Source of the DNA: Reclinomonas americana ATCC 50394
Taxonomy: Eukaryota
Assembly: GCA_048213135.1 (NCBI GenBank)
Contig: PS015152.1
Span: 9,807 to 64,393 of the forward strand
Direction of reading: 5' to 3'
Length of the DNA: 54,587 nt
In this document: one piece after another, positions 1 through 54,587 of the stretch
How the letters are laid out: the number at the start of each line of letters is the position of its first letter
Position numbering within the stretch: the stretch's first letter is position 1
Program-made: the position numbers and the translations under genes
Notes under the pieces: model-generated
The model's database searches: none
Told to the model about the DNA's origin: nothing
Seen by the model: only the letters and a program-made list of their open reading frames with translations

Positions 1-431
1 TACACGGTGCCAATGTGACCCACCAGCAGCTGCATTTGTGCGCCGGTCGCCAGTGACCACACGCGCACTGATGTGTCCACGCTCCCACTGACCGCGAGGC
101 GATCGTTGGGAGAGACGCCGACACAATGCACTGCATCAGCGTGGCCGTCCAGTCGGCGCACCGCCTGCCCGCTCGCCAGCGACCACACGCGCACAGTCTT
201 GTCTTGACTGCCACTGACAACGTGCTGGCCGTCGGTGGTGATGGCGACGGCCCACACCTCCTCTGTGTGTCCCTCCAGTCGGCGCACTTCTACTCCGCTG
301 GTCAGCGCACACACACGCACCACGGGCAGGTCGATGCAGCCGCACACGACGTGCTGTGCGTCGGGAGTGACGGCGATGCATGTCAGAGGGCCGAAGCGCA
401 CGCGGAGGCACTTGGAGGGGAGGGTGGACAT
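1..431 (-). CDS. WD40 array copy 1 (divergent; 3' part runs off the window)
   Basis: Manual translation from ATG 431: MSTLPSKCLRVRFGPLTCIAVTPDAQHVVCG...LEGHTEEVWAVAITTDGQHVVSGSQDKTVRVWSLASG...; frame stays open to base 1. Confidence 0.85.
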   Translation of the reverse strand, partial: MSTLPSKCLRVRFGPLTCIAVTPDAQHVVCGCIDLPVVRVCALTSGVEVRRLEGHTEEVWAVAITTDGQHVVSGSQDKTVRVWSLASGQAVRRLDGHADAVHCVGVSPNDRLAVSGSVDTSVRVWSLATGAQMQLLVGHIGTV

Positions 432-717
432 GGGGAGAAGTGACAGAGATAAGAAGTGCGTGACTCGGACGACGGACAAGCGGAAGTTCTTCAATCGATG
501 GACTCCTCGCGTCACAAAGAGCGACGGCAACTGAAACAGGATGAATGCCACCAGCAACAGCAGGGAACATTACAGTACATTTGACTTCATCGATTGTCTG
601 GAGGCAACAGAAACGAACAGAACTCTCTCTCTCTCTCTCTGTCTTCTCTCTCTTCTCTCTCTCTCTCTCTCATCTCCTCACTCGCTCTCTCTCTCATCCC
701 TTTCTCTCTGTCTCCTC

Positions 718-1830
718 TCACAAGTGGGACTCCGAATCCGCGCTGCGCCGAAGAAGCACAACCACCGCCTCCTCCACGATGAAGCAGCGCAACACAATCT
801 CCGCCAAACACCAACAACCAGGCTCTTCGTCGTCCTCGCCCTCGTCTTCTCGTTGCATCTCCTGCACGGCTCGCATCGCCTCGCGTGCTGCGCCCAACTC
901 AAACGCAGCGAGGCCACACGGAGTGGACCACACTCGCAAAGTATTGTCATTGCTACCACTCACAACATGCCGGCCATCGGGAGTCACCGCAACAGCATGC
1001 ACAGACCGATCGTGTCCCTCCAGCTGCTGCACCTCTCTTCCACTGACCAGTGACCACACTCGCACAATCGGGTCCGCAGCATTGCCTCCACTCACAACGT
1101 GCTCACCGTCGGGGGTGACGGAGACGTGCAACTTGTTACGAGTGTGTCCTTCAAACCGTCGTACTTCCTTGCCAGTCGTCATCGACCACACTCTCATAGT
1201 CCCGTCTCCACTGCAACTCACGACGTGCTTACCATCGGGTGCAATTGCAACCGACAGCACCTCACCTCTATGTCCCTTCAGCCGGCGTACTTCTGCGCCA
1301 TTCTCCAGTGACCACACACGCACGGTGTTGTCCCAGCTGCCACTAACAACATGCTGACCATCTGGCGTGACGGCAACAGAGTTCACTTCACTAGTGTGGC
1401 CCTCGAATCGCCTCACCTCCTCTCCACTCGCCAGTGACCACACACGCACAGTCCTGTCCCTACTACCGCTGACAATGTGAACCCCATCGGGAGTGATCGC
1501 CACACAATGCACGTCCTCGGTGTGCCCCTCCATCCGTCTCACCTCTGCTCCACTCTCCAGTGACCACACTCGCACTGTCATGTCTCCACCGCCGCTCACC
1601 GCATGCGCACCATCGGGAGTGATGGCGATCGAGTTCACATGACCCACGTGACCCTGCAGTTGTCGCACCTCAGCTCCAGTCGCCAGTGACCACACTCGCA
1701 CTGTCTTGTCCCCACTTCCAGAGACGATGTGACGACCGTCGGGAGTGATGGCGACGCATGTCACAGGGCCTGTGTGACCGGTGATGTGCTTGGAGGGGAG
1801 GAGAGTGAGGGGAGAGGGAGAAAGGGACAT
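718..1830 (-). CDS. WD40 array copy 2: intronless 7-blade propeller plus conserved C-terminal tail (370 aa)
   Basis: ATG 1830 (MSLSPSPLTLLPSKHITGH); seven GH...VRVW repeats of about 42 aa; tail CLAEIVLRCFIVEEAVVVLLRRSADSESHL; TGA. Confidence 0.92.
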   Translation of the reverse strand: MSLSPSPLTLLPSKHITGHTGPVTCVAITPDGRHIVSGSGDKTVRVWSLATGAEVRQLQGHVGHVNSIAITPDGAHAVSGGGDMTVRVWSLESGAEVRRMEGHTEDVHCVAITPDGVHIVSGSRDRTVRVWSLASGEEVRRFEGHTSEVNSVAVTPDGQHVVSGSWDNTVRVWSLENGAEVRRLKGHRGEVLSVAIAPDGKHVVSCSGDGTMRVWSMTTGKEVRRFEGHTRNKLHVSVTPDGEHVVSGGNAADPIVRVWSLVSGREVQQLEGHDRSVHAVAVTPDGRHVVSGSNDNTLRVWSTPCGLAAFELGAAREAMRAVQEMQREDEGEDDEEPGCWCLAEIVLRCFIVEEAVVVLLRRSADSESHL

Positions 1831-2084
1831 GGGGAAGGGAGGGGAGAGAGAGAGGGGGGACAATCACCTCTTGGGTTCGAGTTCGTGTGTGTGTGTGTGT
1901 GTGTGTGGGACAAGGACGGATTTTTGCATGCCTTGTGCACCGCACGTATCGCAATAGCAGCCTTGACACTGCTCGCATCGAATGCAGGAACACTCTGGCA
2001 ACTTAAGTAGGCATCGTTCACTTTGGGCCATCACAAAAAAGCACCAAAAAATCGAGCATCTCTCTCTCTCTCGTCCCTCTCTCC

Positions 2085-3200
2085 TCACAAGTGCGACTCC
2101 GAATCCATGTTGCGCCGAAGAAGCACAACCACCGCCTCTTCCACGATGAAGCAGCGCATCACAATCTCCGCCAAACACCAACAACCAGGCTCATCGTCCT
2201 CGCCCTCGTCAACCACACCTGCGCATGCTCGCTGCGTCTCTTGCACGGCTCGCATTGCCGTTCGTGCTGCATCAAGCTCAAACACAGCGAGGCCGCAGGG
2301 AGTGGACCACACTCGCAAAGTATTGTCGAAGCTACCACTGACAACATGCCGACCATCGGGAGACACGGCAATAGAACGCACACCTCCAGTGTGCCCCTCC
2401 AACTGTAGAACTTCTCTTCCACTGGCCAGTGACCACACTCGCACAATCGCGTCAAACACATTACCTCCACTAACAACGTGCTCACCGTCGGGGGTAACGG
2501 AGACGTGCATTATAGAATGAGTGTGTTCTTCAAACCGCCGCACTTCTTCTCCTGTCGCCATTGACCACACCCTCACAGTCTCGTCTCCACTGCAACTCAC
2601 AATGTGCTGACCATTGGGTGTAACGGCAACCGACCACACCCAATACGCGTGTCCCTCCAGTCGTCGCACTTCTGCGCCATTCTCCAGCGACCACACGCGA
2701 ACAGTCCTGTCATAGCTTCCGCAGACAACGTAGAGAGCATCCGGCGTGACGGCGACAAAATTCACTCCGCCAGTGTGGCCCTCAAACTGCCACACTTCCT
2801 GCCCCCTTGCCAGTGACCACACACGCACAGTGTCATCCCTGCTCCCGCTGATAATGTGGACCCCATCAGGAGTGATGGCAATACATTGCACTACCTCAGC
2901 GTGCCCCTTCAACAGACGCACTTCTTCTCCACTCTCCAGTGACCACACTCGCACTGAACGGTCAGAACTGCCACTCACGATGTGCTGGCCATTGGGAGTC
3001 ACGGCAACAGACAACACCATATCAGTGTGTCCCTCCAGTCGTCGCACCTCCTCTCCACTCTCAAGTGACCACACGCGCACTGTCTTGTCTTGGCTCCCGG
3101 AGATAATGTGCTGACCATTGGGAGTGATGGCGACAAACATAACAGCGCCCGTGTGACCAGTAATTCGTTTGGAGGGGAGGAGGAGGGGGGAGAGGGACAT
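2085..3200 (-). CDS. WD40 array copy 3 (371 aa)
   Basis: Intact ORF, 7 WD repeats, tail CLAEIVMRCFIVEEAVVVLLRRNMDSESHL. Confidence 0.92.
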   Translation of the reverse strand: MSLSPLLLPSKRITGHTGAVMFVAITPNGQHIISGSQDKTVRVWSLESGEEVRRLEGHTDMVLSVAVTPNGQHIVSGSSDRSVRVWSLESGEEVRLLKGHAEVVQCIAITPDGVHIISGSRDDTVRVWSLARGQEVWQFEGHTGGVNFVAVTPDALYVVCGSYDRTVRVWSLENGAEVRRLEGHAYWVWSVAVTPNGQHIVSCSGDETVRVWSMATGEEVRRFEEHTHSIMHVSVTPDGEHVVSGGNVFDAIVRVWSLASGREVLQLEGHTGGVRSIAVSPDGRHVVSGSFDNTLRVWSTPCGLAVFELDAARTAMRAVQETQRACAGVVDEGEDDEPGCWCLAEIVMRCFIVEEAVVVLLRRNMDSESHL

Positions 3201-3498
3201 GAGGAATGGAGAGAGCAGAGAGAGTGAAAGAGAAAAGAGAGAAGTGAGGGGGAACGATCAGCGCGCCGCCGGCGTGTGTTGAACTACCGGGACAGGACGA
3301 CGATGGCACTTCCTCGCGCACGACACCTGCACGCCGACTTGCAGCAGGCTTTCATCGATAGCGTCGAATGCAGGTGCAACAACTTGGCACAACACGTTCA
3401 CTGCAATGCGCTATTTCAAAGAGAAAACAAAAAGGCAACTCTTTCTTTCTTTCTCTCTTCTCATCCCTTTCTCTCTCTTCTCATCACCCTCTCTCCTC

Positions 3499-4620
3499 TC
3501 ACAAGTGCGACTCCGGGTCCACGCTGCGTCGATGTAGAACCACCGCCGCCTCCTCCACAATGAAGCACCGCAGCACAATCTCCGCCAGACACCAACAATC
3601 TGGCTCATCGTCGTCTTCATCTGCGTCGTCTACAGCTTCTCGTTGCACCTCCTGCACGGCCCGCATCGCCGCCCGCGCTGTGTAGAGCTCAAACGCAGCG
3701 AGACCACACGGAGTGGACCACACTCGCAAAGTCCTGTCATTACTGCCACTCACGACATGTCGACCATCAGCTGAGACGGCAACCGAACGCACACCTTTAG
3801 TGTGTCCCTCCAGCTGCCGCACCTCTCTTCCACTGGCCAACGACCACACTCGCACAATCGGGTCAAACACATTACCTCCACTAACAACGTGCTCACCGTC
3901 GGGGGTGACGGAGACGTGCATCAGGTTCTCATTGTGTCCTTCAAACCGCCGCACTTCTTCTCGTGTAGCCATTGACCACATTTTCATTGTCTCGGCGGAA
4001 CTGCAACTCACAATGTGCTGACCATCGGGTGTAACGGCGACAGAATTCACCCAACCTCTATGCCCGTCGAACCGGTGCACTTCGGCGACATTCTCCAGTG
4101 ACCACACGTGAACAGTCCTGTAATAGCTTCCGCTGACGACGTAGAGACCATCCGGCGTGACTGTGACAGAGTGCACCCACCAAGTGTGCCCTTCAAACTG
4201 CCACACTTCCTCTCCACTCGCCAGTGACCACACACGCACAGTGCCGTCCCTGCTCCCGCTGACAATGTGAACCCCGTCGGGAGTGATGGCAACACATTGC
4301 ACTACCTCAGCGTGTCCCTCTAACCGTCTCACTTCCACTCCACTCTCAAGTGACCACACTCGCACTGAACAGTCAGCACTGCCACTCACAATGTGCTGGC
4401 CATTGGGAGTCACGGCAACAGACAACACCATATCAGTGTGTCCCTTCAGTCGTCGCACCTCAACTCCAGTCGCCAAAGACCACACTCGCACTGTCTTGTC
4501 CCCACTTCCAGAGACGATGTGCGCGCCATCGGGGGTGATGGCGACACACCTCACAGCGTTCGTGTGACCAGTAATTCGTCCGGAGGGGAGGAGGATGAGT
4601 GGAGAGGGAGCCAGGGACAT
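3499..4620 (-). CDS. WD40 array copy 4 (373 aa)
   Basis: ATG 4620 (MSLAPSP) homologous to paralog starts; 7 WD repeats; tail ...SVDPESHL. Confidence 0.92.
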   Translation of the reverse strand: MSLAPSPLILLPSGRITGHTNAVRCVAITPDGAHIVSGSGDKTVRVWSLATGVEVRRLKGHTDMVLSVAVTPNGQHIVSGSADCSVRVWSLESGVEVRRLEGHAEVVQCVAITPDGVHIVSGSRDGTVRVWSLASGEEVWQFEGHTWWVHSVTVTPDGLYVVSGSYYRTVHVWSLENVAEVHRFDGHRGWVNSVAVTPDGQHIVSCSSAETMKMWSMATREEVRRFEGHNENLMHVSVTPDGEHVVSGGNVFDPIVRVWSLASGREVRQLEGHTKGVRSVAVSADGRHVVSGSNDRTLRVWSTPCGLAAFELYTARAAMRAVQEVQREAVDDADEDDDEPDCWCLAEIVLRCFIVEEAAVVLHRRSVDPESHL

Positions 4621-4965
4621 GAGGAAGGAAGGGGAGGGAGAGGAGATAAGGGAGCAGGGAGAGCACAGAGAGAGAGAGAGAGAGAGAGGAAACAGAGAGG
4701 CCAATCAAACTCTGGGTTCGTGTGTGTCCGCGTGTGCGCGTTGCGTGGGACCGGGACGATGGTGGACTTGGCAGCACTTCCTTGCGCATCACACCTAGAT
4801 CGCAACAGCAACCTTGACACTGCTCGCATCGAATGCAGGTGCATTCTGGATCAACAACCAGGCACATTCACTTTGGGTCATCACAAAAAACACGAAACAA
4901 CAAAACAAAATCAAGCATCTCACTCTCCAAATCTCTCTCTCTCTCTGTCTCTCGTCCCTCTCTCC

Positions 4966-6090
4966 TCACAAGTGCGACTCCGAATCCATGTTGCGCCGAA
5001 GAAGCACAACCTCCGCTTCCTCCACAATAAAACAGCGCATCACAATCTCCGCCAAACACCAACAACCAGGCTCATCGTCCTCGCCCTTGTCAACCACACC
5101 TGCGCATGCTCGCTGCGTCTCTTGCACGGCTCGCATTGCCGTTCGTGCTGCATCAAGCTCAAACGCAGCGAGGCCACACGGAGTGGACCAAACTCGCAAA
5201 GTGTTGTCGAAGCTACCACTGACAACATGCCGACCATCAGGTGAGACGGCAACAGAACGCACAAATTCAGTGTGTCCCTCCAACTGTAGCACCTCTCTTC
5301 CACTTGCCAGTGACCACACTCGCACAATCGGGTCCGCAGCATTGCCTCCACTCATAACGTGCTCACCGTCGGGGGTGACGGAGGCGAATAACAGGTTCTG
5401 AGTGTGTCCATCAAACCGCTGCACTTCTTCTCCTGTCGCCATTGACCACACTCTCACAGTCTTGTCTAAGCTGCAACTCACAATGTGCTGGCCATTGGGT
5501 GTAACGGCAACCGACCACAGCCAACTTCTATGCCCGTCCATCCAGCGCACTTCTGCACCATTCTCCAGTGACCACACCCGCACAGTCTTGTCATTGCTTC
5601 CGCTGACAACGTGGAGACCATCTGGCGTGACTGCGACAGACGTCACTCCCCCAGTGTGTCTCTCCAACCGTCTCACCTCCTGCCCACTCGCCAGTGACCA
5701 CACACGCACAGTTTTGTCACTGCCCCCGCTGACAACGAGCTGACCGTCGGGAGTGATGGCGACAGATTCCACTTCTCCAGTGTGGCCCTTCAACCGTCGC
5801 ACTTTTTCTCCACTCTCCAGTGACCACACACGCACGGTATGGTCATCACTGCCACTCACGATGTGCTGGCCATTGGGAGTGACAGCGACTGAGTTCACAT
5901 AGTGAGTGTGTCCTTTCAGTCGTCGTACCTCAGCTCCAGTCGCCAGTGACCACACGCGCACTGTCTTGTCCCCACTTCCAGAGATTATGTGCTGACCATC
6001 AGGAGTGATGGCGACACAAGTCACTGAGCCACTGTGCCCAGTGATGCGCTTGGAGGGGAGGAGGATGAGTGGAGAGGGAGCCAGGGACAT
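4966..6090 (-). CDS. WD40 array copy 5 (374 aa)
   Basis: Intact ORF, 7 WD repeats, tail ...NMDSESHL. Confidence 0.92.
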   Translation of the reverse strand: MSLAPSPLILLPSKRITGHSGSVTCVAITPDGQHIISGSGDKTVRVWSLATGAEVRRLKGHTHYVNSVAVTPNGQHIVSGSDDHTVRVWSLESGEKVRRLKGHTGEVESVAITPDGQLVVSGGSDKTVRVWSLASGQEVRRLERHTGGVTSVAVTPDGLHVVSGSNDKTVRVWSLENGAEVRWMDGHRSWLWSVAVTPNGQHIVSCSLDKTVRVWSMATGEEVQRFDGHTQNLLFASVTPDGEHVMSGGNAADPIVRVWSLASGREVLQLEGHTEFVRSVAVSPDGRHVVSGSFDNTLRVWSTPCGLAAFELDAARTAMRAVQETQRACAGVVDKGEDDEPGCWCLAEIVMRCFIVEEAEVVLLRRNMDSESHL

Positions 6091-6131
6091 GAGGAAGGAA
6101 GGGGATGGAGAGGAGATAAGAGATCAGGGAG

Positions 6132-6168
<37 letters not shown>

Positions 6169-6392
6169 CAGAGAGGCCAATCAAACTCGTGTGTGTGTGT
6201 GTGCGCGTGGGACCAGGACGGACATCGCAATAGGCTTTTACCTTGCTCACACCGAATGCAGGTGCACTAACAAACAAGCAGGCACAAATCGTTCACTTTG
6301 GGTCATCACAAAAAAACAAAACCACAAAACAAAATCAAGCATCTCACTCTCTACTAGCTCTCTCTCTCTCACTCTCTCGCCCCTCCCATGTT

Positions 6393-7505
6393 TCACAAGT
6401 GCGACTCGGGTTCCATGCTGCGCCGGTGCAGTACCACCGCGGCCTCCTCCACAATGAAGCAGCGCAGCACCATCTCCGCCAGACACCGCGAATCCGATTC
6501 TTCATCTTCGTCAGCCACAGCTTCTCGCTGCATCTCCTGCACGGCCCGCATCGCTGCCCGTGCTGTATCAACCTCAAACGCAGCGAGGCCACAAGGAGTG
6601 GACCACACACGCAAGATCCTGTCATAACCACCACTCACAACATGCCGACCATCAGGTGAGACGGCAACAGAGCTCACATAGCCATCGTGTCCCTCCAGCT
6701 GCCGCACCTCTCTTCCACTTGCCAGTGACCACACTCGCACAATCGGGTCAGCAGCATTGCCTGCACTCACAACGTGCTCTCCGTCGGGGGTGACTGAAAC
6801 GTGAACCTTGTAATAAGTGTGTCCTTCAAACCGTCGCACTTCCTTGCCAGTAGTCATTGACCATACTCTCATAGTATGGTCTAAACTACAACTAACAATG
6901 TGCTGACTATCAGGTGTAATGGCAACCGACGGTACCCAATTATAGTGTCCTTTAAACCGGCGCACTTCAGCACCAGTCTCCAGCGACCACACCCGCACAG
7001 TCTTGTCATTGCTTCCGCTGACAACGTAGAGAGCATCCGGCGTGACGGCGACAGAGTTCACTCCGTCAGTGTGGCCCTCAAACCGCCTCACTTCCTGCCC
7101 CTTTGCCAGTGACCACACACGCACAGTTTTGTCACTGCCCCCGCTGACAACGTGCTCCCCGTCGGGAGTGATGGCAACAGATTGCACCCATCCAGTGTGT
7201 CCCTCCAACCGTCGCACTTCTGCTCCACTCTCCAGTGACCACACTCGCACTGTGTAGTCAGAACTCCCACTCACGATGTGCTGGCCATTGGGAGTGACGG
7301 CAACAGAGTTCACATAACCCTCATGTTCCTTCAGTCGTCGTACCTCAGCTCCAGTCGCCAGAGACCACACGCGCACTGTCCTGTCTTCACTCCCAGAGAT
7401 AATGCACTGACCGTCGGGAGTGACGGCGACGCACGCCACTGAGCGAGTGTGACCAGTGATGCGCTTGGTGAGTAGGAGGAAGATTGGAGAGGGAGCCAGG
7501 GACAT
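6393..7505 (-). CDS. WD40 array copy 6 (370 aa)
   Basis: ATG 7505; 7 WD repeats; tail ...SMEPESHL. Confidence 0.92.
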   Translation of the reverse strand: MSLAPSPIFLLLTKRITGHTRSVACVAVTPDGQCIISGSEDRTVRVWSLATGAEVRRLKEHEGYVNSVAVTPNGQHIVSGSSDYTVRVWSLESGAEVRRLEGHTGWVQSVAITPDGEHVVSGGSDKTVRVWSLAKGQEVRRFEGHTDGVNSVAVTPDALYVVSGSNDKTVRVWSLETGAEVRRFKGHYNWVPSVAITPDSQHIVSCSLDHTMRVWSMTTGKEVRRFEGHTYYKVHVSVTPDGEHVVSAGNAADPIVRVWSLASGREVRQLEGHDGYVSSVAVSPDGRHVVSGGYDRILRVWSTPCGLAAFEVDTARAAMRAVQEMQREAVADEDEESDSRCLAEMVLRCFIVEEAAVVLHRRSMEPESHL

Positions 7506-7841
7506 GAGGAAGGGAGGGGAGGGAGAGGAGATAAGGGAGCAGGGAGAGCACAGAGAGAGAGAGAGGAAACAGAGAGAGAAGAAACAGAGAGGCAACAATC
7601 AACTCTGGTGTGCGTAGCGTGGGACCGGGACGATGGTGGACTTGGCAAAGCACTTCCTTGCGCATCACACCAAGATCGCAATAGCAACCTTGACACTGCT
7701 CGCATCGAATGCAGGTGCATTCTGGATCAACAAGCAGGCACAACTCGTTCACTTTGGGTCATCACAAAAAAAAACGAACAAAACAAAATCAAGCATCTCA
7801 CTCTCTAGCTCTCTCTCTCTCTCTCTCGTCCTTCTCTCTCC

Positions 7842-8960
7842 TCACAAGTGCGACTCCGAATCCATGTTGCGCCGAAGAAGCACAACCTCCGCTTCCTCCA
7901 AGATGAAACAGCGCATCACAATCTCCGCCAAACACCAACAACATGGCTCATCGTCCTCGCCCTAGTCAACCACACCTGCTCGCTGCATCTCCTGCACGGC
8001 CAGCATTGCCGTTCGCGCTGCGTAGAGCTCAAACGCAGCGAGGCCACACGGAGTGGACCACACTCGCAAAGTGTTGTCGAAGCTACCACTGACAACATGC
8101 CGACCATCGGGAGACACGGCAATAGAACGCACAAATTCAGTGTGTCCCTCCAACTGTAGCACCTCTCTTCCACTGGCCAGTGACCACACTCGCACAATCG
8201 GGTCCTCCCCGTTGCCTCCACTCATAACGTGCTTACCGCCGGGGGCGACGGAGACGTGCATCAGGTTCTCAGTGTGTCCTTCAAACCGCCGCACTTCTTC
8301 TCCTGTCGCCATTGACCACACTCTCACAGGCTCGTCTCCACTGCAACTCACAATGTGCTGACCATTGGGTGTAACGGCAACCGACCACACCCAATACGCG
8401 TGTCCCCCCACCCGTCGCACTTCAGCGCCATTCTCCAGTGACCACACGCGAACAGTCCTGTCATTGCTTCCGCAGACAACGTAGAGAGCATCCGGCGTGA
8501 CGGCGACAGAGTTCACTCCGCCAGTGTGGCCCTCAAACCGCCTCACTTCCTGCCCCCTCGCCAGTGACCACACACGTACAGTGTCATCCCTGCTCCCGCT
8601 GACAATGTGAACCCCGTCAGGAGTGATGGCCACACAATCCACTTCCTCTGTGTGTCCCTCCAACCGTCTCACTTCTTCTCCACTCTCCAGTGACCACACG
8701 CGCACTGAACGGTCAGCACTGGCACTCACAATGTGCTGGCCATTGGGAGTGACGGCGATTGCGTTCACATAATACGTGTGTCCCTCCAGTCGTCGCACCT
8801 CAACTCCAGTCGCCAAAGACCACACGCGCACTGTGGAGTCCGTACTCCCAGAGATAATGTGCGCACCATCGGGAGTGATGGCGACACATGTCACCGGGTC
8901 CGAGTGCCCCGTGATGCGCTTGGAGGGGAGGAGGATGAGTGGAGAGGGAGCGGTGGACAT
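7842..8960 (-). pseudogene. WD40 array copy 7 with premature TAG (7962-7964) upstream of the conserved tail motif
   Basis: Seven intact repeats; TAG where copy 3 has GAG (VVD*GEDDE). The downstream tail GEDDEPCCWCLAEIVMRCFILEEAEVVLLRRNMDSESHL is still in frame to TGA at 7842. Confidence 0.8.
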
Positions 8961-9244
8961 GAGAAAGGAAGGGGAGGGAGAGGCAGCAATCAATCGCAAA
9001 GTCGTCGATGGTGTGTGTGTGTGCGTGTGTCTGTGTGTGTTTGTCGTGTTTTGAAACGACTCGAAAACGTAGGACTACGTAGGACGATGTCGGCACTTCG
9101 GCATTCCTTGCGCACCACACCCAGCAGCAGTCGGTGTCTTGCTCGCATCGAATGCGAGTGCACTCTGGATCAACAACCAGGCACAACTGGTTCATTTGAT
9201 CTGTGAGGGCAACTCTTCTCTCTTCTGCCATCCTCTTCTCTTTG

Positions 9245-9805
9245 TCAATTATTGTGTCCTTCAAACCGGCGCACTTCCGCGCCATTCTCCAGTGACCACA
9301 CTCGCATAGTTTCGTCGCCACTCCCGCTAACAACGTAGAGACCATCCGGCGTGACGGCGACAGACGTCACCCATCCAGTGTGTCCCTCGAATCGCCTCAC
9401 CTCCTCTCCACTCGACAGCGACCACACACGCACGGTGTTGTCCCTGCTCCCGCTGACAGCATGCTGCCCGTCAGGAGTGATGGCAACAGACCGCACCGAC
9501 AAAGTGTGTCCCTCCAGCCGTCGCACTTCTTCTCCACTTTCCAGTGACCACACACGCACGGTATGGTCATCACAGCCACTCACGACGTGCTGCCCATCAG
9601 GAGTGACGGCGACTGAGTTCACTCCTGTAGTGTGTCCCTTCAGTCGTCGTACCTCAGCTCCAGTCCGCAGAGACCACACGCGCACTGTCTTGTCCCCACT
9701 TCCAGAGACGATGTGACGACCGTCGGGAGTGATGGCAACAAACATCACAGCGCCCGTGTGACCAGTGATGTGCTTGGAGACGAAGAGGACGGGAGAGAGG
9801 GACAT
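9245..9805 (-). pseudogene. WD40 array copy 8, truncated after 4 blades (186 aa)
   Basis: ATG 9805 (MSLSPVLFVSKHITGH); ends RRFEGHNN-TGA and runs directly into the family's usual 3' spacer sequence; blades 5-7 and tail absent. Confidence 0.8.
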
Positions 9806-9809
9806 GAGG

Positions 9810-9894
<85 letters not shown>

Positions 9895-10290
9895 CGCGCG
9901 TCGTCGTCGTACGACGACGACGACGACGACGCGACGTCGTCGCGCGCGACGACGACGACGACGACGACGACGACACGTACGACGACGTCGNNNNNNNNNN
10001 NNNNNNNNNNAGAACAGCTAGAGTGAGTGAGAGAGAGAGAGAGAGAGAAGTGAGGGGGAACGATCTGCGCTGCCGCGTGTGTTGAACTACCGGGACAGGA
10101 CGACGCTGGCACTTCCTCGCGCACGACTCACGCACGACGACTTGCAGCAGGCTTTCATGGATAACGTTGAATGCAGGTGCAACAACCTGGCACAACATGT
10201 TCATTGCGTTGAGCTATCTCAAAAAAGGCAACACTTTCTCTCTCTCTCTTCACATCCCTTTCTCTCTCTCTCTCATCACCCTCTCTCCTC

Positions 10291-11394
10291 TCACAAGTGC
10301 GACTCCGGGTCCATGCTGCGCCGGTGCAGCACCACCGCCGCCTCCTCCACAATAAAACACCGCAGCACCATCTCTGGCAGGCACCGCGAATCGTACTCGC
10401 GGTTGACAGCTCTTCGTCGAATCCCCTGTACGGCCAGCATCGCCGCCCGCGCAGCGTGGAGCTCCCGCCGCGCGAGCCCGCTGGAAGTGGACCACACACG
10501 CACGGTCCCATCAAAGCCCGCGCTTGCCACATGCTGACCATCGGGTGACGCGGCTACACATCGCACCGATCGTTCGTGTCCATCCAACTGTCGCACCTCC
10601 TCCTCCTGTCCACTCGCCAGCGACCACACTCGGACTGTCCTGTCCGTGCTGCCACTGAGAATGTGCAGACCGTCGGGAGTGACAGCAACAGTGAGCACAT
10701 GGCTAATGTGTCCCTGCAACCGTAGCACTTCTTCGCCACTCGCAAGTGACCACACAATCGCTGTGTGGTCGTCACTGCCGGAGACAATGTGCTGCCCATC
10801 GCGGGTGACGGCAACCGATCGCACCCCACACTCGTGAGCCTCCGAACGTCGCACTTCACTGCCACTAGCCAGAGACCACACTGCCAGCGTGCCCATCGGA
10901 CTCCCAATCACCAAGTGCACCCCATCGGGAGCGACGGCAAGACAATTCACTCCATACATGAAGAACTCGCGGAGCCGCAGCACCAGCTGTCCACTCTCCA
11001 GCGACCACACTCTCACCGTCTCATCAATGCTGCCGCTCACAACGCGCTGCCCGTCGAGAGTGATGGCCACCGCATTCACCTCCCCGACGTGTCCCTTCAG
11101 TATGTGCACTTTCTTCCCACTCTCCAGTGACCACACCCGCACTCTACAGTCGAAGCTGCCGCTCACCGCAAGCGCACCATCGGGAGTGATGGCGACTGAG
11201 TTCACACAACCAGTGTGTCCCTTCAGCAGACGCACTTTCTTCCCGCTCTCCAGTGACCACACACACAAAGTCTTGTCGGCACTCCCAGAGACGATGTGAC
11301 GAGCGTCGGGAGTGATGGCGAGGCACATCACTGGGCCATCGTGCCCAGTGAGGCAGTAGGAGGGAAGGAGGAGGGGAGAGGGAGAGAGGGACAT
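10291..11394 (-). CDS. WD40 array copy 9, more divergent paralog (367 aa)
   Basis: 7 WD repeats with degenerate blade 4 (EFFMYGVNCLAV...GSPMGTLAVW); tail DSRCLPEMVLRCFIVEEAAVVLHRRSMDPESHL. Confidence 0.9.
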   Translation of the reverse strand: MSLSPSPLLLPSYCLTGHDGPVMCLAITPDARHIVSGSADKTLCVWSLESGKKVRLLKGHTGCVNSVAITPDGALAVSGSFDCRVRVWSLESGKKVHILKGHVGEVNAVAITLDGQRVVSGSIDETVRVWSLESGQLVLRLREFFMYGVNCLAVAPDGVHLVIGSPMGTLAVWSLASGSEVRRSEAHECGVRSVAVTRDGQHIVSGSDDHTAIVWSLASGEEVLRLQGHISHVLTVAVTPDGLHILSGSTDRTVRVWSLASGQEEEVRQLDGHERSVRCVAASPDGQHVASAGFDGTVRVWSTSSGLARRELHAARAAMLAVQGIRRRAVNREYDSRCLPEMVLRCFIVEEAAVVLHRRSMDPESHL

Positions 11395-11636
11395 GAAGAA
11401 AGGGGGGAGAGAGGAGAGCAGAGAGGGATGGAGAGAGCCAGTAGTCGACCGGGACCAGGACGACGGTGAACTTTGTCACTTCACATCTGAAGCATCACAA
11501 CGAGCAGCCCCATTGGCCGTGCTCATGTTGAATGTAGAGTGCGACAACCAGGTGCACAACAGTCACTTCAGTAAACATAAAATACGAAACAACAAAAATC
11601 AGCAACTATCTCCCCCTCCTCCTCCCTCTCCTTTTT

Positions 11637-11940
11637 TTACAAGTGCGGCTCTGGGTCCATGCTGCGCCGGTGCAGCACAAGCGCCGCTTCCTCCACAATG
11701 AAGCACCGCAACACCAATTCTGGCAGACACTGCGCATCTGATTCTTCATCGTCGTCAACAATCTCTACACGCTGCATCTCCTGCACGGCTCGCATTGCCT
11801 CGCGTGCTGCGCCCAACTCACACGCAGCGAGACCACACGGAGTGGACCACACACGCAAGATCCTGTCATAACCACCACTCACAACATGCCAACCGTCGGG
11901 AGTCACGGCAACAGCGCGCACATATCCATCGTGTCCCTCG
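11637..11940 (-). CDS. WD40 array copy 10, 3' part (blade 7 plus tail), cut by a gap
   Basis: EGHDGYVRAVAVTPDGWHVVSGGYDRILRVW...CLPELVLRCFIVEEAALVLHRRSMDPEPHL-TAA. Confidence 0.85.
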
Positions 11941-12016
11941 NNNNNNNNNNNNNNNNNNNNCCCCCTCTCTCTCTCCTTGCCCTTCTCTCCCTCTGCTCTC
12001 CTTCCCTCCCCTGATC

Positions 12017-12825
12017 ATGTCCCTCACTCCCTCTCCCCTCACTCTCCTCCCCTCCAAGCGCATCACGGGGCACTCGGACTCGGTGACATGTGTCGCCATC
12101 ACTCCCGATGGTGCGCACATTATCTCTGGGAGTACGGACTCCACAGTGCGCGTGTGGTCTTTGGCGACTGGAGTTGAGGTGCGACGACTGGAGGGACACA
12201 CTTTTTATGTGACCGCTGTTGCCGTGACTCCCGATGGGCAGCACATCGTGAGTGGCGGCTTCGACTGTTCAGTGCGAGTGTGGTCACTGGAGAGTGGAGA
12301 AGAAGTGCGACGGCTGGAGAGACACACTGCGGGAGTGAAATCTGTGGCCATCACTCCCGACGGGGTGCACATTGTCAGCGGGGGCAGAGACAAGATAATG
12401 ATTGTGTGGTCACTGGCGAGGGGGAAGGAGGTGAGACGACTGGTGGGACACACTTGGTGGGTGAACTCTGTCGCCGTCACGCCGGACGGTCTCCACGTTG
12501 TCAGCGGGAGTGGCGACAAGTGGATGCTGGTGTGGTCACTGGAGAATTGCGCTGTAGTGCGACACATGAAGGGACATAGAGGTCGGGTGCTTTCTGTCTC
12601 CGTTACACCCGATGGTCAGCACGTCGTGAGTTGCAGTGACGACAGGACTATGAGAGTGTGGTCAATGACGACTGGCAAGGAAGTGCGACGGTTTGACGGA
12701 AACACTCGTGACAAGGTGCACGTCTCTGTCACCCCCGACGGCAAGCACGTTGTAAGTGGGGGCAACGCTTCTGACCCAGTTGTTCGAGTGTGGTCGCTGG
12801 CAAGTGGGAGAGAGGTGCGACAGCT
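12017..12825 (+). CDS. WD40 array copy 10, 5' part (blades 1-6), on an apparently inverted contig
   Basis: ATG 12017 (MSLTPSP); six repeats ending ...GAG GTG CGA CAG CT at the gap; joins in frame to the 11637-11940 fragment. Confidence 0.85.
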
Positions 12826-12957
12826 NNNNNNNNNNNNNNNNNNNNACTCACTCACTCACTCACTCACTCACTCACTCACTCAGTCACTCACACTCACTCA
12901 CTCACTCACTCACACACACACACACACTCCCTCACTCTCTCTCTCTCTCAACGCAAC

Positions 12958-13022
12958 AAGTTCCGCGCCGCGCGGATCTCCTCCAGCTTGGCCTGCAGCT
13001 CCGGGATCAGTTGTTGCGCCAT
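12958..13022 (-). CDS. Probable first exon of the NAD+ synthetase gene (displaced in the scaffold)
   Basis: ATG 13022: MAQQLIPELQAKLEEIRAARN+TT, then donor GTTGCGT; resembles from memory the N-terminus (LxPxLQxxLxxxRxxRNF) of short protist NAD synthetases. Confidence 0.65.
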
Positions 13023-13332
13023 AGTGATCACAAAAAAAAAGTAAAGGACAAAAAACCATGCAATTGCAACCCGCCCTTCTCTCGTAAAATCGCGCGTTCT
13101 CGATGCCAACGCATGCGCAACGCATGCGGTGAGTGTTTTCTGATGCGCGACTCGCGGGCGCGTTGAATGGATCTAGGCATGACTGTTGCAACCGCTCGTG
13201 ACGCGTGAGATACATTGATTTAGAGGTGGAAAAGTTGCGTTGTTTTGCTGTCGCGTGTGCGCGGTGTTGCAGTGTGTGTATGTGTGTGTGTGGCGCAGTG
13301 TAGAGCGTTGATGGAGGAGTCTGTACCACCAT

Positions 13333-13344
13333 CGTCCTGGTCCC
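13333..13344 (+). promoter_or_regulatory. Conserved upstream motif CGTCCTGGTCCC of the WD40 family (representative copy)
   Basis: Near-identical motif precedes most paralog ATGs: 1907, 3289, 4747, 6209, 7621, 10092 and 11451 on minus; 33293, 34652, 36755 and 38141 on plus. Confidence 0.55.
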
Positions 13345-13488
13345 GCTGCGCGTCTTCAAACACACATCGACGTGGCGAGCAGATTGTTCCACCTCACTTC
13401 TCTCTTTTCTCTCTCTCTCTCCCTATCTCTGCTCTCTCTCTCTCTCCTTGCCCTTCTCTCCCTCTGCTCTCCTTCCCCTTCCTTTCTC

Positions 13489-14610
13489 ATGTCCACTACT
13501 CCCTCTCCCCTCACTCTCCTCCCCTCCAAGCGCATCACTGGTCACAGTGGCTCAGTGACTTGTGTCGCCATCACTCCCGATGGCGCGCACATTATCTCTG
13601 GGAGTACGGACTCCACAGTGCGCGTGTGGTCACTTGAGAGTGGAGCCGAGGTACGACGACTGGAAGGGCATGTGGGCTATGTGATCTCAGTCGCTGTCAC
13701 TCCCAATGGCCAGCACATCGTGAGTGGCAGTTCTGACCATACGGTGCGAGTGTGGTCACTGGAGAGTGGAGAAGAAGTGCGACGGTTGAAGGGACACACT
13801 GGATGGGTGCTTGCTGTTGCCGTCACTCCCGACGCGGTTCACACTGTCAGCGGGAGCAAGGACTACATCGTGCGTGTGTGGTCGCTGGCGAGTGGAGAGG
13901 AGGTGAGGCGATTCGAGGGCCACACTAGGGAAGTGTGGTCTGTCGCCATCACGCCGGATGGTCTCCACGTTGTCAGCGGAAGCAATGACAAGACTGTTCG
14001 CGTGTGGTCACTGGAGAATGGCGCAGAAGTGCGACGGCTGGTGGGACACGCGTATTGGGTGTGGTCGGTTGCCATTGCACCCGATGAACAGCACGTTGTG
14101 AGTTGCAGTGGAGACGGGACTGTGAGAGTGTGGTCAATGGCGACAGGAGAAGAAGTGCGTCGGTTTCAAGGACACACACACACTGTGATTCACGTCTCCG
14201 TCACCCCCGACGGTAAACACGTTATGATTGGAGGCAACGCTGCTGACCCGATTGTGCGAGTGTGGTCACTGGCAAGCGGAAGAGAGGTGCGACAGCTGGA
14301 GTGGCACTCTGGAGGTGTGCGCTCTGTTGCCATCTCACCTGATGGTCGGCATGTTGTGAGTGGTAGTTATGACAGAACTGTACGAGTGTGGTCCACTCCG
14401 TGTGGTCTCGCTGCCTGTGAGTTGGGCGCAGCACGCGAGGCGATGCGAGCTGTGCAGGAGATGCTACGAGAAGCTGCGGTTGACGAGGGCGAGGACGACG
14501 ATGAGCTGGATTGTTGGTGTCTGGCGGAGATTGTGCTGCGGTGCTTCATCGTGGAGGAGGCGGCGCTTGTGCTGCACCGGCGCAGCGTGGACCCGGAGTC
14601 ACACTTGTGA
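13489..14610 (+). CDS. WD40 family copy 11 (373 aa)
   Basis: ATG 13489 (MSTTPSP); 7 repeats; tail CLAEIVLRCFIVEEAALVLHRRSVDPESHL. Confidence 0.92.
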   Translation: MSTTPSPLTLLPSKRITGHSGSVTCVAITPDGAHIISGSTDSTVRVWSLESGAEVRRLEGHVGYVISVAVTPNGQHIVSGSSDHTVRVWSLESGEEVRRLKGHTGWVLAVAVTPDAVHTVSGSKDYIVRVWSLASGEEVRRFEGHTREVWSVAITPDGLHVVSGSNDKTVRVWSLENGAEVRRLVGHAYWVWSVAIAPDEQHVVSCSGDGTVRVWSMATGEEVRRFQGHTHTVIHVSVTPDGKHVMIGGNAADPIVRVWSLASGREVRQLEWHSGGVRSVAISPDGRHVVSGSYDRTVRVWSTPCGLAACELGAAREAMRAVQEMLREAAVDEGEDDDELDCWCLAEIVLRCFIVEEAALVLHRRSVDPESHL

Positions 14611-15285
14611 GATGAGAGAGGGTGATGAGAGAGAGAGAGAGGGATGTGAAGAGAGAGAGAAAGAGTTGCCTTTTTTGTTTTCTTTCGTTTTGATAGCTCA
14701 ACGCAGTGAACTTGTTGTGCCAGGTTGTTACACCTACATTCAACGTTATCAATGAAAGCCTGCTGCAAGTCGTCGTGCGTGAGTCGTGAGGGAGGAAGTG
14801 TCAGTGTCGTCCTGTCCTGCTTCAAACGATCTCAAAGATCATCTCAAACACACACGCACACACCGCGACGACGACTGGCGAGTTGATCGNNNNNNNNNNN
14901 NNNNNNNNNNNNNNNNNNNNNNNNNNNNNNNNNNNNNNNNNNNNNNNNNNNNNNNNNNNNNNNNNNNNNNNNNNNNNNNNNNNNNNNNNNNNNNNNNNNN
15001 NNNNNNNNNNNNNNNNNNNNNNNNNNNNNNNNNNNNNNNNNNNNNNNNNNNNNNNNNNNNNNNNNNNNNNNNNNNNNNNNNNNNNNNNNNNNNNNNNNNN
15101 NNNNNNNNNNNNNNNNNNNNNNNNNNNNNNNNNNNNNNNNNNNNNNNNNNNNNNNNNNNNNNNNNNNNNNNNNNNNNNNNNNNNNNNNNNNNNNNNNNNN
15201 NNNNNNNNNNNNNNNNNNNNNNNNNNNNNNNNNNNNNNNNNNNNNNNNNNNNNNNNNNNNNNNNNNNNNNNNNNNNNNNNNNNNN

Positions 15286-16690
15286 ATGATGCCGTTCAGC
15301 AACAAGTTGGTGGTGGCCGGCGCGTATTTTACCGTGATATTGGTGAGTGTTTGGGGTGAAAGAGAAGTGAGAGAGCGCTAAACGAGCGTAGAAACTGAAA
15401 GGAGCATCGCAGAGCGACACCCTCAACCAGGAGGAACTGGAGCGACTGCGTTCGCTGTTTTTCGAGATTGATGGAGGTGCGTCTCGACTCCACAGGTTGA
15501 AGATCGAGCGTGCGTGCTCAATGTTATTATCGCATGCAGGCGGTGACGGCACGCTGAACGAGAGTGAAATCAAGCTGCTGTTTGAGCGGCGCACGGGGCG
15601 TGAGCTGCGGCCGAGGGAGCTGCGCGCGTTGATGAAGGAGTTGGATGAGGACGGGAATGGGCATGTCGAGTGGGAGGAGGTGAGTGATGGGAGGAGAAGG
15701 GTGATGAGAGGAGGAGGGTGATGAGAGGAGAGGGGTGGTGAGAGGAGAAGGGTGGTGAGAGGAGGAGGGTGATGATAGGAGAAGGATGGTGAGAGGAGAA
15801 GGGTGGTGAGAGGAGAAGGGTGATGAGAGGAGAGGGGTGGTGAGTGGAGGAGGGTGATGAGAGGAGAGGGGTGGTGAGTGGAGGAGGGTGATGAGAGGAC
15901 AAGGGTGATGAGTGGAGGAGGGTGATGAGAGGGGAAAGGCGATGAGAGGAGGAGGGTGGTGATAGGAGAAGGGCGATGCGAGGAGAAGGGTGATGAAGGG
16001 CGATGAGAAAAGAAGGGTGGTGAGGGGAGGAAGGTGGTGGCCGTGACTCGACTTCAGCTCTCTTTAGCACACTGTCCATTCAAATGTCTTTCGTTTCTCT
16101 CTCTCTCTCTCTCTCCTTCCGTTTTCCGCTCTTCGACACACCTTGGTACACTATTAGGTTTCTCATTTTTCTCGCTCTCTGTTTCTCTCTCTCACTTCCC
16201 TACTCTTTCATCTCGCACGAGCTGTATGTTGCATTCTAATGTCTTCTCTCTCTGTATCAACTCACCTTCGTTCCAGCATTCGTGTGTCTTATTCTCTTTT
16301 CTTCTCTATCTTTCTCACACACACTCACTTCCCGTTTCCACTCTTCAAATCACCCTGTAGCTCTGGTCGTGTTTTTGTTCTCATGTCTTCTCAGTCTCTC
16401 CTCTATCTCACGCTCTCTCATTCTGTCTGGCTGTCCCCTTTTCCTATACGCACCTCTGCTGCAACTCCCTGTGTCTCATTCTACTCCGTCTCCTTTCCTC
16501 CAATTCGCCTCTCCCTTCCCCCTTCGTCTCTCCGCTCACCCCTGCCAACCACCCACAGTTCCTGAACGAATACATGGCCCTCGAACTGATGATCGAAAAG
16601 TTCGCCCTGGAAGACGCAATGGCATCGTCCAGCATCAAGGCGGCTGGCGGTGCGGCGGCCGCTGCCGCCGCAGGTCCCTCGCGGAAATAA
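15286..16690 (+). CDS. EF-hand protein, spliced, probably 5'-partial (exons 15286-15342, 15392-15476, 15540-15679, 16559-16690)
   Basis: GT-AG joins give two canonical EF loops, DGGGDGTLNESE and DEDGNGHVEWEEF; TAA at 16688-16690. Confidence 0.8.
15683..16030. repeat. Intronic purine-rich minisatellite, unit about 17 bp (GGTGATGAGAGGAGGAG-like)
   Basis: Roughly 20 imperfect tandem copies inside intron 3 of the EF-hand gene. Confidence 0.8.
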
Positions 16691-16853
16691 ACCAAACCAT
16701 TGTTATTGTGTTTGGCGCATGATCTCGGGGGCAGCTTTACTGAGGGTAGGGGATAATCGGGGGTGGGGGTTGACAACAGCGGTGTTGAGTCCTCCTGGAA
16801 AAGAAGGAGACAGACAGCCACCGTACAAGAGACTCGGGAGAGAGTCTCCGGGG

Positions 16854-19698
16854 TTACTCGAGCAGGTTGAGGTTGAGCGGGGTGTTCGCCTGCAGGACGC
16901 ACCAAAGTAAGTACGCCGTGGTGGAGGACAGACAGCTCCTTCCCTCCAATCCTCACCTTGTGGTTGTTCCGTCGGTGCACAGTGTCGGCGGCGTTGCCCA
17001 ACTCGTTGAATTGCTGTGCGTGTGCACAAGTTCAGCAAGTAGTGTCATTAGAATCCCCTCATTCTCCACCACCCACCTTGATGGCCTCGGCGCTCATGCC
17101 GGCCTTGAAGTGATCCTTCTGCTCGTCGGACATCTTCAGGAACTCGGTGTAGAGGTACACGACTGCGTGCGGCGAGAGTGAGAGGTGAGCACGATTCGCC
17201 AAAAAAAGGCAACACAATCACACGCAACAGTCATAGGTAAAGCCCAGCTCGTCCTCGTCGGTCTGGCCGGCCCACAGATCGGCACTCGGCGGCGCCACCA
17301 GGATCGACTCGGGCACGCCGAGGACCTTGCCGACGGCGAACACCTCGCTCTGGATGGCAAAAGGAGGGTATTTGAGTGAGCTATAAAGATAGGAACAGAG
17401 ATATTGAGCAAGGAAGGAGAGGGGAGAACAGATGCAGAGATAAGGAGTGGTGAGACAGGAGCAAGAAAGAGGGGAAGGGAGAGAAATCAACTGGCAGAAC
17501 GCCACGTGATGTCAAGTGTTGTTGAACGCATACGCACGCACGTGTGTGGGAGAAATGTAGAAAACGGACATCGGAAAGCTTGGAAATCGAGACACCGAGG
17601 GAGAAAAGCGAAGAGCGAGAGTGCAGCGCCACTTTGTGACGTGTTGGGAAACATGCAGGCACACAGAGGTTGCAGGATTGAATAGAGAGAGAGAGAGAGA
17701 GAGGAGGTATTGCAGGATTGAACAGAGATAGTGGAGAGAGTGAACAAAACGTGAGCCCTGAGAGAGTACACAGTGGTTGACCAACATATTTCAAGCAAGA
17801 TGATAAGACAGTCTTATACAAATGGGCAAGTGCACAACCATACAGCATGCAACCAGGGGAAATGAGAAGCAGTATCAACACCCAGCGAACGCACACACAC
17901 GCAGTCTCACTCTCCACTACGCACCTTGTGGAGATCGGCAATCAGCTGCACGTCCACAACTCCGTCGCCGGCCTTGCAGAAGTACATCAGGTAGCCTGCC
18001 ACCAATGTGAGACATGAAGAAGACCGAATCCGTCAATTCATCCGCTGGCACTCACCGTCCTCGTCAAAGTTGCCGGTGCCCATGAGGATGCACGGCAAGC
18101 CCGACTGCGAGATCAGCTGCGACACGTAGTAGCCGACCGGGGTGCGCATGTAGCTGCGCAGCTGGCCGCGGGCGAATGCTGCGCGACACGAGGAGTGAGA
18201 GGAAAGACACAAGTGAGTGAGTGGAGAAGAGGGGGGTGCGGACGCAACCCTCGCCGGGGATGCTGATGGAGTCCTCGACCAGCTTGGAGAGCTGGTTGTG
18301 CAGGTCGGTCTGGTCGACGGTGATGCACTCGGCGCCGAGGGCGTCGGCGGCCTCGTAGGCTGAGCGGGGAAGGGAAGGGGGAGGTGAGGGGAGAGGGAGA
18401 AGGAGGAAGGGGGAAGGGGGAAGGGAAAGGGGTAAGGGGGAAGGGAAAGGGGGAAGGGGAAAGGGGAAAGGGGGAAGGGGAAAGGGGGAAGGAGAAGGGG
18501 AAGGAGACAGGGAAGGTGAAGAGGGAGAGAAAGAGAAAGGGGAAGAAGGAAGGGAAAGGGGGAAGGGAAAGGGGGAAGAGAAAGGGGGAAGGGAAAGGGG
18601 AAGTGGAAGGGGGGAAGAGAAAGGGGGGCAAGGAGAAGGGGAAGGTGAAGAGGAGACGGGAAGGGAGTGGGAGAGGAGAGGGGAAGGGGTAGGGTGGGGG
18701 AAGAGAGGGGGAACACACACCGCGCTGGTAGATCGACGCAGTCGAGTGGATTGGCTGCGCAATGGCAACGACGCGCTGAATGCTGCATGTGCAAGAAGAG
18801 ATTGTGTGAGTGCGTGGTGATGGTCGCATAGTGTGGCAATGCACGAAACGGCGAGTTGGCCATCGACTGGGCCTTCTTGCAGAGGCCTGCGGAGCAAGTT
18901 AGTTGCACGCAGGAGACGATGGGACTAACAGATGACAGGACTGACCGAGCACGACAGCACTGTCGACACCACCAGAGACGTTGACCTGCGCAGGAGGAGG
19001 AAGAGAATGGTGAGAATAGAGTTCAAGGGAAAGCAGAAGCGAAGGAAATGGGAGAACGAATTGAGCCTCCCAAAGCTGTGAGAAAAGAGCACCACCAGGA
19101 GGAGAAAGATTGGAGCAGAGTATATCACAGCGGTGGGAGGAAAGGAGAACAAGCAATGGCACAGTAAGAGAGAGAGCGCGCCATCTGATAGTGCATGGCC
19201 GGCGGAATACAGCGATTGCCAGTGAAGGAATATGGAGAGAGAAAGAGAGGGCAAAGCAAGGCACTCCTGCAGCACAGAATGAGAGAGCGAGCAACCTAAT
19301 GGTGCATGCCTGGGATTACTGCAAAGGCAACCCAAGCAAGAGAGAGAGAGAGAGAGAGAAGATCAAGCGAAGGCGCTACTGCAGCACAGAATGAGAGAGA
19401 GAGAGAGAGAGAAGAGAGAAGCGCGAGCATCAGGCGCTCTTGGAGAACGTCAATAAGCTGCAAGTTCGAGAAAGTGCCAGAAAGAGAGGGAGAGAAAGAG
19501 AGAGAGGGCGTGTGTGCGAGAGAAAGGAAATGCGGCGATCGTTGCAATCGAAGCAACACGCGCCACAGAGAGAAGAGCTGGTCGACCTACAGCAGTCTGC
19601 GAATTCACCCTCCCAACAAGCTCGCCCTAGTTCCCGCATTACGCAACAGCGCACGCCTTCAGTCCGCACTTGCGCATGTAGTCGTTGAGCATCGCGCA
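16854..19698 (-). CDS. nadE: NAD+ synthetase, single-domain NH3-dependent (NadE) type; exons 19648-19698, 18946-18985, 18850-18886, 18721-18782, 18249-18359, 18056-18178, 17925-17995, 17229-17349, 17077-17162, 16957-17013, 16854-16889
   Basis: Spliced product contains the PP-loop SGGVDS, LMGTGNFDE, YFCKAGDG, IADLHKSEV, PPSADLWAGQTDEDELGFTYD and NNHK; ends ANTPLNLNLLE-TAA; all joins are in-frame GT-AG. Confidence 0.92.
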
Positions 19699-20050
19699 CT
19701 GCATGCAAACAAACAAACAGTCAGAAGCGGAGGGGGAGTAAAAAGAGAAATGAGAGACGAGAAGCGATGATGAGAGTGTGGTGAGAGTGTGATTACAGCA
19801 GTGAGAGAAGGGTTGCGAGAGTGAGTGAAGTGAGAGGCTGAACGCAGACACGACTGGAAAAAGCGAGTGAGTGCTGAGAATGACCGGATGCATTGTGCGA
19901 CTGTGAGTGAGTGAGTGGAGTTAGAAAGAGTGAGGGAGTGAATGTGAGTGAATGAGTGAGTGCATGCCGGGAGGAGAACTGTGAGAGAAGCACTGTGGGA
20001 GACTTTGCAGAGAGTGCGAGAGAGTGAGTGNNNNNNNNNNNNNNNNNNNN

Positions 20051-23000
20051 CTCGTGCACTTCCTTTGGCTGCACCACCACTTGCGTGTCTCGCGGATGTC
20101 CGCACTGCAGAGAACGGGTGAGTTTGCACAGCCAGCCCTTTGTGAACAAGGGATACGGCTGACACACACCTGGCCGAATTCGTTGCTGCCAAACACAAAC
20201 AGCTTCTTCAAGCTGGTGGTGACAGCCGTGTGACCAAAGCCAGCAGTGATGCAGCGGATTTCGAACTTGTCCAGGGCCACCACGCGGGTGAGCACCATGC
20301 ATACGTCCTCCCGACCGTGGCCTGCAGGGGAACAGGGGAAAGGGAGTGAGGGAGGGAGGAAGGGTGATTTGTGAGAGAATAGAGGAGGGAGGGAGGGAGA
20401 GAGGGAGGGAGAGAGAAGACTTTGCGAATGCAGAGTAGAATTGTCAGCAACTAAACAACATGAACAAAGAAGAGCACAATCACGACTGAACGCACTAAAC
20501 TGCTGCGGCGTCTCACTCTCATCCTGAAGAGAGAGATAAGGGGAGAAATAGAGGCAGAAGCTGCAACAAAATGCAGGTTGCGTAGTATAAACGATGCAAG
20601 AGGGACGCCTCCAAGAAATGAACAGTTGTGATGCTGATATTCTCCTTCACCCTCAGTCTCTCCATTCGAGTCTCATTCTTGTAAGAGAGAGAAAGTGAAG
20701 CAGAAACTGCAACACTGTGCAGATTGCAATCGATGACAGCAGGCAGAGCACAACCGCGTGTCCTCCACTGAAGTGCAGACAATTTTTTCTCTCTTTCTCC
20801 CTCTCTCTCTCCTTCTCAGGTTCGTCTCCTCATTATTGCATTGCGAGGTCATTCTCTTCCCCCTCCCCACTCCCTCCCCACTCTCTTCCCAGCCACGCAC
20901 CAGTGGCATAGCCTGCACCGCACGTGTAGACCTTCCAGTCGGCCGTGAGAACGACCGTGTGGTTGAAACCGCAGCGCACCTGCACAAGACACAATGAATA
21001 CCCGCAAAAAGAGATCCCTGCCCGCTTGCGCACGCACGCACGTTCATGAACTTGACGTCGTCGGGATTGGGAACGAGATGCGGCACGGTGACGTCAGTCA
21101 GACTGGCGCTGCTGAGCCCCAACTGCGTCGCACAGACAACGTGATTCACCAGCGCAAAGAACTGCAAGTCATCGAACTGCACACCTGTCCCATGCTCCCG
21201 TTTCCACACGTGTACAAATCACCCTGCTCGGTGATGAACGCTGAGTGCTCGTCGCCAGCCGCCATGTCGACAATGGCTGGATTACCGGGGATGCGAATGG
21301 GCAAGGCCTGCCAGATGCTCGATTGCTTCGTGTGGCCAACGCCCAGCTGCAACAACGCAAGCAAATTAAGGATGCCTTTTCCATGAGAGAAGACATTTGC
21401 ATGGCACGCAACTTGTCCCGACAAGTGTGAGCCAAAGCCGAAGAGGGTGCGTCCGTCGAGGAGAATGATGGTGTGGTCGCTCCCGCATGCGAATGTGGCG
21501 TTGTAGAAGCGGCCGGTGAATTGAGTGATTTCCGCGGGTGAGTACTGCAATGGAGAAGAAGGGGAAAGTGAGGGGAAGGGGAAAGGACATAGAAGAGAGA
21601 GAAAGGGAGGAGACGAGGGAGGGAAAGAGGAAGAGAATGCAAGGAGATGGGGAGAGAGATTAGACGAGGACAAGAGAGAGAAACATGTCAATAGTTCTCT
21701 CTCTATCTTTCTCTGTCTCTCTCTCTCTCTTCTCTCTCATCTCGCTCACTTCGACGCAACAATATACTCTCCCGTGGAATCCGGCGACAGACCGCACTGG
21801 CCGAGCGAGTTCTTTCCCCACGCCCACAGCGTCTTGTCGGAGGCCAGTGCAATGGTGTGTCTGCGTCACAATGATCAACACGAGTGCTTTGCAACGAGCG
21901 CACGGGCACGCCACTCACCGACCGCCGCACGCCACATCCACAATGCGCTTGTTGGAGAGGGCATTCACACGGCGTGGGAGCGTGACGTTGGTGGTGGCGC
22001 CGTGGCCGAGGCGGCCGTCGTCGCCGCAGCCTGTGGGGAGGAGATGATAAGGGCAAAGTTGTCAAAATGAGAACGAAGTGACATGCAATGAGAGGCAGAC
22101 GCAGAGAGATAGAATGAGAGAGCGCGCGAAAGGTGAGAGAGAGAGAGAGAGACAAACAGACGCGCATGCAGACAGGAAGTATGTGACAACAGCACGCATG
22201 TGTTACGATGCAGAGACGGAGACAGAGAGAGAGAGAGAGAGAGAGTGAGAGAGAGAGAGAGCGAGCAGACACGCAGGCAGACAGGAAGTATGCGACAACA
22301 GCACAATGCAGACAGAGGGAGAGAGACAGAGAGAAGGTCACGCGAGCAGGCAGGCAGACAGAAGCCAGTGAAAAGTGCACGCCTGTGATACAATACAGAT
22401 AGAGAGGGAGCGAGAGTGAAAGACCGAGTGAGTGAAATCGACAAGCAAGCAAACAACAAGAGGACCGAGACAGAGGAATTGAGTACACACACGAACAACG
22501 TGCACCACCAAGAGAGAGAGTGTAAGAGAGACTTGCAGCAAGAGGCAGCGTGAATGGAACTAAGGAAGACTGGCACGAGTGTTGACGACGACCCACGTAC
22601 CCCATGTAAACAGCTGTCCATTGTTGAGCAACGCAGCCGTGTGCATCTCGCCGCAGGCTGCAGATGCGCGCAGGTGAGGCACTGCAGCGAGAACGATCAC
22701 GGAACCAAATACGCACCAATCTTGGTCACTTGCTCGGCATCGATGCGCTCGATCATCGCGGGTGTGCACTGTATCTCTTCACCTGTGTGCAAAAGTCACA
22801 AGGTCAGCACCGAACTCATCAAGCCAGACTCTGTGCCTTCCCAAGGCACAATTCAAGCGACGTGCTCTTGTATTTCCACATGAAAGACACTAGGTGTGTG
22901 AAGTGCATATCTACCCTTCACGAGGCAGAAATGTAGAGGTGTGATGGGCGTCTGCTTCTGCTCTTGTGGACACCATTTGACTACGTCCTCACTGTGGGTT

Positions 23001-23573
23001 TTCGTAGGCGACGCACGCTGTGTGATTCACCTGGAAATGAACTCTCCCAGTCGTGCGCGCTTAAGATTTTCTTCGTGAAGGGGTTTGACTGACTGAACAC
23101 GCTCTTTCTTGTTCTCATGCTCTCTCTTTCTCACACGTGTGCACTCATACATGCGTGTGTGTGCATACTCGATCTTCCCATGTATCACGACAATCTTCAG
23201 TGACCTTCTCTGTCATGTGAGAGAACCCACCTTCGTACACAAAGCCCCGCTCCCCGTAGCCAGACCAGCCAAACACGTGCATCTGCGTAAGTGTTGAGAT
23301 AAGAGTGCACACAACATCAACACATGGCAGCGGTGGAGAGACCTTGGTTTTGGCTGCGCAGGAGGGAATGGAGTGAGTGGAGCGCAGGCGACATTGAGAA
23401 CCACAGCCACAAGAGATAGACCTTTCTTCGAATCGGGGAAGAACTCTTGCTTCTTGCGCACGTTGAACTGGGGTGGTCTCTCGCTGCACGGAATGATGAG
23501 CAGTGAACCGCGGATGTGGGAGAGTGCGGAGCGCACTTACCGACTGTGCACAGTCTCCAGGAACTTGCCCCAT
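20051..23573 (-). CDS. RCC1-repeat (RLD) protein, multi-exon, 3' end lost in a gap; possible first exon 24288-24344 (MASRSVGFASSVKGGTAED)
   Basis: Exons encode ACGEMHTAALLNNGQLFTWG, ACGSDHTIILLDGRTLFGFGSHLSGQLG, AAGDEHSAFITEQGDLYTCGNGSMGQLG, RCGFNHTVVLTADWKVYTCG and AGFGHTAV...LFVFGSNEFGQCG. Confidence 0.88.
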
Positions 23574-23838
23574 CTGAGGGAGGCCAATGACGGGTGAGAA
23601 GCAGTGGGGAAGGAAGGAGGGGACATGAGAAGAGTAAAGATCGGCAAGTGAGTGAGAAAGAGTCGCAGGTCAGAGGAGAAATAGAAAGACGGAGCATACG
23701 ATGAGAGAGAGAGATTGACAGGGTGTGAGAGAGACAGCGAGTGACAGAGCAAAACGGAAAGAATGCTGAGAGAGAAAGGCGGAGTGAACCAGAGACAAAC
23801 TGGCAGAAGTACGATGAGTGACACACAGACAGACATAC

Positions 23839-23882
<44 letters not shown>

Positions 23883-24607
23883 AGAGAGAGTGTCTACAGA
23901 GAGTCACANNNNNNNNNNNNNNNNNNNNNNNNNNNNNNNNNNNNNNNNNNNNNNNNNNNNNNNNNNNNNNNNNNNNNNNNNNNNNNNNNNNNNNNNNNNN
24001 NNNNNNNNNNNNNNNNNNNNNNNNNNNNNNNNNNNNNNNNNNNNNNNNNNNNNNNNNNNNNNNNNNNNNNNNNNNNNNNNNNNNNNNNNNNNNNNNNNNN
24101 NNNNNNNNNNNNNNNNNNNNNNNNNNNNNNNNNNNNNNNNNNNNNNNNNNNNNNNNNNNNNNNNNNNNNNNNNNNNNNNNNNNNNNNNNNNNNNNNNNNN
24201 NNNNNNNNNNNNNNNNNNNNNNNNNNNNNNNNNNNNNNNNNNNNNNNNNNNNNNNNNNNNNNNNNNNNNNNNNNNNNNNNNNNNNNNGTCCTCGGCGGTG
24301 CCGCCTTTGACGGAGCTGGCAAAGCCCACGGAGCGCGAGGCCATGTCGTGTGTAATGTAAAACGTCTTTGTGTAACACGTCATTTTGTCCATTTGTCCAC
24401 TTGATATCCAACGACCCATCGCCCATCATAGCCAGCAGCAATCATCGATGAATCCATCGACAGCAGCAGGTGGTGTCCCCACAGAGACAAATAAAGGAGA
24501 GAGAGAGAGGGATCTCAGAGGGCGTGCAACGTCGTCGTGTCCTCCGCTTTTCATTGTCCTTTTTACTGTATTGTCCCTTCCGACGCACGAGAACTCGAGT
24601 CAATCAC

Positions 24608-25734
24608 ATGGCCATGAAGGTAATACATCGACTTTGCTTTGTCGCTGACGCATTGTTTTCTTAAGCAAGGCGTTCTTTTGAAGCAAGGTTCTGCGAGGCC
24701 ACACAGGTGGGGTGTATGCAGTGGCTGTGACACCCGATGGCCAACACATTGTGAGTGGCAGTGGGGACCGTACTGTACGGGTGTGGTCGCTGGCAAGTGG
24801 CGAGGAGGTGCAACGACTGACTGGCAGCTTGAACACGAGTTGGGTGTGGGCGGTGGCAGTGACACCCGATGGGCAACACATCGTGAGTGGCGGTGGGGAC
24901 CGTACTGTACGCGTATGGTCGCTGGCAAGTGGCGGCGAGGTGCGCCGACTGAAAGGCCACACGAATCAGGTGAATGCAGTGGCCGTGACACCCGATGGCC
25001 AGTGCATTGTTAGTGGCAGTGGGGACCGGACAGTACGGGTTTGGTCGCTGGCAAGTGGGGAAGAGGTGCGCCGACTGACTGGTGATTTGGTCACGGGTTG
25101 GGCGAATGCAGTGGCAGTGACACCCGATGGGCAGCACATTGTTAGTGGCAGTTATGACAATACTGTACGGGTGTGGTCGGTGGCAAGTGGCGAGGAGGTG
25201 CGCCAAATGAAAGGCCACACGGTAGGGGTGCACGCAGTGGCAGTGACACCCGATGGCCAGCACATTGTGAGTGGCAGTTGGGACAGGACTGTACGAGTGT
25301 GGTCGCTGGCCAGCGGCGTGGAGGTGCTCCGACTGGAAGGCCACGCAGCTGTGGAAGCAGTAGCAGTGACACCCGATGGCCAGCACATTGTGAGTGGCAG
25401 TAGGGACAATACTGTACGGGTGTGGTCACTGGCAAGCGGCGAGGAGGTGCGACGATTGGAAGGCCACACTGGTAGAGTGTGTGCAATGGCAGTGACACCC
25501 GATGGCCAGCACATTGTCAGTGGCAGTGAAGACAAGACTGTGCGGGTGTGGCCCACGACGCGCGGTCATGCACATGCCGAGCTGCAGGCCGCCACCGCGG
25601 CCCACCACGCCATACTCGAGAGCCAGCCAGCGAGTGATGCTGTCGGCGACCAGCGATGTCTCGTGGAGATTGTGCTGCGGTGCTTCATCAGCGAGGATGC
25701 GAGAGTCGTGCTCTTCCGTTCCCCAATCTTTTGA
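24608..25734 (+). CDS. WD40 family relative with highly homogenised repeats; likely micro-exon 24608-24619 (MAMK) plus exon 24688-25734
   Basis: An in-frame TGA at 24679 requires splicing (GTAATA...AAG intron 24620-24687); seven near-identical AVAVTPDGQHIVSGSxDxTVRVWSLASG repeats; tail CLVEIVLRCFISEDARVVLFR. Confidence 0.85.
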
Positions 25735-25874
25735 GTTCGCAATATATGTTGGTCTCCATTCGTTGTGCTTTTTGTTTAGAGAGGGGAGACTGCGAGCTCA
25801 TCGTCTCCGTCGAACCCCCTTCTCCTTCTCCACCTCCACACAATATCACCTTCCTTCACTTTCCCCACCCCCTC

Positions 25875-26816
25875 TCACTTGCACACACTCAACTGCTCCT
25901 CCCCACGAAGCACCCGCCGGCACAACTCCGCCAACAACACATCCTGCCTCTCACCATCCGCCCTCAACTGCGCCATTTGCACAACCAACGCCGCCAGCTC
26001 CTCGTCGTTTTCAACGGCCTCCTTCTCCTTCTCCACCTCCACCACCTTCTCCTTCTCCTTCTCCACCTCCTGCACCTGCACATCCTCCACCATTCTCCTC
26101 TCCTCCTTCTTCACCAGCATCGACTCCCTGTCCGCCAAATGCCCCGGCAGCGGCCGCGACCTCGCTTGCGTTCGCTTCCGTTGCGGCTCGTCATCAGGCG
26201 CCTCCGCCTCGTCAATACGCCACATTGCCCTGGCCTTCTCCTCCTCCTCCTCCGAATCCTCGTCATTCTCCACGTGCACTATCCCCAGCATCATGGACGC
26301 CAGTACCCGCGCTTCCACCAGCTTTGCCAGCTCGTTGTGGTGATAGAAACGCGCCATTTGCGCCGGCGAACGCCCACTGTCGTCGAGCATCTCGCACATG
26401 TTCGGAAACGCCAACATCAGCATTTCGGCCACCTCCGTATGCCCGTTGGCGCAGGCCACGTGGAGCGCCGTCTGCTCTCCCCTGCGGAGTTTTCCCATGC
26501 GTTCCGAGCAGCGATGCGGATCCGCCAGCAGCCACTTGACGACGTTGGCGTGTCCATTGCGCGCGGCCGCCGTCAGTGGCGACACGTGGTGGAGGGAGCT
26601 GAGGCCGGCCAGCCACGGGCCCATGCTCGTCTCGTTCCACAGGAACTCGAGAATGTGCAAGTGGCCGGCCTCGGCGGCGTAGCGGTACGGGCTCATGCCC
26701 TTGGTCGACTCTTCGATGATGGTGGAGGAGGCCGAGGGGGAGGAGTTCACGAGGGCGCGCAGGCCGCTGAGGTCGCCGGCGTGGGCGAGTTCCCAGGCGG
26801 CTTTTTCGCCGAGCTT
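25875..26816 (-). CDS. Ankyrin-repeat protein with acidic/coiled-coil C-terminus (main exon; 5' exons and exact 3' end unresolved)
   Basis: SPYRYAAEAGHLHILEFL, SPLTAAARNGHANVVKWLL, TALHVACANGHTEVAEML, GRSPAQMA; CAG acceptor at 26817-26819 after a pyrimidine tract. Confidence 0.82.
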   Translation of the reverse strand, partial: KLGEKAAWELAHAGDLSGLRALVNSSPSASSTIIEESTKGMSPYRYAAEAGHLHILEFLWNETSMGPWLAGLSSLHHVSPLTAAARNGHANVVKWLLADPHRCSERMGKLRRGEQTALHVACANGHTEVAEMLMLAFPNMCEMLDDSGRSPAQMARFYHHNELAKLVEARVLASMMLGIVHVENDEDSEEEEEKARAMWRIDEAEAPDDEPQRKRTQARSRPLPGHLADRESMLVKKEERRMVEDVQVQEVEKEKEKVVEVEKEKEAVENDEELAALVVQMAQLRADGERQDVLLAELCRRVLRGEEQLSVCK

Positions 26817-26929
26817 CTGCAGAGGAGGGGGAGAAGAGGGAAAGGGGCGAAGCGAGAAGGGAGGGGGAGAAGGAGAAAGAGGGTGAGGAGGAGGAGGAGG
26901 AGGAGAAGGACGAGGAGAAGAGGATTGGC

Positions 26930-27360
26930 ATAGGAAGAAGAAGACCAAGAAGAACAAGAACAAGAAGAGGAGGAGGAGAAGAAAGAGAACAACAACAAGT
27001 ATATGATGATGATGATGGAGAAGGGGCAGGAGGAGGAGAAAGAGACGGAGGAGGAGGAGGAGGAGGAGAAAGAGACGGAGGAGGAGGAGGAGGAGAAAGA
27101 GACGGAGGAGGAGGAGAAGAGAAGAAGAAGAAGAAGAAGAAGAAGAAGAAGAAGAAGAAGAAGAACAAGAACAAGAAGAAGAGAATTACCAGAACAAGAA
27201 CGCGAAGAGGAAGAAAGAAGAAGAGAAGAAGAACAAGAACAAGATCAAGAAGAAAGAGGAGGAGAAGAAAAAGAACAACAACAAGTATATGATGATGATG
27301 ATGAAGAAGGGGCAGGAGGAGGAGAAAGAGACGGAGGAGGAGGAGGAGAAGAAGAAGAAA
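26930..27360. repeat. GAA/GAG microsatellite tract with an internal duplication of about 70 bp
   Basis: (GAA)n at about 27118-27170; AACAACAACAAGTATATGATGATGATGATG...AAGAGACGGAGGAGG occurs at about 26988 and about 27274. Confidence 0.75.
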
Positions 27361-27971
27361 GATCTAGAGGAGGAATCGCTCGACACGCTTCCGGCGCACT
27401 GAATGCCTCTCTTGTTTCTCAGTGAGAAAGACGCAACCCTTTCAACCCTTGAAAACGGGTTCAGCGACGCCTCAGAAGCTGCACGGGGAAAGCACAGTGA
27501 GAAAAACAAGAAAGAGGACACTGAAACTCTGACAGTCTTTTCACTCACAAACATCATTCTTCCTTTAAACTCTTTCTCTCTCTCTCACACACACACACAC
27601 TCGCTCTCTCTCTCTCTCACTCACACTCACGCTCATCCTTCACATGTACAGAAATGTCTTTTTTTCTTGCATTTTCCCTCATTTTTCCTTGCTTTTTCTC
27701 ATAGCTTCTTCTGTTCCACTCTCTCCCCCTTGTCCTCTCACTCACACACTCACTCACATACACTTCACTCACACGCACACACTCTGCAAACTTCACATGT
27801 CCCCTCATTTTTCTTGCATTTTCTCACAGCCTATCTTGCACACCTCTCTCTCACACACTCTCGCTGTCACACACACCCTTCTTCTCATCACTAGCGCCAA
27901 AGAACGCCATTTTTTGAGTTTTCGTGTTCGTCCCGCGGAAAAACCACAGGACCTCTTTTTTCTCACAAACA

Positions 27972-30571
27972 ATGCACGTGTTTGACTTTCTCCGCGCCTA
28001 TCTCTGCGGCAGTCGCTTGCCGGCGCTTCGTGCCACGCTGCTCGCCGTGCTGCACGACGCAGAAGGAGAAGAAAGCGACGTCGCACAAAAAGACGACGTC
28101 GAGGTGTCGCGTGTATTGTTTGAGCAGGTGGCTCCCTTTCTCATGTGGTGTCTGTGTGTACACACTCATTGTGTGTCTCTCTCTCTCTTCTGCAGGTGAT
28201 TGATTGTGATCTTGCGCGTCGTTTTCCGCCTTCTTTGCGGCAACGTCGCAAAGCGATCAAGTTGATTGTGGATGAGCTTGAGCAGAGAGGTTAGTGAATC
28301 TTGCACATTGTTTACTCTCTCATTGCATAATCTCTCAAGGTGCATGCATTTTTCTCAGTCTGTCAATGTCTCTGCTTCTTCTTATCTTCTTCTGCTTCTT
28401 CTTCTGCTTCTTCTTCTTCTCCTCCTCCTCCTTCTCCTCTTGTTTTTCTTCTTCTTCTTCCTCTCCTTCTTCTTCTTCTTCTTCTTCTCTCTCTCTCTTC
28501 TTCTTCTTCTTCTCCTTCTCCTTCTCCTTCTCCTTCTCCACTGTATCCACCTCGTCATCCGTCTCCTCCTCCTCTTTCTCTTCCTTTCCTCCTTCTTCCA
28601 ATCTCCAGTTCTCAATCTCCTTCACCCTCCAGCTGTTCGTCTCTCTTCTGCTCTCAGTCGCTCTCTCCTGCACCCTCTCAGTCTTTCTTTCCTCTTTTCA
28701 TTTCAGAGTTTGCTTCCTGCCCTGCTTCACTGCTTCTCCTCTTCTTCTTTTTGCGCTCTCCAGCTCAGTCCCTCAGTCACCCTCCTTCGCCGTTCTCATG
28801 TGTGTGCTCCTGTTTCCTTCGCTCTCCTTTTCTGCCTCCCTCCTATTCTCTCCGTCTTCCTCGTTCTGTCTCACTCCTTCTTTCCTTTAGTCTCTTTCAC
28901 CGGCCTGCAGCTTGTCTCGTGTACCTTCTGTCTCTCTCTCTCTCTCATGTTCTCTCTGTCTCTGTGCCTTGCACTCCCTCAGCCTCCGTTTCCTTCACCA
29001 CAGTCTCCCTCCCCTGCACCCTCTTCCTTGCCTCTCGCTCTCTCTCTCTCTCTGACGCCTTGTTGCAGGCATTGAGGTGTTCGAGCGAGTGTACGAGGAG
29101 TATTTGACGGCGATCTCGGAATCGCAAGCGGAGGGTGACGAAGTGGCTGAGTTGTGAGTGGGAGATGGCATGGAGCAGGCAAATGTTCCATTTGCCTCCA
29201 TGTATCCATCTCTCGCTCGCACGCGTGGAGTCTCATTATTCTTCCACTGTCTCTCTTTCGTGCTGCTGCAATCACGTTGCCGCAGGAAGCACACTCAGTG
29301 TCTCCCATTCTGGCTTTCCACTCATGTCACTTACCCGTCCATTTTCCCTTTTCCTTCCCCCTGTTCCTTCGCGCCTTTACCCCTTTCCCCTCTCCCCTCT
29401 CCTTCCTTCCCCCTCGCCTTCTTTCCCCCTTCTCCCTTTCCCTCCTTTTTCCCCTGTTCCTTCCTCCTATTCCTTCCCCCTGTTCCTTCCCACCTGTTCC
29501 TTCCCCCTGTTCCTTCCCCCTGTTCCTTCCCCCTGTTCCTTCCCCCTGTTCCTTCCTTCTGTTCCTTCCTTCTGTTCCTTCCCCCCTCTCCTCCCCCCTT
29601 CACCTTCCCCTCTTCACCTCCCCCCTCTCCTTCCTTCCCCCTTCCCCCTTTCCCCCTCCCCTTCCCCTCACCCTTCGCCTCTCGCCAGACTTATCCACCG
29701 TGTATTCTTCTTGTCCCCGGTACACTACTTTGTAGTGCGCAGCTCGGAAGGTTCATCCTCCTTCCCCCTTTGCCCCTTCCCCCCTTCCCTCCTTTCCCAT
29801 TTCTCACACACCCACACACAGTCTTCAGCAACATCGCCTTCTTCTGCTGGGAGGGCGGCTTCTACCTCTCCGAGTTCGCCTTTGATCAACGCGAGCTCTT
29901 TCGTGGCAAGCGGGTGCTGGTGAGCACGCACATTGTTTACCAAGCAAGCCTCCTCCCTCACCACCCTTTCCCCATCTCATTTGCAGGAACTCGGCGCCGG
30001 CAGCGGCATCACCGGCATCCCACTGGCGCTGACCAACGACGTCAACTCGGTGGTGCTCACCGAGTGCCGGCCCGACATTCTCAAGAACCTGGAAGACAAC
30101 TTGGCGCTCAGTTGCGCTGCCTGCCTTTTTTGCCTCCTTTCTTTTTTTCCCAGTCTCTCACCGCACCCCCCGCGCCCCTCCACAGACAACCTCGCGCCCC
30201 CTCGCTGCCTCGTGCGCCACCTCGACTGGTGCGACACGACGCCCGCCGAAGTCGACGACCTCGCCACCGACGTCAACATCATTCTGGCCGCCGACTGCGT
30301 CTACGACCCCGAGTTGGCGGTCTCGCTGGCCAATGTCACTGCCGCACTCCTCACTGCGCCCACCGCGGCCGCCGACTGCGTGGCGTACTTTTCGGTGACA
30401 CGACGCAACCCGGTCACACTGCAGCGGTGGAGGAGTCGGCTGGTCGACGATCATGGCCTGCAGTGCGAACGTTTCGAGTGGGCAGGGGCGGCGGATCCCG
30501 CCAAGAGACCACTGGCGTATGCGTACACCGGGTTTGAGATTGACTTGTGGAGGGTGAGCAGCAGAAAGTAG
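27972..30571 (+). CDS. Protein-lysine methyltransferase, EEF2KMT/FAM86A-like (7-beta-strand family 16), 7 exons
   Basis: N-terminal FAM86-like segment (FPPSLRQRRKAIKLIVDELE), CWEGGFYLSEF, motif I KRVLELGAGSG, LDW, and IILAADCVYD (DxxY); TAG at 30569-30571. Confidence 0.8.
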
Positions 30572-30734
30572 AATTCTAGAATACAAGCACAATATAGACG
30601 CGCATTCACTTGCACCTCCACAAGAGGCCGCTGGCGTATGCGTACACCGGGTTTGAGATTGATTTGTGGAGGGTGAGCAGCAGGAATTAGAATACAAGCA
30701 CAAAAATAGACGCGCGTTCACTTGCACCTCCACA
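30512..30734 (+). repeat. Tandem duplication (period about 119 bp) of the methyltransferase 3' end and UTR
   Basis: CTGGCGTATGCGTACACCGGGTTTGAGATTGA...CACTTGCACCTCCACAA at 30512 and 30631. Confidence 0.9.
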
Positions 30735-30967
30735 ACTACAGCTATATCCAGCAAAAATTCCACAGCAATGTACAACCCACCCGCGACAAGGAGGGTGGCG
30801 TCATGAGATCAAAAAAAAAACAACAACAAGAATGGAGGCGTGAAGCGCCCACCACGCAGAAAGGGGAGAGAGTATGCGTGGGGCAATTACATAGCATCGA
30901 GGGCGAAGAAAATGCACAGACGCTGGCGACACGGCGCACAGCGTGTTAGAGAGAGAGAGTGAGTTGT

Positions 30968-31541
30968 TTAGTGGGAGCCACTGGAGGCCACCACCTGCTG
31001 GCATCCGTACAGGCCAGTGGCCGCGTCGGCAACGCACAGCTGCTGCGGTCCGCACTCGTCGTGCGTCGTCCACTGCAAAACGTGGTCCGCGTCGTCAACG
31101 TCGGCACCACTCGCCGTGCGCACCCCCGTGCCGTGCAGGCCACCAAAGCGGCACGACTGGAAGCGTCGTTGGTCGCTCGAACACCGCACCGCACCGTGCT
31201 CGGAGCAGGGAGCTGGGCAAGCAGTGATGGTTGAGAAGGAGAAGGAGGAGGAGGAGGAAGAAGAAGAGTTGACGGTGGGCTCACCAAGCACTTCAAATGG
31301 CTGGCGCTGGTCGGCCTCGTGGGGGCGCACAATGAGGTGCACGAGACGCTCGTCGTCGGTCGCCGGGCTGCCGACGTACACGTGCACGTCAAAGGCCGCG
31401 TCTTGCATGTTGGCGTGGCGGAAGCAAATGGCCGAGTCGCCGCGGGCGGATTGGCAGACTTCGAAGGCGGGGGCGTCTACGTTGGGGAAAGGAGGGTGTA
31501 AGTGACGAGAGGCAGGGGGGTAAGGGCAAAGACGGGGAAGC

Positions 31542-31599
<58 letters not shown>

Positions 31600-32618
31600 T
31601 GTGATTGTTGAGGTGAACATTGCAAGGACAGATGAGAGGAAGACAATGAGAGACGCCGAGGGCTGCAACGCGAGCCAGCAACAGAGTTGCAAATGGGGGA
31701 AAAGGGGAGGTGGGCAACGGTGAGGGAGAGCGGAGAGATTTCCGTTCTTGTGATGACTGCGATGTACAAAAGCAGTGGAGAAAGAAAAGTGCATTTGGCA
31801 AGGGCTTCTGAGGTGGGTAGAAAGTGAGTGAGGTGAGCGGAGGGAGAGGGCGAGAGAGGTAAAGAGAGACAGACGAGAAACCGCGAAGGACGGAGGAAGC
31901 AAGAGTGGTGGAAGAATGTAAGAGAAAGCAGACTAGTGCCAGGAAGAAGATGTTTGCGCCTAACACACAAGCAACAGCAGGCGATATCCAATGATACAGC
32001 AAGTATTGACCGAGTAAGTTGGTTATGTAGACAGGAAGGTCTACAGTGCACCGAACGGCATCAATATAGAAAAGTGTGGCACATCGACAGCAACGGAGTG
32101 TGCGTGTGTGCGGAAGAGAGAGAGACACACACACAGAGAGAGAGCGTGCAGGAAATGAGAGGGAGAGAGTGAAATTTCAGGTGTCATCAATAAAGAGGGG
32201 TCAATAAATGCAACGGAATGCACCCGACTCTCGCACACAAGAGAGAATGTGTGCGAGTGTGTGGGTGAATGTGTGAATGAATGGCAAGAGAGAGAGACAA
32301 GAGAGTGCGTGTACATGCGTGTGCGCGAGACACACAAAAGAAAATGTGTCTTGTGTGCGTCTCTCTCTCTCTCTTTCCCTCTCCCTCTCCCTCTCACACG
32401 CAACTATCACCGCCGGCGATTCTCAATGACGTGGCACCGGGCCACACGGCCGCCGCCGTCGCCACAAAGTGATGCGCCACACGCGTCGGTGACTCATACG
32501 TCAGCTCCACCACACCATGCACCGCTGCTGCTGTTGATGGTGATGCTCTTGCAGTGCACGCAATGAGCGCGGCGACGACGACGACGACGAGGAAGAAAAG
32601 CAGGTGTGCTTGGCGCAT
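30968..32618 (-). CDS. Secreted protein with C-terminal 6-Cys CBM19-like module (exons 32411-32618, 31285-31476, 30968-31212)
   Basis: Signal peptide MRQAHLLFFLVVVVVAALIACTARA; in-frame GT-AG joins; CSEHGAVRCSSDQRRFQSC...W...EC...LC...GC. Confidence 0.65.
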
Positions 32619-33400
32619 TCGTGAAAGGAAATAAAAGAAGTAGGCTATTGCCAAATTCAGAGTCGGTTGCGCAATGCAATATATTAATACGTTGCGAAAA
32701 CGGACACACGTGACGATATACACACTCGCAGCACAGAGACAGCAGCAGCAGCAGCATCATACATCAATGTGTTGACCAATGGTGTTTTATGAGATCGGAG
32801 TTTGCAATTGAGAAGTTATCGATGATGAAACTAACAAAACACTTCGAATTCATTCACCACATTCCAATAATGCGATAAACGCCCACAAATCCCTTGCCGA
32901 CAATGACCTAGGCACGCAAACAATATATACAAACACATAATTACTTCACCAACAGTTCTTCCCTTTCAGGAGATCTTGCTATAGACAAAGCCAATCAAAC
33001 GCAAACAACGTTAACAATATCCCGCGCGCGCGAGTCCATGCGTAAAGTCTCTCACAGAGACCAGAGGAACATGCAGTGAAGCATTCACGAGTGATTCTTC
33101 TGGGAGCGACCGCTTGCGAACGAGATCGGAGTTTTGGCCATGGAGTTTTTATAAATGCGAATTCGCGCGTGAGCTCGAGTGAGAGAGTGTGTCGCGCGGA
33201 GACAATAGCAACAATACGCGGGCATTCGCACCTGGTTTTGTTATCTAAGAAAGCCTGCCGTGCTTGTGTCGAGGACGAAGTGCCGTCGATGATGTCCTTG
33301 TCCCGCGCTTTGCAAACACACCGACCGACACACGAACCCCAGAGTTGATTGTTGCCTCTCTCTCTCTCTCCCCCTGCTCTCCTATCTCTCTCCCTTTCTC

Positions 33401-34492
33401 ATGTCCCTCGCTCCCTCTCCTCCCATCCTCCTCCCCTCCAAGCGCATCACCGGTCACACGGGCCCGGTGACGTGTGTCGCCATCACTCCCAATGGTCAGC
33501 GCATCATCTCTGGGAGTGCAGACAAGACAGTGCGCGTGTGGTCACTTGAGAGTGGAGAGGAGATGCGACGACTGGAGGGACACACTAAAGGAGTGAACGC
33601 TGTTGCCGTCACTCCCAATGGCCAGCACATCGTGAGTGGCAGCTTCGACCGGACGCTGCGTGTGTGGTCACTGGAGAGTGGAGGAAAAGTGCGACGGTTG
33701 AAGGGGCACGCTGAGGTAGTGGAATCTGTTACCATCACTCCCGACGGGGAGCTCGTTGTGAGTGGCAGCGTCGATGACACCGTGCGTGTGTGGTCACTGG
33801 CGAGTGGAGAGGAGGTACAACGAATCGAGGAGCACACTGGGGGAGTGAACTCTGTCGCCGTCACGCCAGATGGTCAGCATGTTGTTAGTGGCAGCTGGGA
33901 CAAGACTGTTCGCGTGTGGTCACTGGAGAATGGCGCCGAAGTGCGCCGGCTGGAGGGTCACAAAGGTGGGGTGCTTTCTGCTGCTGTTACACCCGATGGT
34001 CAGCACGTTGTGAGTTGCAGTCACGACGGGACCGTGAGAGTGTGGTCAACGGCGACAGGAGAAGAAGTGCGTCGGTTTGAAGGACACACTTACACTATGA
34101 TTCACGTCTCCGTCACCCCCGACGGTGAGCACGTCGTAAGTGGAGGCAACTTTGCTGACCCGATTGTGCGAGTGTGGTCATTGGCCAGTGGAAGAGAGGT
34201 GCGACAGCTGGAGGGGCACACTGGAGGTGTGCGCTCTGTTGCCATCTCACCTGATGGTCAACATGTCGTGAGTGGTAGTTATGACAATACTTTGCGAGTG
34301 TGGTCCACTCAGTGTGGCCTCGCTGCGCTTGAGCTCTACACAGCGCGGGCGGCGATGCGGGCTGTGCAGGAGGTGCTGCGAGAAGAAGCGGATTCGCGGT
34401 GTCTGCCAGAGATGGTGCTGCGGTGCTTCATTGTGGAGGAGGCGGCGGTGGTGCTGCATCGGCGCAGGATTGATCCCGAGTCGCACTTGTGA
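33401..34492 (+). CDS. WD40 second array copy A (363 aa)
   Basis: 7 repeats; short linker; tail DSRCLPEMVLRCFIVEEAAVVLHRRRIDPESHL. Confidence 0.92.
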   Translation: MSLAPSPPILLPSKRITGHTGPVTCVAITPNGQRIISGSADKTVRVWSLESGEEMRRLEGHTKGVNAVAVTPNGQHIVSGSFDRTLRVWSLESGGKVRRLKGHAEVVESVTITPDGELVVSGSVDDTVRVWSLASGEEVQRIEEHTGGVNSVAVTPDGQHVVSGSWDKTVRVWSLENGAEVRRLEGHKGGVLSAAVTPDGQHVVSCSHDGTVRVWSTATGEEVRRFEGHTYTMIHVSVTPDGEHVVSGGNFADPIVRVWSLASGREVRQLEGHTGGVRSVAISPDGQHVVSGSYDNTLRVWSTQCGLAALELYTARAAMRAVQEVLREEADSRCLPEMVLRCFIVEEAAVVLHRRRIDPESHL

Positions 34493-34769
34493 AAAATGGG
34501 AGGGACGAGAGAGACAGAGTTGTTTTTTTGTGTGTGTTTTTGTTTGTTGTCTCGTGTTTTTATGTGTTGACCCAAAGTGAACGAGTTGTGCCTGCTTGCT
34601 GAACCAGGCTGCTGTTGCGATGCAGGTGTGTGCGCAAGGAGTGCCAAAGTTCGTCCTGGTCCCACGCACACTCACAGGCAACGAGGCAAGCACGCACACA
34701 CACACACACACGAGCTCGCACCCCAGAGTTTGATTGTTGCTTCTCTCTGTTCTCCTCTCTCCCTTCCTC

Positions 34770-35882
34770 ATGTCCTCCGCTCCCTCTCCACTCATCCTCG
34801 TCCCCTCCAAGCGCACCACCGGTCACACGGGCGCTGTGATGTGCGTCGCCATCACTCCCGATGGTCAGCACGTCGTCAGTGGGGGTTCTGATCATTCAGT
34901 GCGTGTGTGCTCTTTGGCAACTGAAGCTGAGGTGCGACGACTGGAGGGACACACTGGTTGTGTGAACTCAGTCGTCGTCACTCCCGATGGACAACACATC
35001 GTAAGTGGCAGTGCTGACCGTACAGTGCGCGTGTGGTCACTGGAGAGTGGAGCAGAAGTGAGACGGCTGGAGGGACACACTGGATGGGTGCAATCTGTTG
35101 CCATCACTCCCGACGGGGAGCTCGTTGTCAGCGGGAGCAGGGACAACACCGTGCGTGTGTGGTCACTGGCGAGTGGGCAGGAGGTGCGACGAATGGAGGA
35201 GCACACCAGGGAAGTGAACTCTGTTGCCATCACGCCGGATGGTCTCTACGTCGTCAGCGGAAGCCATGACAAGACTGTGCGGGTGTGGTCACTGGAGACT
35301 GGCGCTGAAGTGCGACGGCTGAAAGGACACGAAGGTTGGGTGCTGTCGGTTGCCATTACACCCGATAGTCAGCACATTGTGAGTTGCAGTTATGACGGGA
35401 CCATGAGAGTGTGGTCAATGACGACTGGCAAGGAAGTACGACAATTTGATGGACACAGACATAGCAAGATTCACGTCTCCGTCACACCGGACGGTGAGCA
35501 CGTAATAAGTGGAGGTAATTTGTATGATCCGGTTGTGCGAGTGTGGTCACTGGCAAGTGGAAGAGAGGTGCTACAGCTTGAGGGACACACTGGAGGTGTG
35601 CGCGCTGTGGCCGTGACTCCCGATGGTTTGCATGTTGTGAGTGGTAGTTATGACACGACTTTGCGAGTGTGGTCCACTCCCTGCGGCCTCGCTGCGTTTG
35701 AGGTTGATACAGCACGAGCGGCGATGCGGGCTGTGCAGGAGATGCTGCGAGAATCAGTTGTTGACGAAGATGAAGAAGCGGATTCGCGGTGTTTGCCAGA
35801 GATGGTGCTGCGGTGCTTCATTGTGGAGGAGGCGGCGGTTGTACTGCACCGGCACAGCATGGATCCAGAGTCGCACTTGTGA
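34770..35882 (+). CDS. WD40 second array copy B (370 aa)
   Basis: ATG 34770 (MSSAPSP); 7 repeats; conserved tail. Confidence 0.92.
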   Translation: MSSAPSPLILVPSKRTTGHTGAVMCVAITPDGQHVVSGGSDHSVRVCSLATEAEVRRLEGHTGCVNSVVVTPDGQHIVSGSADRTVRVWSLESGAEVRRLEGHTGWVQSVAITPDGELVVSGSRDNTVRVWSLASGQEVRRMEEHTREVNSVAITPDGLYVVSGSHDKTVRVWSLETGAEVRRLKGHEGWVLSVAITPDSQHIVSCSYDGTMRVWSMTTGKEVRQFDGHRHSKIHVSVTPDGEHVISGGNLYDPVVRVWSLASGREVLQLEGHTGGVRAVAVTPDGLHVVSGSYDTTLRVWSTPCGLAAFEVDTARAAMRAVQEMLRESVVDEDEEADSRCLPEMVLRCFIVEEAAVVLHRHSMDPESHL

Positions 35883-36852
35883 GAGGAAAGGAGAGAGAAA
35901 GGGATGAGAGAAGGGAGAAAGAGTTGCCTTTTTCCGCTTTCGTTTTGTGCTGTCATCGATCAAATGAACGTGTTGTGCCTTGTTGATGATCCATGGCCGC
36001 CAAAGTGAACGTACATTCGATTAGGTGCTGCTCGTTGCGGTGCTGCAGGTGCGTGGAAGACNNNNNNNNNNNNNNNNNNNNNNNNNNNNNNNNNNNNNNN
36101 NNNNNNNNNNNNNNNNNNNNNNNNNNNNNNNNNNNNNNNNNNNNNNNNNNNNNNNNNNNNNNNNNNNNNNNNNNNNNNNNNNNNNNNNNNNNNNNNNNNN
36201 NNNNNNNNNNNNNNNNNNNNNNNNNNNNNNNNNNNNNNNNNNNNNNNNNNNNNNNNNNNNNNNNNNNNNNNNNNNNNNNNNNNNNNNNNNNNNNNNNNNN
36301 NNNNNNNNNNNNNNNNNNNNNNNNNNNNNNNNNNNNNNNNNNNNNNNNNNNNNNNNNNNNNNNNNNNNNNNNNNNNNNNNNNNNNNNNNNNNNNNNNNNN
36401 NNNNNNNNNNNNNNNNNNNNNNNNNNNNNNNNNNNNNNNNNNNNNNNNNNNNNNNNNNNNNNNNNNNNNNNNNNNNNNNNNNNNNNNNNNNNNNNNNNNN
36501 NNNNNNNNNNNNNNNNNNNNNNNNNNNNNNNNNNNNNNNNNNNNNNNNNNNNNNNNNNNNNNNNNNNNNNNNNNNNNNNNNNNNNNNNNNNNNNNNNNNN
36601 NNNNNNNNNNNNNNNNNNNNNNNNNNNNNNNNNNNNNNNNNNNNNNNNNNNNNNNNNNNNNNNNNNNNNNNNNNNNNNNNNNNNNNNNNNNNNNNNNNNN
36701 NNNNNNNNNNNNNNNNNNNNNNNNNNNNNNNNNNNNNNNNNNNNNAACGTGGATCGTCCTGGTCCCGTCCAAACACACACGGTTGGCGACAGTCGAGTTG
36801 ATTGCTCCTCTCTCTCTCTCTCTCTCTGCTCTCCTCTTTCTCCCCCATCATC

Positions 36853-37959
36853 ATGTCCACCACTCCCTCTCCCCTCACTCTCCTCCCCTCCAAGCGCATC
36901 ACGGGTCACAGTTTTCTTGTGATGTGCGTCGCCATCACTCCCAATGGTGAGCACATCATCTCTGGGAGTACAGACAAGACTGTGCGAGTGTGGTCCCTGG
37001 CCACTGGAGCTGAGGTGCGACGACTGGAGGGACACGCGCTTCAAGTGCACTCTGTCGCCGTGACTCCCAATGGCCAGCACATCGTGAGTGGTAGCTTCGA
37101 CCGGACGCTGCGAGTGTGGTCGCTGGAGAGTGGAGAAGGCGTGCGTCTGTTGAAGGGGCACGCTGAGGTAGTGCAATGTGTTGCCATCACTCCCGATGGG
37201 GAGCACGTTGTCAGCGGGAGTTGGGATGCGACAGTGCGTGTGTGGTCGCTGGCGTCGGGGCAGGAGGTACGACGAATGGAGGAGCACACCAGGGAAGTGA
37301 ACTCTGTCGCCATCACGCCGGATGGTCTCTACGTCGTCAGCGGAAGCCATGACAAGACAGTGCGGGTGTGGTCACTGGAGACTGGCGCTGAAGTGCGACG
37401 GCTGAAAGGACACGAAGGTTGGGTGCTGTCGGTTGCCATTACACCCGATAGTCAGCACATTGTGAGTTGCAGTTATGACGGGACCATGAGAGTGTGGTCA
37501 ATGACGGCTGGCAAGGAAGTACGACAATTTGATGGACACAGACATAGCAAGATTCACGTCTCCGTCACACCGGACGGTGAGCACGTAATAAGTGGAGGTA
37601 ATTTGTATGATCCGGTTGTGCGAGTGTGGTCACTGGCAAGTGGAAGAGAGGTGCTACAGCTTGAGGGACACACTGGAGGTGTGCGCGCTGTGGCCGTGAC
37701 TCCCGATGGTTTGCATGTTGTGAGTGGTAGTTATGACACGACTTTGCGAGTGTGGTCCACTCCCTGCGGCCTCGCTGCGTTTGAGGTTGATACAGCACGA
37801 GCGGCGATGCGGGCTGTGCAGGAGATGCAGCGAGGAGCTGTCGTGGATGAAGAAGCAGATTCACGGTGCCTGCCAGAGATGGTGCTGCGGTGCTTCATTG
37901 TGGAGGAAGCGACGGCTGTGCTGTACCGGCGCAGCATTGATCCCGAGTCGCACTTGTGA
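36853..37959 (+). CDS. WD40 second array copy C (368 aa)
   Basis: ATG 36853 (MSTTPSP); 7 repeats; conserved tail. Confidence 0.92.
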   Translation: MSTTPSPLTLLPSKRITGHSFLVMCVAITPNGEHIISGSTDKTVRVWSLATGAEVRRLEGHALQVHSVAVTPNGQHIVSGSFDRTLRVWSLESGEGVRLLKGHAEVVQCVAITPDGEHVVSGSWDATVRVWSLASGQEVRRMEEHTREVNSVAITPDGLYVVSGSHDKTVRVWSLETGAEVRRLKGHEGWVLSVAITPDSQHIVSCSYDGTMRVWSMTAGKEVRQFDGHRHSKIHVSVTPDGEHVISGGNLYDPVVRVWSLASGREVLQLEGHTGGVRAVAVTPDGLHVVSGSYDTTLRVWSTPCGLAAFEVDTARAAMRAVQEMQRGAVVDEEADSRCLPEMVLRCFIVEEATAVLYRRSIDPESHL

Positions 37960-38186
37960 AAAGGGAGAGGATGATGAGAGAAGGAGAATTCTAGGAAGAG
38001 TTGTTTTTTTGTATTTTGTCCATTCTTTTCGCGATAGCTCAATGCAGTGAACGTGTTGTGCCTGGTTGTTGATCCACAGTGCACCTGCATTCGATGCAAG
38101 GCTGCTGATGCGATACAGGGCACAACGAAGTGCCCAAGTTCGTCCTGGACCCACAAACACACTCACAGGCAAACAAGCACGCACAC

Positions 38187-38240
<54 letters not shown>

Positions 38241-38328
38241 TACATACATACACACGCCACACACACGAGCTCGCATCGCAGAATTGATTGTTGCTTCTCT
38301 CTGTTCTCCTCTCTCTCCTCTCCCCATC

Positions 38329-39444
38329 ATGTCCCTCGCTCCCTCTCCACTCATCCTCCTCCCCTCCAAGCGCATCACTGGTCACACGGGTCCCGTGCCT
38401 TGCGTCGCCATCACTCCCAATGGTGAGCACATTGTATCTGGGAGTACGGACTACACAGTGCGAGTGTGGTCTCTGGCGACTGGAGCTGAGGTACGACGAC
38501 TGAAGGGACATGAGGGTTATGTGTTATCTGTTGCCGTCGCTCCCAATGGCCAGCACATCGTGAGTGCCAGTGCTGACCGTACGGTGCGAGTGTGGTCACT
38601 TGAGAGTGGAGCAGAAGTGAGACGGTTGGAGGGGCACACTGATGTAGTGGAATCTGTTGCCATCACTCCCGACGGGGATCACATAATAAGCGGGAGTTGG
38701 GATGCGACAGTGCGTGTGTGGTCACTGGCGAGGGGGCAGGAGTTGAGGCGATTCGGGGGCCACACCAGTGAAGTGAACACTGTCGCCGTCACGCCAGATG
38801 GTCTCTACGTTGTCAGCGGAAGCAATGACAGGACTGTTCGCGTGTGGTCACTGGAGAATGGCGCAGAAGTGCGACGGCTGAAGGGACACAAAGGCTGGGT
38901 GCTGTCGGTTGCCATTGCACCCGATGGTCGGCACATTGTGAGTTGCTGTACCAGTTCTGTGCGAGTGTGGTCAATGACGTCTGGCAAGGAAGTGCAACGG
39001 TTTGAAGGACACACTCGTGACAAGATGCACGTCTCCGTCACCCCCGACGGTAAGCACGTTATGAGTGGAGGCAACGGATGTGACCCAATTGTGCGAGTGT
39101 GGTCACTGGCAAGTGGAAGAGAGCTGCAACAGTTGAAGGGACACGATGGATACGTGGGCTCTGTTGCCGTGACTCGCGATGGTCGGCATGTTGTGAGTGG
39201 TAGTTATGACAGGACTTTGCGAGTGTGGTCCACTCCTTGTGGCCTCGCTGCGTGTGAGGTTGATACAGCGCGGGCGGCGATGCGGGCCGTGCAGGAGATG
39301 CAGCGAGCAGGTGTGGTTGACGAGGGCGAGGACGATGAGCCAGGTTGTTGGTGTTTGGCGGAGATTGTGATGCGCTGTTTTATTGTGGAGGAAGCGGCGG
39401 TGGTACTGCACCGGCGCACCATGGAACCCGAGTCGCACTTGTGA
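38329..39444 (+). CDS. WD40 second array copy D (371 aa)
   Basis: ATG 38329 (MSLAPSP); 7 repeats; tail CLAEIVMRCFIVEEAAVVLHRRTMEPESHL. Confidence 0.92.
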   Translation: MSLAPSPLILLPSKRITGHTGPVPCVAITPNGEHIVSGSTDYTVRVWSLATGAEVRRLKGHEGYVLSVAVAPNGQHIVSASADRTVRVWSLESGAEVRRLEGHTDVVESVAITPDGDHIISGSWDATVRVWSLARGQELRRFGGHTSEVNTVAVTPDGLYVVSGSNDRTVRVWSLENGAEVRRLKGHKGWVLSVAIAPDGRHIVSCCTSSVRVWSMTSGKEVQRFEGHTRDKMHVSVTPDGKHVMSGGNGCDPIVRVWSLASGRELQQLKGHDGYVGSVAVTRDGRHVVSGSYDRTLRVWSTPCGLAACEVDTARAAMRAVQEMQRAGVVDEGEDDEPGCWCLAEIVMRCFIVEEAAVVLHRRTMEPESHL

Positions 39445-39921
39445 GAAAAAGAGAAGCAGAGAGAAGAGTTACCTTTTTTTGTTGTGATTCCTCTTCGTGC
39501 GCGCAATGCAGTGAACATGCTGTGCCGTTCATATACCTGCATTGGAAACGGCACTTTTAGGTGTGGTAAGTCCTGGTGCCGCTCGAATTCCATGGCTCTG
39601 CAACCTCGACCGGCACTCGTATCCAATATCGTCGTTGCATGGTGAAATCGGCTCATGCTGCTCTATGCTGCGCACGCAGTCTGCTGCAGCACCTGCATAT
39701 GCATGTCAACACCACTGTTACAAATAATCAAAACCGAATGCGTCCCTCCCGGGCCACACATTGTCAACTCCGCAACTCACCGAATCCGTTCCGCGATTTT
39801 TCTTCAAAGTGCGAGGATCACTCTCGCTCACACACACACACTCTCTCTCTCTCTCTCTGTGTCGCACACACACAATAGAGAGCGCAAGAGAGTTTCCGAA
39901 CACACGCACACTTCTCACACC

Positions 39922-40464
39922 ATGGCCGACGGAGATGAGACGGAGGAGGAGAGATATGCATGTCGCCAACTCGCCCTCTTTGACAATGGAGTGTGGGAGA
40001 TTGCTGCGTCGCCAGCAGTGCGCGGGAAAATGCAGGTAAGCAAAAGAGAGAGGAGAGAGAGAGCGGAGAAACGAGAAGTTGTGTGACAGTGAGAGTGATC
40101 TCTTGCTCTGCTGGCACGTGTGCGTGTGCGAGGGAGCATGTGTGAGAGAGTGAGACACACAGAGAGCAATGCAGCGAGTGTCAGAGGGTGTGAGCAGAAA
40201 GAATGACACAGTCGCTCTCTCTCTCTTATTCTCACTCTCTTCTTCTCTCCTTTTTGCTCCTGCTCTCTCACTCTCATTCGCTATCCTTCTCTCTCTCTCC
40301 CTCTCTCTTTCCTTCTTCCCTGCTCTTCCCTGCTCTCTAACTCTCTCGTTTGGCTGATACCACAGTGTACGAAACCGAACTCACTGCCTTCACTCTCCTC
40401 TCACTCTCCTCTCTGTTTCACTCACTCACACTCACTTGCTCTCTTTCTACCTCTCCCCGCCTTG

Positions 40465-40495
<31 letters not shown>

Positions 40496-42545
40496 GCCGA
40501 TACCACAGTGCACGAAACCGAACTCACAATCACCCTGGGCCTTCACTCTCTGCTCTCTCTCCTCTCTCTTTCACACAGTTACACTCACTCACTCTCTCTC
40601 TCTCACACACACACACACCTTCATCCTCTCTCTCCTGCCCGCTCACTCCAACACCACTGTGCGTGAAACCGAACTCAGTATCGTTCTGACCTGTCTCTGT
40701 CCCTTCATCTCCTCTCTCACACTAGTGCACACGCACACTCTCACTCGCCCTCCTTCTACGTCTCTCTCCTACTTGCTCTCTCTGACACCGCACTGCGGAA
40801 ACCGAACTCGGCGCTCGCCCGCCTTCCAACACTTATTTTCTCTCTTTTCTCACTCAACACCTCTCACTCACTTGCCCACTTCGTCTCCTTCTTTCCCTGC
40901 CAGCTCACTCCGACACCACAGTGCGTGAATCTCCGTCCCTCACTTCCTTCCTCCCTCCCTTCCTCCCTCCCCATCGCTTTCTCCTACCTTCCGTTCTCCC
41001 ACTTTTTCTCTCATTTGGTGAATATCAGAGTTCTTGGTGTGCGAATTCATTCTCTCCTCCCTCCTTCGTACGCCAGTCTACCGTTCCCCCTCTCCCTTCC
41101 TCCCTTCCTCTCTTTCTCCACACTTGCCCTCCTCATCCACTTCTTCAATCTCTCGCGCTCTCTTCTCCAAGATCTCCCCCACCTTCTTCCCCCCTTACCC
41201 ATCCCTTGCCCTTCCTCCCCCTTCCCCCCTTCCCCATCCCTTCCCCCCTCCACCCAGTTCATCGCCTCCGCCGGCATCCACCCCCACGTCACCCTCCTCC
41301 ACTCCCCCTCCGGCACCCCCGTCGCCACCCTCCGCGGCCACCTCCTCGAAGTCACCGCACTCGCCTTCTCTCCCGCTTCCTCGTCCCCCACTGTGCTGCT
41401 GGCCACTGCCGACGGGGGCTGGGATCTTCCGTACTACGCAGTGCACGTGTGGGATCTCACCACGCACAGTCGTCGCTGGTGCGCGCAAGGCCACACGGAT
41501 AACATCAACGCGCTGGCGTTTGTGTGCAACGGAGAGCGCCTGGTCAGCTGCGCCGACGACCACACCGTGCGTGTGTGGGCCGTGGACAGTGGGCGCTGTC
41601 TGGGCGTGTTGACCGGGCACACCAGGTCCGTGTATGCGTTGACGGTGTGTGCGGACGATGATCGGTGGGTGGTCAGTGGCGGCGGTGATTGTGCCTTGCG
41701 CTGGTGGCGCTGCGATGGTGCTGACGTGGGGGTGGCGGGTGGCGAAGAGCGGCAAGGGAGTGCGTTGACGGATGCGTGTGTGTCGTCGCTGACGAGCAGT
41801 CGTCCTCGTCGGTTGTTGGCGTCGGGACACAAGGACGGTGCGGTGCGCTTGTGGCGCGGGCGGGAAATGGTTCGCGAGTTTCGCGGGCACGAGAATTGGG
41901 TGAACAGTGTGGCGTTTGATGATGGGAGCGGGAGGTTTCTTGTGAGCTCGTCGACGGGTGAGTGGAGGAGGGGGGAAGGAGGAGCAGGGGGAGGGGAAGG
42001 GGAGGGGAAGGAGGGAGAAGAATGAGAAGTGTGGTGAAAGTTTGTGTCTTGCACGCAGCAGGTTTGCTGCAGCTGTCTTTGTCAGGTAATGTGCCGTCAG
42101 TTGCTTGACCCGTATGGTGTCCATTGTTTTCCCTGCGTTGCTTGCTTGGTTTCGTTCTCCTCTATTTGTTTCTTCCCTCTGTCTGTCACTTTCTCTTCGC
42201 TGTCTTTCTGTCTCTATCTCTCTCTCTGTCTCGACTTCTCTCTTGTCCCTTCCGAGGCCAAGCTTACTCTGCCTCCACCACTGTTTCTCGCTCGGCTCGC
42301 TCTCTCGCTCTTTCGCCTTCCCCCTTGCTCCTTCTCTGCGGTGGAGGCCAAGCTCTATCTGCTTCCATCACTGTTTCTCGCTCCGCTCCCACTCACTCTC
42401 CCCACTCTCTGCATAAAGCAACTTGTCCTTTCTCTGCGTTTATCCTAACATTTCTATCTTTCTTCTCTTCTCGCTCCCATTCTTTTTCTGCCTGTCAAGT
42501 TGGCTATCTGGTGCCTGATCCCCTCTCGTCCTGTTGGTTTTGGTT

Positions 42546-42616
<71 letters not shown>

Positions 42617-43167
42617 NNNNNNNNNNNNNNNNNNNNNNNNNNNNNNNNNNNNNNNNNNNNNNNNNNNNNNNNNNNNNNNNNNNNNNNNNNNNNNNNNNNN
42701 NNNNNNNNNNNNNNNNNNNNNNNNNNNNNNNNNNNNNNNNNNNNNNNNNNNNNNNNNNNNNNNNNNNNNNNNNNNNNNNNNNNNNNNNNNNNNNNNNNNN
42801 NNNNNNNNNNNNNNNNNNNNNNNNNNNNNNNNNNNNNNNNNNNNNNNNNNNNNNNNNNNNNNNNNNNNNNNNNNNNNNNNNNNNNNNNNNNNNNNNNNNN
42901 NNNNNNNNNNNNNNNNNNNNNNNNNNNNNNNNNNNNNNNNNNNNNNNNNNNNNNNNNNNNNNNNNNNNNNNNNNNNNNNNNNNNNNNNNNNNNNNNNNNN
43001 NNNNNNNNNNNNNNNNNNNNNNNNNNNNNNNNNNNNNNNNNNNNNNNNNNNNNNNNNNNNNNNNNNNNNNNNNNNNNNNNNNNNNNNNNNNNNNNNNNNN
43101 NNNNNNNNNNNNNNNNNNNNNNNNNNNNNNNNNNNNNNNNNNNNNNNNNNNNNNNNNNNNNNNNGTT

Positions 43168-43201
<34 letters not shown>

Positions 43202-44517
43202 TCTGTCTCTCTCAGTCTCTTCTTCTCCCATGGCCTTTCTCTGCGGTGGAGGCCAAGCTTTCTCTTCCTCCACCACTGTTTCTCGCTCCGCTCTCTCTCT
43301 CTCTCTCTCTCTCGCTCTCTCGCCTTCCTCCTTGCTCCTTCTCTGTGGTGGAGGCCAAGCTTTCTGCTTCCGTCACTGTTTCTCGTTCCGCTTTCTCTCT
43401 CTCGCCTTCCCTCTTGCTACTACTCTGCGGTGGAGGCCAAGCTCTCTCTGCTCCCGCCGCTGTTTCTCGCTCCTCCCTCTCTCTCTCTCGCTCTCTGCAT
43501 GAAGCAGTTTGTCCTTCCTCCGTGTTTATTCTCCTTGTTTCTCTCTTTCTTCTCTTCTCGCTCTCACTCTGTTTTTTCCTTGTTCTCTGTGTCAATTCAG
43601 CAATCAGTGATCTTTTCTCATCTTACTGGTTTTGGTTCAATCTCTCTCTGCTTTTTCTCCCAATCTGTCTCTCCCTCCCTCTTGCTCGCTGCATTAAACA
43701 GTCCGTCCTTTCGTCCCTTGCTTTCACTGTGCCAGTCATCTTGTTCTATTCAATCAGCAGGTTACAGTTGCTTCCGTCTCCTTTATTTCTCACATGTTCA
43801 TTTCTGCAAGTCTTTGCCACCCTTCCCCCGCATACACTCACGCACTGTATCACAGTCTCGCCGCTCTTCTCTCATCTTCCCTCTCCTTCTCTTCCCCTCC
43901 CTCCCCCCACCTTCTCCTTCCCCCTCACTCCCTCTTCCCCTATTCCTCCCTCCCCTCACTTCCCGTTGCCTTCTCCTTCGCAGACCGAACTGTCCGCGTA
44001 TGGCACCTCTCCACAACACACTGCATGGCCGTACTGCGCGCGCACACCGACGAAGTCACCTCTGCCTTGTTCCTCTGCGACGGTTCCATTGCGACCGGCA
44101 GTCTCGACCGCACGATTCGGTGTTTCCCCAACGGTATGCAATTTCACGCCATCTTTTTCCCTATCTCTGCTTCCATCCAACAGTGCCATGCGGTGCACAG
44201 GCCCATGGTCACCGCTGTGGTTCCTCGATGCAGAGATGGAAGCGCTGTCGGTCGTTGTGGCCTGTTTGAAAGAACTGTCGGCCGGTGAAGAAGCAGCGCT
44301 ACCCCTGCAGGTGCTGCGATGTTTCGTGCTTGAGGATGCGCGAGTCTCGGCACACCACTGTCGTGTCGAGAAGACGCAGCGGGATCTTGATTTCCCACCA
44401 GTGCCAGTAGGGGCTGAGGTGGTGACGGTGGGCGAAGATGTTGGCGACGAACTGGGGGGTGCGGAAGGCTGCGAAGTGGAAATGGTGGCGGTGCAGGAGC
44501 AGGTTGCGTTGCGGTGA
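39922..44517 (+). CDS. Divergent intron-containing WD40 protein with the same C-terminal motif (exons 39922-40035, 41258-41957, 43984-44133, 44201-44517; 3' end uncertain)
   Basis: GHLLEV, GHTDNI...DDHTVRVW, GHTRSV, GHENWV...STDRTVRVW, AHTDEV...SLDRTIR; tail AEMEALSVVVACLKE...ALPLQVLRCFVLEDARV. Confidence 0.8.
40359..40935 (+). repeat. Intronic periodic motif ACCACAGTGYRYGAAACCGAACTC, 5 copies spaced about 125-150 bp
   Basis: Copies near 40359, 40502, 40653, 40787 and 40914 (degenerate), separated by CT/CA-rich spacers. Confidence 0.75.
42254..43645 (+). repeat. Intronic repeat of about 85-100 bp (CTCTGCGGTGGAGGCCAAGCT...CTGTTTCTCGCTC), at least 5 copies spanning a gap
   Basis: Copies near 42254, 42334, 43239, 43341 and 43423; 42334-42550 also resembles 43423-43645. 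Confidence 0.75.
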
Positions 44518-44884
44518 CGTTGACGGTCAGCGCAGTGTGAACAGCATACTGTTTGTGCCATTTGGTGCGCTGAACTGGACCCATGCACGCCGCATTCGAG
44601 CTGCCATTAATGGCTGGCGGCGGTACGACTTGATCTGGTCGCCTGTGGAGCTGAGAGATGCCGCGTTTCGCCGTCCAGTCTCCACGCCTCGGGCTGTCAA
44701 TGAATCGCCTTGATAGACTCCTCTGCCGACGACCCACAGTTGCCACAATGTACCGTTTTACAAGGTGGTCTGCAATTTTGTCAACGCGCTGTCCTGTTAT
44801 CAACCACTGATTTCTCTCATGCATATGCGCACTCACCCCTCACTTCTCCTCCTCCTCCTCCTCCTCCTCTCCACTGTGTGCGTG

Positions 44885-45070
44885 ATGGCAAGCAGCCGTC
44901 GCCACCGCGACAGAGACACAGACAGTATGATCGCAGTGACAGCCAGTGGGCAAGAGGTCGACAGTGATGACAGTGAGGAGAGTGCAGAGGAGGCATTTGC
45001 GCGGGATTCTGCGGCACTGGTGACTGAGGAGTACGATGACTCACCGCGGAATGCGAGTGGAGTGGAGTGA
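44885..45070 (+). pseudogene. Truncated upstream duplicate of the first exon of the 45482 gene
   Basis: MASSRRHRDRDTDSMIAVTASGQEVDSDDSEESAEEAFARDSAALVTEEYDDSPRNASGVE-TGA; nearly identical to 45482-45656, including upstream sequence. Confidence 0.75.
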
Positions 45071-45481
45071 GGGTGGCGCAGCCGAGGAAACTTGCAATAC
45101 TGCACACATTGGTTTGTCATGCGTTCGAATTCATCGTGAACACGCACGCAGAAGAGACTGCAGCTGGCCTCAAGATTGGGGATTGTGTAAGTGCTCTGCG
45201 TGCTGCTGGTTCTTGTTCGTGAAGACAGCTGCTGTTCAGGTTTGCTTGTTCACTGGTGAACGATTTTGAAGTTGCACTGCGGTCATTTGATCTCGTGCGT
45301 TGAATGCGTATACATTGTCGCCTTCGACGTACGCATGTAATACACTGTCGACTAACGACTTGAGTCTCACTGATCGCACTTCGTGGTACGACTGTCCTGA
45401 TGTCATCAACCGATTTCCAACATGCATTTGCGCACTCACCACTCACTTCTCCTCCTCCTCCTCATCTCCACTGTGTGCGTG

Positions 45482-48328
45482 ATGGCAAGCAGTCATCGCC
45501 ATCGCGACAGAGACAGTATGATCGCAGTGTCAGCCAGTGGGCAAGAGGTCGACAGTGATGAGAGTGAGGAGAGTGCAGAGGAGGCATTTGCGCGGGATTC
45601 TGCGGCACTGGTGACAGAGGAGTACGATGACTCACCACGGAATGCGAGTGGAGTGGGAGTGGGAGTGGCGGGAGGAGGCGCGCAGGCGAGGGCGTATGCG
45701 CGGTCGGTGGAGGTGTCGATGAGGGTGGTGAGTGGAAGGGAGAGAGGAGAGATGGGAGGGAGGAGAGGGAGAGAGGATGAGAGGAGAAGTGAGTGAGTGT
45801 GTGTGTTGTCTTTCTCTCANNNNNNNNNNNNNNNNNNNNNNNNNNNNNNNNNNNNNNNNNNNNNNNNNNNNNNNNNNNNNNNNNNNNNNNNNNNNNNNNN
45901 NNNNNNNNNNNNNNNNNNNNNNNNNNNNNNNNNNNNNNNNNNNNNNNNNNNNNNNNNNNNNNNNNNNNNNNNNNNNNNNNNNNNNNNNNNNNNNNNNNNN
46001 NNNNNNNNNNNNNNNNNNNNNNNNNNNNNNNNNNNNNNNNNNNNNNNNNNNNNNNNNNNNNCTCTCTCTCACTCTGTCTTGTTCGTCTCTCCAGGAGATT
46101 ATGTCTCGTGGAGAGACCTCTGCTGTCTCCTTTCACTTCTCTCTCTCTCTCACTCAGTCTGTGTCTGTCTCGTTCTCCCTCGTTCTCTCTCTCTCTCTCT
46201 CTGCCTCCCTTCTCCTCTTCTCTCTCNNNNNNNNNNNNNNNNNNNNTCTCAGTCTGTGTGTCTCTCTCTCTCTCTCAGTCTGTGTGTGTCTCTCTCCCGT
46301 CTCTCTCCCTTCTCTGTCACTATGTGCCTGCTCTCCTCTGTGCTGTCGCCCTTTCTACCTCATTCTTCGCACTCCCTTCTTCTCTTCTCTCTCAGTCTGT
46401 GCCTGCTCTCTTCTGTTATGTCGCCCACTCCTCGTCTGTCTCTTATCTGGAGAGAAGAAGCAACAAGAGACCTCTGTCTCTCATTGCCTCCCGTTACTCT
46501 CTCTCTCTCTCTCTCTTTCCAGCGTCTCGCTGCCTCCTTCCTGCTCAACTCTGTTCTTTCCCGCGTTTCATCACTCTCTTATCGCGCTCTCCTCCTCTTT
46601 CTGACTTCCTTCCGCTTCGTACTCGTCCTTTGCATCCATTCTCTTGTTGTTCTCTCTCTCCCTCTCTCCATGTCGTCTCCATTCTCTGTCTTCGTTCTGC
46701 CCCCTCGCTTCCTGTCTCTTCTCTGTCTTGTTTCTTCTCTTTTCTAGTTTCATCACTTGCTTGTCGCGCTCTCCCTTTGTATCCTCTCCTCTTCCTCTTC
46801 TCCTGTCTGCCCAATCACAAGTTTCAGTCTCTCGTCTTCTTTTTTCTCCTCTGGCTCTTCTCCTTCCCAATCTCAGCCCCGTCTCCTCTCATTCCCTCTC
46901 TTTCCTAACCGCAGTACAACTCATGGGAGCGCGTCGTCCGCGAGGTACGTAACTCTCTTCCGCCAGCCACGCTCTCATGCACTCTCATCCCTCACTCTCC
47001 TCTCAGGTCGGCAAGTTGTGGGAGGAAGTCGTGCAGAAGCGCGACGCCTTTGTGGACAGCGGCCAGCCAGCGTCTCCTGAAGATGACGACGACGACGACG
47101 ACGAGTACGAGAGGAAGATGCGCGCGGTGCCCAACCCGTTCAGTGCGCTGGCCACCACGTGCCTGGTGAGCGACGATGGCAAGACGCCACAGCCGCCGGC
47201 GCAGTTGAGCCCGAAAGAGGAGAAGGCGCAGCTGGACAAAGAGCTGCGGCAGATAGAGCAGCGGTTCCGCATTGGCTTGGCGCAGGTGCGTGCGTGGTTG
47301 TGCACGACTTTGTGTGCACGGGAGTCTCACCTCTTGGTTGCGAGTAGATTACTGGCGCACTTGGCAATGGAGACTGGGTTCGTCACTTTTTGCTCTTTCG
47401 CGATATTTGCGCGGCGTTGCTCACTCGCTTCTCTCGCTACAGCTACAGTCCGTTGGCTTCCGTGATCCGCTGGACGAGTTCCAGTACCTTGAGCGATGCC
47501 ACAGCATGCTCACTCAACAGTGGGCACGTACGACGCGTGCATTCGAGAGACCAGTTGCGTGAAGCAGGAGCTGGGAAGGATGGGTGTCTTTCCCCCTTCA
47601 GCTGCTTCTTGCTCTCTGTAGATCACGCTGATATTCTGTTGGCTTACACTTGACTCCCTCGCTCTCCCCCACTCGCTCCCCTCCTCTCGCTCTCCCCCTC
47701 TCGCTCTCCCCACTCCCTCCTCCACTCACTCTCCCCTACTCGCTCCCCCACTCACCTTCCCTCTCTCGCTCTCCCCTCCTCTCGCACTCCCCCTCTCGCT
47801 TCCCCCACTGGCTCCCCTCCTCTCACTCTCCCCCTCTTGCTCCCACCACTTACTCCCCCACTGGCTCCCCCACTGGCTCCCCCCACTCGCTCTCCCCCTC
47901 TTGCTCCCACCACTCGCTCCCCCCACTCGCTCCCCACTCGCTCCGCTCTCGCTCTCCCCCACTCTCCTTTTCCCCCGCTCGCTCTCCCCTCTCGCTCTCC
48001 TCCTCTCGCTCCCCCATTCGCTCTCCCCCTCTCCGCTCCCACCACTTGCTCCCCCACTTGCTCCCCTTCTCGCTCTCACCCACTCGCTTTCCCACTCTCG
48101 CTCTTTCTCTCTCGCTCTCCCCATCCTGTCTCTCCTCTCGCTTGCCCTCTCTCGCTCTTTCCCTCTCTCGCTCTTATCCTCTCCCGCTCCTTCTCTCCTG
48201 CTCCCTCCCCTCCCTTTCTCATCTCCTCTTCTTATGAGCAGACACCCGAAAGATCCGAGTTGCTGCAAGACTCGCTGCTCGCCCTCTCCGACACCATCTC
48301 CGCGCTGAGGGAGTGCGCCCTCTCATGA
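45482..48328 (+). CDS. Hypothetical acidic/coiled-coil protein, multi-exon, spanning gaps
   Basis: Phase-0 exons: 45482-45727, 46915-46944 (YNSWERVVRE), 47007-47285, about 47443-47553, 48242-48328; no recognisable domain. Confidence 0.55.
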
Positions 48329-48960
48329 ACAGTCGTCTCGACAAAAGGGCGACGTTGTATAAAGGTACCTCGTGAGTGACCATTGCACGCACGTGCACAC
48401 CTGTTCCTTTGGATCTGCAAGTGGGAATCGTGGCACCAGACGGAAAAGGAAGCTTTGGCCATCGATGATATCCAAGTGTCCAGCAGGAGGGCACGAGGGA
48501 AAGGGGCAAAGGCGGCGATCGCCCACACAGTCGCATAAGCGCTCCACTGGCCAGCCTCGCAGCGGACTAAGGTTCAGCGCTGCGTCTGAACGAATGCAAG
48601 CCCTGGAGGCAACGGGTAACCAGCGAGGTTGGTGAAGGACAAGGGCTGGAAGACCGGTGGCAAACACTTCATTCGCTACATTCCAATAAGGCGCAAAATG
48701 TCCACAAGGCGCAAACAACCATAATCCTCCAAATAGTCATCTTCCTTTCAGGATTACTGGCGACGTCGATCGCAGTGCTCGACAAGTTCGAAGCTCCGAT
48801 TCGCATACAACCTGCTCAAGACCGGTGTTTAAGCTATGGCTGTATTTCATCAACAAGGCAGCTGCTTGCCTGCTTGGTGCAAGGAAAACTCCGAAGTCAG
48901 TCACACGTCCTTGTGGGACACCGCCTCTTTTCCTCTGTCCCTTTCGTTGTGCGCACACAA

Positions 48961-49809
48961 ATGGGCAACAAAGACTCCAAAGACGGCACTGGAGACGACG
49001 CCCAATCACCCTCCTCCACTGCATCCACACCAAAACCAGATGCGCGGGCCTCTGAAGTCGCATCTGATGCATTTCGCGAGGTACATAGTCACACAGAGAC
49101 ACAGAGACAGACAGACACTGAGAGAGAGAGAGAGAGAGAGTCTGCGTCAACGAGTTTGTCATGTTGATTAACTCAATCATGCATATTGTGTGTGTCATGA
49201 TTGATTGTTTTATTGTATTTATTTTTTATTGATTGGTTGTGAAGCAACCGGAGTGGGCGCGTGTGAAGCTCAAGAAGGCTTCAGTGGAGGCTGCTGCGTC
49301 CGAGTCGCCTCCGACTACTCCTGTGTCGCCTTCTGCTGCGGAGGGATTGGATCCGGCAGTGGTGAGAACAGTGGGAGAGTTGTTCCGATTGCTGACCGAC
49401 AGTCTCTTTGCTCCCTCCTGTGTCGTTCGCTGGTGTAGCTCACTCTGTCTGTGTATCACCTGACTGCGTGCTTGCTTGCCTGCCTTCCTTGCTCATTGCT
49501 CTCGCAGTCTGTCTCTTCTCTTCTCTCAGTCTGCTTTGTGTCGCTTCCCCTCCTTTTTCCCTCCTGGCATTCTGTGTCAGTCTCCACTGCAGCACTCTGT
49601 CTGTATCGTCGGCCTGCATGCTTGTTTGCGTGCCTTCATTTCTCGTTGCCTGCTATGTGTCTCCCAGTCTGTCTCTTCTGTTCTCTCAGACTGCTTTGTG
49701 TTGCTTCCCCTCGCTTTCTCCCAGTGTCAGTCTCCACTGCAGCTCACTCTATCTGCTTGATTGCCTTCTTTGTCTGTTGCCAAGGGCGCCCTCTGGCTGT
49801 CTCTCCCAC

Positions 49810-49844
<35 letters not shown>

Positions 49845-52500
49845 GCTACGTGTCATTCTCCACTGCAGCGCTCTATCTGCGTGTCATATGACTGCTTGCT
49901 TCCCTTCCGTGGGCCCTCTGTCTCTCTCAGTCTGTCTGTCTGTCTTTCTTTCTCTCCTCTCCTGTCGTTCTATCAGTCTCCACTGCAGCGCACTCTGTCT
50001 GTGTATCATCTGCCTGCATGATTATTTGCCTGCTTTCCTTTCTCATTGCCCTCTCTAAATCTGTTTGTCTGTCTCTTCTCTCCCTCTCGCCTCTTCTGCC
50101 GCACTCTGCCTGTGTAACGTCTGCCTGCATGCTTTCTTGCTTGCTTCCCTGTCTCTTGGCCACGCGCGCGCTGTTTGGCTCTCATGCACACTCATTGGCT
50201 TTGTCTATCGTTCTCGCCTTTCCTGCGTGCATGCATTCCTGTCTTCCTCTCTCCCTCTCTCCCTCCCTTCCCACCCCCTTCCTACCCCTCACCTCGCGAG
50301 TGACTCACCTCAGTGGGACGAAATCCGCGCCAAGGCCGTACCCGGTGCGCTTGCGCCTGTGCCCATCGACGCCGACGAGAAGCGCAAGGAGAACATTGCC
50401 GCGATCAAGAAGGAAATGGTTTCCGTCTCCCTGCGCGCACTCTCTCAACGAAGAGCACTGTGCACTCACTCGCCACATTGTCGCAGCTCATGGGCAAGCT
50501 GACCAAGGAGGGCAAGCCCAACGACCTGGCTGCGGAGATTGCGATGCGAGCTCGTGGCCGCGGTCTCGGCGACGATCTCGACGAGGAGACAGGTGAGCAT
50601 TTGACGGGAGTGCTTGTTGCAAAGTGCCAAACACGGGGTTCCTCTCCTTCCACTCTTTTTGTACTTCCAATTCATCGCATCTCTTTTCAATCCCCTGTCT
50701 CGGTTCCCACTCAAACCCTTGCCTGCCAGCGTGTTTCCACCAACTTACCCATCCGCTTTACTTCTTCTATTTCCGTCTTCTTCCTGTCCCATCAAGTCCC
50801 TCACCTTCTCTCCTCCCATCTCCCCTTGCGCTCTATTTCTACTTCACTCACACCCCCGTTCTCCCTTCCCCTCCACAAAGCTCGACTGAACAAGCGACAC
50901 GCTGGCCGCCTCGACAAGCTGGTCGGCAGACTGGACCTCGGCGGACCGCGTACTCCCAGTTGCGTTCACTCACTCCGCGAGTTTGTACATGTCTTCCGTC
51001 TCTGACATGTATCCCGCGCAGGTGATCGCGATAGCGGCGTGTCGATGTCACCAGGTTCACTCTTTGCGTCTTCCTTGTGGATAAGTGGGCTCCTTACATT
51101 TTTTGCTGCGCAGGCGACCGCGACAGCACGCCGACTCCGGCCTCACCAGGTGCGCACTCAATGTGTGCAATCCTCAAAGTTAACGTCACTGACTTCTGTT
51201 CTCCATCAGACGCTGGCTCGCAATCATTCTCCGGTACGCGCCACTGCTCTGCCTGATGAGTTCTGTGTCGCTGCTGACTCTCTTTGTCTGCAGAAGCCAT
51301 CGCTGCTGCCGATGCAGACGCCACAATGGATGATGTGTCTCCGGCGCCGGCAGTCGATTCACCATCACCTGCTGCCGTGGAGGTGATGGAGCAGGCTGCC
51401 GCGATCAGCATCGCTGAAGCATCGCCTGTTCCGTCTGTTGTTGCTGCACCCGCGGCTGTTCCTGGTGTTGCGGTGGCAGCTGCCTCTGCTGTCGAGGAGG
51501 TTGCTGCAGCACCGGTTGTGCATGCTCCAGTCGCGGTAGCTGCTGCCGTTGAGGATGTACCTCCGCCCGTTGCCGTCGCTCCGGTTGTCGTTGTTGCCGC
51601 CGCTCCTCCTGTTGTCGAAGTGATGTCAGTCGCTGCAATGGAGCAGGTGTCGCCGCCTGCAGCCGCGGCTCCCGTTGCTGCTGCTCCTGTGGTCGTCGCC
51701 CAGGAGGCCGCTCCTGTGGACATCGCCGCCGAGGCTGCTCCTGTGGTCGTCGCCCAGGAGGCCGCTCCTGTAGTCGTCGCCGTCGAGGCTGCTCCTGTGG
51801 TTGTCGCCGTGGAGGCTGCTCCTGCGGTCGTCGCCGCCGAGGCTGCGCCTGTGGTCGTCGCCCAGGAGGCCGCTCCTGTCGTGGCTGCTCCTGTGGTCGT
51901 CGCCCAGGAGGCCGCTCCTGTGGTTGTTGCCGCCGTGGCTGCCCCGGTGGTTGTCGCCGCCGTGGCTGCTCCGGTGGTCGTCGAGGCTGCTCCTGCGGTC
52001 GTCGCCCAGGAGGCTGCTCCTGTAGTCGTTGCCGTCGAGGCTGCACCTGCGGTCGTCGTCGCCGAGGCTGTTCCTGTGGACGTCGCCGCCGAGGCTGCTC
52101 CTGTGGTCGTCGAGGCTGCTCATGTGGTCGTCGCCGCCGAGGCTGCTCCTGCGGTCGTCGTCGCCGAGGCTGTTCCTGTGGACGTCGCCGCCGAGGCTGC
52201 TCCTGTGGACGTGGAGGCTGCTCATGTGGTCGCCGTCGCCGAGGAGGTCGCTGCAGTGAATGTTCCACTCGCTGCTGTCGACAACGTTGCTGTATCTGTG
52301 GCTTCGGTCGCCGAGAGCGACTCTCAACAACTCTGCGTCGAATCCGTGCCTGCTGCGGTGTGTTTGGCATTTTCTCTCTTCCCGATACTCCGTCCGCGGT
52401 CTGGCAACTCAATCCTCCTTTCTTCTCTTTTTAGGCTGTGCTTGGCGCCGTTGGCCTGGACGCCGACCAATCCGACTCGACCGCCATCGCCTCTGTGTAA
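48961..52500 (+). CDS. Putatively N-myristoylated protein with a long A/V/E/P repeat region (about 10 exons)
   Basis: MGNKDSK start; in-frame exons QPEWARVKLKK, WDEIRAKA, LMGKLTKEG; several micro-exons; large exon 51294-52357; last exon 52435-52500 ending TAA. Confidence 0.7.
51670..52250 (+). repeat. Coding minisatellite, about 27 bp / 9 aa (PVVVAxEAA)
   Basis: About 20 copies of GCTCCTGTGGTCGTCGCCSAGGAGGCY-like units. Confidence 0.9.
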
Positions 52501-52661
52501 CCCACATCAATCCCCACGCCCAAAAACATGCCGTAAACACCAAATTCTGCACTTCATCGTTCTACACGCAAGGAGGGCGAAGGGGAGGAGAGAGACAGAC
52601 TCACAGAGAGAGAGGACAAAAAAGAATGTACAAACACGCACACGAATACACGCCTCCCGGT

Positions 52662-54477
52662 TCACCAAAAATCGCTAAAGCCCTGCGATGACTGTTGCTG
52701 CTGCTGCGGTGGCTTTGGCAGGCCCATCGAGAACAAATCGTCTTGTGGCGGCGGGGCCGGCATGCCAAATGGATCGTCGTCCATTATTGAGGGAACAGGT
52801 GCCGGTCGCTGCGGGACCGGCTGCTGCATCGGCGCTGGAGCGGGAGCAGCGACTGCTGCAGCAGCGGGACGACCGCCACCAAAGAAGAAATCGTCGTCGT
52901 CCAACATGGACGCGGCGGCTGCCGGCTTGGGCGCAGCAGCGGCTGCGGCGGCCGCTGGCGGCGCGCCAAACGCATCAAAGAAACTGCCACGAGTGTTCAT
53001 CGGCTGCTTGACCGGGGCGGGTGCAGCGGGCGCGGCGGCAGGAGCGGCAAAGCCACCGAGGAAGCTGGCGCTGACCGACACGGGCTTGGACTGCGGCGCA
53101 CCGAGGAAGTCGCTCATGATCGAGGACGACGAGGAGGACATTTGCGACGGCGCAGGAGAACGAGACGGCTGCGGCGGTGGCGGTGTCTTGGTGGGCTGCG
53201 GTGCGGCGGCCGGTGGCGGCGTCTTGGTCGCTTGCGGTGCAGCGGCCGGCGGCGGTGTCCTGGTCGGCTGAGGTGCGGCGGCCGGTGGTGGTGTCTTGGT
53301 TGGCTGCGGCGGAGCAGCAGCTGCAGCAGCGGCGGCGGCGGGAGGCGGGGCAGTCACGGTGACGGCTGCTGCCGGCGGAGGTGAAGGTGTGCGAGGTGGC
53401 GGCGGGGCGGCTGGCGCGAACATGTCGTCCCATGGTCTGCGACGACGGGGGGCAAGCATGAGCAGGAGAAATAACACGACAGTGAACGTGGGTGGGTAGT
53501 GTGTCACGCAACTCGGAGACCTCGTCTGTGGGCGGCTGGAACTGGAAGCCGCCGACCACAGGCTGCGTGACGGTCGCCATTTCGCCGAGGAGGTCTGGAG
53601 AAGGGATAGATGGTGATGATGAGGAGAAAGGTGGGAAGAGAGTCGTTACCCCTCTCCCTTCACTACACACCTGCTTCTTGAGCCGGATGGAAACTGGCGT
53701 GGATCTTCTGGAACGGCTTGCCTTCCAACTCTGCACTCAGCGAAAACAATCAGCCCTTGCCAACAAGAGAGAAACCAACTTCTGGTACGAAGAACGCACC
53801 CAGCAACTGCGTGTGACCACCGCCGGCCTCGGCGAGTGTGATGCCGTAGCCGAGCGTGCGAATAATGTTCGTAATGTTGCCGGCGTTCAGCGGCACCAGT
53901 TGGTCGGCTCCCCACACCAAGAATTCACCGGCGACTGCGCGACACACGAAACTGTGTGAGCAACGTCCAGATTGAGGGAGGAGGCCACACTCACCGTCCG
54001 TGGTCTCCACAGCGCCCACGTTGCGCACAGCACCAATGGCATCGTGCAGCACCTCCACGTCGTCGCTGCAGGGGAGAGTGATGAGCTTGTCAATACCAAA
54101 GACATCAGAGAGCAAACGTCGACGAACTGTGAATTGACTCCCGACAGAACCAATCGCAAATCGCACGGTCCGCGGTTGTCGTCCTGATTGTGCAAGTGCA
54201 CCTCGGCGGCGAATGCGCCGTCCTCCGCGCGCTGTCCGGTCACTGGCAGTGAAGCGTCAGCAAACTACACGTCGAGTGAACAACGACGCACGAGGACTCA
54301 CCCGTGGGCGTGAACCCCAAGCTACGGATCAGCATCACCAGCGGCTCGGACGTGGGCATATCCCGACCCTTGGCCACCACGTGCACTCGGTGTTCCTTGT
54401 CGCCATGCTGCGCAATCGACACACTGTCGACGCCCGTCATGGCGCCGAGTGCCATCTCGAGGCGCTGGACGTTTTGC
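52662..54477 (-). CDS. Protein with two HMA-fold-like segments and a Pro-rich disordered tail; 5' end outside the window
   Basis: Spliced exons give LEMALGAMTGVDSVSI...LVMLIRSLGF and LHDAIGAVRNVGAVET...ITNIIRTLGY; PTKTPPPAAA repeats; DDDPF, DDLF; ends GFSDFW-TGA. Confidence 0.65.
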
Positions 54478-54587
54478 CTGCCGGAGAATGAACGTCAGCA
54501 GGGGGAAAGGGCGAGAGGGAGATAAAGGGGGAGGGGAGAGGGAGAGGGAGTGGGAGAGGGAGAGGGAGAGGGAGAGGGAGAGGGAGA

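What the first reader, a model, noticed from the sequence alone, without database searches (positions are those of the whole stretch)
1..39444. Expanded repertoire of intronless hypervariable WD40 propellers: candidate protist recognition/immune receptor system
Seen: 15 closely related intronless loci in two opposed arrays plus a singleton. Scaffold residues (VA[V/I]TPDG, SG, TVRVWSL, EVRR) are almost fixed, while GH-x-x-x-V-x and SGS-x-D-x vary strongly between paralogs and often carry W/Y/F/R/E/D. Blade 2 examples are GHVGHVN, GHTDMVL, GHTHYVN, GHTFYVT, GHTKGVN and GHALQVH. Established: these positions form the ligand-binding top face of WD40 propellers, and fungal HNWD NLRs (Podospora HET-D/HET-E) show diversifying selection there. 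Inference: a fast-evolving non-self or substrate-recognition family that lacks NACHT and uses a short C-terminal module instead.
Basis: partly seen in the sequence, partly recalled or inferred. Interest (0 to 1): 0.9.

Follow-up and report, generated by a model that had tools for sequence, protein, structure and literature searches.

The report
Hypervariable stand-alone WD40 propeller gene array
A draft scaffold from an unidentified intron-poor eukaryote carries about seventeen copies of a small WD40 propeller gene whose ligand-binding face changes fast while the rest stays fixed, which looks like a recognition-protein repertoire with an unknown target.

Summary
The window has 17 family loci, not 15. 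Eleven are intact ORFs of about 370 aa. Each is a seven-bladed WD40 propeller plus a conserved tail of about 70 aa with no known family.

Variation is periodic. Only six positions per blade (GH+2, +3, +4, +6; SGS+1, +3) have dN above the family's dS. All six lie in the top-face D-A and B-C loops. These 43 codons give dN/dS(global) of 1.70 (bootstrap 1.38-2.08). Scaffold and tail give about 0.25.

My own M1a/M2a-like test with per-blade trees gives 2dlnL of 61.6. The null maxima were 6.8 and 18.7. All 5 sites with P>0.95 are top-face.

The paralogs are recombinant mosaics, but blades keep their positions and all copies have seven. There is no NACHT, F-box or SOCS domain.

The tail has only three credible relatives among 1.84 billion representatives. 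One is a Reclinomonas americana EST, so a relative is transcribed.

Diversifying selection on a binding face is supported. An immune or non-self role is untested. Limits: a draft assembly with 10 gaps, no expression data for this organism, and home-made codon models. I rate it a new variant of a known kind (HNWD-like propeller diversification without an NLR).

The parts
3..431 (-). A0: the N-terminal 143 aa of a more diverged paralog. It runs off the window start.
718..1830 (-). A1: intact paralog, 370 aa, seven WD40 blades plus tail, ends -ESHL.
2085..3200 (-). A2: intact paralog, 371 aa. This is the protein that was modelled.
3499..4620 (-). A3: intact paralog, 373 aa.
4966..6090 (-). A4: intact paralog, 374 aa. 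It shares a 135-nt near-identical tail tract with A2.
6393..7505 (-). A5: intact paralog, 370 aa.
7842..8960 (-). A6: full-length copy with one in-frame TAG at 7962-7964. Either a recent pseudogene or a sequencing error.
9245..9805 (-). A7: truncated copy of 186 aa (blades 1-4), joined to the usual 3' spacer.
10291..11394 (-). A8: intact but divergent paralog, 367 aa, 68-72% nucleotide identity to the others.
11637..11940 (-). A9: blade 7 plus tail fragment, cut by the N gap at 11941-11960. It ends -EPHL.
12017..12825 (+). B1: blades 1-6 of a paralog, cut by the N gap at 12826-12845.
13489..14610 (+). B2: intact paralog, 373 aa.
24608..25734 (+). S: singleton. Exon 1 is 24608-24619, the 68-nt GT-AG intron is 24620-24687, and exon 2 is 24688-25734 (352 aa). 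Its seven blades are very alike. It carries the same tail motif but ends -PIF.
   Evidence: The gene model is inferred from the sequence.
33401..34492 (+). C1: intact paralog, 363 aa.
34770..35882 (+). C2: intact paralog, 370 aa.
36853..37959 (+). C3: intact paralog, 368 aa. It shares a 475-nt tract with C2 (at most 1 mismatch, blades 4-7). An N gap lies just upstream.
38329..39444 (+). C4: intact paralog, 371 aa.
41327..44400 (+). D: a distant relative outside the finding. WD40 pieces lie in different frames (about 41327-42025 and 43977-44150), and a tail piece with LQVLRCFVLEDARV starts at 44305. It probably contains introns. The end coordinate is approximate.

Best explanation
This is a multigene family of stand-alone seven-bladed WD40 propellers. 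Each copy has 17 N-terminal residues, seven blades and a conserved tail of about 70 aa predicted as two helices. I read the family as a germline repertoire of binding modules.

Shown:
- The genes sit in tandem units of about 1.4 kb with conserved spacers.
- The paralogs exchange segments at roughly blade scale.
- The beta-sheet scaffold, the bottom loops and the tail are under purifying selection (omega about 0.25).
- Six positions per blade in the D-A and B-C loops, about 43 residues ringing the top face, change amino acids faster than synonymous sites change.

Inferred:
- The top face binds different ligands in different paralogs.
- The invariant tail (core hhLRCFh-E-[DE], kept even in relatives of about 25% identity) couples every paralog to one common partner, such as an adaptor, an effector or a localisation factor.
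- The selective pressure is a diverse or changing set of targets, for example prey, parasite or viral proteins, or fast-evolving self proteins.

The identity of the ligand and of the partner is unknown.
For: Fold.
- Pfam finds WD40 only: E 4.6e-78 with 7 stretches for A2, and 3 of 3 proteins tested match WD40.
- The AlphaFold model has mean pLDDT 87, block means of about 87-99 over residues 11-300, and 28 strands.
- Foldseek's best hit is the PkwA propeller (TM by target 0.98, rmsd 0.9). 2YMU, WRAP-T and WDR5 follow.

Periodic variation. Across six canonical blades, only +2, +3, +4, +6, +22 and +24 have dN/dS(global) above 1 (1.37-2.12). The other 36 positions are at or below 0.90.

Variation by structural class:
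- top D-A and B-C loops: dN 0.31 and 0.37
- bottom A-B and C-D loops: dN 0.125 and 0.107
- strands: dN 0.105

Rates.
- The 43 top codons, chosen in advance, have dN 0.69 against a family dS of 0.40. The ratio is 1.70, with a bootstrap interval of 1.38-2.08 and 0 of 2000 resamples at or below 1.
- Synonymous divergence is not locally raised. pS among same-residue codon pairs is 0.30 at top sites and 0.27 in the scaffold.
- Where the scaffold pS of a blade pair is below 0.05 (8 pair-blades), top pN is already 0.21.

Site models (my own code, per-blade trees).
- M2a-like against M1a-like gives 2dlnL 61.6, with omega2 = 3 and p2 = 0.067.
- 5 of 5 sites with P>0.95 are in the top set, as are 6 of 6 FUBAR-like sites.
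- 100 null simulations reached at most 6.8.
- 100 null simulations with hidden within-segment recombination reached at most 18.7.
- Dropping A8, C3, A6 and A2 in steps gives 44.0-80.4.

Tail. Its omega is 0.23. The motif is kept in S, in D, and in the distant proteins P0122 and P0123.

Transcription in a relative. P0121 is an ORF from a Reclinomonas americana EST.
Against: - With NG86 and the top codons' own synonymous count, omega is 0.96 (bootstrap 0.72-1.23), which looks neutral. I attribute this to path-averaging at multiply hit codons, but that is my argument and not a proof.
- Only 5-6 single sites reach high posterior probability.
- The codon models are home-made. Kappa and branch lengths are fixed at M0 values and omega sits on a grid.
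- The per-blade trees rest on about 126 nt each. Recombination is strong and inflates such tests.
- The assembly is a draft with 10 N gaps in 54.6 kb. Some mosaicism, and the C2/C3 identical tract next to a gap, could be assembly artefacts.
- There are no population data, no expression data for this organism, no ligand and no partner.
- Two copies are broken (A6, A7).
- The tail is modelled at low confidence (pLDDT about 27-65).
Confidence: 0.6

Rival explanations
1. This is an ordinary amplified WD40 gene. The array exists for dosage or is a decaying duplication. The top loops are simply unconstrained and drift neutrally, so there is no adaptive diversification and no repertoire function.
For: The local NG86 omega at top codons is 0.96, with an interval that includes 1. 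Two of 17 loci are broken (A6 nonsense, A7 truncation). Recombination can fake omega above 1.
Against: - dN at top codons exceeds the family dS by 1.70-fold, with a bootstrap lower bound of 1.38.
- The likelihood-ratio statistic of 61.6 is far above both simulated nulls (maxima 6.8 and 18.7).
- Equally exposed bottom loops are as constrained as the strands, so exposure alone does not explain the pattern.
- Eleven copies keep intact ORFs with scaffold omega 0.25 despite dS of 0.4.
Confidence: 0.15
2. This is a family of substrate receptors for a ubiquitin ligase. The conserved C-terminal helix (CLPEMVLRCFIVEE) would dock on an adaptor of the Skp1, Elongin or DDB1 kind, and the variable top face would choose substrates. 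This would resemble the expanded F-box and BTB families of nematodes and plants. It is a specific form of the best explanation.
For: The architecture is a variable propeller plus an invariant short helical module. By eye, the helix resembles the first helix of an F-box or a BC-box. That resemblance is recalled and comes from no call.
Against: - Pfam finds no F-box, SOCS box or any other family in 3 of 3 tails, even at E up to 10.
- A PDB profile search gives nothing better than E 0.44, to ribosomal protein eL34.
- The blades end in WSL-x, not the WDxR motif of DDB1-binding WD40 proteins (motif recalled).
- In known F-box/WD40 proteins the box lies N-terminal to the propeller.
Confidence: 0.2
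3. These are peroxisome-directed WD40 proteins. The invariant C-terminal -SHL would be a PTS1 signal, and the family would belong with, or act beside, the Pex7-like WD40 proteins Gcp1-3. Those proteins co-occur with the mitochondrial type II secretion system in jakobids, heteroloboseans and malawimonads.
For: - 12 of 12 aligned array copies end in -ESHL, which fits the recalled PTS1 pattern [SAC][KRH][LM].
- The only named relative is from a jakobid.
- Passages of 10.1101/790865 say that Gcp1-3 are WD40 proteins nearest Pex7, and that a PTS1 is predicted on most Gcp1.
Against: - The signal is not a family trait. A9 ends -PHL, S ends -PIF, the Reclinomonas relative ends -MYL, and P0122 and P0123 end -DLR and -LWW.
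- Acidic residues lie just upstream of -SHL.
- No Pex7 chain is among the best 60 PDB sequence hits.
- The tail profile found nothing from annotated Gcp-bearing species such as Naegleria among 1.84 billion representatives.
- Gcp1-3 are described as conserved orthologues, not as hypervariable arrays.
- The Gcp sequences are in supplements that I could not open.
Confidence: 0.1
4. The mosaic structure and part of the copy diversity are artefacts of assembling paralogs that are about 80-90% identical in a gap-rich draft.
For: There are 10 N gaps in the window. Four of them cut or flank family loci, namely A7 upstream, A9, B1 and C3 upstream. The only long identical tract (C2/C3) lies next to a 684-N gap.
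Against: - The nearest neighbour changes along every gene, not only near gaps.
- Most loci lie in gap-free sequence with intact frames.
- The periodic top-face pattern is seen within each copy and also among the blades of S.
Confidence: 0.07

Closest known systems
Podospora anserina HNWD / HET-E, HET-D, HET-R WD-repeat domains (fungal NLRs)
   Same: - The WD40 repeats are consensus-like.
- Sequence is exchanged between family members.
- Positive diversifying selection acts on top-face loop positions with the same spacing. HNWD codons 7, 9, 25, 27 are quoted in passages of PMC2873952. Here the positions are +4, +6, +22, +24, plus +2 and +3.
   Different: - There is no HET effector domain and no NACHT NTPase.
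- The repeat number is fixed at seven.
- Blades keep their positions. Nucleotide identity is 84% for the same blade between paralogs and 67% between blades within a gene. So there is no within-gene repeat shuffling.
- A novel C-terminal tail is present.
- Diversity is held as many paralogs. Whether it is also held as alleles is unknown.
Highly repetitive prokaryotic WD40 propellers (PDB 2YMU, PkwA 5YZV; Hu et al. 2017, PMC5587647, abstract read)
   Same: These are the best sequence and fold matches. 2YMU scores E 5e-119. PkwA scores TM 0.98 at 40% identity. The metagenomic relatives placed in alignment A2 (37-56% identical) share the scaffold motif VAVTPDG..VSGS.D.TVRVW.
   Different: Those are usually parts of long multidomain proteins such as kinases or STAND NTPases. 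Here the propeller stands alone with a eukaryote-specific tail, in a tandem gene array.
Gcp1-Gcp3, the Pex7-like WD40 proteins of eukaryotes with a mitochondrial T2SS (10.1101/790865, passages read)
   Same: They are stand-alone WD40 proteins found in jakobids among others, and some carry a predicted PTS1. The array copies here end in -SHL.
   Different: They are described as conserved orthologues. No Pex7 signal appears here. The tail is absent from the annotated species that carry them. I could not compare sequences directly because the supplements are closed.
Expanded, positively selected substrate-receptor families such as F-box and MATH-BTB genes of nematodes and plants (recalled, no call)
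   Same: The logic is the same: many tandem paralogs, a variable binding domain and an invariant short docking module.
   Different: No F-box, BTB or SOCS domain is detectable, and the order of the modules is reversed.

Membership tests
WD40 seven-bladed beta-propeller (Pfam PF00400) | Repeated WD40 units recognised by the family profile | tested here: met
   PF00400 scores E 4.6e-78, 3.4e-67 and 1.2e-74, with 7, 6 and 7 stretches, in 3 of 3 proteins tested.
WD40 seven-bladed beta-propeller (Pfam PF00400) | Closed propeller of seven four-stranded blades | tested here: met
   The AlphaFold model has 28 strands and 10-residue block means of pLDDT about 87-99 over residues 11-300. Foldseek gives TM 0.98 and rmsd 0.9 to PkwA 5YZV.
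Fungal HNWD / HET-E-type NLR | NACHT (STAND) NTPase and an N-terminal effector domain | tested here: not met
   Only WD40-type families match. The protein begins 17 residues before blade 1. No such domain was found in 10 other ORFs of the window.
Fungal HNWD / HET-E-type NLR | Diversifying selection on top-face positions of each repeat | tested here: met
   with null simulations
Fungal HNWD / HET-E-type NLR | Variable repeat number and within-gene repeat homogenisation | tested here: not met
   All full copies have seven blades. Identity between blades within a gene (67%) is lower than for the same blade between paralogs (84%). Only S has very similar blades (83-91% among blades 1-6).
Fungal HNWD / HET-E-type NLR | Sequence exchange between family members | tested here: met
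   PHI is 0.522 against a permuted mean of 0.649 (sd 0.0066), with 0 of 1000 permutations as low. Per-blade trees improve lnL by 609 units.
F-box/WD40 or SOCS-box/WD40 ligase receptors | An F-box or SOCS-box domain | tested here: not met
   0 families matched in 3 of 3 tails at E up to 10, and none appears in the best-25 Pfam tables printed for the whole proteins.
DDB1-binding WD40 (DCAF) proteins | WDxR motif at the end of the repeats (feature recalled) | tested here: not met
   The blades end in VRVWSL-x.
Gcp1-3 / Pex7-like WD40 | Closest relatives are Pex7 and the Gcp orthologues of Naegleria, Andalucia and others | tested here: inconclusive
   No Pex7 chain is among the best 60 PDB hits. 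The tail profile finds no annotated Gcp-bearing species. The Gcp sequences lie in closed supplements.
PTS1-bearing peroxisomal proteins | A C-terminal tripeptide of the [SAC][KRH][LM] type that is functional in import | not testable with these tools
   -SHL is present in 12 of 12 aligned copies. It is absent in A9, S, P0121, P0122 and P0123. No predictor or localisation data were available.

The most novel reading that the evidence does not exclude
A jakobid-like protist keeps a germline repertoire of NLR-independent propeller receptors. Dozens of stand-alone WD40 sensors, diversified on the top face and reshuffled blade by blade, would all signal through one new conserved C-terminal helix module to a common effector. 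The system would recognise prey, parasites or viruses. This would be an innate recognition system of a kind not described in Discoba, and it would be built differently from NLRs.
Probability: 0.2. Interest if true: 0.85.

Novelty: new variant of a known kind. Interest (0 to 1): 0.62.

Why it matters
Top-face hypervariable WD40 repeats are known as the sensor part of fungal, and probably bacterial, STAND/NLR proteins. Here the same evolutionary signature appears in small stand-alone propellers. They are arranged as a tandem paralog array in an unidentified eukaryote whose only named relative is a jakobid. In place of an NTPase they carry a conserved tail that has almost no relatives in public data.

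If the family is a recognition repertoire, it would show that propeller-based diversification can work without an NLR chassis. It would also give a first handle on non-self or target recognition in a deep-branching, poorly studied protist lineage. The tail would then mark an unknown coupling partner worth finding.

Tried and rejected
- Whole-genome copy count: no genome is held for this window.
- Whole-protein homology search: swamped by generic WD40 proteins. 3556 hits scored among 8000 candidates, the 120 listed were at most 56% identical, and none was a family member.
- Word-based search with the tail: 68 candidates, none at E up to 0.01.
- ESM Atlas with the tail: no usable hit.
- Metagenome scan with the tail alignment: 229 pattern matches, none confirmed.
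- Rfam on the whole window: 0 matches.
- Sequencing runs: none was listed and no RNA holder was listed. Expression in this organism was therefore not tested, and read laying was not used.
- Tail homodimer with complex prediction: no verdict.
- Species identification through the neighbouring ankyrin ORF: 1 weak hit at 30% identity.
- Earlier findings by place and by sequence: nothing.
- Targeted hypermutation of top codons: rejected, because synonymous divergence among same-residue codon pairs is the same at top and scaffold sites.
- F-box or SOCS reading of the tail: not supported by Pfam.
- Weak eL34 likeness of the tail (E 0.44): treated as chance.
- A comparison of S blade cores with array blade cores was out of register by one codon. 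I ignore it.
- Andalucia godoyi as source: the style of the gaps and the scarcity of introns fit passages of PMC7050145. However, no protein of the window is found in the protein collections, so the source stays open.
Full report
WHAT IS THERE

The window is a draft eukaryotic scaffold. GC is about 0.45-0.63 outside the gap-bearing stretches. There are 10 runs of N, five of them exactly 20 long. No whole genome is held.

ORF lists and a six-frame motif scan show repeated genes of about 370 codons. With read-throughs of the odd cases, I count 17 family loci inside 1-39444:
- A0-A9 on the minus strand (3-11940)
- B1-B2 on the plus strand (12017-14610)
- the singleton S (24608-25734)
- C1-C4 on the plus strand (33401-39444)

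Eleven loci are intact. The other six are as follows:
- A6 carries a single TAG where its paralogs have GAG or AAG.
- A7 ends after blade 4 and joins the usual 3' spacer.
- A9 and B1 are cut by assembly gaps.
- A0 runs off the window.
- S needs a 12-nt first exon and a 68-nt GT-AG intron to have a start codon. This gene model is inferred from the sequence.

A more distant relative with the same tail motif lies at about 41.3-44.4 kb. Its pieces are in different frames, so it probably has introns.

Start codons are 1370-1470 nt apart in the regular part of the arrays. The spacers are alike from copy to copy: stop codon, (GA)n, conserved blocks, (CA)n, (CT)n, ATG.

The junction between the minus and plus arrays is itself a 20-N gap. 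The opposed orientation is therefore not secure.

THE PROTEIN

Pfam sees only WD40-type families (PF00400 E 4.6e-78 with 7 stretches in A2; 3 of 3 proteins tested).

The AlphaFold model of A2 was built on an alignment of 30 sequences: A2 with 10 other paralogs, plus 19 metagenomic WD40 proteins. Mean pLDDT is 87, 10-residue block means are about 87-99 over residues 11-300, and there are 28 strands, which makes seven four-stranded blades.

Foldseek places the model on the Thermomonospora PkwA propeller (TM by target 0.98, rmsd 0.9, 40% identity). The WRAP-T designer proteins, the 'highly repetitive propeller' 2YMU and WDR5 follow. Sequence search of the PDB gives the same set, and no Pex7 chain is among the best 60.

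After blade 7 comes a tail of about 70 aa: a helix, an acidic linker, then a second helix with the core CL[AP]E[IM]V[LM]RCFIVEEA. The array copies end in -ESHL. The tail is modelled at low confidence.

THE TAIL HAS ALMOST NO RELATIVES

- Pfam gives nothing, even at E up to 10 (3 of 3 tails).
- A PDB profile search gives only E 0.44, to ribosomal protein eL34.
- The ESM Atlas gives nothing.
- A word-based search gives nothing.
- A metagenome scan gives nothing.

A profile search of 1.84 billion representatives gives 4 hits:
- P0121, E 4e-27. It is an ORF from Reclinomonas americana EST EC795383.1 in EukProt.
- P0122 and P0123, from unnamed assemblies. They are 394 and 381 aa proteins that align end to end with the window's copies at about 25% identity and keep the LRCF-x-x-E-[DE] helix.
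- One low-complexity false hit.

No longer or fused form turned up. P0121 is 58-68% identical to the window's copies.

So the architecture of propeller plus tail is a small family of its own, and a relative is transcribed in a jakobid. The source organism itself is unidentified. Its proteins are not in the collections.

WHERE THE VARIATION IS

Twelve full-length copies align with few gaps.

I defined top-face positions beforehand from WD40 structure. They are GH+2, +3, +4, +6 and SGS+1, +3 per blade, adjusted for the 2-residue insertion of blade 6, giving 43 codons.

Across six canonical blades, these six positions are the only ones with dN above the family dS (1.37-2.12 times). The other 36 are at or below 0.90.

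Using the strands of the model to label loops:
- top D-A and B-C loops: dN 0.31 and 0.37
- bottom A-B and C-D loops: dN 0.125 and 0.107
- strands: dN 0.105
- tail: dN 0.117

The variation is thus on one face. The spacing +4, +6, +22, +24 equals that of the four positively selected HNWD codons 7, 9, 25, 27, which passages of PMC2873952 place at the top of the propeller.

IS IT SELECTION?

Pairwise counts (Nei-Gojobori, 11 copies without A8):
- Scaffold: dS 0.35, dN 0.09, omega 0.25.
- Tail: omega 0.23.
- Top codons: dN 0.69.

Against the top codons' own synonymous count, omega is 0.96 (bootstrap 0.72-1.23). That would be neutral.

That local dS is inflated by path-averaging in codons that differ at two or three bases. 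Among codon pairs that encode the same residue, pS is 0.30 at top sites, 0.27 in the scaffold and 0.36 in the tail. This also argues against a locally raised mutation rate.

Against the family dS of 0.40, the top set gives 1.70 (bootstrap 1.38-2.08; 0 of 2000 resamples at or below 1).

In blade pairs whose scaffold is nearly identical at synonymous sites (pS below 0.05, 8 pair-blades), the top positions already differ at pN 0.21.

RECOMBINATION

- The nearest paralog changes along every gene.
- PHI is 0.522 against 0.649 (sd 0.0066) for permuted site order, and 0 of 1000 permutations are as low.
- Eight per-segment trees fit 609 lnL units better than one tree (I summed the segments by hand).
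- C2 and C3 share 475 nt with at most one mismatch. A2 and A4 share 135 nt.
- Blade order is kept, however. The same blade in different paralogs is 84% identical at the nucleotide level, while different blades of one gene are 67% identical. This is unlike the repeat shuffling of HET-E.
- S is different. Its blades 1-6 are 83-91% identical to each other. They differ mainly at top positions: pN is 0.56 at +22 and +24 against 0.066 elsewhere, with pS about 0.29.

SITE MODELS

PAML and HyPhy were not available, so I wrote a codon-likelihood routine. It uses F3x4 frequencies, with kappa, omega and tree scale fitted per segment. Site likelihoods are then computed on an omega grid.

With per-blade trees:
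- An M2a-like model beats an M1a-like model by 2dlnL = 61.6, with omega2 = 3 and p2 = 0.067.
- The 5 sites with P>0.95 (alignment columns 64, 82, 189, 209, 232) are all in the top set (5 of 5, from a set of 43 of 378 columns).
- A FUBAR-like version with variable synonymous rate gives 6 sites, again 6 of 6 in the top set.

With a single tree, 2dlnL is 98.7. The 9 sites with P>0.95 under the M2a-like model are all top-face, but only 8 of the 15 FUBAR-like sites are. This shows how ignoring recombination adds false sites.

Simulations through the same pipeline:
- Under the fitted null: 100 values, maximum 6.8.
- With a different tree for the second half of each segment: 100 values, 95th percentile 13.75 and maximum 18.7.

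Leaving out A8, then also C3 and A6, then also A2, gives 44.0, 80.4 and 69.4.

These are approximations and should be repeated with standard software.

WHAT IT MOST LIKELY IS

It is a repertoire of stand-alone propeller binding modules with a constant coupling tail. The repertoire is generated by tandem duplication and blade-scale exchange, and it is kept diverse on the top face by selection. The fold, the pattern and the rates are shown. Ligand diversity, a common partner for the tail and the nature of the pressure are inferred.

I consider four rivals.
- Neutral drift of loops (0.15). It is opposed by the constrained bottom loops and by the tests above.
- A ubiquitin-ligase substrate-receptor family (0.2). 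It is attractive by architecture, but no F-box or SOCS box is detectable.
- A peroxisomal, Gcp1-3-like role suggested by -SHL and by passages of 10.1101/790865 (0.1). The signal is absent in A9, S, P0121, P0122 and P0123. I could not compare with the Gcp sequences because the supplements are closed.
- Assembly artefact for part of the mosaic (0.07).

COMPARISON AND NOVELTY

The evolutionary signature is that of the WD-repeat sensors of fungal HNWD NLRs. The scaffold is that of highly repetitive prokaryotic WD40 proteins (abstract of PMC5587647).

Membership in the HNWD/NLR family fails on the NACHT and effector domains and on repeat-number instability.

It adds context only, and I did not test it.

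My literature searches found no description of a stand-alone hypervariable WD40 array in a protist. The searches were:
- 'WD40', 'tandem array', 'diversifying selection', 'paralogs'
- 'jakobid', 'nuclear genome', 'WD40'
- 'WD40', 'high internal conservation', 'hypervariable', 'propeller'
- 'Reclinomonas americana', 'nuclear genome', 'gene family expansion'

These searches cover open-access text only. I rate the finding a new variant of a known kind, with interest 0.62.

Noticed in passing
window 718-39444, last codons of each array copy: All 12 aligned array copies end in -ESHL, which looks like a PTS1. A9 ends -EPHL, S ends -PIF and the Reclinomonas relative ends -MYL.
   Followed up: partly
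tails, for example window 35655-35879 (+): The tail profile aligns weakly (E 0.44) over about 60 positions with the C-terminal part of ribosomal protein eL34 (..CG.. then C..E.i.R.F..EE..V). This is probably chance.
   Followed up: no
spacers between the array genes, for example window 1831-2084 and 3201-3498: The spacers of about 250-350 nt are conserved between units. They run stop codon, (GA)n, conserved blocks, (CA)n, then a CT-rich tract that runs straight into the ATG and on into the pyrimidine-rich first 13 codons. There is no AG between the tract and the ATG.
   Followed up: partly
window 25875-26696 (-): An ankyrin-repeat ORF of 273 aa (Ank_2, E 9e-17) lies convergent with and just downstream of the singleton S. 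It has no close relative in 5.8 billion proteins (best 30% identity).
   Followed up: partly
window 19921-20298 (-): A fragment of an RCC1-repeat ORF (RCC1_2, E 1.6e-5), interrupted by a 20-N gap.
   Followed up: no
window 41327-44400 (+): A distant WD40 gene in several frames, so it probably has introns full of (CT)n. It ends with the family's LRCF-x-x-ED tail motif. It shows that the family is older than the arrays.
   Followed up: partly
window 51326-52678 (+) and 52662-53645 (-): Long low-complexity ORFs (EAAPVVVAQ-type repeats, and P/A-rich PPPAAAPQPTKT repeats). Pfam matched nothing for the 52662-53645 ORF; the 51326-52678 ORF was not scanned.
   Followed up: no
window N runs (9991, 11941, 12826, 20031, 46227: 20 N each; five longer ones): The mix of fixed 20-N and sized gaps, and the scarcity of introns, resemble the Newbler-scaffolded, intron-poor jakobid assembly described in PMC7050145. 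The source was not identified.
   Followed up: partly

What the first reader, a model, noticed from the sequence alone, without database searches (positions are those of the whole stretch)
2085..39444. Blade-level patchwork between paralogs, including across the two opposed arrays
Seen: nearest neighbours change from blade to blade. GHAYWVWSVA (blade 5) is in copies 3, 7 and 11. GHTDMVLSV (blade 2) is in 3 and 4. GHAEVV (blade 3) is in 3, 4, A and C. GHTGWVQSVAITPDGE is in 6 and B. GHTEFVRS (blade 7) is in 5 and 7. GHSGSVTC is in 5 and 11. HEGYV is in 6 and D. SGSFDRTLRVW is in A and C. Blade identity is kept (VSC in blade 5, SGGN plus a 2-aa insertion in blade 6), so exchange is in register. 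Inference: segmental gene conversion shuffles specificity loops combinatorially.
Basis: partly seen in the sequence, partly recalled or inferred. Interest (0 to 1): 0.75.

Follow-up and report, generated by a model that had tools for sequence, protein, structure and literature searches.

The report
Patch-swapping WD40 propeller gene library
Neighbouring genes for ring-shaped WD40 binding proteins in a protist are mosaics of short DNA patches shared between copies at matching positions, so each copy has a different binding face; this is likely produced by gene conversion plus selection and likely serves a recognition repertoire whose targets are unknown.

Summary
The patchwork is real. All eight motifs are present and shared at DNA level. 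Site incompatibility rises with distance, and no-recombination simulations stay flat. Blade trees conflict more than in controls (41 of 42 rejected against 5-26). There are three corrections. Patches are loop-sized (tens of bases), not blade-sized. Exchange is gene-wide, framework and tail included, not aimed at loops. Copies 10 and 11 only look reversed: their contigs are flipped in the scaffold. Exchange is almost wholly in register and confined to this subfamily. The second haplotype is assembled separately. There, the gene at copy 11's position is 80% identical inside flanks of 96-98%, and the allele of copy C differs in patches. Five positions per blade diverge about 2.4 times faster than silent sites; four match the HET-E selected codons. 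It works like fungal HNWD sensors and plant NLR or MHC conversion, but it is not an HNWD. No reads could be checked; targets and tail function are unknown. The scan noted this family and its patch-swapping before, on other DNA of this genome.

The parts
3..452 (-). copy 1, divergent WD40 gene cut by the window start
   Evidence: 49% aa to copy D
718..1830 (-). copy 2: intronless 7-blade WD40 + two-helix tail; allele fragment on C11242 differs in patches (60 of 69 mismatches)
2085..3200 (-). copy 3
3499..4620 (-). copy 4
4966..6090 (-). copy 5
6393..7505 (-). copy 6
7842..8960 (-). copy 7, with a premature TAG in the tail linker (7962-7964); its allele on C8040 is intact, 97% identical, and closer to copy 5 in blade 7 and the tail
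9245..9805 (-). copy 8, truncated in blade 5 by a deletion of about 550 nt at a 2-nt microhomology; the allele on C8040 is whole, with blades 1-2 like copies 3/4
10291..11394 (-). copy 9, divergent member (about 70% nt to the others), without the special blades 5/6; left out of the recombination tests
11637..11940 (-). copy 10, 3' part
12017..12825 (+). copy 10, 5' part on a contig flipped by the scaffolder; joins the 3' part in frame
13489..14610 (+). copy 11, on a flipped contig, really the first gene of the left array; the gene at the same position on C9422 is only 80.4% identical, with flanks of 96-98%
24682..25731 (+). copy X, other subfamily: more uniform repeats (85% nt among the 3 scored), closer to the NLR repeats, shortened tail
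33401..34492 (+). copy A
34770..35882 (+). copy B; shares a 475-nt block with copy C (1 mismatch, alignment columns 514-988)
36853..37959 (+). copy C; allele on C3002 is 94.4% identical with 54 of 62 mismatches in patches
38329..39444 (+). copy D (modelled: 7-blade propeller, residues 11-301, then two helices)
39229..39441 (+). conserved two-helix tail (example in copy D), no known family
1831..2084 (.). example of the homologous non-coding spacer (about 240-470 nt) between copies; the repeat unit is gene plus spacer, about 1.45 kb

Best explanation
These are tandem, intronless genes for a seven-blade WD40 propeller with a constant two-helix tail, and they are mosaics of short same-position patches, likely made by ordinary homology-dependent gene conversion between about 80%-identical neighbours, with selection likely keeping new combinations on the binding face, so that the array likely works as a library of binders for foreign or fast-changing partners. 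SHOWN: mosaic structure; patches of tens of bases; in-register exchange; confinement to this subfamily; haplotype differences in patches and in gene content; accelerated amino-acid change at five positions per blade. INFERRED: conversion as the main route, with occasional unequal crossing-over, deletion and gene loss. Register is probably kept simply because same-position blades are 78-82% identical and other positions 56-70%. Also inferred: the variable positions form the top face, the tail docks every member onto one shared partner, and the role is immune-like recognition.
For: Incompatibility rises from 0.30 (3-9 nt) to 0.55 (21-40 nt) to 0.67 (over 400 nt). The near/far ratio is 0.54, against at least 0.94 in 90 simulations with site-specific rates and base repertoires. 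The decay holds with the loops removed and in the tail alone (p=0.0005 each). AU rejections: 41 of 42, against 5-26 in 20 simulations. Synonymous identity is raised only 1-4 codons from a shared loop (0.885-0.915 against 0.74) and is at background by 5-10 codons in the window set. A GENECONV-like scan gives 7 fragments in 6 of 55 window pairs and 22 in 20 of 378 pairs, median about 75 nt. In-register runs of 30 nt or more: 194; cross-register: 0. With other arrays 1 of 27,027 repeat pairs, with NLRs 0 of 17,160. Haplotypes: single-copy ankyrin CDS 97.8%; copy 11 position 80.4% inside flanks of 96-98%; mismatch clustering P=0.001 for copy C and 0.004 for copy 7. Top-face second codon positions differ at 0.47-0.50, against 0.26 at framework fourfold sites; corrected ratio 2.3-2.5, CI 1.7-3.2; framework second positions 0.08. 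The same five positions are picked independently from two sets of blades and recur in other arrays and in the genome's NACHT-WD40 genes. Four have the spacing of HET-E codons 7, 9, 25, 27 (PMC1805685, passages).
Against: Strict synonymous-only PHI is not significant. Nei-Gojobori dS inside the variable codons (0.84-0.99) exceeds their dN (0.69-0.77). A pathway-free count lowers that silent value to 0.32-0.35, which leaves a ratio nearer 1.7 by my arithmetic. Exact donors were found for only a minority of allelic patches, for example 2 of 7 for copy C. The assembly is fragmented and has flipped contigs, and allelic pairing rests on flanks and contig order. No codon-model test that allows for recombination was run. 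Nothing here shows expression, a ligand or an immune role.
Confidence: 0.7

Rival explanations
1. The mosaics are assembly chimeras of a short-read, two-haplotype assembly of similar genes.
For: 16,441 contigs. Contigs are flipped inside the arrays. The window has 4 genes where the other haplotype has about 9-10. B and C share 475 nt with 1 mismatch next to a gap. Short-read assembly of near-identical WD40 repeats is a stated concern (PMC12222747, passages).
Against: Most shared patches are 30-80 nt and come from many different partners per gene. Median pairwise identity is about 0.81. The decay of linkage is smooth. The B/C block is mostly present in the separately assembled allele of C too (0.97-1.00 to both over several 63-nt windows). 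The copy 8 junction has only a 2-nt microhomology.
Confidence: 0.07
2. Shared motifs are convergent: selection draws repeatedly from a limited set of residues at fast sites, without exchange.
For: The variable sites are nearly saturated, the gene tree is star-like (internal branches 15% of its length), and strict synonymous PHI is not significant.
Against: Motifs share codons (6 mismatches in 369 nt). Flanking silent sites follow the shared loop. The signal stays with loops removed and in the tail. Simulations with restricted site repertoires give no decay.
Confidence: 0.03
3. The exchange is real but is a neutral by-product of tandem arrangement. The loops vary through relaxed constraint, and the proteins are adaptors for cellular (self) partners or are partly redundant.
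For: Exchange is gene-wide and falls with distance. Broken copies are common: copies 7 and 8, and frameshifted genes on C8040, C2998, C3001 and C3002. Same-codon dS is high by one method.
Against: Relaxed sites should not exceed silent sites, yet they do by 1.7-3.2 times. The framework and tail are under purifying selection (dN about 0.10-0.13 against dS 0.37-0.51). The same sites vary in the NLR-like genes.
Confidence: 0.15
4. A dedicated, possibly somatic or inducible, diversification process shuffles these genes faster than ordinary recombination, in the manner of antibody gene conversion.
For: The whole coding region at copy 11's position differs between haplotypes while the spacers on both sides are 96-99% identical. 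Patches are short.
Against: No loop targeting. No single-base bias at variable codons (all four bases are common). No donor-pseudogene or expression-site layout was seen. Long accumulation of ordinary conversion under selection explains the same pattern.
Confidence: 0.08

Closest known systems
WD40 sensor domains of the Podospora anserina NWD/HNWD NLRs (HET-D, HET-E, HET-R); PMC1805685, PMC2873952, PMC12222747, PMC13449251 (passages read)
   Same: Same selected positions (two pairs flanking a conserved residue in the d-a loop and the b-c turn), sequence exchange that makes new combinations, sub-repeat conversion (an 88-nt patch in PMC2873952), pseudogenes in the family.
   Different: No HET or NACHT domain: a stand-alone single propeller with a tail of no known family. 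Repeats within a gene are only 64% aa / 67% nt identical (HNWD 80-100%). Exchange is between genes and in register, whereas in HNWD intragenic, out-of-register rearrangement with repeat gain and loss dominates. Repeat number is almost fixed at seven.
Intergenic gene conversion in plant NLR families (Arabidopsis RPP8; PMC6771003, passages) and in MHC genes (PMC12431779, passages)
   Same: Paralogs exchange short tracts at matching positions, gene trees differ along the gene, haplotypes differ in content, and selection acts on ligand-contact residues (the last point for MHC and LRRs partly recalled).
   Different: Different fold; a unicellular eukaryote; small intronless genes in very large numbers; no signalling domain on the same chain; function untested.
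NACHT-pentapeptide-WD40 NLR-like genes of the same genome (144 of 144 scored matches, both haplotypes)
   Same: Same repeat consensus and same five variable positions; 65% aa identity between repeats.
   Different: Carry a P-loop NTPase and pentapeptide repeats and have many more repeats. Their C-terminus does not match the tail (best E 0.04 among 19 genes), and there is no recent exchange with this array (0 of 17,160 repeat pairs).
WD40 + SOCS/BC-box or F-box substrate receptors of cullin ligases (WSB type; motifs recalled)
   Same: Variable propeller plus a constant short helical tail with an L-x-E-hydrophobic motif; Elongin C, Skp1 and cullins are in the genome.
   Different: No SOCS-box or F-box Pfam match in 40 tails. 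The tail has Val where the recalled BC-box has Cys/Ala, and lacks the F-box LP spacing.

Membership tests
HNWD/NWD NLR family | NACHT domain and N-terminal effector domain on the same chain | tested here: not met
   ORFs start about 17 aa before the first GH and end about 70 aa after blade 7; only WD40-type Pfam families in the best 25 shown
HNWD/NWD NLR family | High internal conservation of repeats (80-100%) | tested here: not met
   within-gene repeat identity 64% aa, 67% nt; threshold from PMC13449251
HNWD/NWD NLR family | Four codons per repeat under diversifying selection (7, 9, 25, 27) | tested here: met
   positions +4, +6, +22, +24 from the G of GH have the same spacing, plus +3; ratio to silent sites 2.3-2.5; counting methods only
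HNWD/NWD NLR family | Repeats evolve in concert regardless of position, with repeat gain and loss | tested here: not met
   0 cross-register runs of 30 nt or more; 4 of 209 blades nearest to another position; one 6-blade gene on C2997
HNWD/NWD NLR family | Triggers cell death on non-self recognition | not testable with these tools
   needs experiments
Multigene recognition clusters diversified by intergenic conversion (plant NLR, MHC type) | Tandem paralogs with region-specific trees and short shared tracts | tested here: met
Multigene recognition clusters diversified by intergenic conversion (plant NLR, MHC type) | Haplotypes differ in gene content and allelic sequence far above background; birth and death of copies | tested here: met
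   (two haplotypes only; pairing by flanks)
Multigene recognition clusters diversified by intergenic conversion (plant NLR, MHC type) | Products recognise foreign ligands | not testable with these tools
   no ligand known
WD40-SOCS/BC-box or F-box substrate receptors | Recognisable SOCS-box, BC-box or F-box | tested here: not met
   no such Pfam family for any of 40 tails at E up to 10; no PDB sequence or fold match at E up to 0.001; divergent boxes can be missed
WD40-SOCS/BC-box or F-box substrate receptors | Adaptor and cullin genes present in the organism | tested here: met
   Elongin C, Skp1 exon and 14 cullin C-terminal matches

The most novel reading that the evidence does not exclude
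A single-celled eukaryote keeps an antibody-like library: hundreds of stand-alone WD40 'variable heads' on one constant tail. Their 14 binding loops are reassorted by in-register micro-conversion fast enough to change within clonal lineages, and the new tail domain plugs every binder into one shared defence or degradation effector.
Probability: 0.12. Interest if true: 0.85.

Novelty: new variant of a known kind. Interest (0 to 1): 0.5.

Why it matters
Conversion plus selection on WD40 top-face residues is known from fungal NLRs, and in-register patch exchange from plant NLR and MHC clusters. What differs here is a very large set of sensor-only propellers with position-specific blades, which exchange loop-sized patches between genes and can replace a whole coding region between two haplotypes. 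If they are receptors, they give a testable model of how a unicellular eukaryote generates recognition diversity, and a natural library of binding faces on one scaffold. The constant tail is an undescribed domain whose partner would reveal the pathway.

Tried and rejected
Sequencing runs: none was listed, so no reads were laid and no RNA holder was listed. Complex prediction of the tail with the genome's Elongin C (read through an in-frame intron, folded without alignments): no verdict. Tail searches: ESM Atlas no usable hit; word-indexed search of residues 285-371 gave one unrelated WD40 protein; PDB sequence search one chance hit; Pfam nothing consistent; Foldseek nothing at E up to 0.001. 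The representative search gave 3 hits: one near-identical family member and two divergent propellers with the same tail, both unnamed. Homology of the tail to the BC-box-like end of the neighbouring ankyrin protein: not supported (probability 0.1%). Homology to the NLR C-terminus: not supported. A second gene in the spacers: rejected, frames not kept (output partly cut). Synonymous-only PHI: not significant. The first AU test (54 of 56) had no control and overstates; the controlled version is. A templated, adenine-type mutagenesis: no base bias seen. Organism placement: the rRNA search found only a bacterial operon on C1 and the Elongin C search found nothing; 'jakobid' comes from an earlier scan note and was not tested. 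Literature: searches listed no paper describing such a stand-alone WD40 array in a protist; only listings were seen, and subscription papers and supplements were not searched.
Full report
WHAT IS THERE. The window is from an intron-rich eukaryote (G000, 108 Mb, 16,441 contigs). It holds 15 copies of an intronless gene of about 370 aa, in units of about 1.45 kb with a homologous non-coding spacer, plus one member of another subfamily (X, 24682-25731). The model of copy D is a seven-blade WD40 propeller (pLDDT mostly above 90) followed by two helices, with TM about 0.97 to symmetric 7-blade propellers. The family is large: 109 of 110 scored candidates matched the whole protein (3,478 candidates), and 150 of 150 scored matched the tail alone (1,512 candidates). 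These are lower bounds and include both haplotypes. About 38 matches at 67% identity or more lie on C143, C144 and a few small contigs. Tests used the 11 close, full-length window copies (2-7, 11, A-D), and sets of 28 or 25 genes from 30 extracted. Copy 9 and a 6-blade gene were left out; three near-duplicates were also dropped for the set of 25. Several full-length copies were missed by my start pattern.

THE OBSERVATION. Background codon identity of about 0.77 would give roughly 25, by my arithmetic. Nearest neighbours switch between blades. PHI on all informative sites gives p=0.0005, but on strictly synonymous sites of invariant columns it is not significant (37 sites, p=0.15; 32 sites, p=0.29). 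Rate heterogeneity can mimic recombination, so I simulated on the whole-gene tree with site rates kept in place and with restricted base repertoires. Observed incompatibility climbs from 0.30 at 3-9 nt to 0.55 at 21-40 nt and 0.67 beyond 400 nt, while 90 simulations are flat. Runs of 40 identical nt or more number 30, against means of 1.8-3.4. Blade-sized segments reject each other's trees in 41 of 42 cases, against 5-26 in 20 simulations. A GENECONV-like scan finds 7 fragments in 6 of 55 window pairs and 22 in 20 of 378 pairs, 44-382 nt, median about 75 nt.

SIZE AND TARGET OF EXCHANGE. Where two genes share a loop, silent identity is raised 1-4 codons away (0.885-0.915 against 0.74) and is back to background by 5-10 codons in the window set. 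In the 28-gene set a small excess lasts further. Neighbouring loops about 55-65 nt apart stay only partly linked (0.18 against 0.07), whether in the same blade or the next. So the unit is a loop-sized patch, not a blade. The same decay appears with all loops removed and in the tail alone (p=0.0005 each), so exchange is gene-wide. Among 25 genes each of the 14 loop cassettes has 10-17 variants; a gene shares 9.9 cassettes with some other gene but only 4.5 with any one gene.

REGISTER AND REACH. Identical runs of 30 nt or more number 194 between same-position blades and 0 between different positions (about 2,590 and 16,464 pairs by my arithmetic). Same-position blades are 78-82% identical and others 56-70%, which is enough to explain the register by homology dependence (inference). 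Rare slips exist: a gene on C2997 lacks exactly one blade, and two genes outside the window have a blade 6 of another type. Exchange falls with distance: 19 runs of 40 nt or more in 21 left-left pairs, 7 in 28 left-right pairs, and 0 in 5 right-right pairs apart from B/C. It is nearly absent with other arrays (1 of 27,027 repeat pairs) and with the NLR-like genes (0 of 17,160).

THE 'OPPOSED ARRAYS'. The contig holding the 5' half of copy 10 joins the 3' half in frame when reversed, and the spacer after copy 11 leads into copy 10. A NAD-synthetase-like gene (name recalled from its motifs) begins on copy 11's contig and continues at the far end of the next contig. So three contigs are flipped in place and copies 1-11 are one head-to-tail array. 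An RCC1-like gene appears to link the flipped block to the contig at 20051, which would leave A-D truly opposite; this link is weaker. Flipped fragments also occur in C143.

HAPLOTYPES. Single-copy genes occur twice in the assembly, and contigs C2994-C2996, C3002 and C3003 match the window from 20051 onward in order. The allelic ankyrin CDS is 97.8% identical. In contrast, the gene at copy 11's position on C9422 is 80.4% identical, no closer than a random paralog, between flanks of 96% and 98%. Copy C and its allele are 94.4% identical, with 54 of 62 mismatches in patches (P=0.001). Copy 7's allele is 97% identical and is closer to copy 5 in blade 7 and the tail; copy 8's allele has blades 1-2 like copies 3/4. 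Exact donors were found for only some patches (2 of 7 for C). Gene content differs too: about 9-10 genes stand where the window has A-D plus a gap; copy 8 is truncated at a 2-nt microhomology and copy 7 has a premature stop, while their alleles are whole.

ASSEMBLY ARTEFACT. No reads could be examined. Collapse could explain a long block such as B/C (475 nt, 1 mismatch), although the separately assembled allele of C carries most of it. It does not easily explain dozens of 30-80 nt patches from many partners among genes only about 81% identical. I give it 7%.

SELECTION. In every blade the variation sits at +3, +4, +6, +22 and +24 from the G of GH. The same five are picked from either half of the blades, and recur in 186 repeats from other arrays (3.4-3.8 bits) and 120 NLR repeats. 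In the model these lie in the loop before strand a, at the start of strand a, and in the b-c turn. Four have the spacing of HET-E codons 7, 9, 25 and 27, which PMC1805685 places on the top face (passages). Second codon positions there differ at 0.47-0.50, against 0.26 at framework fourfold sites (ratio 2.3-2.5, CI 1.7-3.2), while framework second positions differ at 0.08. Against this, Nei-Gojobori dS within those codons is 0.84-0.99, above their dN of 0.69-0.77. The pathway-free silent value there is 0.32-0.35, so I read the high dS as mostly a counting effect, with a true excess nearer 1.7.

HOW IT LIKELY WORKS. Tandem copies mispair at matching positions and short conversion tracts copy patches between them. 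Occasional unequal crossing-over and deletion change copy number and kill copies. Purifying selection keeps the frame and tail, and diversifying selection keeps new faces. The result is a set of binders with different faces and one handle. An immune-like role is inferred from the selection pattern and from the same repeat type serving in at least 144 NACHT-pentapeptide-WD40 matches in this genome. The tail is a two-helix module of no known family, found in two unnamed divergent propellers elsewhere. A cullin-adaptor box is conceivable but fails the sequence tests.

COMPARISON AND NOVELTY. It works like the HNWD sensor domain but is not an HNWD: no NACHT, no high internal conservation, and exchange that is between genes and in register. 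In HNWD, intragenic rearrangement dominates (PMC2873952, PMC12222747, PMC13449251; passages). Its mode of exchange is closer to RPP8 and MHC conversion (PMC6771003, PMC12431779; passages). Searches listed no description of such an array in a protist. Earlier scan notes report the family, its variable face, its tail and patch-swapping on other pieces of this genome. They are unchecked AI notes and are not counted as support; one judged another array old and stable, and one did not find strong selection in its ten genes. This report adds the tract scale, the controlled tests, the haplotype evidence and the scaffold correction. Verdict: real, a new variant of a known kind, interest 0.5.

Noticed in passing
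window 11961-12825, 12846-14889, 15286-20030: Three contigs are flipped in place by the scaffolder; a NAD-synthetase-like gene and copy 10 are broken across the false joins.
   Followed up: yes
L063 (G000:C8038) 2530-5592 - and L074-L093: Large family of NACHT-like P-loop + pentapeptide + WD40 NLR-like genes (144 of 144 scored matches, mostly 77-90% identical in the central part) with the same repeat type and variable positions as the array.
   Followed up: partly
window 25875-26696 -: Single-copy ankyrin-repeat protein ending in a BC-box-like motif (LAELCRRVL; resemblance recalled); the allele on C2995 carries an extra partial copy of this end.
   Followed up: partly
window 24682-25731 +: Copy X: more uniform repeats, closer to the NLR repeats than to the array, shortened tail; no counterpart was found on the allelic contig C2995.
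   Followed up: partly
L006 (G000:C8040) 570-1906 +: Family member broken by an insertion of roughly 200 nt with short internal repeats in blade 4, and by frameshifts; small 'GIR' insertions in two blades.
   Followed up: no
L012 (G000:C2997) 2546-3529 +: Six-blade member lacking exactly one repeat, with blade 1 like copy B.
   Followed up: partly
L050 (G000:C1) 1-3026: Bacterial rRNA operon in the assembly: contaminant, prey or symbiont.
   Followed up: no
L037 1492-1872 +: Divergent Elongin C gene with a 63-nt in-frame intron; 14 cullin C-terminal matches occur mostly in haplotype pairs.
   Followed up: partly
G000:C143 47988-72408 and C144 99-5511: The array continues on C143 and upstream on C144 with more than 20 further copies or fragments; C143:64503-65602 and C144:1-1101 are 94% identical.
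   Followed up: partly
window 41198-41968 +, 43900-44270 +, 51326-52244 +: An unrelated intron-containing WD40 gene region, and a long Ala/Val/Pro/Glu 27-nt tandem-repeat ORF.
   Followed up: no
P0004, P0005: Unnamed proteins from public assemblies with divergent propellers and the same two-helix tail, so the tail is older than this expansion.
   Followed up: partly

What the first reader, a model, noticed from the sequence alone, without database searches (positions are those of the whole stretch)
44201..44360. Unannotated C-terminal module shared by three very different WD40 classes (possible C-terminal F-box-like adaptor)
Seen: the same two-part tail follows the last blade in the array genes (ELxAARxAMRAVQE-acidic linker-CL[P/A]E[M/I]V[L/M]RCFIVEEAxVVL), the 24.6 kb gene (AELQAATAAHHAILE...CLVEIVLRCFISEDARV) and the divergent spliced gene (AEMEALSVVVACLKE...ALPLQVLRCFVLEDARV). 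The linker varies in length while RCF[I/V]xE[E/D]A is invariant, even though the propellers differ greatly. Inference: a constant docking module. LPxxVLxxF[I/V] resembles F-box helix 1 (LPxEILxxIF), and poxvirus ANK-PRANC proteins are a precedent for repeat domain plus C-terminal F-box. That would make the family variable substrate receptors of a cullin-RING ligase. The Pro is not invariant, so the match is weak.
Basis: partly seen in the sequence, partly recalled or inferred. Interest (0 to 1): 0.82.

Follow-up and report, generated by a model that had tools for sequence, protein, structure and literature searches.

The report
Orphan helical tail on WD40 propellers
A family of ring-shaped WD40 proteins in an unidentified protist all end in the same short two-helix tail, which matches no known domain, shows no detectable likeness to an F-box, and probably serves to attach the proteins to a partner or to each other.

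Summary
The window has 15 copies of the tail (RCF..E.A core): 13 in the tandem array, one of them a pseudogene, plus one in the gene at 24.6 kb and one in the spliced gene at 44201-44514. The core is under purifying selection (dN/dS 0.16 against 0.38 for the propeller). It also ends two public proteins whose propellers are only 21-26% identical to the array's.

The F-box reading found no support. Neither Pfam nor a PDB sequence profile gave a significant or relevant match. The recalled F-box helix-1 pattern and the published BC-box pattern each fit 0 of 17 tails, and Pro follows the invariant Leu in 8 of 17. AlphaFold2 predicts a long antiparallel two-helix hairpin with only generic structural matches. 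Binding to Skp1 or Elongin C could not be tested.

My best reading (0.55) is an orphan, lineage-restricted hairpin that acts as a constant intermolecular docking or assembly module. Its second helix is hydrophobic on all sides.

The scan has already noted this family and its orphan tail on other pieces of the same genome.

The parts
44201..44514 (+). Last exon of the divergent spliced WD40 gene. It encodes ..PWSPLWFLDAEMEALSVVVACLKE-linker-ALPLQVLRCFVLEDARV plus 52 further residues before the stop at 44515-44517.
   Evidence: Sequence and frame. Leave-one-out profile E 1.5e-4. The exon start at 44201 is inferred from the AG at 44199-44200 and the reading frame, without RNA support.
41270..44135 (+). 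WD40 exons of the same spliced gene. One runs from about 41270 to 41959 and ends at a GTGAGT donor. The other is 43985-44135, followed by a GTATGC donor. A CT-rich intron with an N-run lies between them.
   Evidence: tblastn against the array protein gives 28-33% identity. Pfam WD40 E 2e-28. Translation and sequence. The splice sites are inferred.
24688..25731 (+). Second exon of the gene at 24.6 kb, with seven WD40 repeats and a tail at 25564-25731. An inferred mini-exon at 24608-24619 encodes MAMK.
   Evidence: Pfam WD40 E 3.4e-84. Array-only tail profile E 7.8e-13. Exon 1 and the acceptor are read and are inferred.
721..915 (-). Tail of the array gene at 721-1830.
2088..2294 (-). Tail of the array gene at 2088-3200.
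3502..3705 (-). Tail of the array gene at 3502-4620. This protein and its tail were the ones folded.
4969..5175 (-). Tail of the array gene at 4969-6090.
6396..6590 (-). Tail of the array gene at 6396-7505.
7845..8063 (-). Tail of a pseudogene copy, with an in-frame stop in the acidic linker. Its propeller ORF is 7965-9074.
10294..10479 (-). Tail of the more divergent array gene at 10294-11394.
11640..11834 (-). Tail of a copy that consists only of the last blade and the tail, next to a 20-N gap. It ends in PHL.
14404..14607 (+). Tail of the array gene at 13489-14607.
34316..34489 (+). Tail of the array gene at 33401-34489. It has the shortest linker in the array.
35685..35879 (+). Tail of the array gene at 34770-35879.
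37768..37956 (+). Tail of the array gene at 36853-37956.
39241..39441 (+). Tail of the array gene at 38329-39441.

Best explanation
The tail is an orphan, lineage-restricted C-terminal domain of about 60-70 residues.

**Build.** An amphipathic helix (ELxxARxAMxAVQE) is followed by a loop of variable length. In the array genes the loop is acidic. A second helix carries the invariant core L-x3-[VI]-x-RCF-x2-E. The two helices fold back on each other as a long antiparallel hairpin that hangs off blade 7 of an already closed seven-blade propeller.

**Proposed mechanism.** The second helix is hydrophobic all round, so a two-helix hairpin cannot bury it. I propose that the hairpin is completed by another molecule. 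The propeller's variable top face would pick the ligand. The constant hairpin would plug every family member into the same assembly, either a common partner protein or a bundle with the hairpin of another family member.

**Shown and inferred.** Shown here: the conservation, the purifying selection, the restricted distribution, and the absence of detectable similarity to known domains. Predicted: the hairpin fold. Inferred: intermolecular docking and the partner's identity.
For: **Conservation and selection**
- There are 15 copies in the window, always directly after the last blade.
- In 55 pairs of array genes, dN/dS is 0.16 for the C-terminal part and 0.31 for helix 1, against 0.38 for the propeller. 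dS is similar across the three (0.53, 0.48 and 0.49), so the low dN is not explained by recent homogenisation.
- No column of the two helices (0 of 53) has entropy of 1.8 or more, against 26 of 299 propeller columns. Those 26 cluster after GH and in SGSxDxT.
- Relatives with propellers only 25.6% (P0003) and 21-23% (P0005) identical keep the tail at 39% and the core at 50%.

**Structure**
- The full-length model has seven blades at pLDDT above 90. The ring is closed by the N-terminal strand 11-16, so the tail is not needed for closure. The tail forms helices 304-332 and 343-365.
- The tail alone, with a more diverse alignment, gives pLDDT 83.4 and pTM 0.67, with helices 2-27 and 36-62.
- Helix 1 is amphipathic (hydrophobic moment 1.02). 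Helix 2 is not (moment 0.39, mean hydropathy +0.91) and has hydrophobic residues at nearly all angles.

**Expression of the same C-terminus**
- An EST-derived ORF of Reclinomonas americana (P0002) ends at the same relative position. This shows that such a tail is transcribed as the C-terminus of a related protein.
Against:
- In the full-length model the second helix has pLDDT of only 30-49. The hairpin is confident only when the tail is folded alone.
- The alignments are shallow: 12 rows, mostly paralogues.
- Between the array and the 24.6-kb gene the tail as a whole (dN 0.52) has diverged more than the propeller (dN 0.29). 'Constant' therefore applies to the core, not to the whole tail.
- A hydrophobic helix could equally be buried against its own propeller. 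The low-confidence model cannot exclude that.
- The acidic character of the loop is not kept in distant relatives. P0003's loop is basic.
Confidence: 0.55

Rival explanations
1. The tail would be a truncated, C-terminal F-box-like (PRANC-like) motif that binds Skp1, making the family variable substrate receptors of an SCF ligase.
For: - 8 of 17 tails have LP followed by a hydrophobic helix, LPEMVLRCF.
- The position is C-terminal to a repeat domain, as in poxviral ANK/PRANC proteins.
- Poxviral F-boxes with two helices, or even one, still bind Skp1, and most contacts come from helix 1 and the loop before it (PMC4353913, passages of section 6).
- Recalled background, from no call: expanded, diversifying receptor families with a constant adaptor box are typical of cullin-RING ligases.
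Against: - No F-box, F-box-like or PRANC profile matches any of 12 tails at E up to 10.
- The PDB sequence profile gives nothing better than E 0.077, and that hit is a designed filament.
- The recalled pattern LPxE[ILV][ILVM]xx[ILV][FLIV] fits 0 of 17 tails. The residue after the invariant Leu is Ala in 7, Pro in 8 and Val in 2 of 17.
- The predicted helix 2 is one continuous helix of 27 residues paired with a 26-residue helix, which is not a cluster of short helices.
- None of the matches listed by Foldseek or VIA-align is an F-box protein. This absence is weak evidence.
Confidence: 0.07
2. The core helix would be a new docking helix for another cullin-RING adaptor. It would be BC-box-like for Elongin C (as in WSB1, which is WD40 plus a SOCS box) or H-box-like for DDB1.
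For: - The invariant stripe L-x3-[VI]-x3-F is present in 17 of 17 tails. It has the i, i+4, i+8 spacing of the published BC box (S,T,P)LXXX(C,S,A)XXXPhi (PMC3355856, passages).
- WD40 followed by a C-terminal SOCS box is a known build, WSB1 (same passages).
- Recalled: single hydrophobic helices are how BC boxes and DDB1 H-boxes dock.
Against: - The BC-box consensus fits 0 of 17 tails, and the Cul5 box LP-Phi-P fits 0 of 17.
- The Cul2-box pattern fits 8 of 17, but only on the core itself, with no BC box upstream.
- No SOCS-box profile match.
- The repeats read VRVWSL, so they lack the WDxR motif. The motif is recalled; the sequence is.
Confidence: 0.1
3. The hairpin would pack on its own propeller, at the bottom or side, as a stabilising cap, or on the top face as an autoinhibitory plug. 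It would have no external partner.
For: - Helix 2 is hydrophobic all round and must be buried somewhere.
- The tail has been found only after beta-propellers, never on another domain and never alone, apart from the EST fragment.
- The tail and the propeller diverge together between classes.
- Recalled: coronin's C-terminal extension packs on its propeller.
Against: - The model closes the ring with the N-terminal strand and places the tail helices without confidence (pLDDT 30-70), so it finds no docking site.
- In distant relatives the core is better conserved than the propeller. That is unexpected if it only had to fit a co-evolving surface of its own protein.
- The invariant R and E in the core suggest specific polar contacts.
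Confidence: 0.2
4. The tail would be a targeting signal. The array proteins end in -SHL, which could be a peroxisomal PTS1, or helix 2 could be a membrane anchor.
For: - 11 of 12 array tails in alignment A1 end in SHL. This fits the recalled minimal PTS1 tripeptide [SAC][KRH][LM].
- WD40 proteins with a predicted PTS1 (Gcp1-3) are reported in jakobids and other protists (PMC8134430, passages).
- A hand calculation, from no call, gives the best 19-residue stretch of helix 2 a mean hydropathy of about 1.56.
Against: - The tripeptide is not kept outside the array. One array copy ends in PHL and the others end in PIF, ALR, MYL, DLR and LWW.
- Acidic residues precede it (DPESHL).
- The conserved part is the core helix, not the end.
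- Helix 2 carries invariant R and E plus other charges, which is unlike a membrane span.
- Gcp1-3 are Pex7-like, and no relative of the tail was found in the organisms that carry them.
Confidence: 0.03

Closest known systems
EST-derived ORF of Reclinomonas americana (EukProt record, protein P0002, 116 aa)
   Same: It has the same last WD40 blade and the same tail, GLARQEL..CLPEMVLRCFIVEEAAVVMHR.., ending at the same relative position. Array-only profile E 1.1e-27.
   Different: It is only a fragment. It ends in -MYL, not -SHL. The WD40 part is about 70-73% identical to the window's copies. No function is described for it.
Poxvirus ankyrin-repeat proteins with a C-terminal PRANC / truncated F-box
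   Same: A repeat-domain binder is followed by a short, constant C-terminal helical motif, in an expanded gene family. A shortened F-box is enough to bind Skp1 (PMC4353913, passages).
   Different: There is no profile match. Pro is not conserved, at 8 of 17. The predicted fold is a long two-helix hairpin. The repeat domain is WD40 rather than ankyrin. Skp1 binding is untested.
WSB1-type proteins (WD40 repeats plus a C-terminal SOCS box with a BC box and a Cul5 box)
   Same: WD40 repeats are followed by a C-terminal helical docking motif. The hydrophobic stripe has the same i, i+4, i+8 spacing (PMC3355856, passages).
   Different: The BC-box and Cul5-box consensus patterns each fit 0 of 17 tails. 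There is no SOCS-box profile match.
Short coronins (propeller, variable unique region, C-terminal coiled coil)
   Same: The order of parts is the same: a seven-blade WD40-type propeller, a linker of variable length, then a C-terminal helical self-association element. The coronin domain order is from the abstract of PMC3203266 in the search listing. Trimerisation is recalled.
   Different: There is no sequence similarity. Here the prediction is a helix-loop-helix hairpin, not a single coiled-coil helix, and self-association is untested.
Highly repetitive WD40 propellers (PDB 5yzv from Thermomonospora, 2ymu, designed WRAP-T) and, recalled, the WD40 domains of fungal HNWD/NWD receptors
   Same: The propeller matches 5yzv at Foldseek E 3e-32, 38-39% identity, rmsd 1.1-1.5 over about 291 columns. 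Variation is concentrated at a few positions per blade.
   Different: None of these alignments covers the tail: about 291-313 of 373 residues align. The proteins here are stand-alone, with no NACHT or other N-terminal domain.

Membership tests
F-box / F-box-like / PRANC (Pfam profiles) | Significant match to the family profile | tested here: not met
   hmmscan of 12 of 12 tails, and of the 95-residue tail of the spliced gene, at E up to 10. No F-box, F-box-like or PRANC row appears. The only rows, for 1 of 12 members, are Ephrin_CRD, DUF4761 and ACOX at E 0.09-0.2. HMMER's filters drop most matches above about E 0.1.
F-box / F-box-like / PRANC (Pfam profiles) | Conserved Leu-Pro before helix 1 and the LPxE[IL][IL]xx[IV][FL]-type helix-1 pattern (pattern recalled from memory) | tested here: not met
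   The pattern fits 0 of 17 tails. LP is present in 8 of 17. The residue after the invariant Leu is A in 7, P in 8 and V in 2.
F-box / F-box-like / PRANC (Pfam profiles) | Fold of three short helices, or two in poxviruses (PMC4353913) | tested here: inconclusive
   The AF2 model of the tail has two long helices, 2-27 and 36-62, at pLDDT 83.4. Foldseek gives 0 matches at E 0.001 or better. The VIA-align best Z of 8.4 is to generic hairpins. The model rests on 12 sequences.
F-box / F-box-like / PRANC (Pfam profiles) | Binds Skp1 | not testable with these tools
No genome is held for the window, so no Skp1 of this organism could be obtained.
SOCS box / VHL box | BC box (S,T,P)LXXX(C,S,A)XXXPhi followed by a Cul5 box (LP-Phi-P) or a Cul2 box 8-23 residues downstream (PMC3355856) | tested here: not met
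   The BC box fits 0 of 17 and the Cul5 box 0 of 17. The Cul2 pattern fits 8 of 17, but on the core itself with no BC box before it. No SOCS-box profile match.
SOCS box / VHL box | Binds Elongin B/C | not testable with these tools
WD40 seven-blade propeller (the domain that precedes the tail) | Seven WD40 repeats folding into a closed propeller | tested here: met
   Pfam WD40 E 1.5e-72 with 7 stretches. The AF2 model has 28 strands at pLDDT above 90, closed by the N-terminal strand. Foldseek to 5yzv gives E 3e-32.
Coronin-type C-terminal coiled coil | Profile match and homo-oligomerising coiled coil | tested here: inconclusive
   There is no Pfam match of any kind to the tail. The predicted helical hairpin resembles designed homo-oligomeric hairpins and ROP only at generic Z of 7-8. 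The oligomeric state was not testable.
PTS1 peroxisomal targeting signal | C-terminal tripeptide of the [SAC][KRH][LM] type (recalled), conserved across the family | tested here: inconclusive
   SHL is present in 11 of 12 array tails of A1. It is absent from the 24.6-kb gene, the spliced gene, P0002, P0003 and P0005. No PTS1 predictor was available.

The most novel reading that the evidence does not exclude
The RCF hairpin is a new kind of receptor 'box', unrelated in sequence to the F-box, SOCS box or H-box. It would plug a large, diversifying repertoire of stand-alone WD40 binders of a jakobid-like protist into one shared effector, most attractively a cullin-RING ligase adaptor. That would give this lineage its own family of variable substrate receptors.
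Probability: 0.12. Interest if true: 0.8.

Novelty: new variant of a known kind. Interest (0 to 1): 0.4.

Why it matters
If the hairpin is a shared docking or assembly module, it is the handle by which the function of this expanded WD40 repertoire can be found. Earlier notes of the scan record arrays on other pieces of this genome. Used as bait, the tail should recover the common partner, whatever the individual propellers bind.

It would also be an independent case of the design 'variable repeat-domain binder plus constant terminal box', known from F-box, SOCS-box and PRANC proteins, in a deep-branching protist lineage. As it stands it is an orphan domain of unknown partner, seen in one lineage and two unnamed public contigs.

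Tried and rejected
- **RNA support.** The look-up of sequencing runs on 36800-42600 listed no run.
- **Complex prediction.** Complex prediction, tried with two copies of the tail, was not available. Self-association and adaptor binding remain untested.
- **Whole genome.** None is held, so the proteome could not be searched for the tail on other domains.
- **ESM Atlas on the tail.** No usable hit.
- **Word-index search with one tail**. No hit.
- **Word-index search with the tail alignment among longer proteins**. It returned only P0003 and P0005, which were already in the alignment.
- **Metagenome contigs**. Of 165 pattern matches, 2 loci passed tblastn. Both carry TRCFIVEEAAALL inside a Gly/Glu-rich frame that overlaps a 460-residue ORF of ordinary composition on the other strand, with no propeller before it. 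I treat both as chance.
- **Viral contigs**. 12 pattern matches, none confirmed.
- **P0004.** This 800-residue fish hypothetical protein scored E 2.6e-6. It matches through seven copies of a repeat (..EALPTFVLNIFVVTRA..), each weak on its own (E 0.7 to 90). It has no propeller. I treat it as spurious.
- **Structure-library absences.** None of the rows listed by Foldseek or VIA-align for the tail model is an F-box or SOCS-box entry. That is an absence only.
- **Structural closure of the propeller by the tail.** Rejected, because the model closes blade 7 with the N-terminal strand 11-16.
- **Zinc binding by the Cys residues.** Rejected. Only the Cys of RCF is invariant. The CWC form is found in some array copies only.
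- **Membrane span.** Rejected because of the invariant Arg and Glu within helix 2.
- **Literature.** Searches for Reclinomonas with WD40, highly repetitive WD40 and jakobid nuclear genomes turned up no description of this tail. Nor did the passages returned by term look-ups in PMC7050145 ('WD40' occurs 0 times) and PMC5587647. These are the only searches behind that statement. Supplements were not read.
Full report
**What is in the sequence.**
- The window is eukaryotic. It has introns with GT..AG ends, CT-rich tracts and 2349 N in assembly gaps. No whole genome is held for it.
- A six-frame regex for RCF..E.A finds 15 sites, each a few dozen residues after the last 'VRVW' of a WD40 reading frame.
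- Thirteen belong to a tandem array of stop-to-stop ORFs of about 370-470 residues. These lie on the minus strand from 721 to 11852 and on the plus strand at 13489-14607 and 33401-39441. One is a pseudogene with a stop in the linker (7845-8063). One is a last-blade-plus-tail fragment next to a 20-N gap (11640-12014).
- The fourteenth ends the gene at 24.6 kb (25564-25731). The fifteenth is the finding itself (44215-44514).
- A profile built from the tails recovers exactly these, at E 1e-20 to 3e-36 among 1151 six-frame pieces. The next best piece scores E 0.58.

**Is the copy at the finding's coordinates real?**
- It is the weakest member. A profile of the array tails alone scores it E 0.016 (10.4 bits), while the same profile scores the 24.6-kb gene's tail at E 7.8e-13.
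- A profile of all relatives except itself scores it E 1.5e-4, aligned over ALSVVVACLKE...LPLQVLRCFVLEDARV.
- It lies about 70 nt downstream of the gene's last WD40 exon (43985-44135), on the same strand but in another frame.
- A nearer AG at 44182-44183 would give a tail-less product. Which acceptor is used is inferred from conservation alone, because no RNA run could be listed.
- After EDARV the frame runs on for 52 more residues to a stop at 44515-44517.

**The three classes.**
- Array proteins are 74-79% identical to each other, and the divergent copy at 10294 is 60% identical to the first.
- The 24.6-kb gene is 61% identical to the array in the propeller and 45% in the tail. It is a fairly close paralogue.
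- The spliced gene is 28-30% identical in the propeller (41% over its short second WD40 exon) and 28% in the tail.
- All have seven WD40 repeats or WD40 exons by Pfam.
- 'Three very different classes' is therefore true of one gene, not of two.

**Selection.**
- Nei-Gojobori estimates over 55 pairs of array genes:

| Part | dN/dS | dS |
|---|---|---|
| Propeller | 0.38 | 0.49 |
| Tail helix 1 | 0.31 | 0.48 |
| Linker | 0.33 | 0.97 |
| C-terminal part, CL..SHL | 0.16 | 0.53 |

- dS of the two helical parts is close to the propeller's, so their low dN reflects constraint and not recent gene conversion.
- Among the 11 full-length array genes, 26 of 299 propeller columns have entropy of 1.8 bits or more. 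These sit after GH and in SGSxDxT. By recall, these are the top-face contact positions of WD40 propellers. None of the 53 columns of the two tail helices reaches that value.
- Against this, between the array and the 24.6-kb gene the tail has diverged more (dN 0.52) than the propeller (dN 0.29). The constant element is the core L-x3-[VI]-x-RCF-x2-E-x-A, not the whole tail.

**Distribution.**
- An exhaustive HMMER search of 1.84 billion representative proteins with the tail profile gave 4 proteins at E 0.001 or better.
  - P0002 (E 1.3e-20) is a 116-residue EST-derived ORF of Reclinomonas americana in EukProt. It has the last blade and a tail ending at the same relative position.
  - P0003 (394 aa) and P0005 (381 aa) come from unnamed assembled contigs. 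Both are beta-propeller proteins by precomputed Pfam domains, and both end in the tail.
  - P0004 is a fish hypothetical protein. It matches through seven copies of a weak repeat, and I treat it as spurious.
- The propellers of P0003 and P0005 are 25.6% and 21-23% identical to the array's. Their tails are 39% identical, and 50% over the 26-residue core. In distant members, then, the core outlasts the propeller.
- A word-index search among longer proteins added nothing.
- Viral contigs gave nothing. The two metagenome loci are chance matches on the antisense strand of another ORF.
- The tail was seen only after propellers, and only in this narrow set of sequences.

**Tests of the F-box and related readings.**
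- Pfam hmmscan at E up to 10 on the tails (12 of 12 in A3, plus the 95-residue tail of the spliced gene) gives no F-box, F-box-like, PRANC or SOCS-box row.
- A profile search of all PDB chain sequences gives two rows, at E 0.077 and 1.2. Both align to helix 1 only and neither is relevant.
- The recalled F-box helix-1 pattern fits 0 of 17 tails. The residue after the invariant Leu is Ala in 7, Pro in 8 and Val in 2.
- The published BC-box consensus and the Cul5 box (PMC3355856, passages) each fit 0 of 17. The Cul2-box pattern fits 8 of 17, but only because LPEMVLRCF happens to fit it, with no BC box upstream.
- What the core does share with a BC box is the i, i+4, i+8 hydrophobic stripe: L, V/I, F in 17 of 17.
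- Length alone does not exclude an F-box. Poxviral F-boxes of two helices, or one, still bind Skp1 (PMC4353913, passages of section 6).
- Nothing in the window's other genes points to ubiquitin ligases. They are EF-hand, NAD synthase, RCC1, ankyrin and Methyltransf_16. In a eukaryote this says little.

**Structure.**
- AlphaFold2 on a full-length array protein with 12 paralogues gives a seven-blade propeller at pLDDT above 90. Its last blade is completed by the N-terminal strand 11-16. Then come helix 304-332 (pLDDT 63-70), a loop, and helix 343-365 (pLDDT 30-49). The tail is therefore outside the closed ring and is not its velcro.
- The propeller's nearest solved relatives are highly repetitive WD40 domains (5yzv, E 3e-32, 38-39% identity). 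These alignments stop before the tail.
- Folded alone with the more diverse alignment A3, the tail gives pLDDT 83.4 and pTM 0.67, with helices 2-27 and 36-62 at pLDDT about 91-93.
- Foldseek finds no PDB match at E 0.001 or better. The best rows are the hairpins of MexA/AcrA.
- VIA-align's best Z is 8.4. The top rows are generic antiparallel hairpins, among them designed homo-oligomeric hairpins and ROP. That is within the range the tool itself calls a common arrangement for helical models.
- Helix 1 is amphipathic (hydrophobic moment 1.02). Helix 2 has a low moment (0.39) and mean hydropathy of +0.91, with hydrophobic residues at almost every angle.

**Mechanism.**
- A two-helix hairpin cannot bury a helix that is hydrophobic all round, so something else must cover it.
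- Three possibilities remain: a partner protein, the hairpin of another family member (a four-helix bundle), or the protein's own propeller.
- I favour an intermolecular role (0.55) for three reasons. The core is invariant across propellers that share only a fifth to a quarter of their residues. It includes invariant charged residues (R, E). The model finds no docking site on the propeller.
- Within that reading, a common adaptor and self-assembly cannot be told apart with what could be run.
- Intramolecular packing keeps 0.2. A cullin-RING adaptor other than Skp1 keeps 0.1, a true F-box-like motif 0.07, and a targeting signal 0.03.

**Comparison and novelty.**
- It works like the known design 'variable repeat-domain binder plus constant terminal box', as in F-box-WD40, WSB1 and poxviral ANK-PRANC proteins. 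It also resembles coronin's order of propeller, linker and coiled coil. It passes no membership test for any of these families.
- No search found it described: and the passages read.
- Earlier notes of this scan had already recorded the same family and its orphan, helical tail on other pieces of this genome, and had named the Reclinomonas EST as nearest relative.
- New here: the tail's presence on much more divergent propellers, the selection figures for its parts, the hairpin model, the all-round hydrophobic second helix, and the explicit negative tests for the F-box, PRANC and SOCS box.

**Limits.**
- There are no RNA data, no genome, no complex prediction and no profile-profile search against domain libraries.
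- The alignments are shallow.
- The splice models of the 24.6-kb gene and the spliced gene are inferred.
- Supplements of the cited papers were not read.

Noticed in passing
window 721-39441 (last codons of the array genes): 11 of 12 array tails in alignment A1 end in -SHL and one in -PHL. SHL fits the recalled minimal PTS1 tripeptide. PMC8134430 reports Pex7-like WD40 proteins (Gcp1-3) with a predicted PTS1 in jakobids and other protists. The tripeptide is absent from the 24.6-kb gene, the spliced gene, P0002, P0003 and P0005, and acidic residues precede it.
   Followed up: partly
window, array tails (for example 3502-3705, 6396-6590, 10294-10479, 39241-39441): The array tails come in two core forms, ..PGCWCLAEIV[LM]RCF.. 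and ..DSRCLPEMVLRCF... They also have two end forms, ..LLRR..DSESHL and ..LHRRS.DPESHL. These occur in mixed combinations (6396 has SRCLAEMV; 3502, 14404 and 39241 combine CWC with HRR..DP). That looks like recombination or gene conversion among array members.
   Followed up: no
window 7845-9074 (-), 9248-10213 (-), 11640-12014 (-), 11702-13021 (+): Several array copies are damaged or incomplete. One has an in-frame stop in the linker. One is truncated after four repeats (..GHNN then stop). One is a last-blade-plus-tail fragment on the minus strand, abutting a 20-N gap, with a plus-strand copy starting just after the gap; this could be a scaffold join. That plus-strand copy then loses its own end in another 20-N gap (12826-12845).
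   Followed up: partly
window 44136-44200: The intron before the tail exon has two candidate acceptors. The AG at 44182-44183 follows the pyrimidine tract directly and would give a short, tail-less product. The AG at 44199-44200 gives the conserved tail.
   Followed up: partly
window 24608-24687: The 24.6-kb gene seems to start with a four-codon exon (ATG GCC ATG AAG, donor GTAATA), followed by a 68-nt intron ending in AG at 24686-24687. The protein would then begin MAMK|VLRGH. This is inferred from the sequence only.
   Followed up: no
window 15392-15718 (+), 17221-17511 (-), 20836-22778 (-), 25878-27185 (-), 29924-30568 (+): The neighbouring genes by Pfam are EF-hand, NAD synthase, RCC1 repeats, ankyrin repeats and a Methyltransf_16 lysine methyltransferase. 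None carries the tail, and none is a ubiquitin-ligase component.
   Followed up: partly
L001 855-914; L002 1285-1344: Two metagenome contigs share an identical stretch that reads ..TRCFIVEEAAALL.. in a Gly/Glu-rich frame, antisense to a 460-residue ORF. This is a chance look-alike of the core motif.
   Followed up: yes
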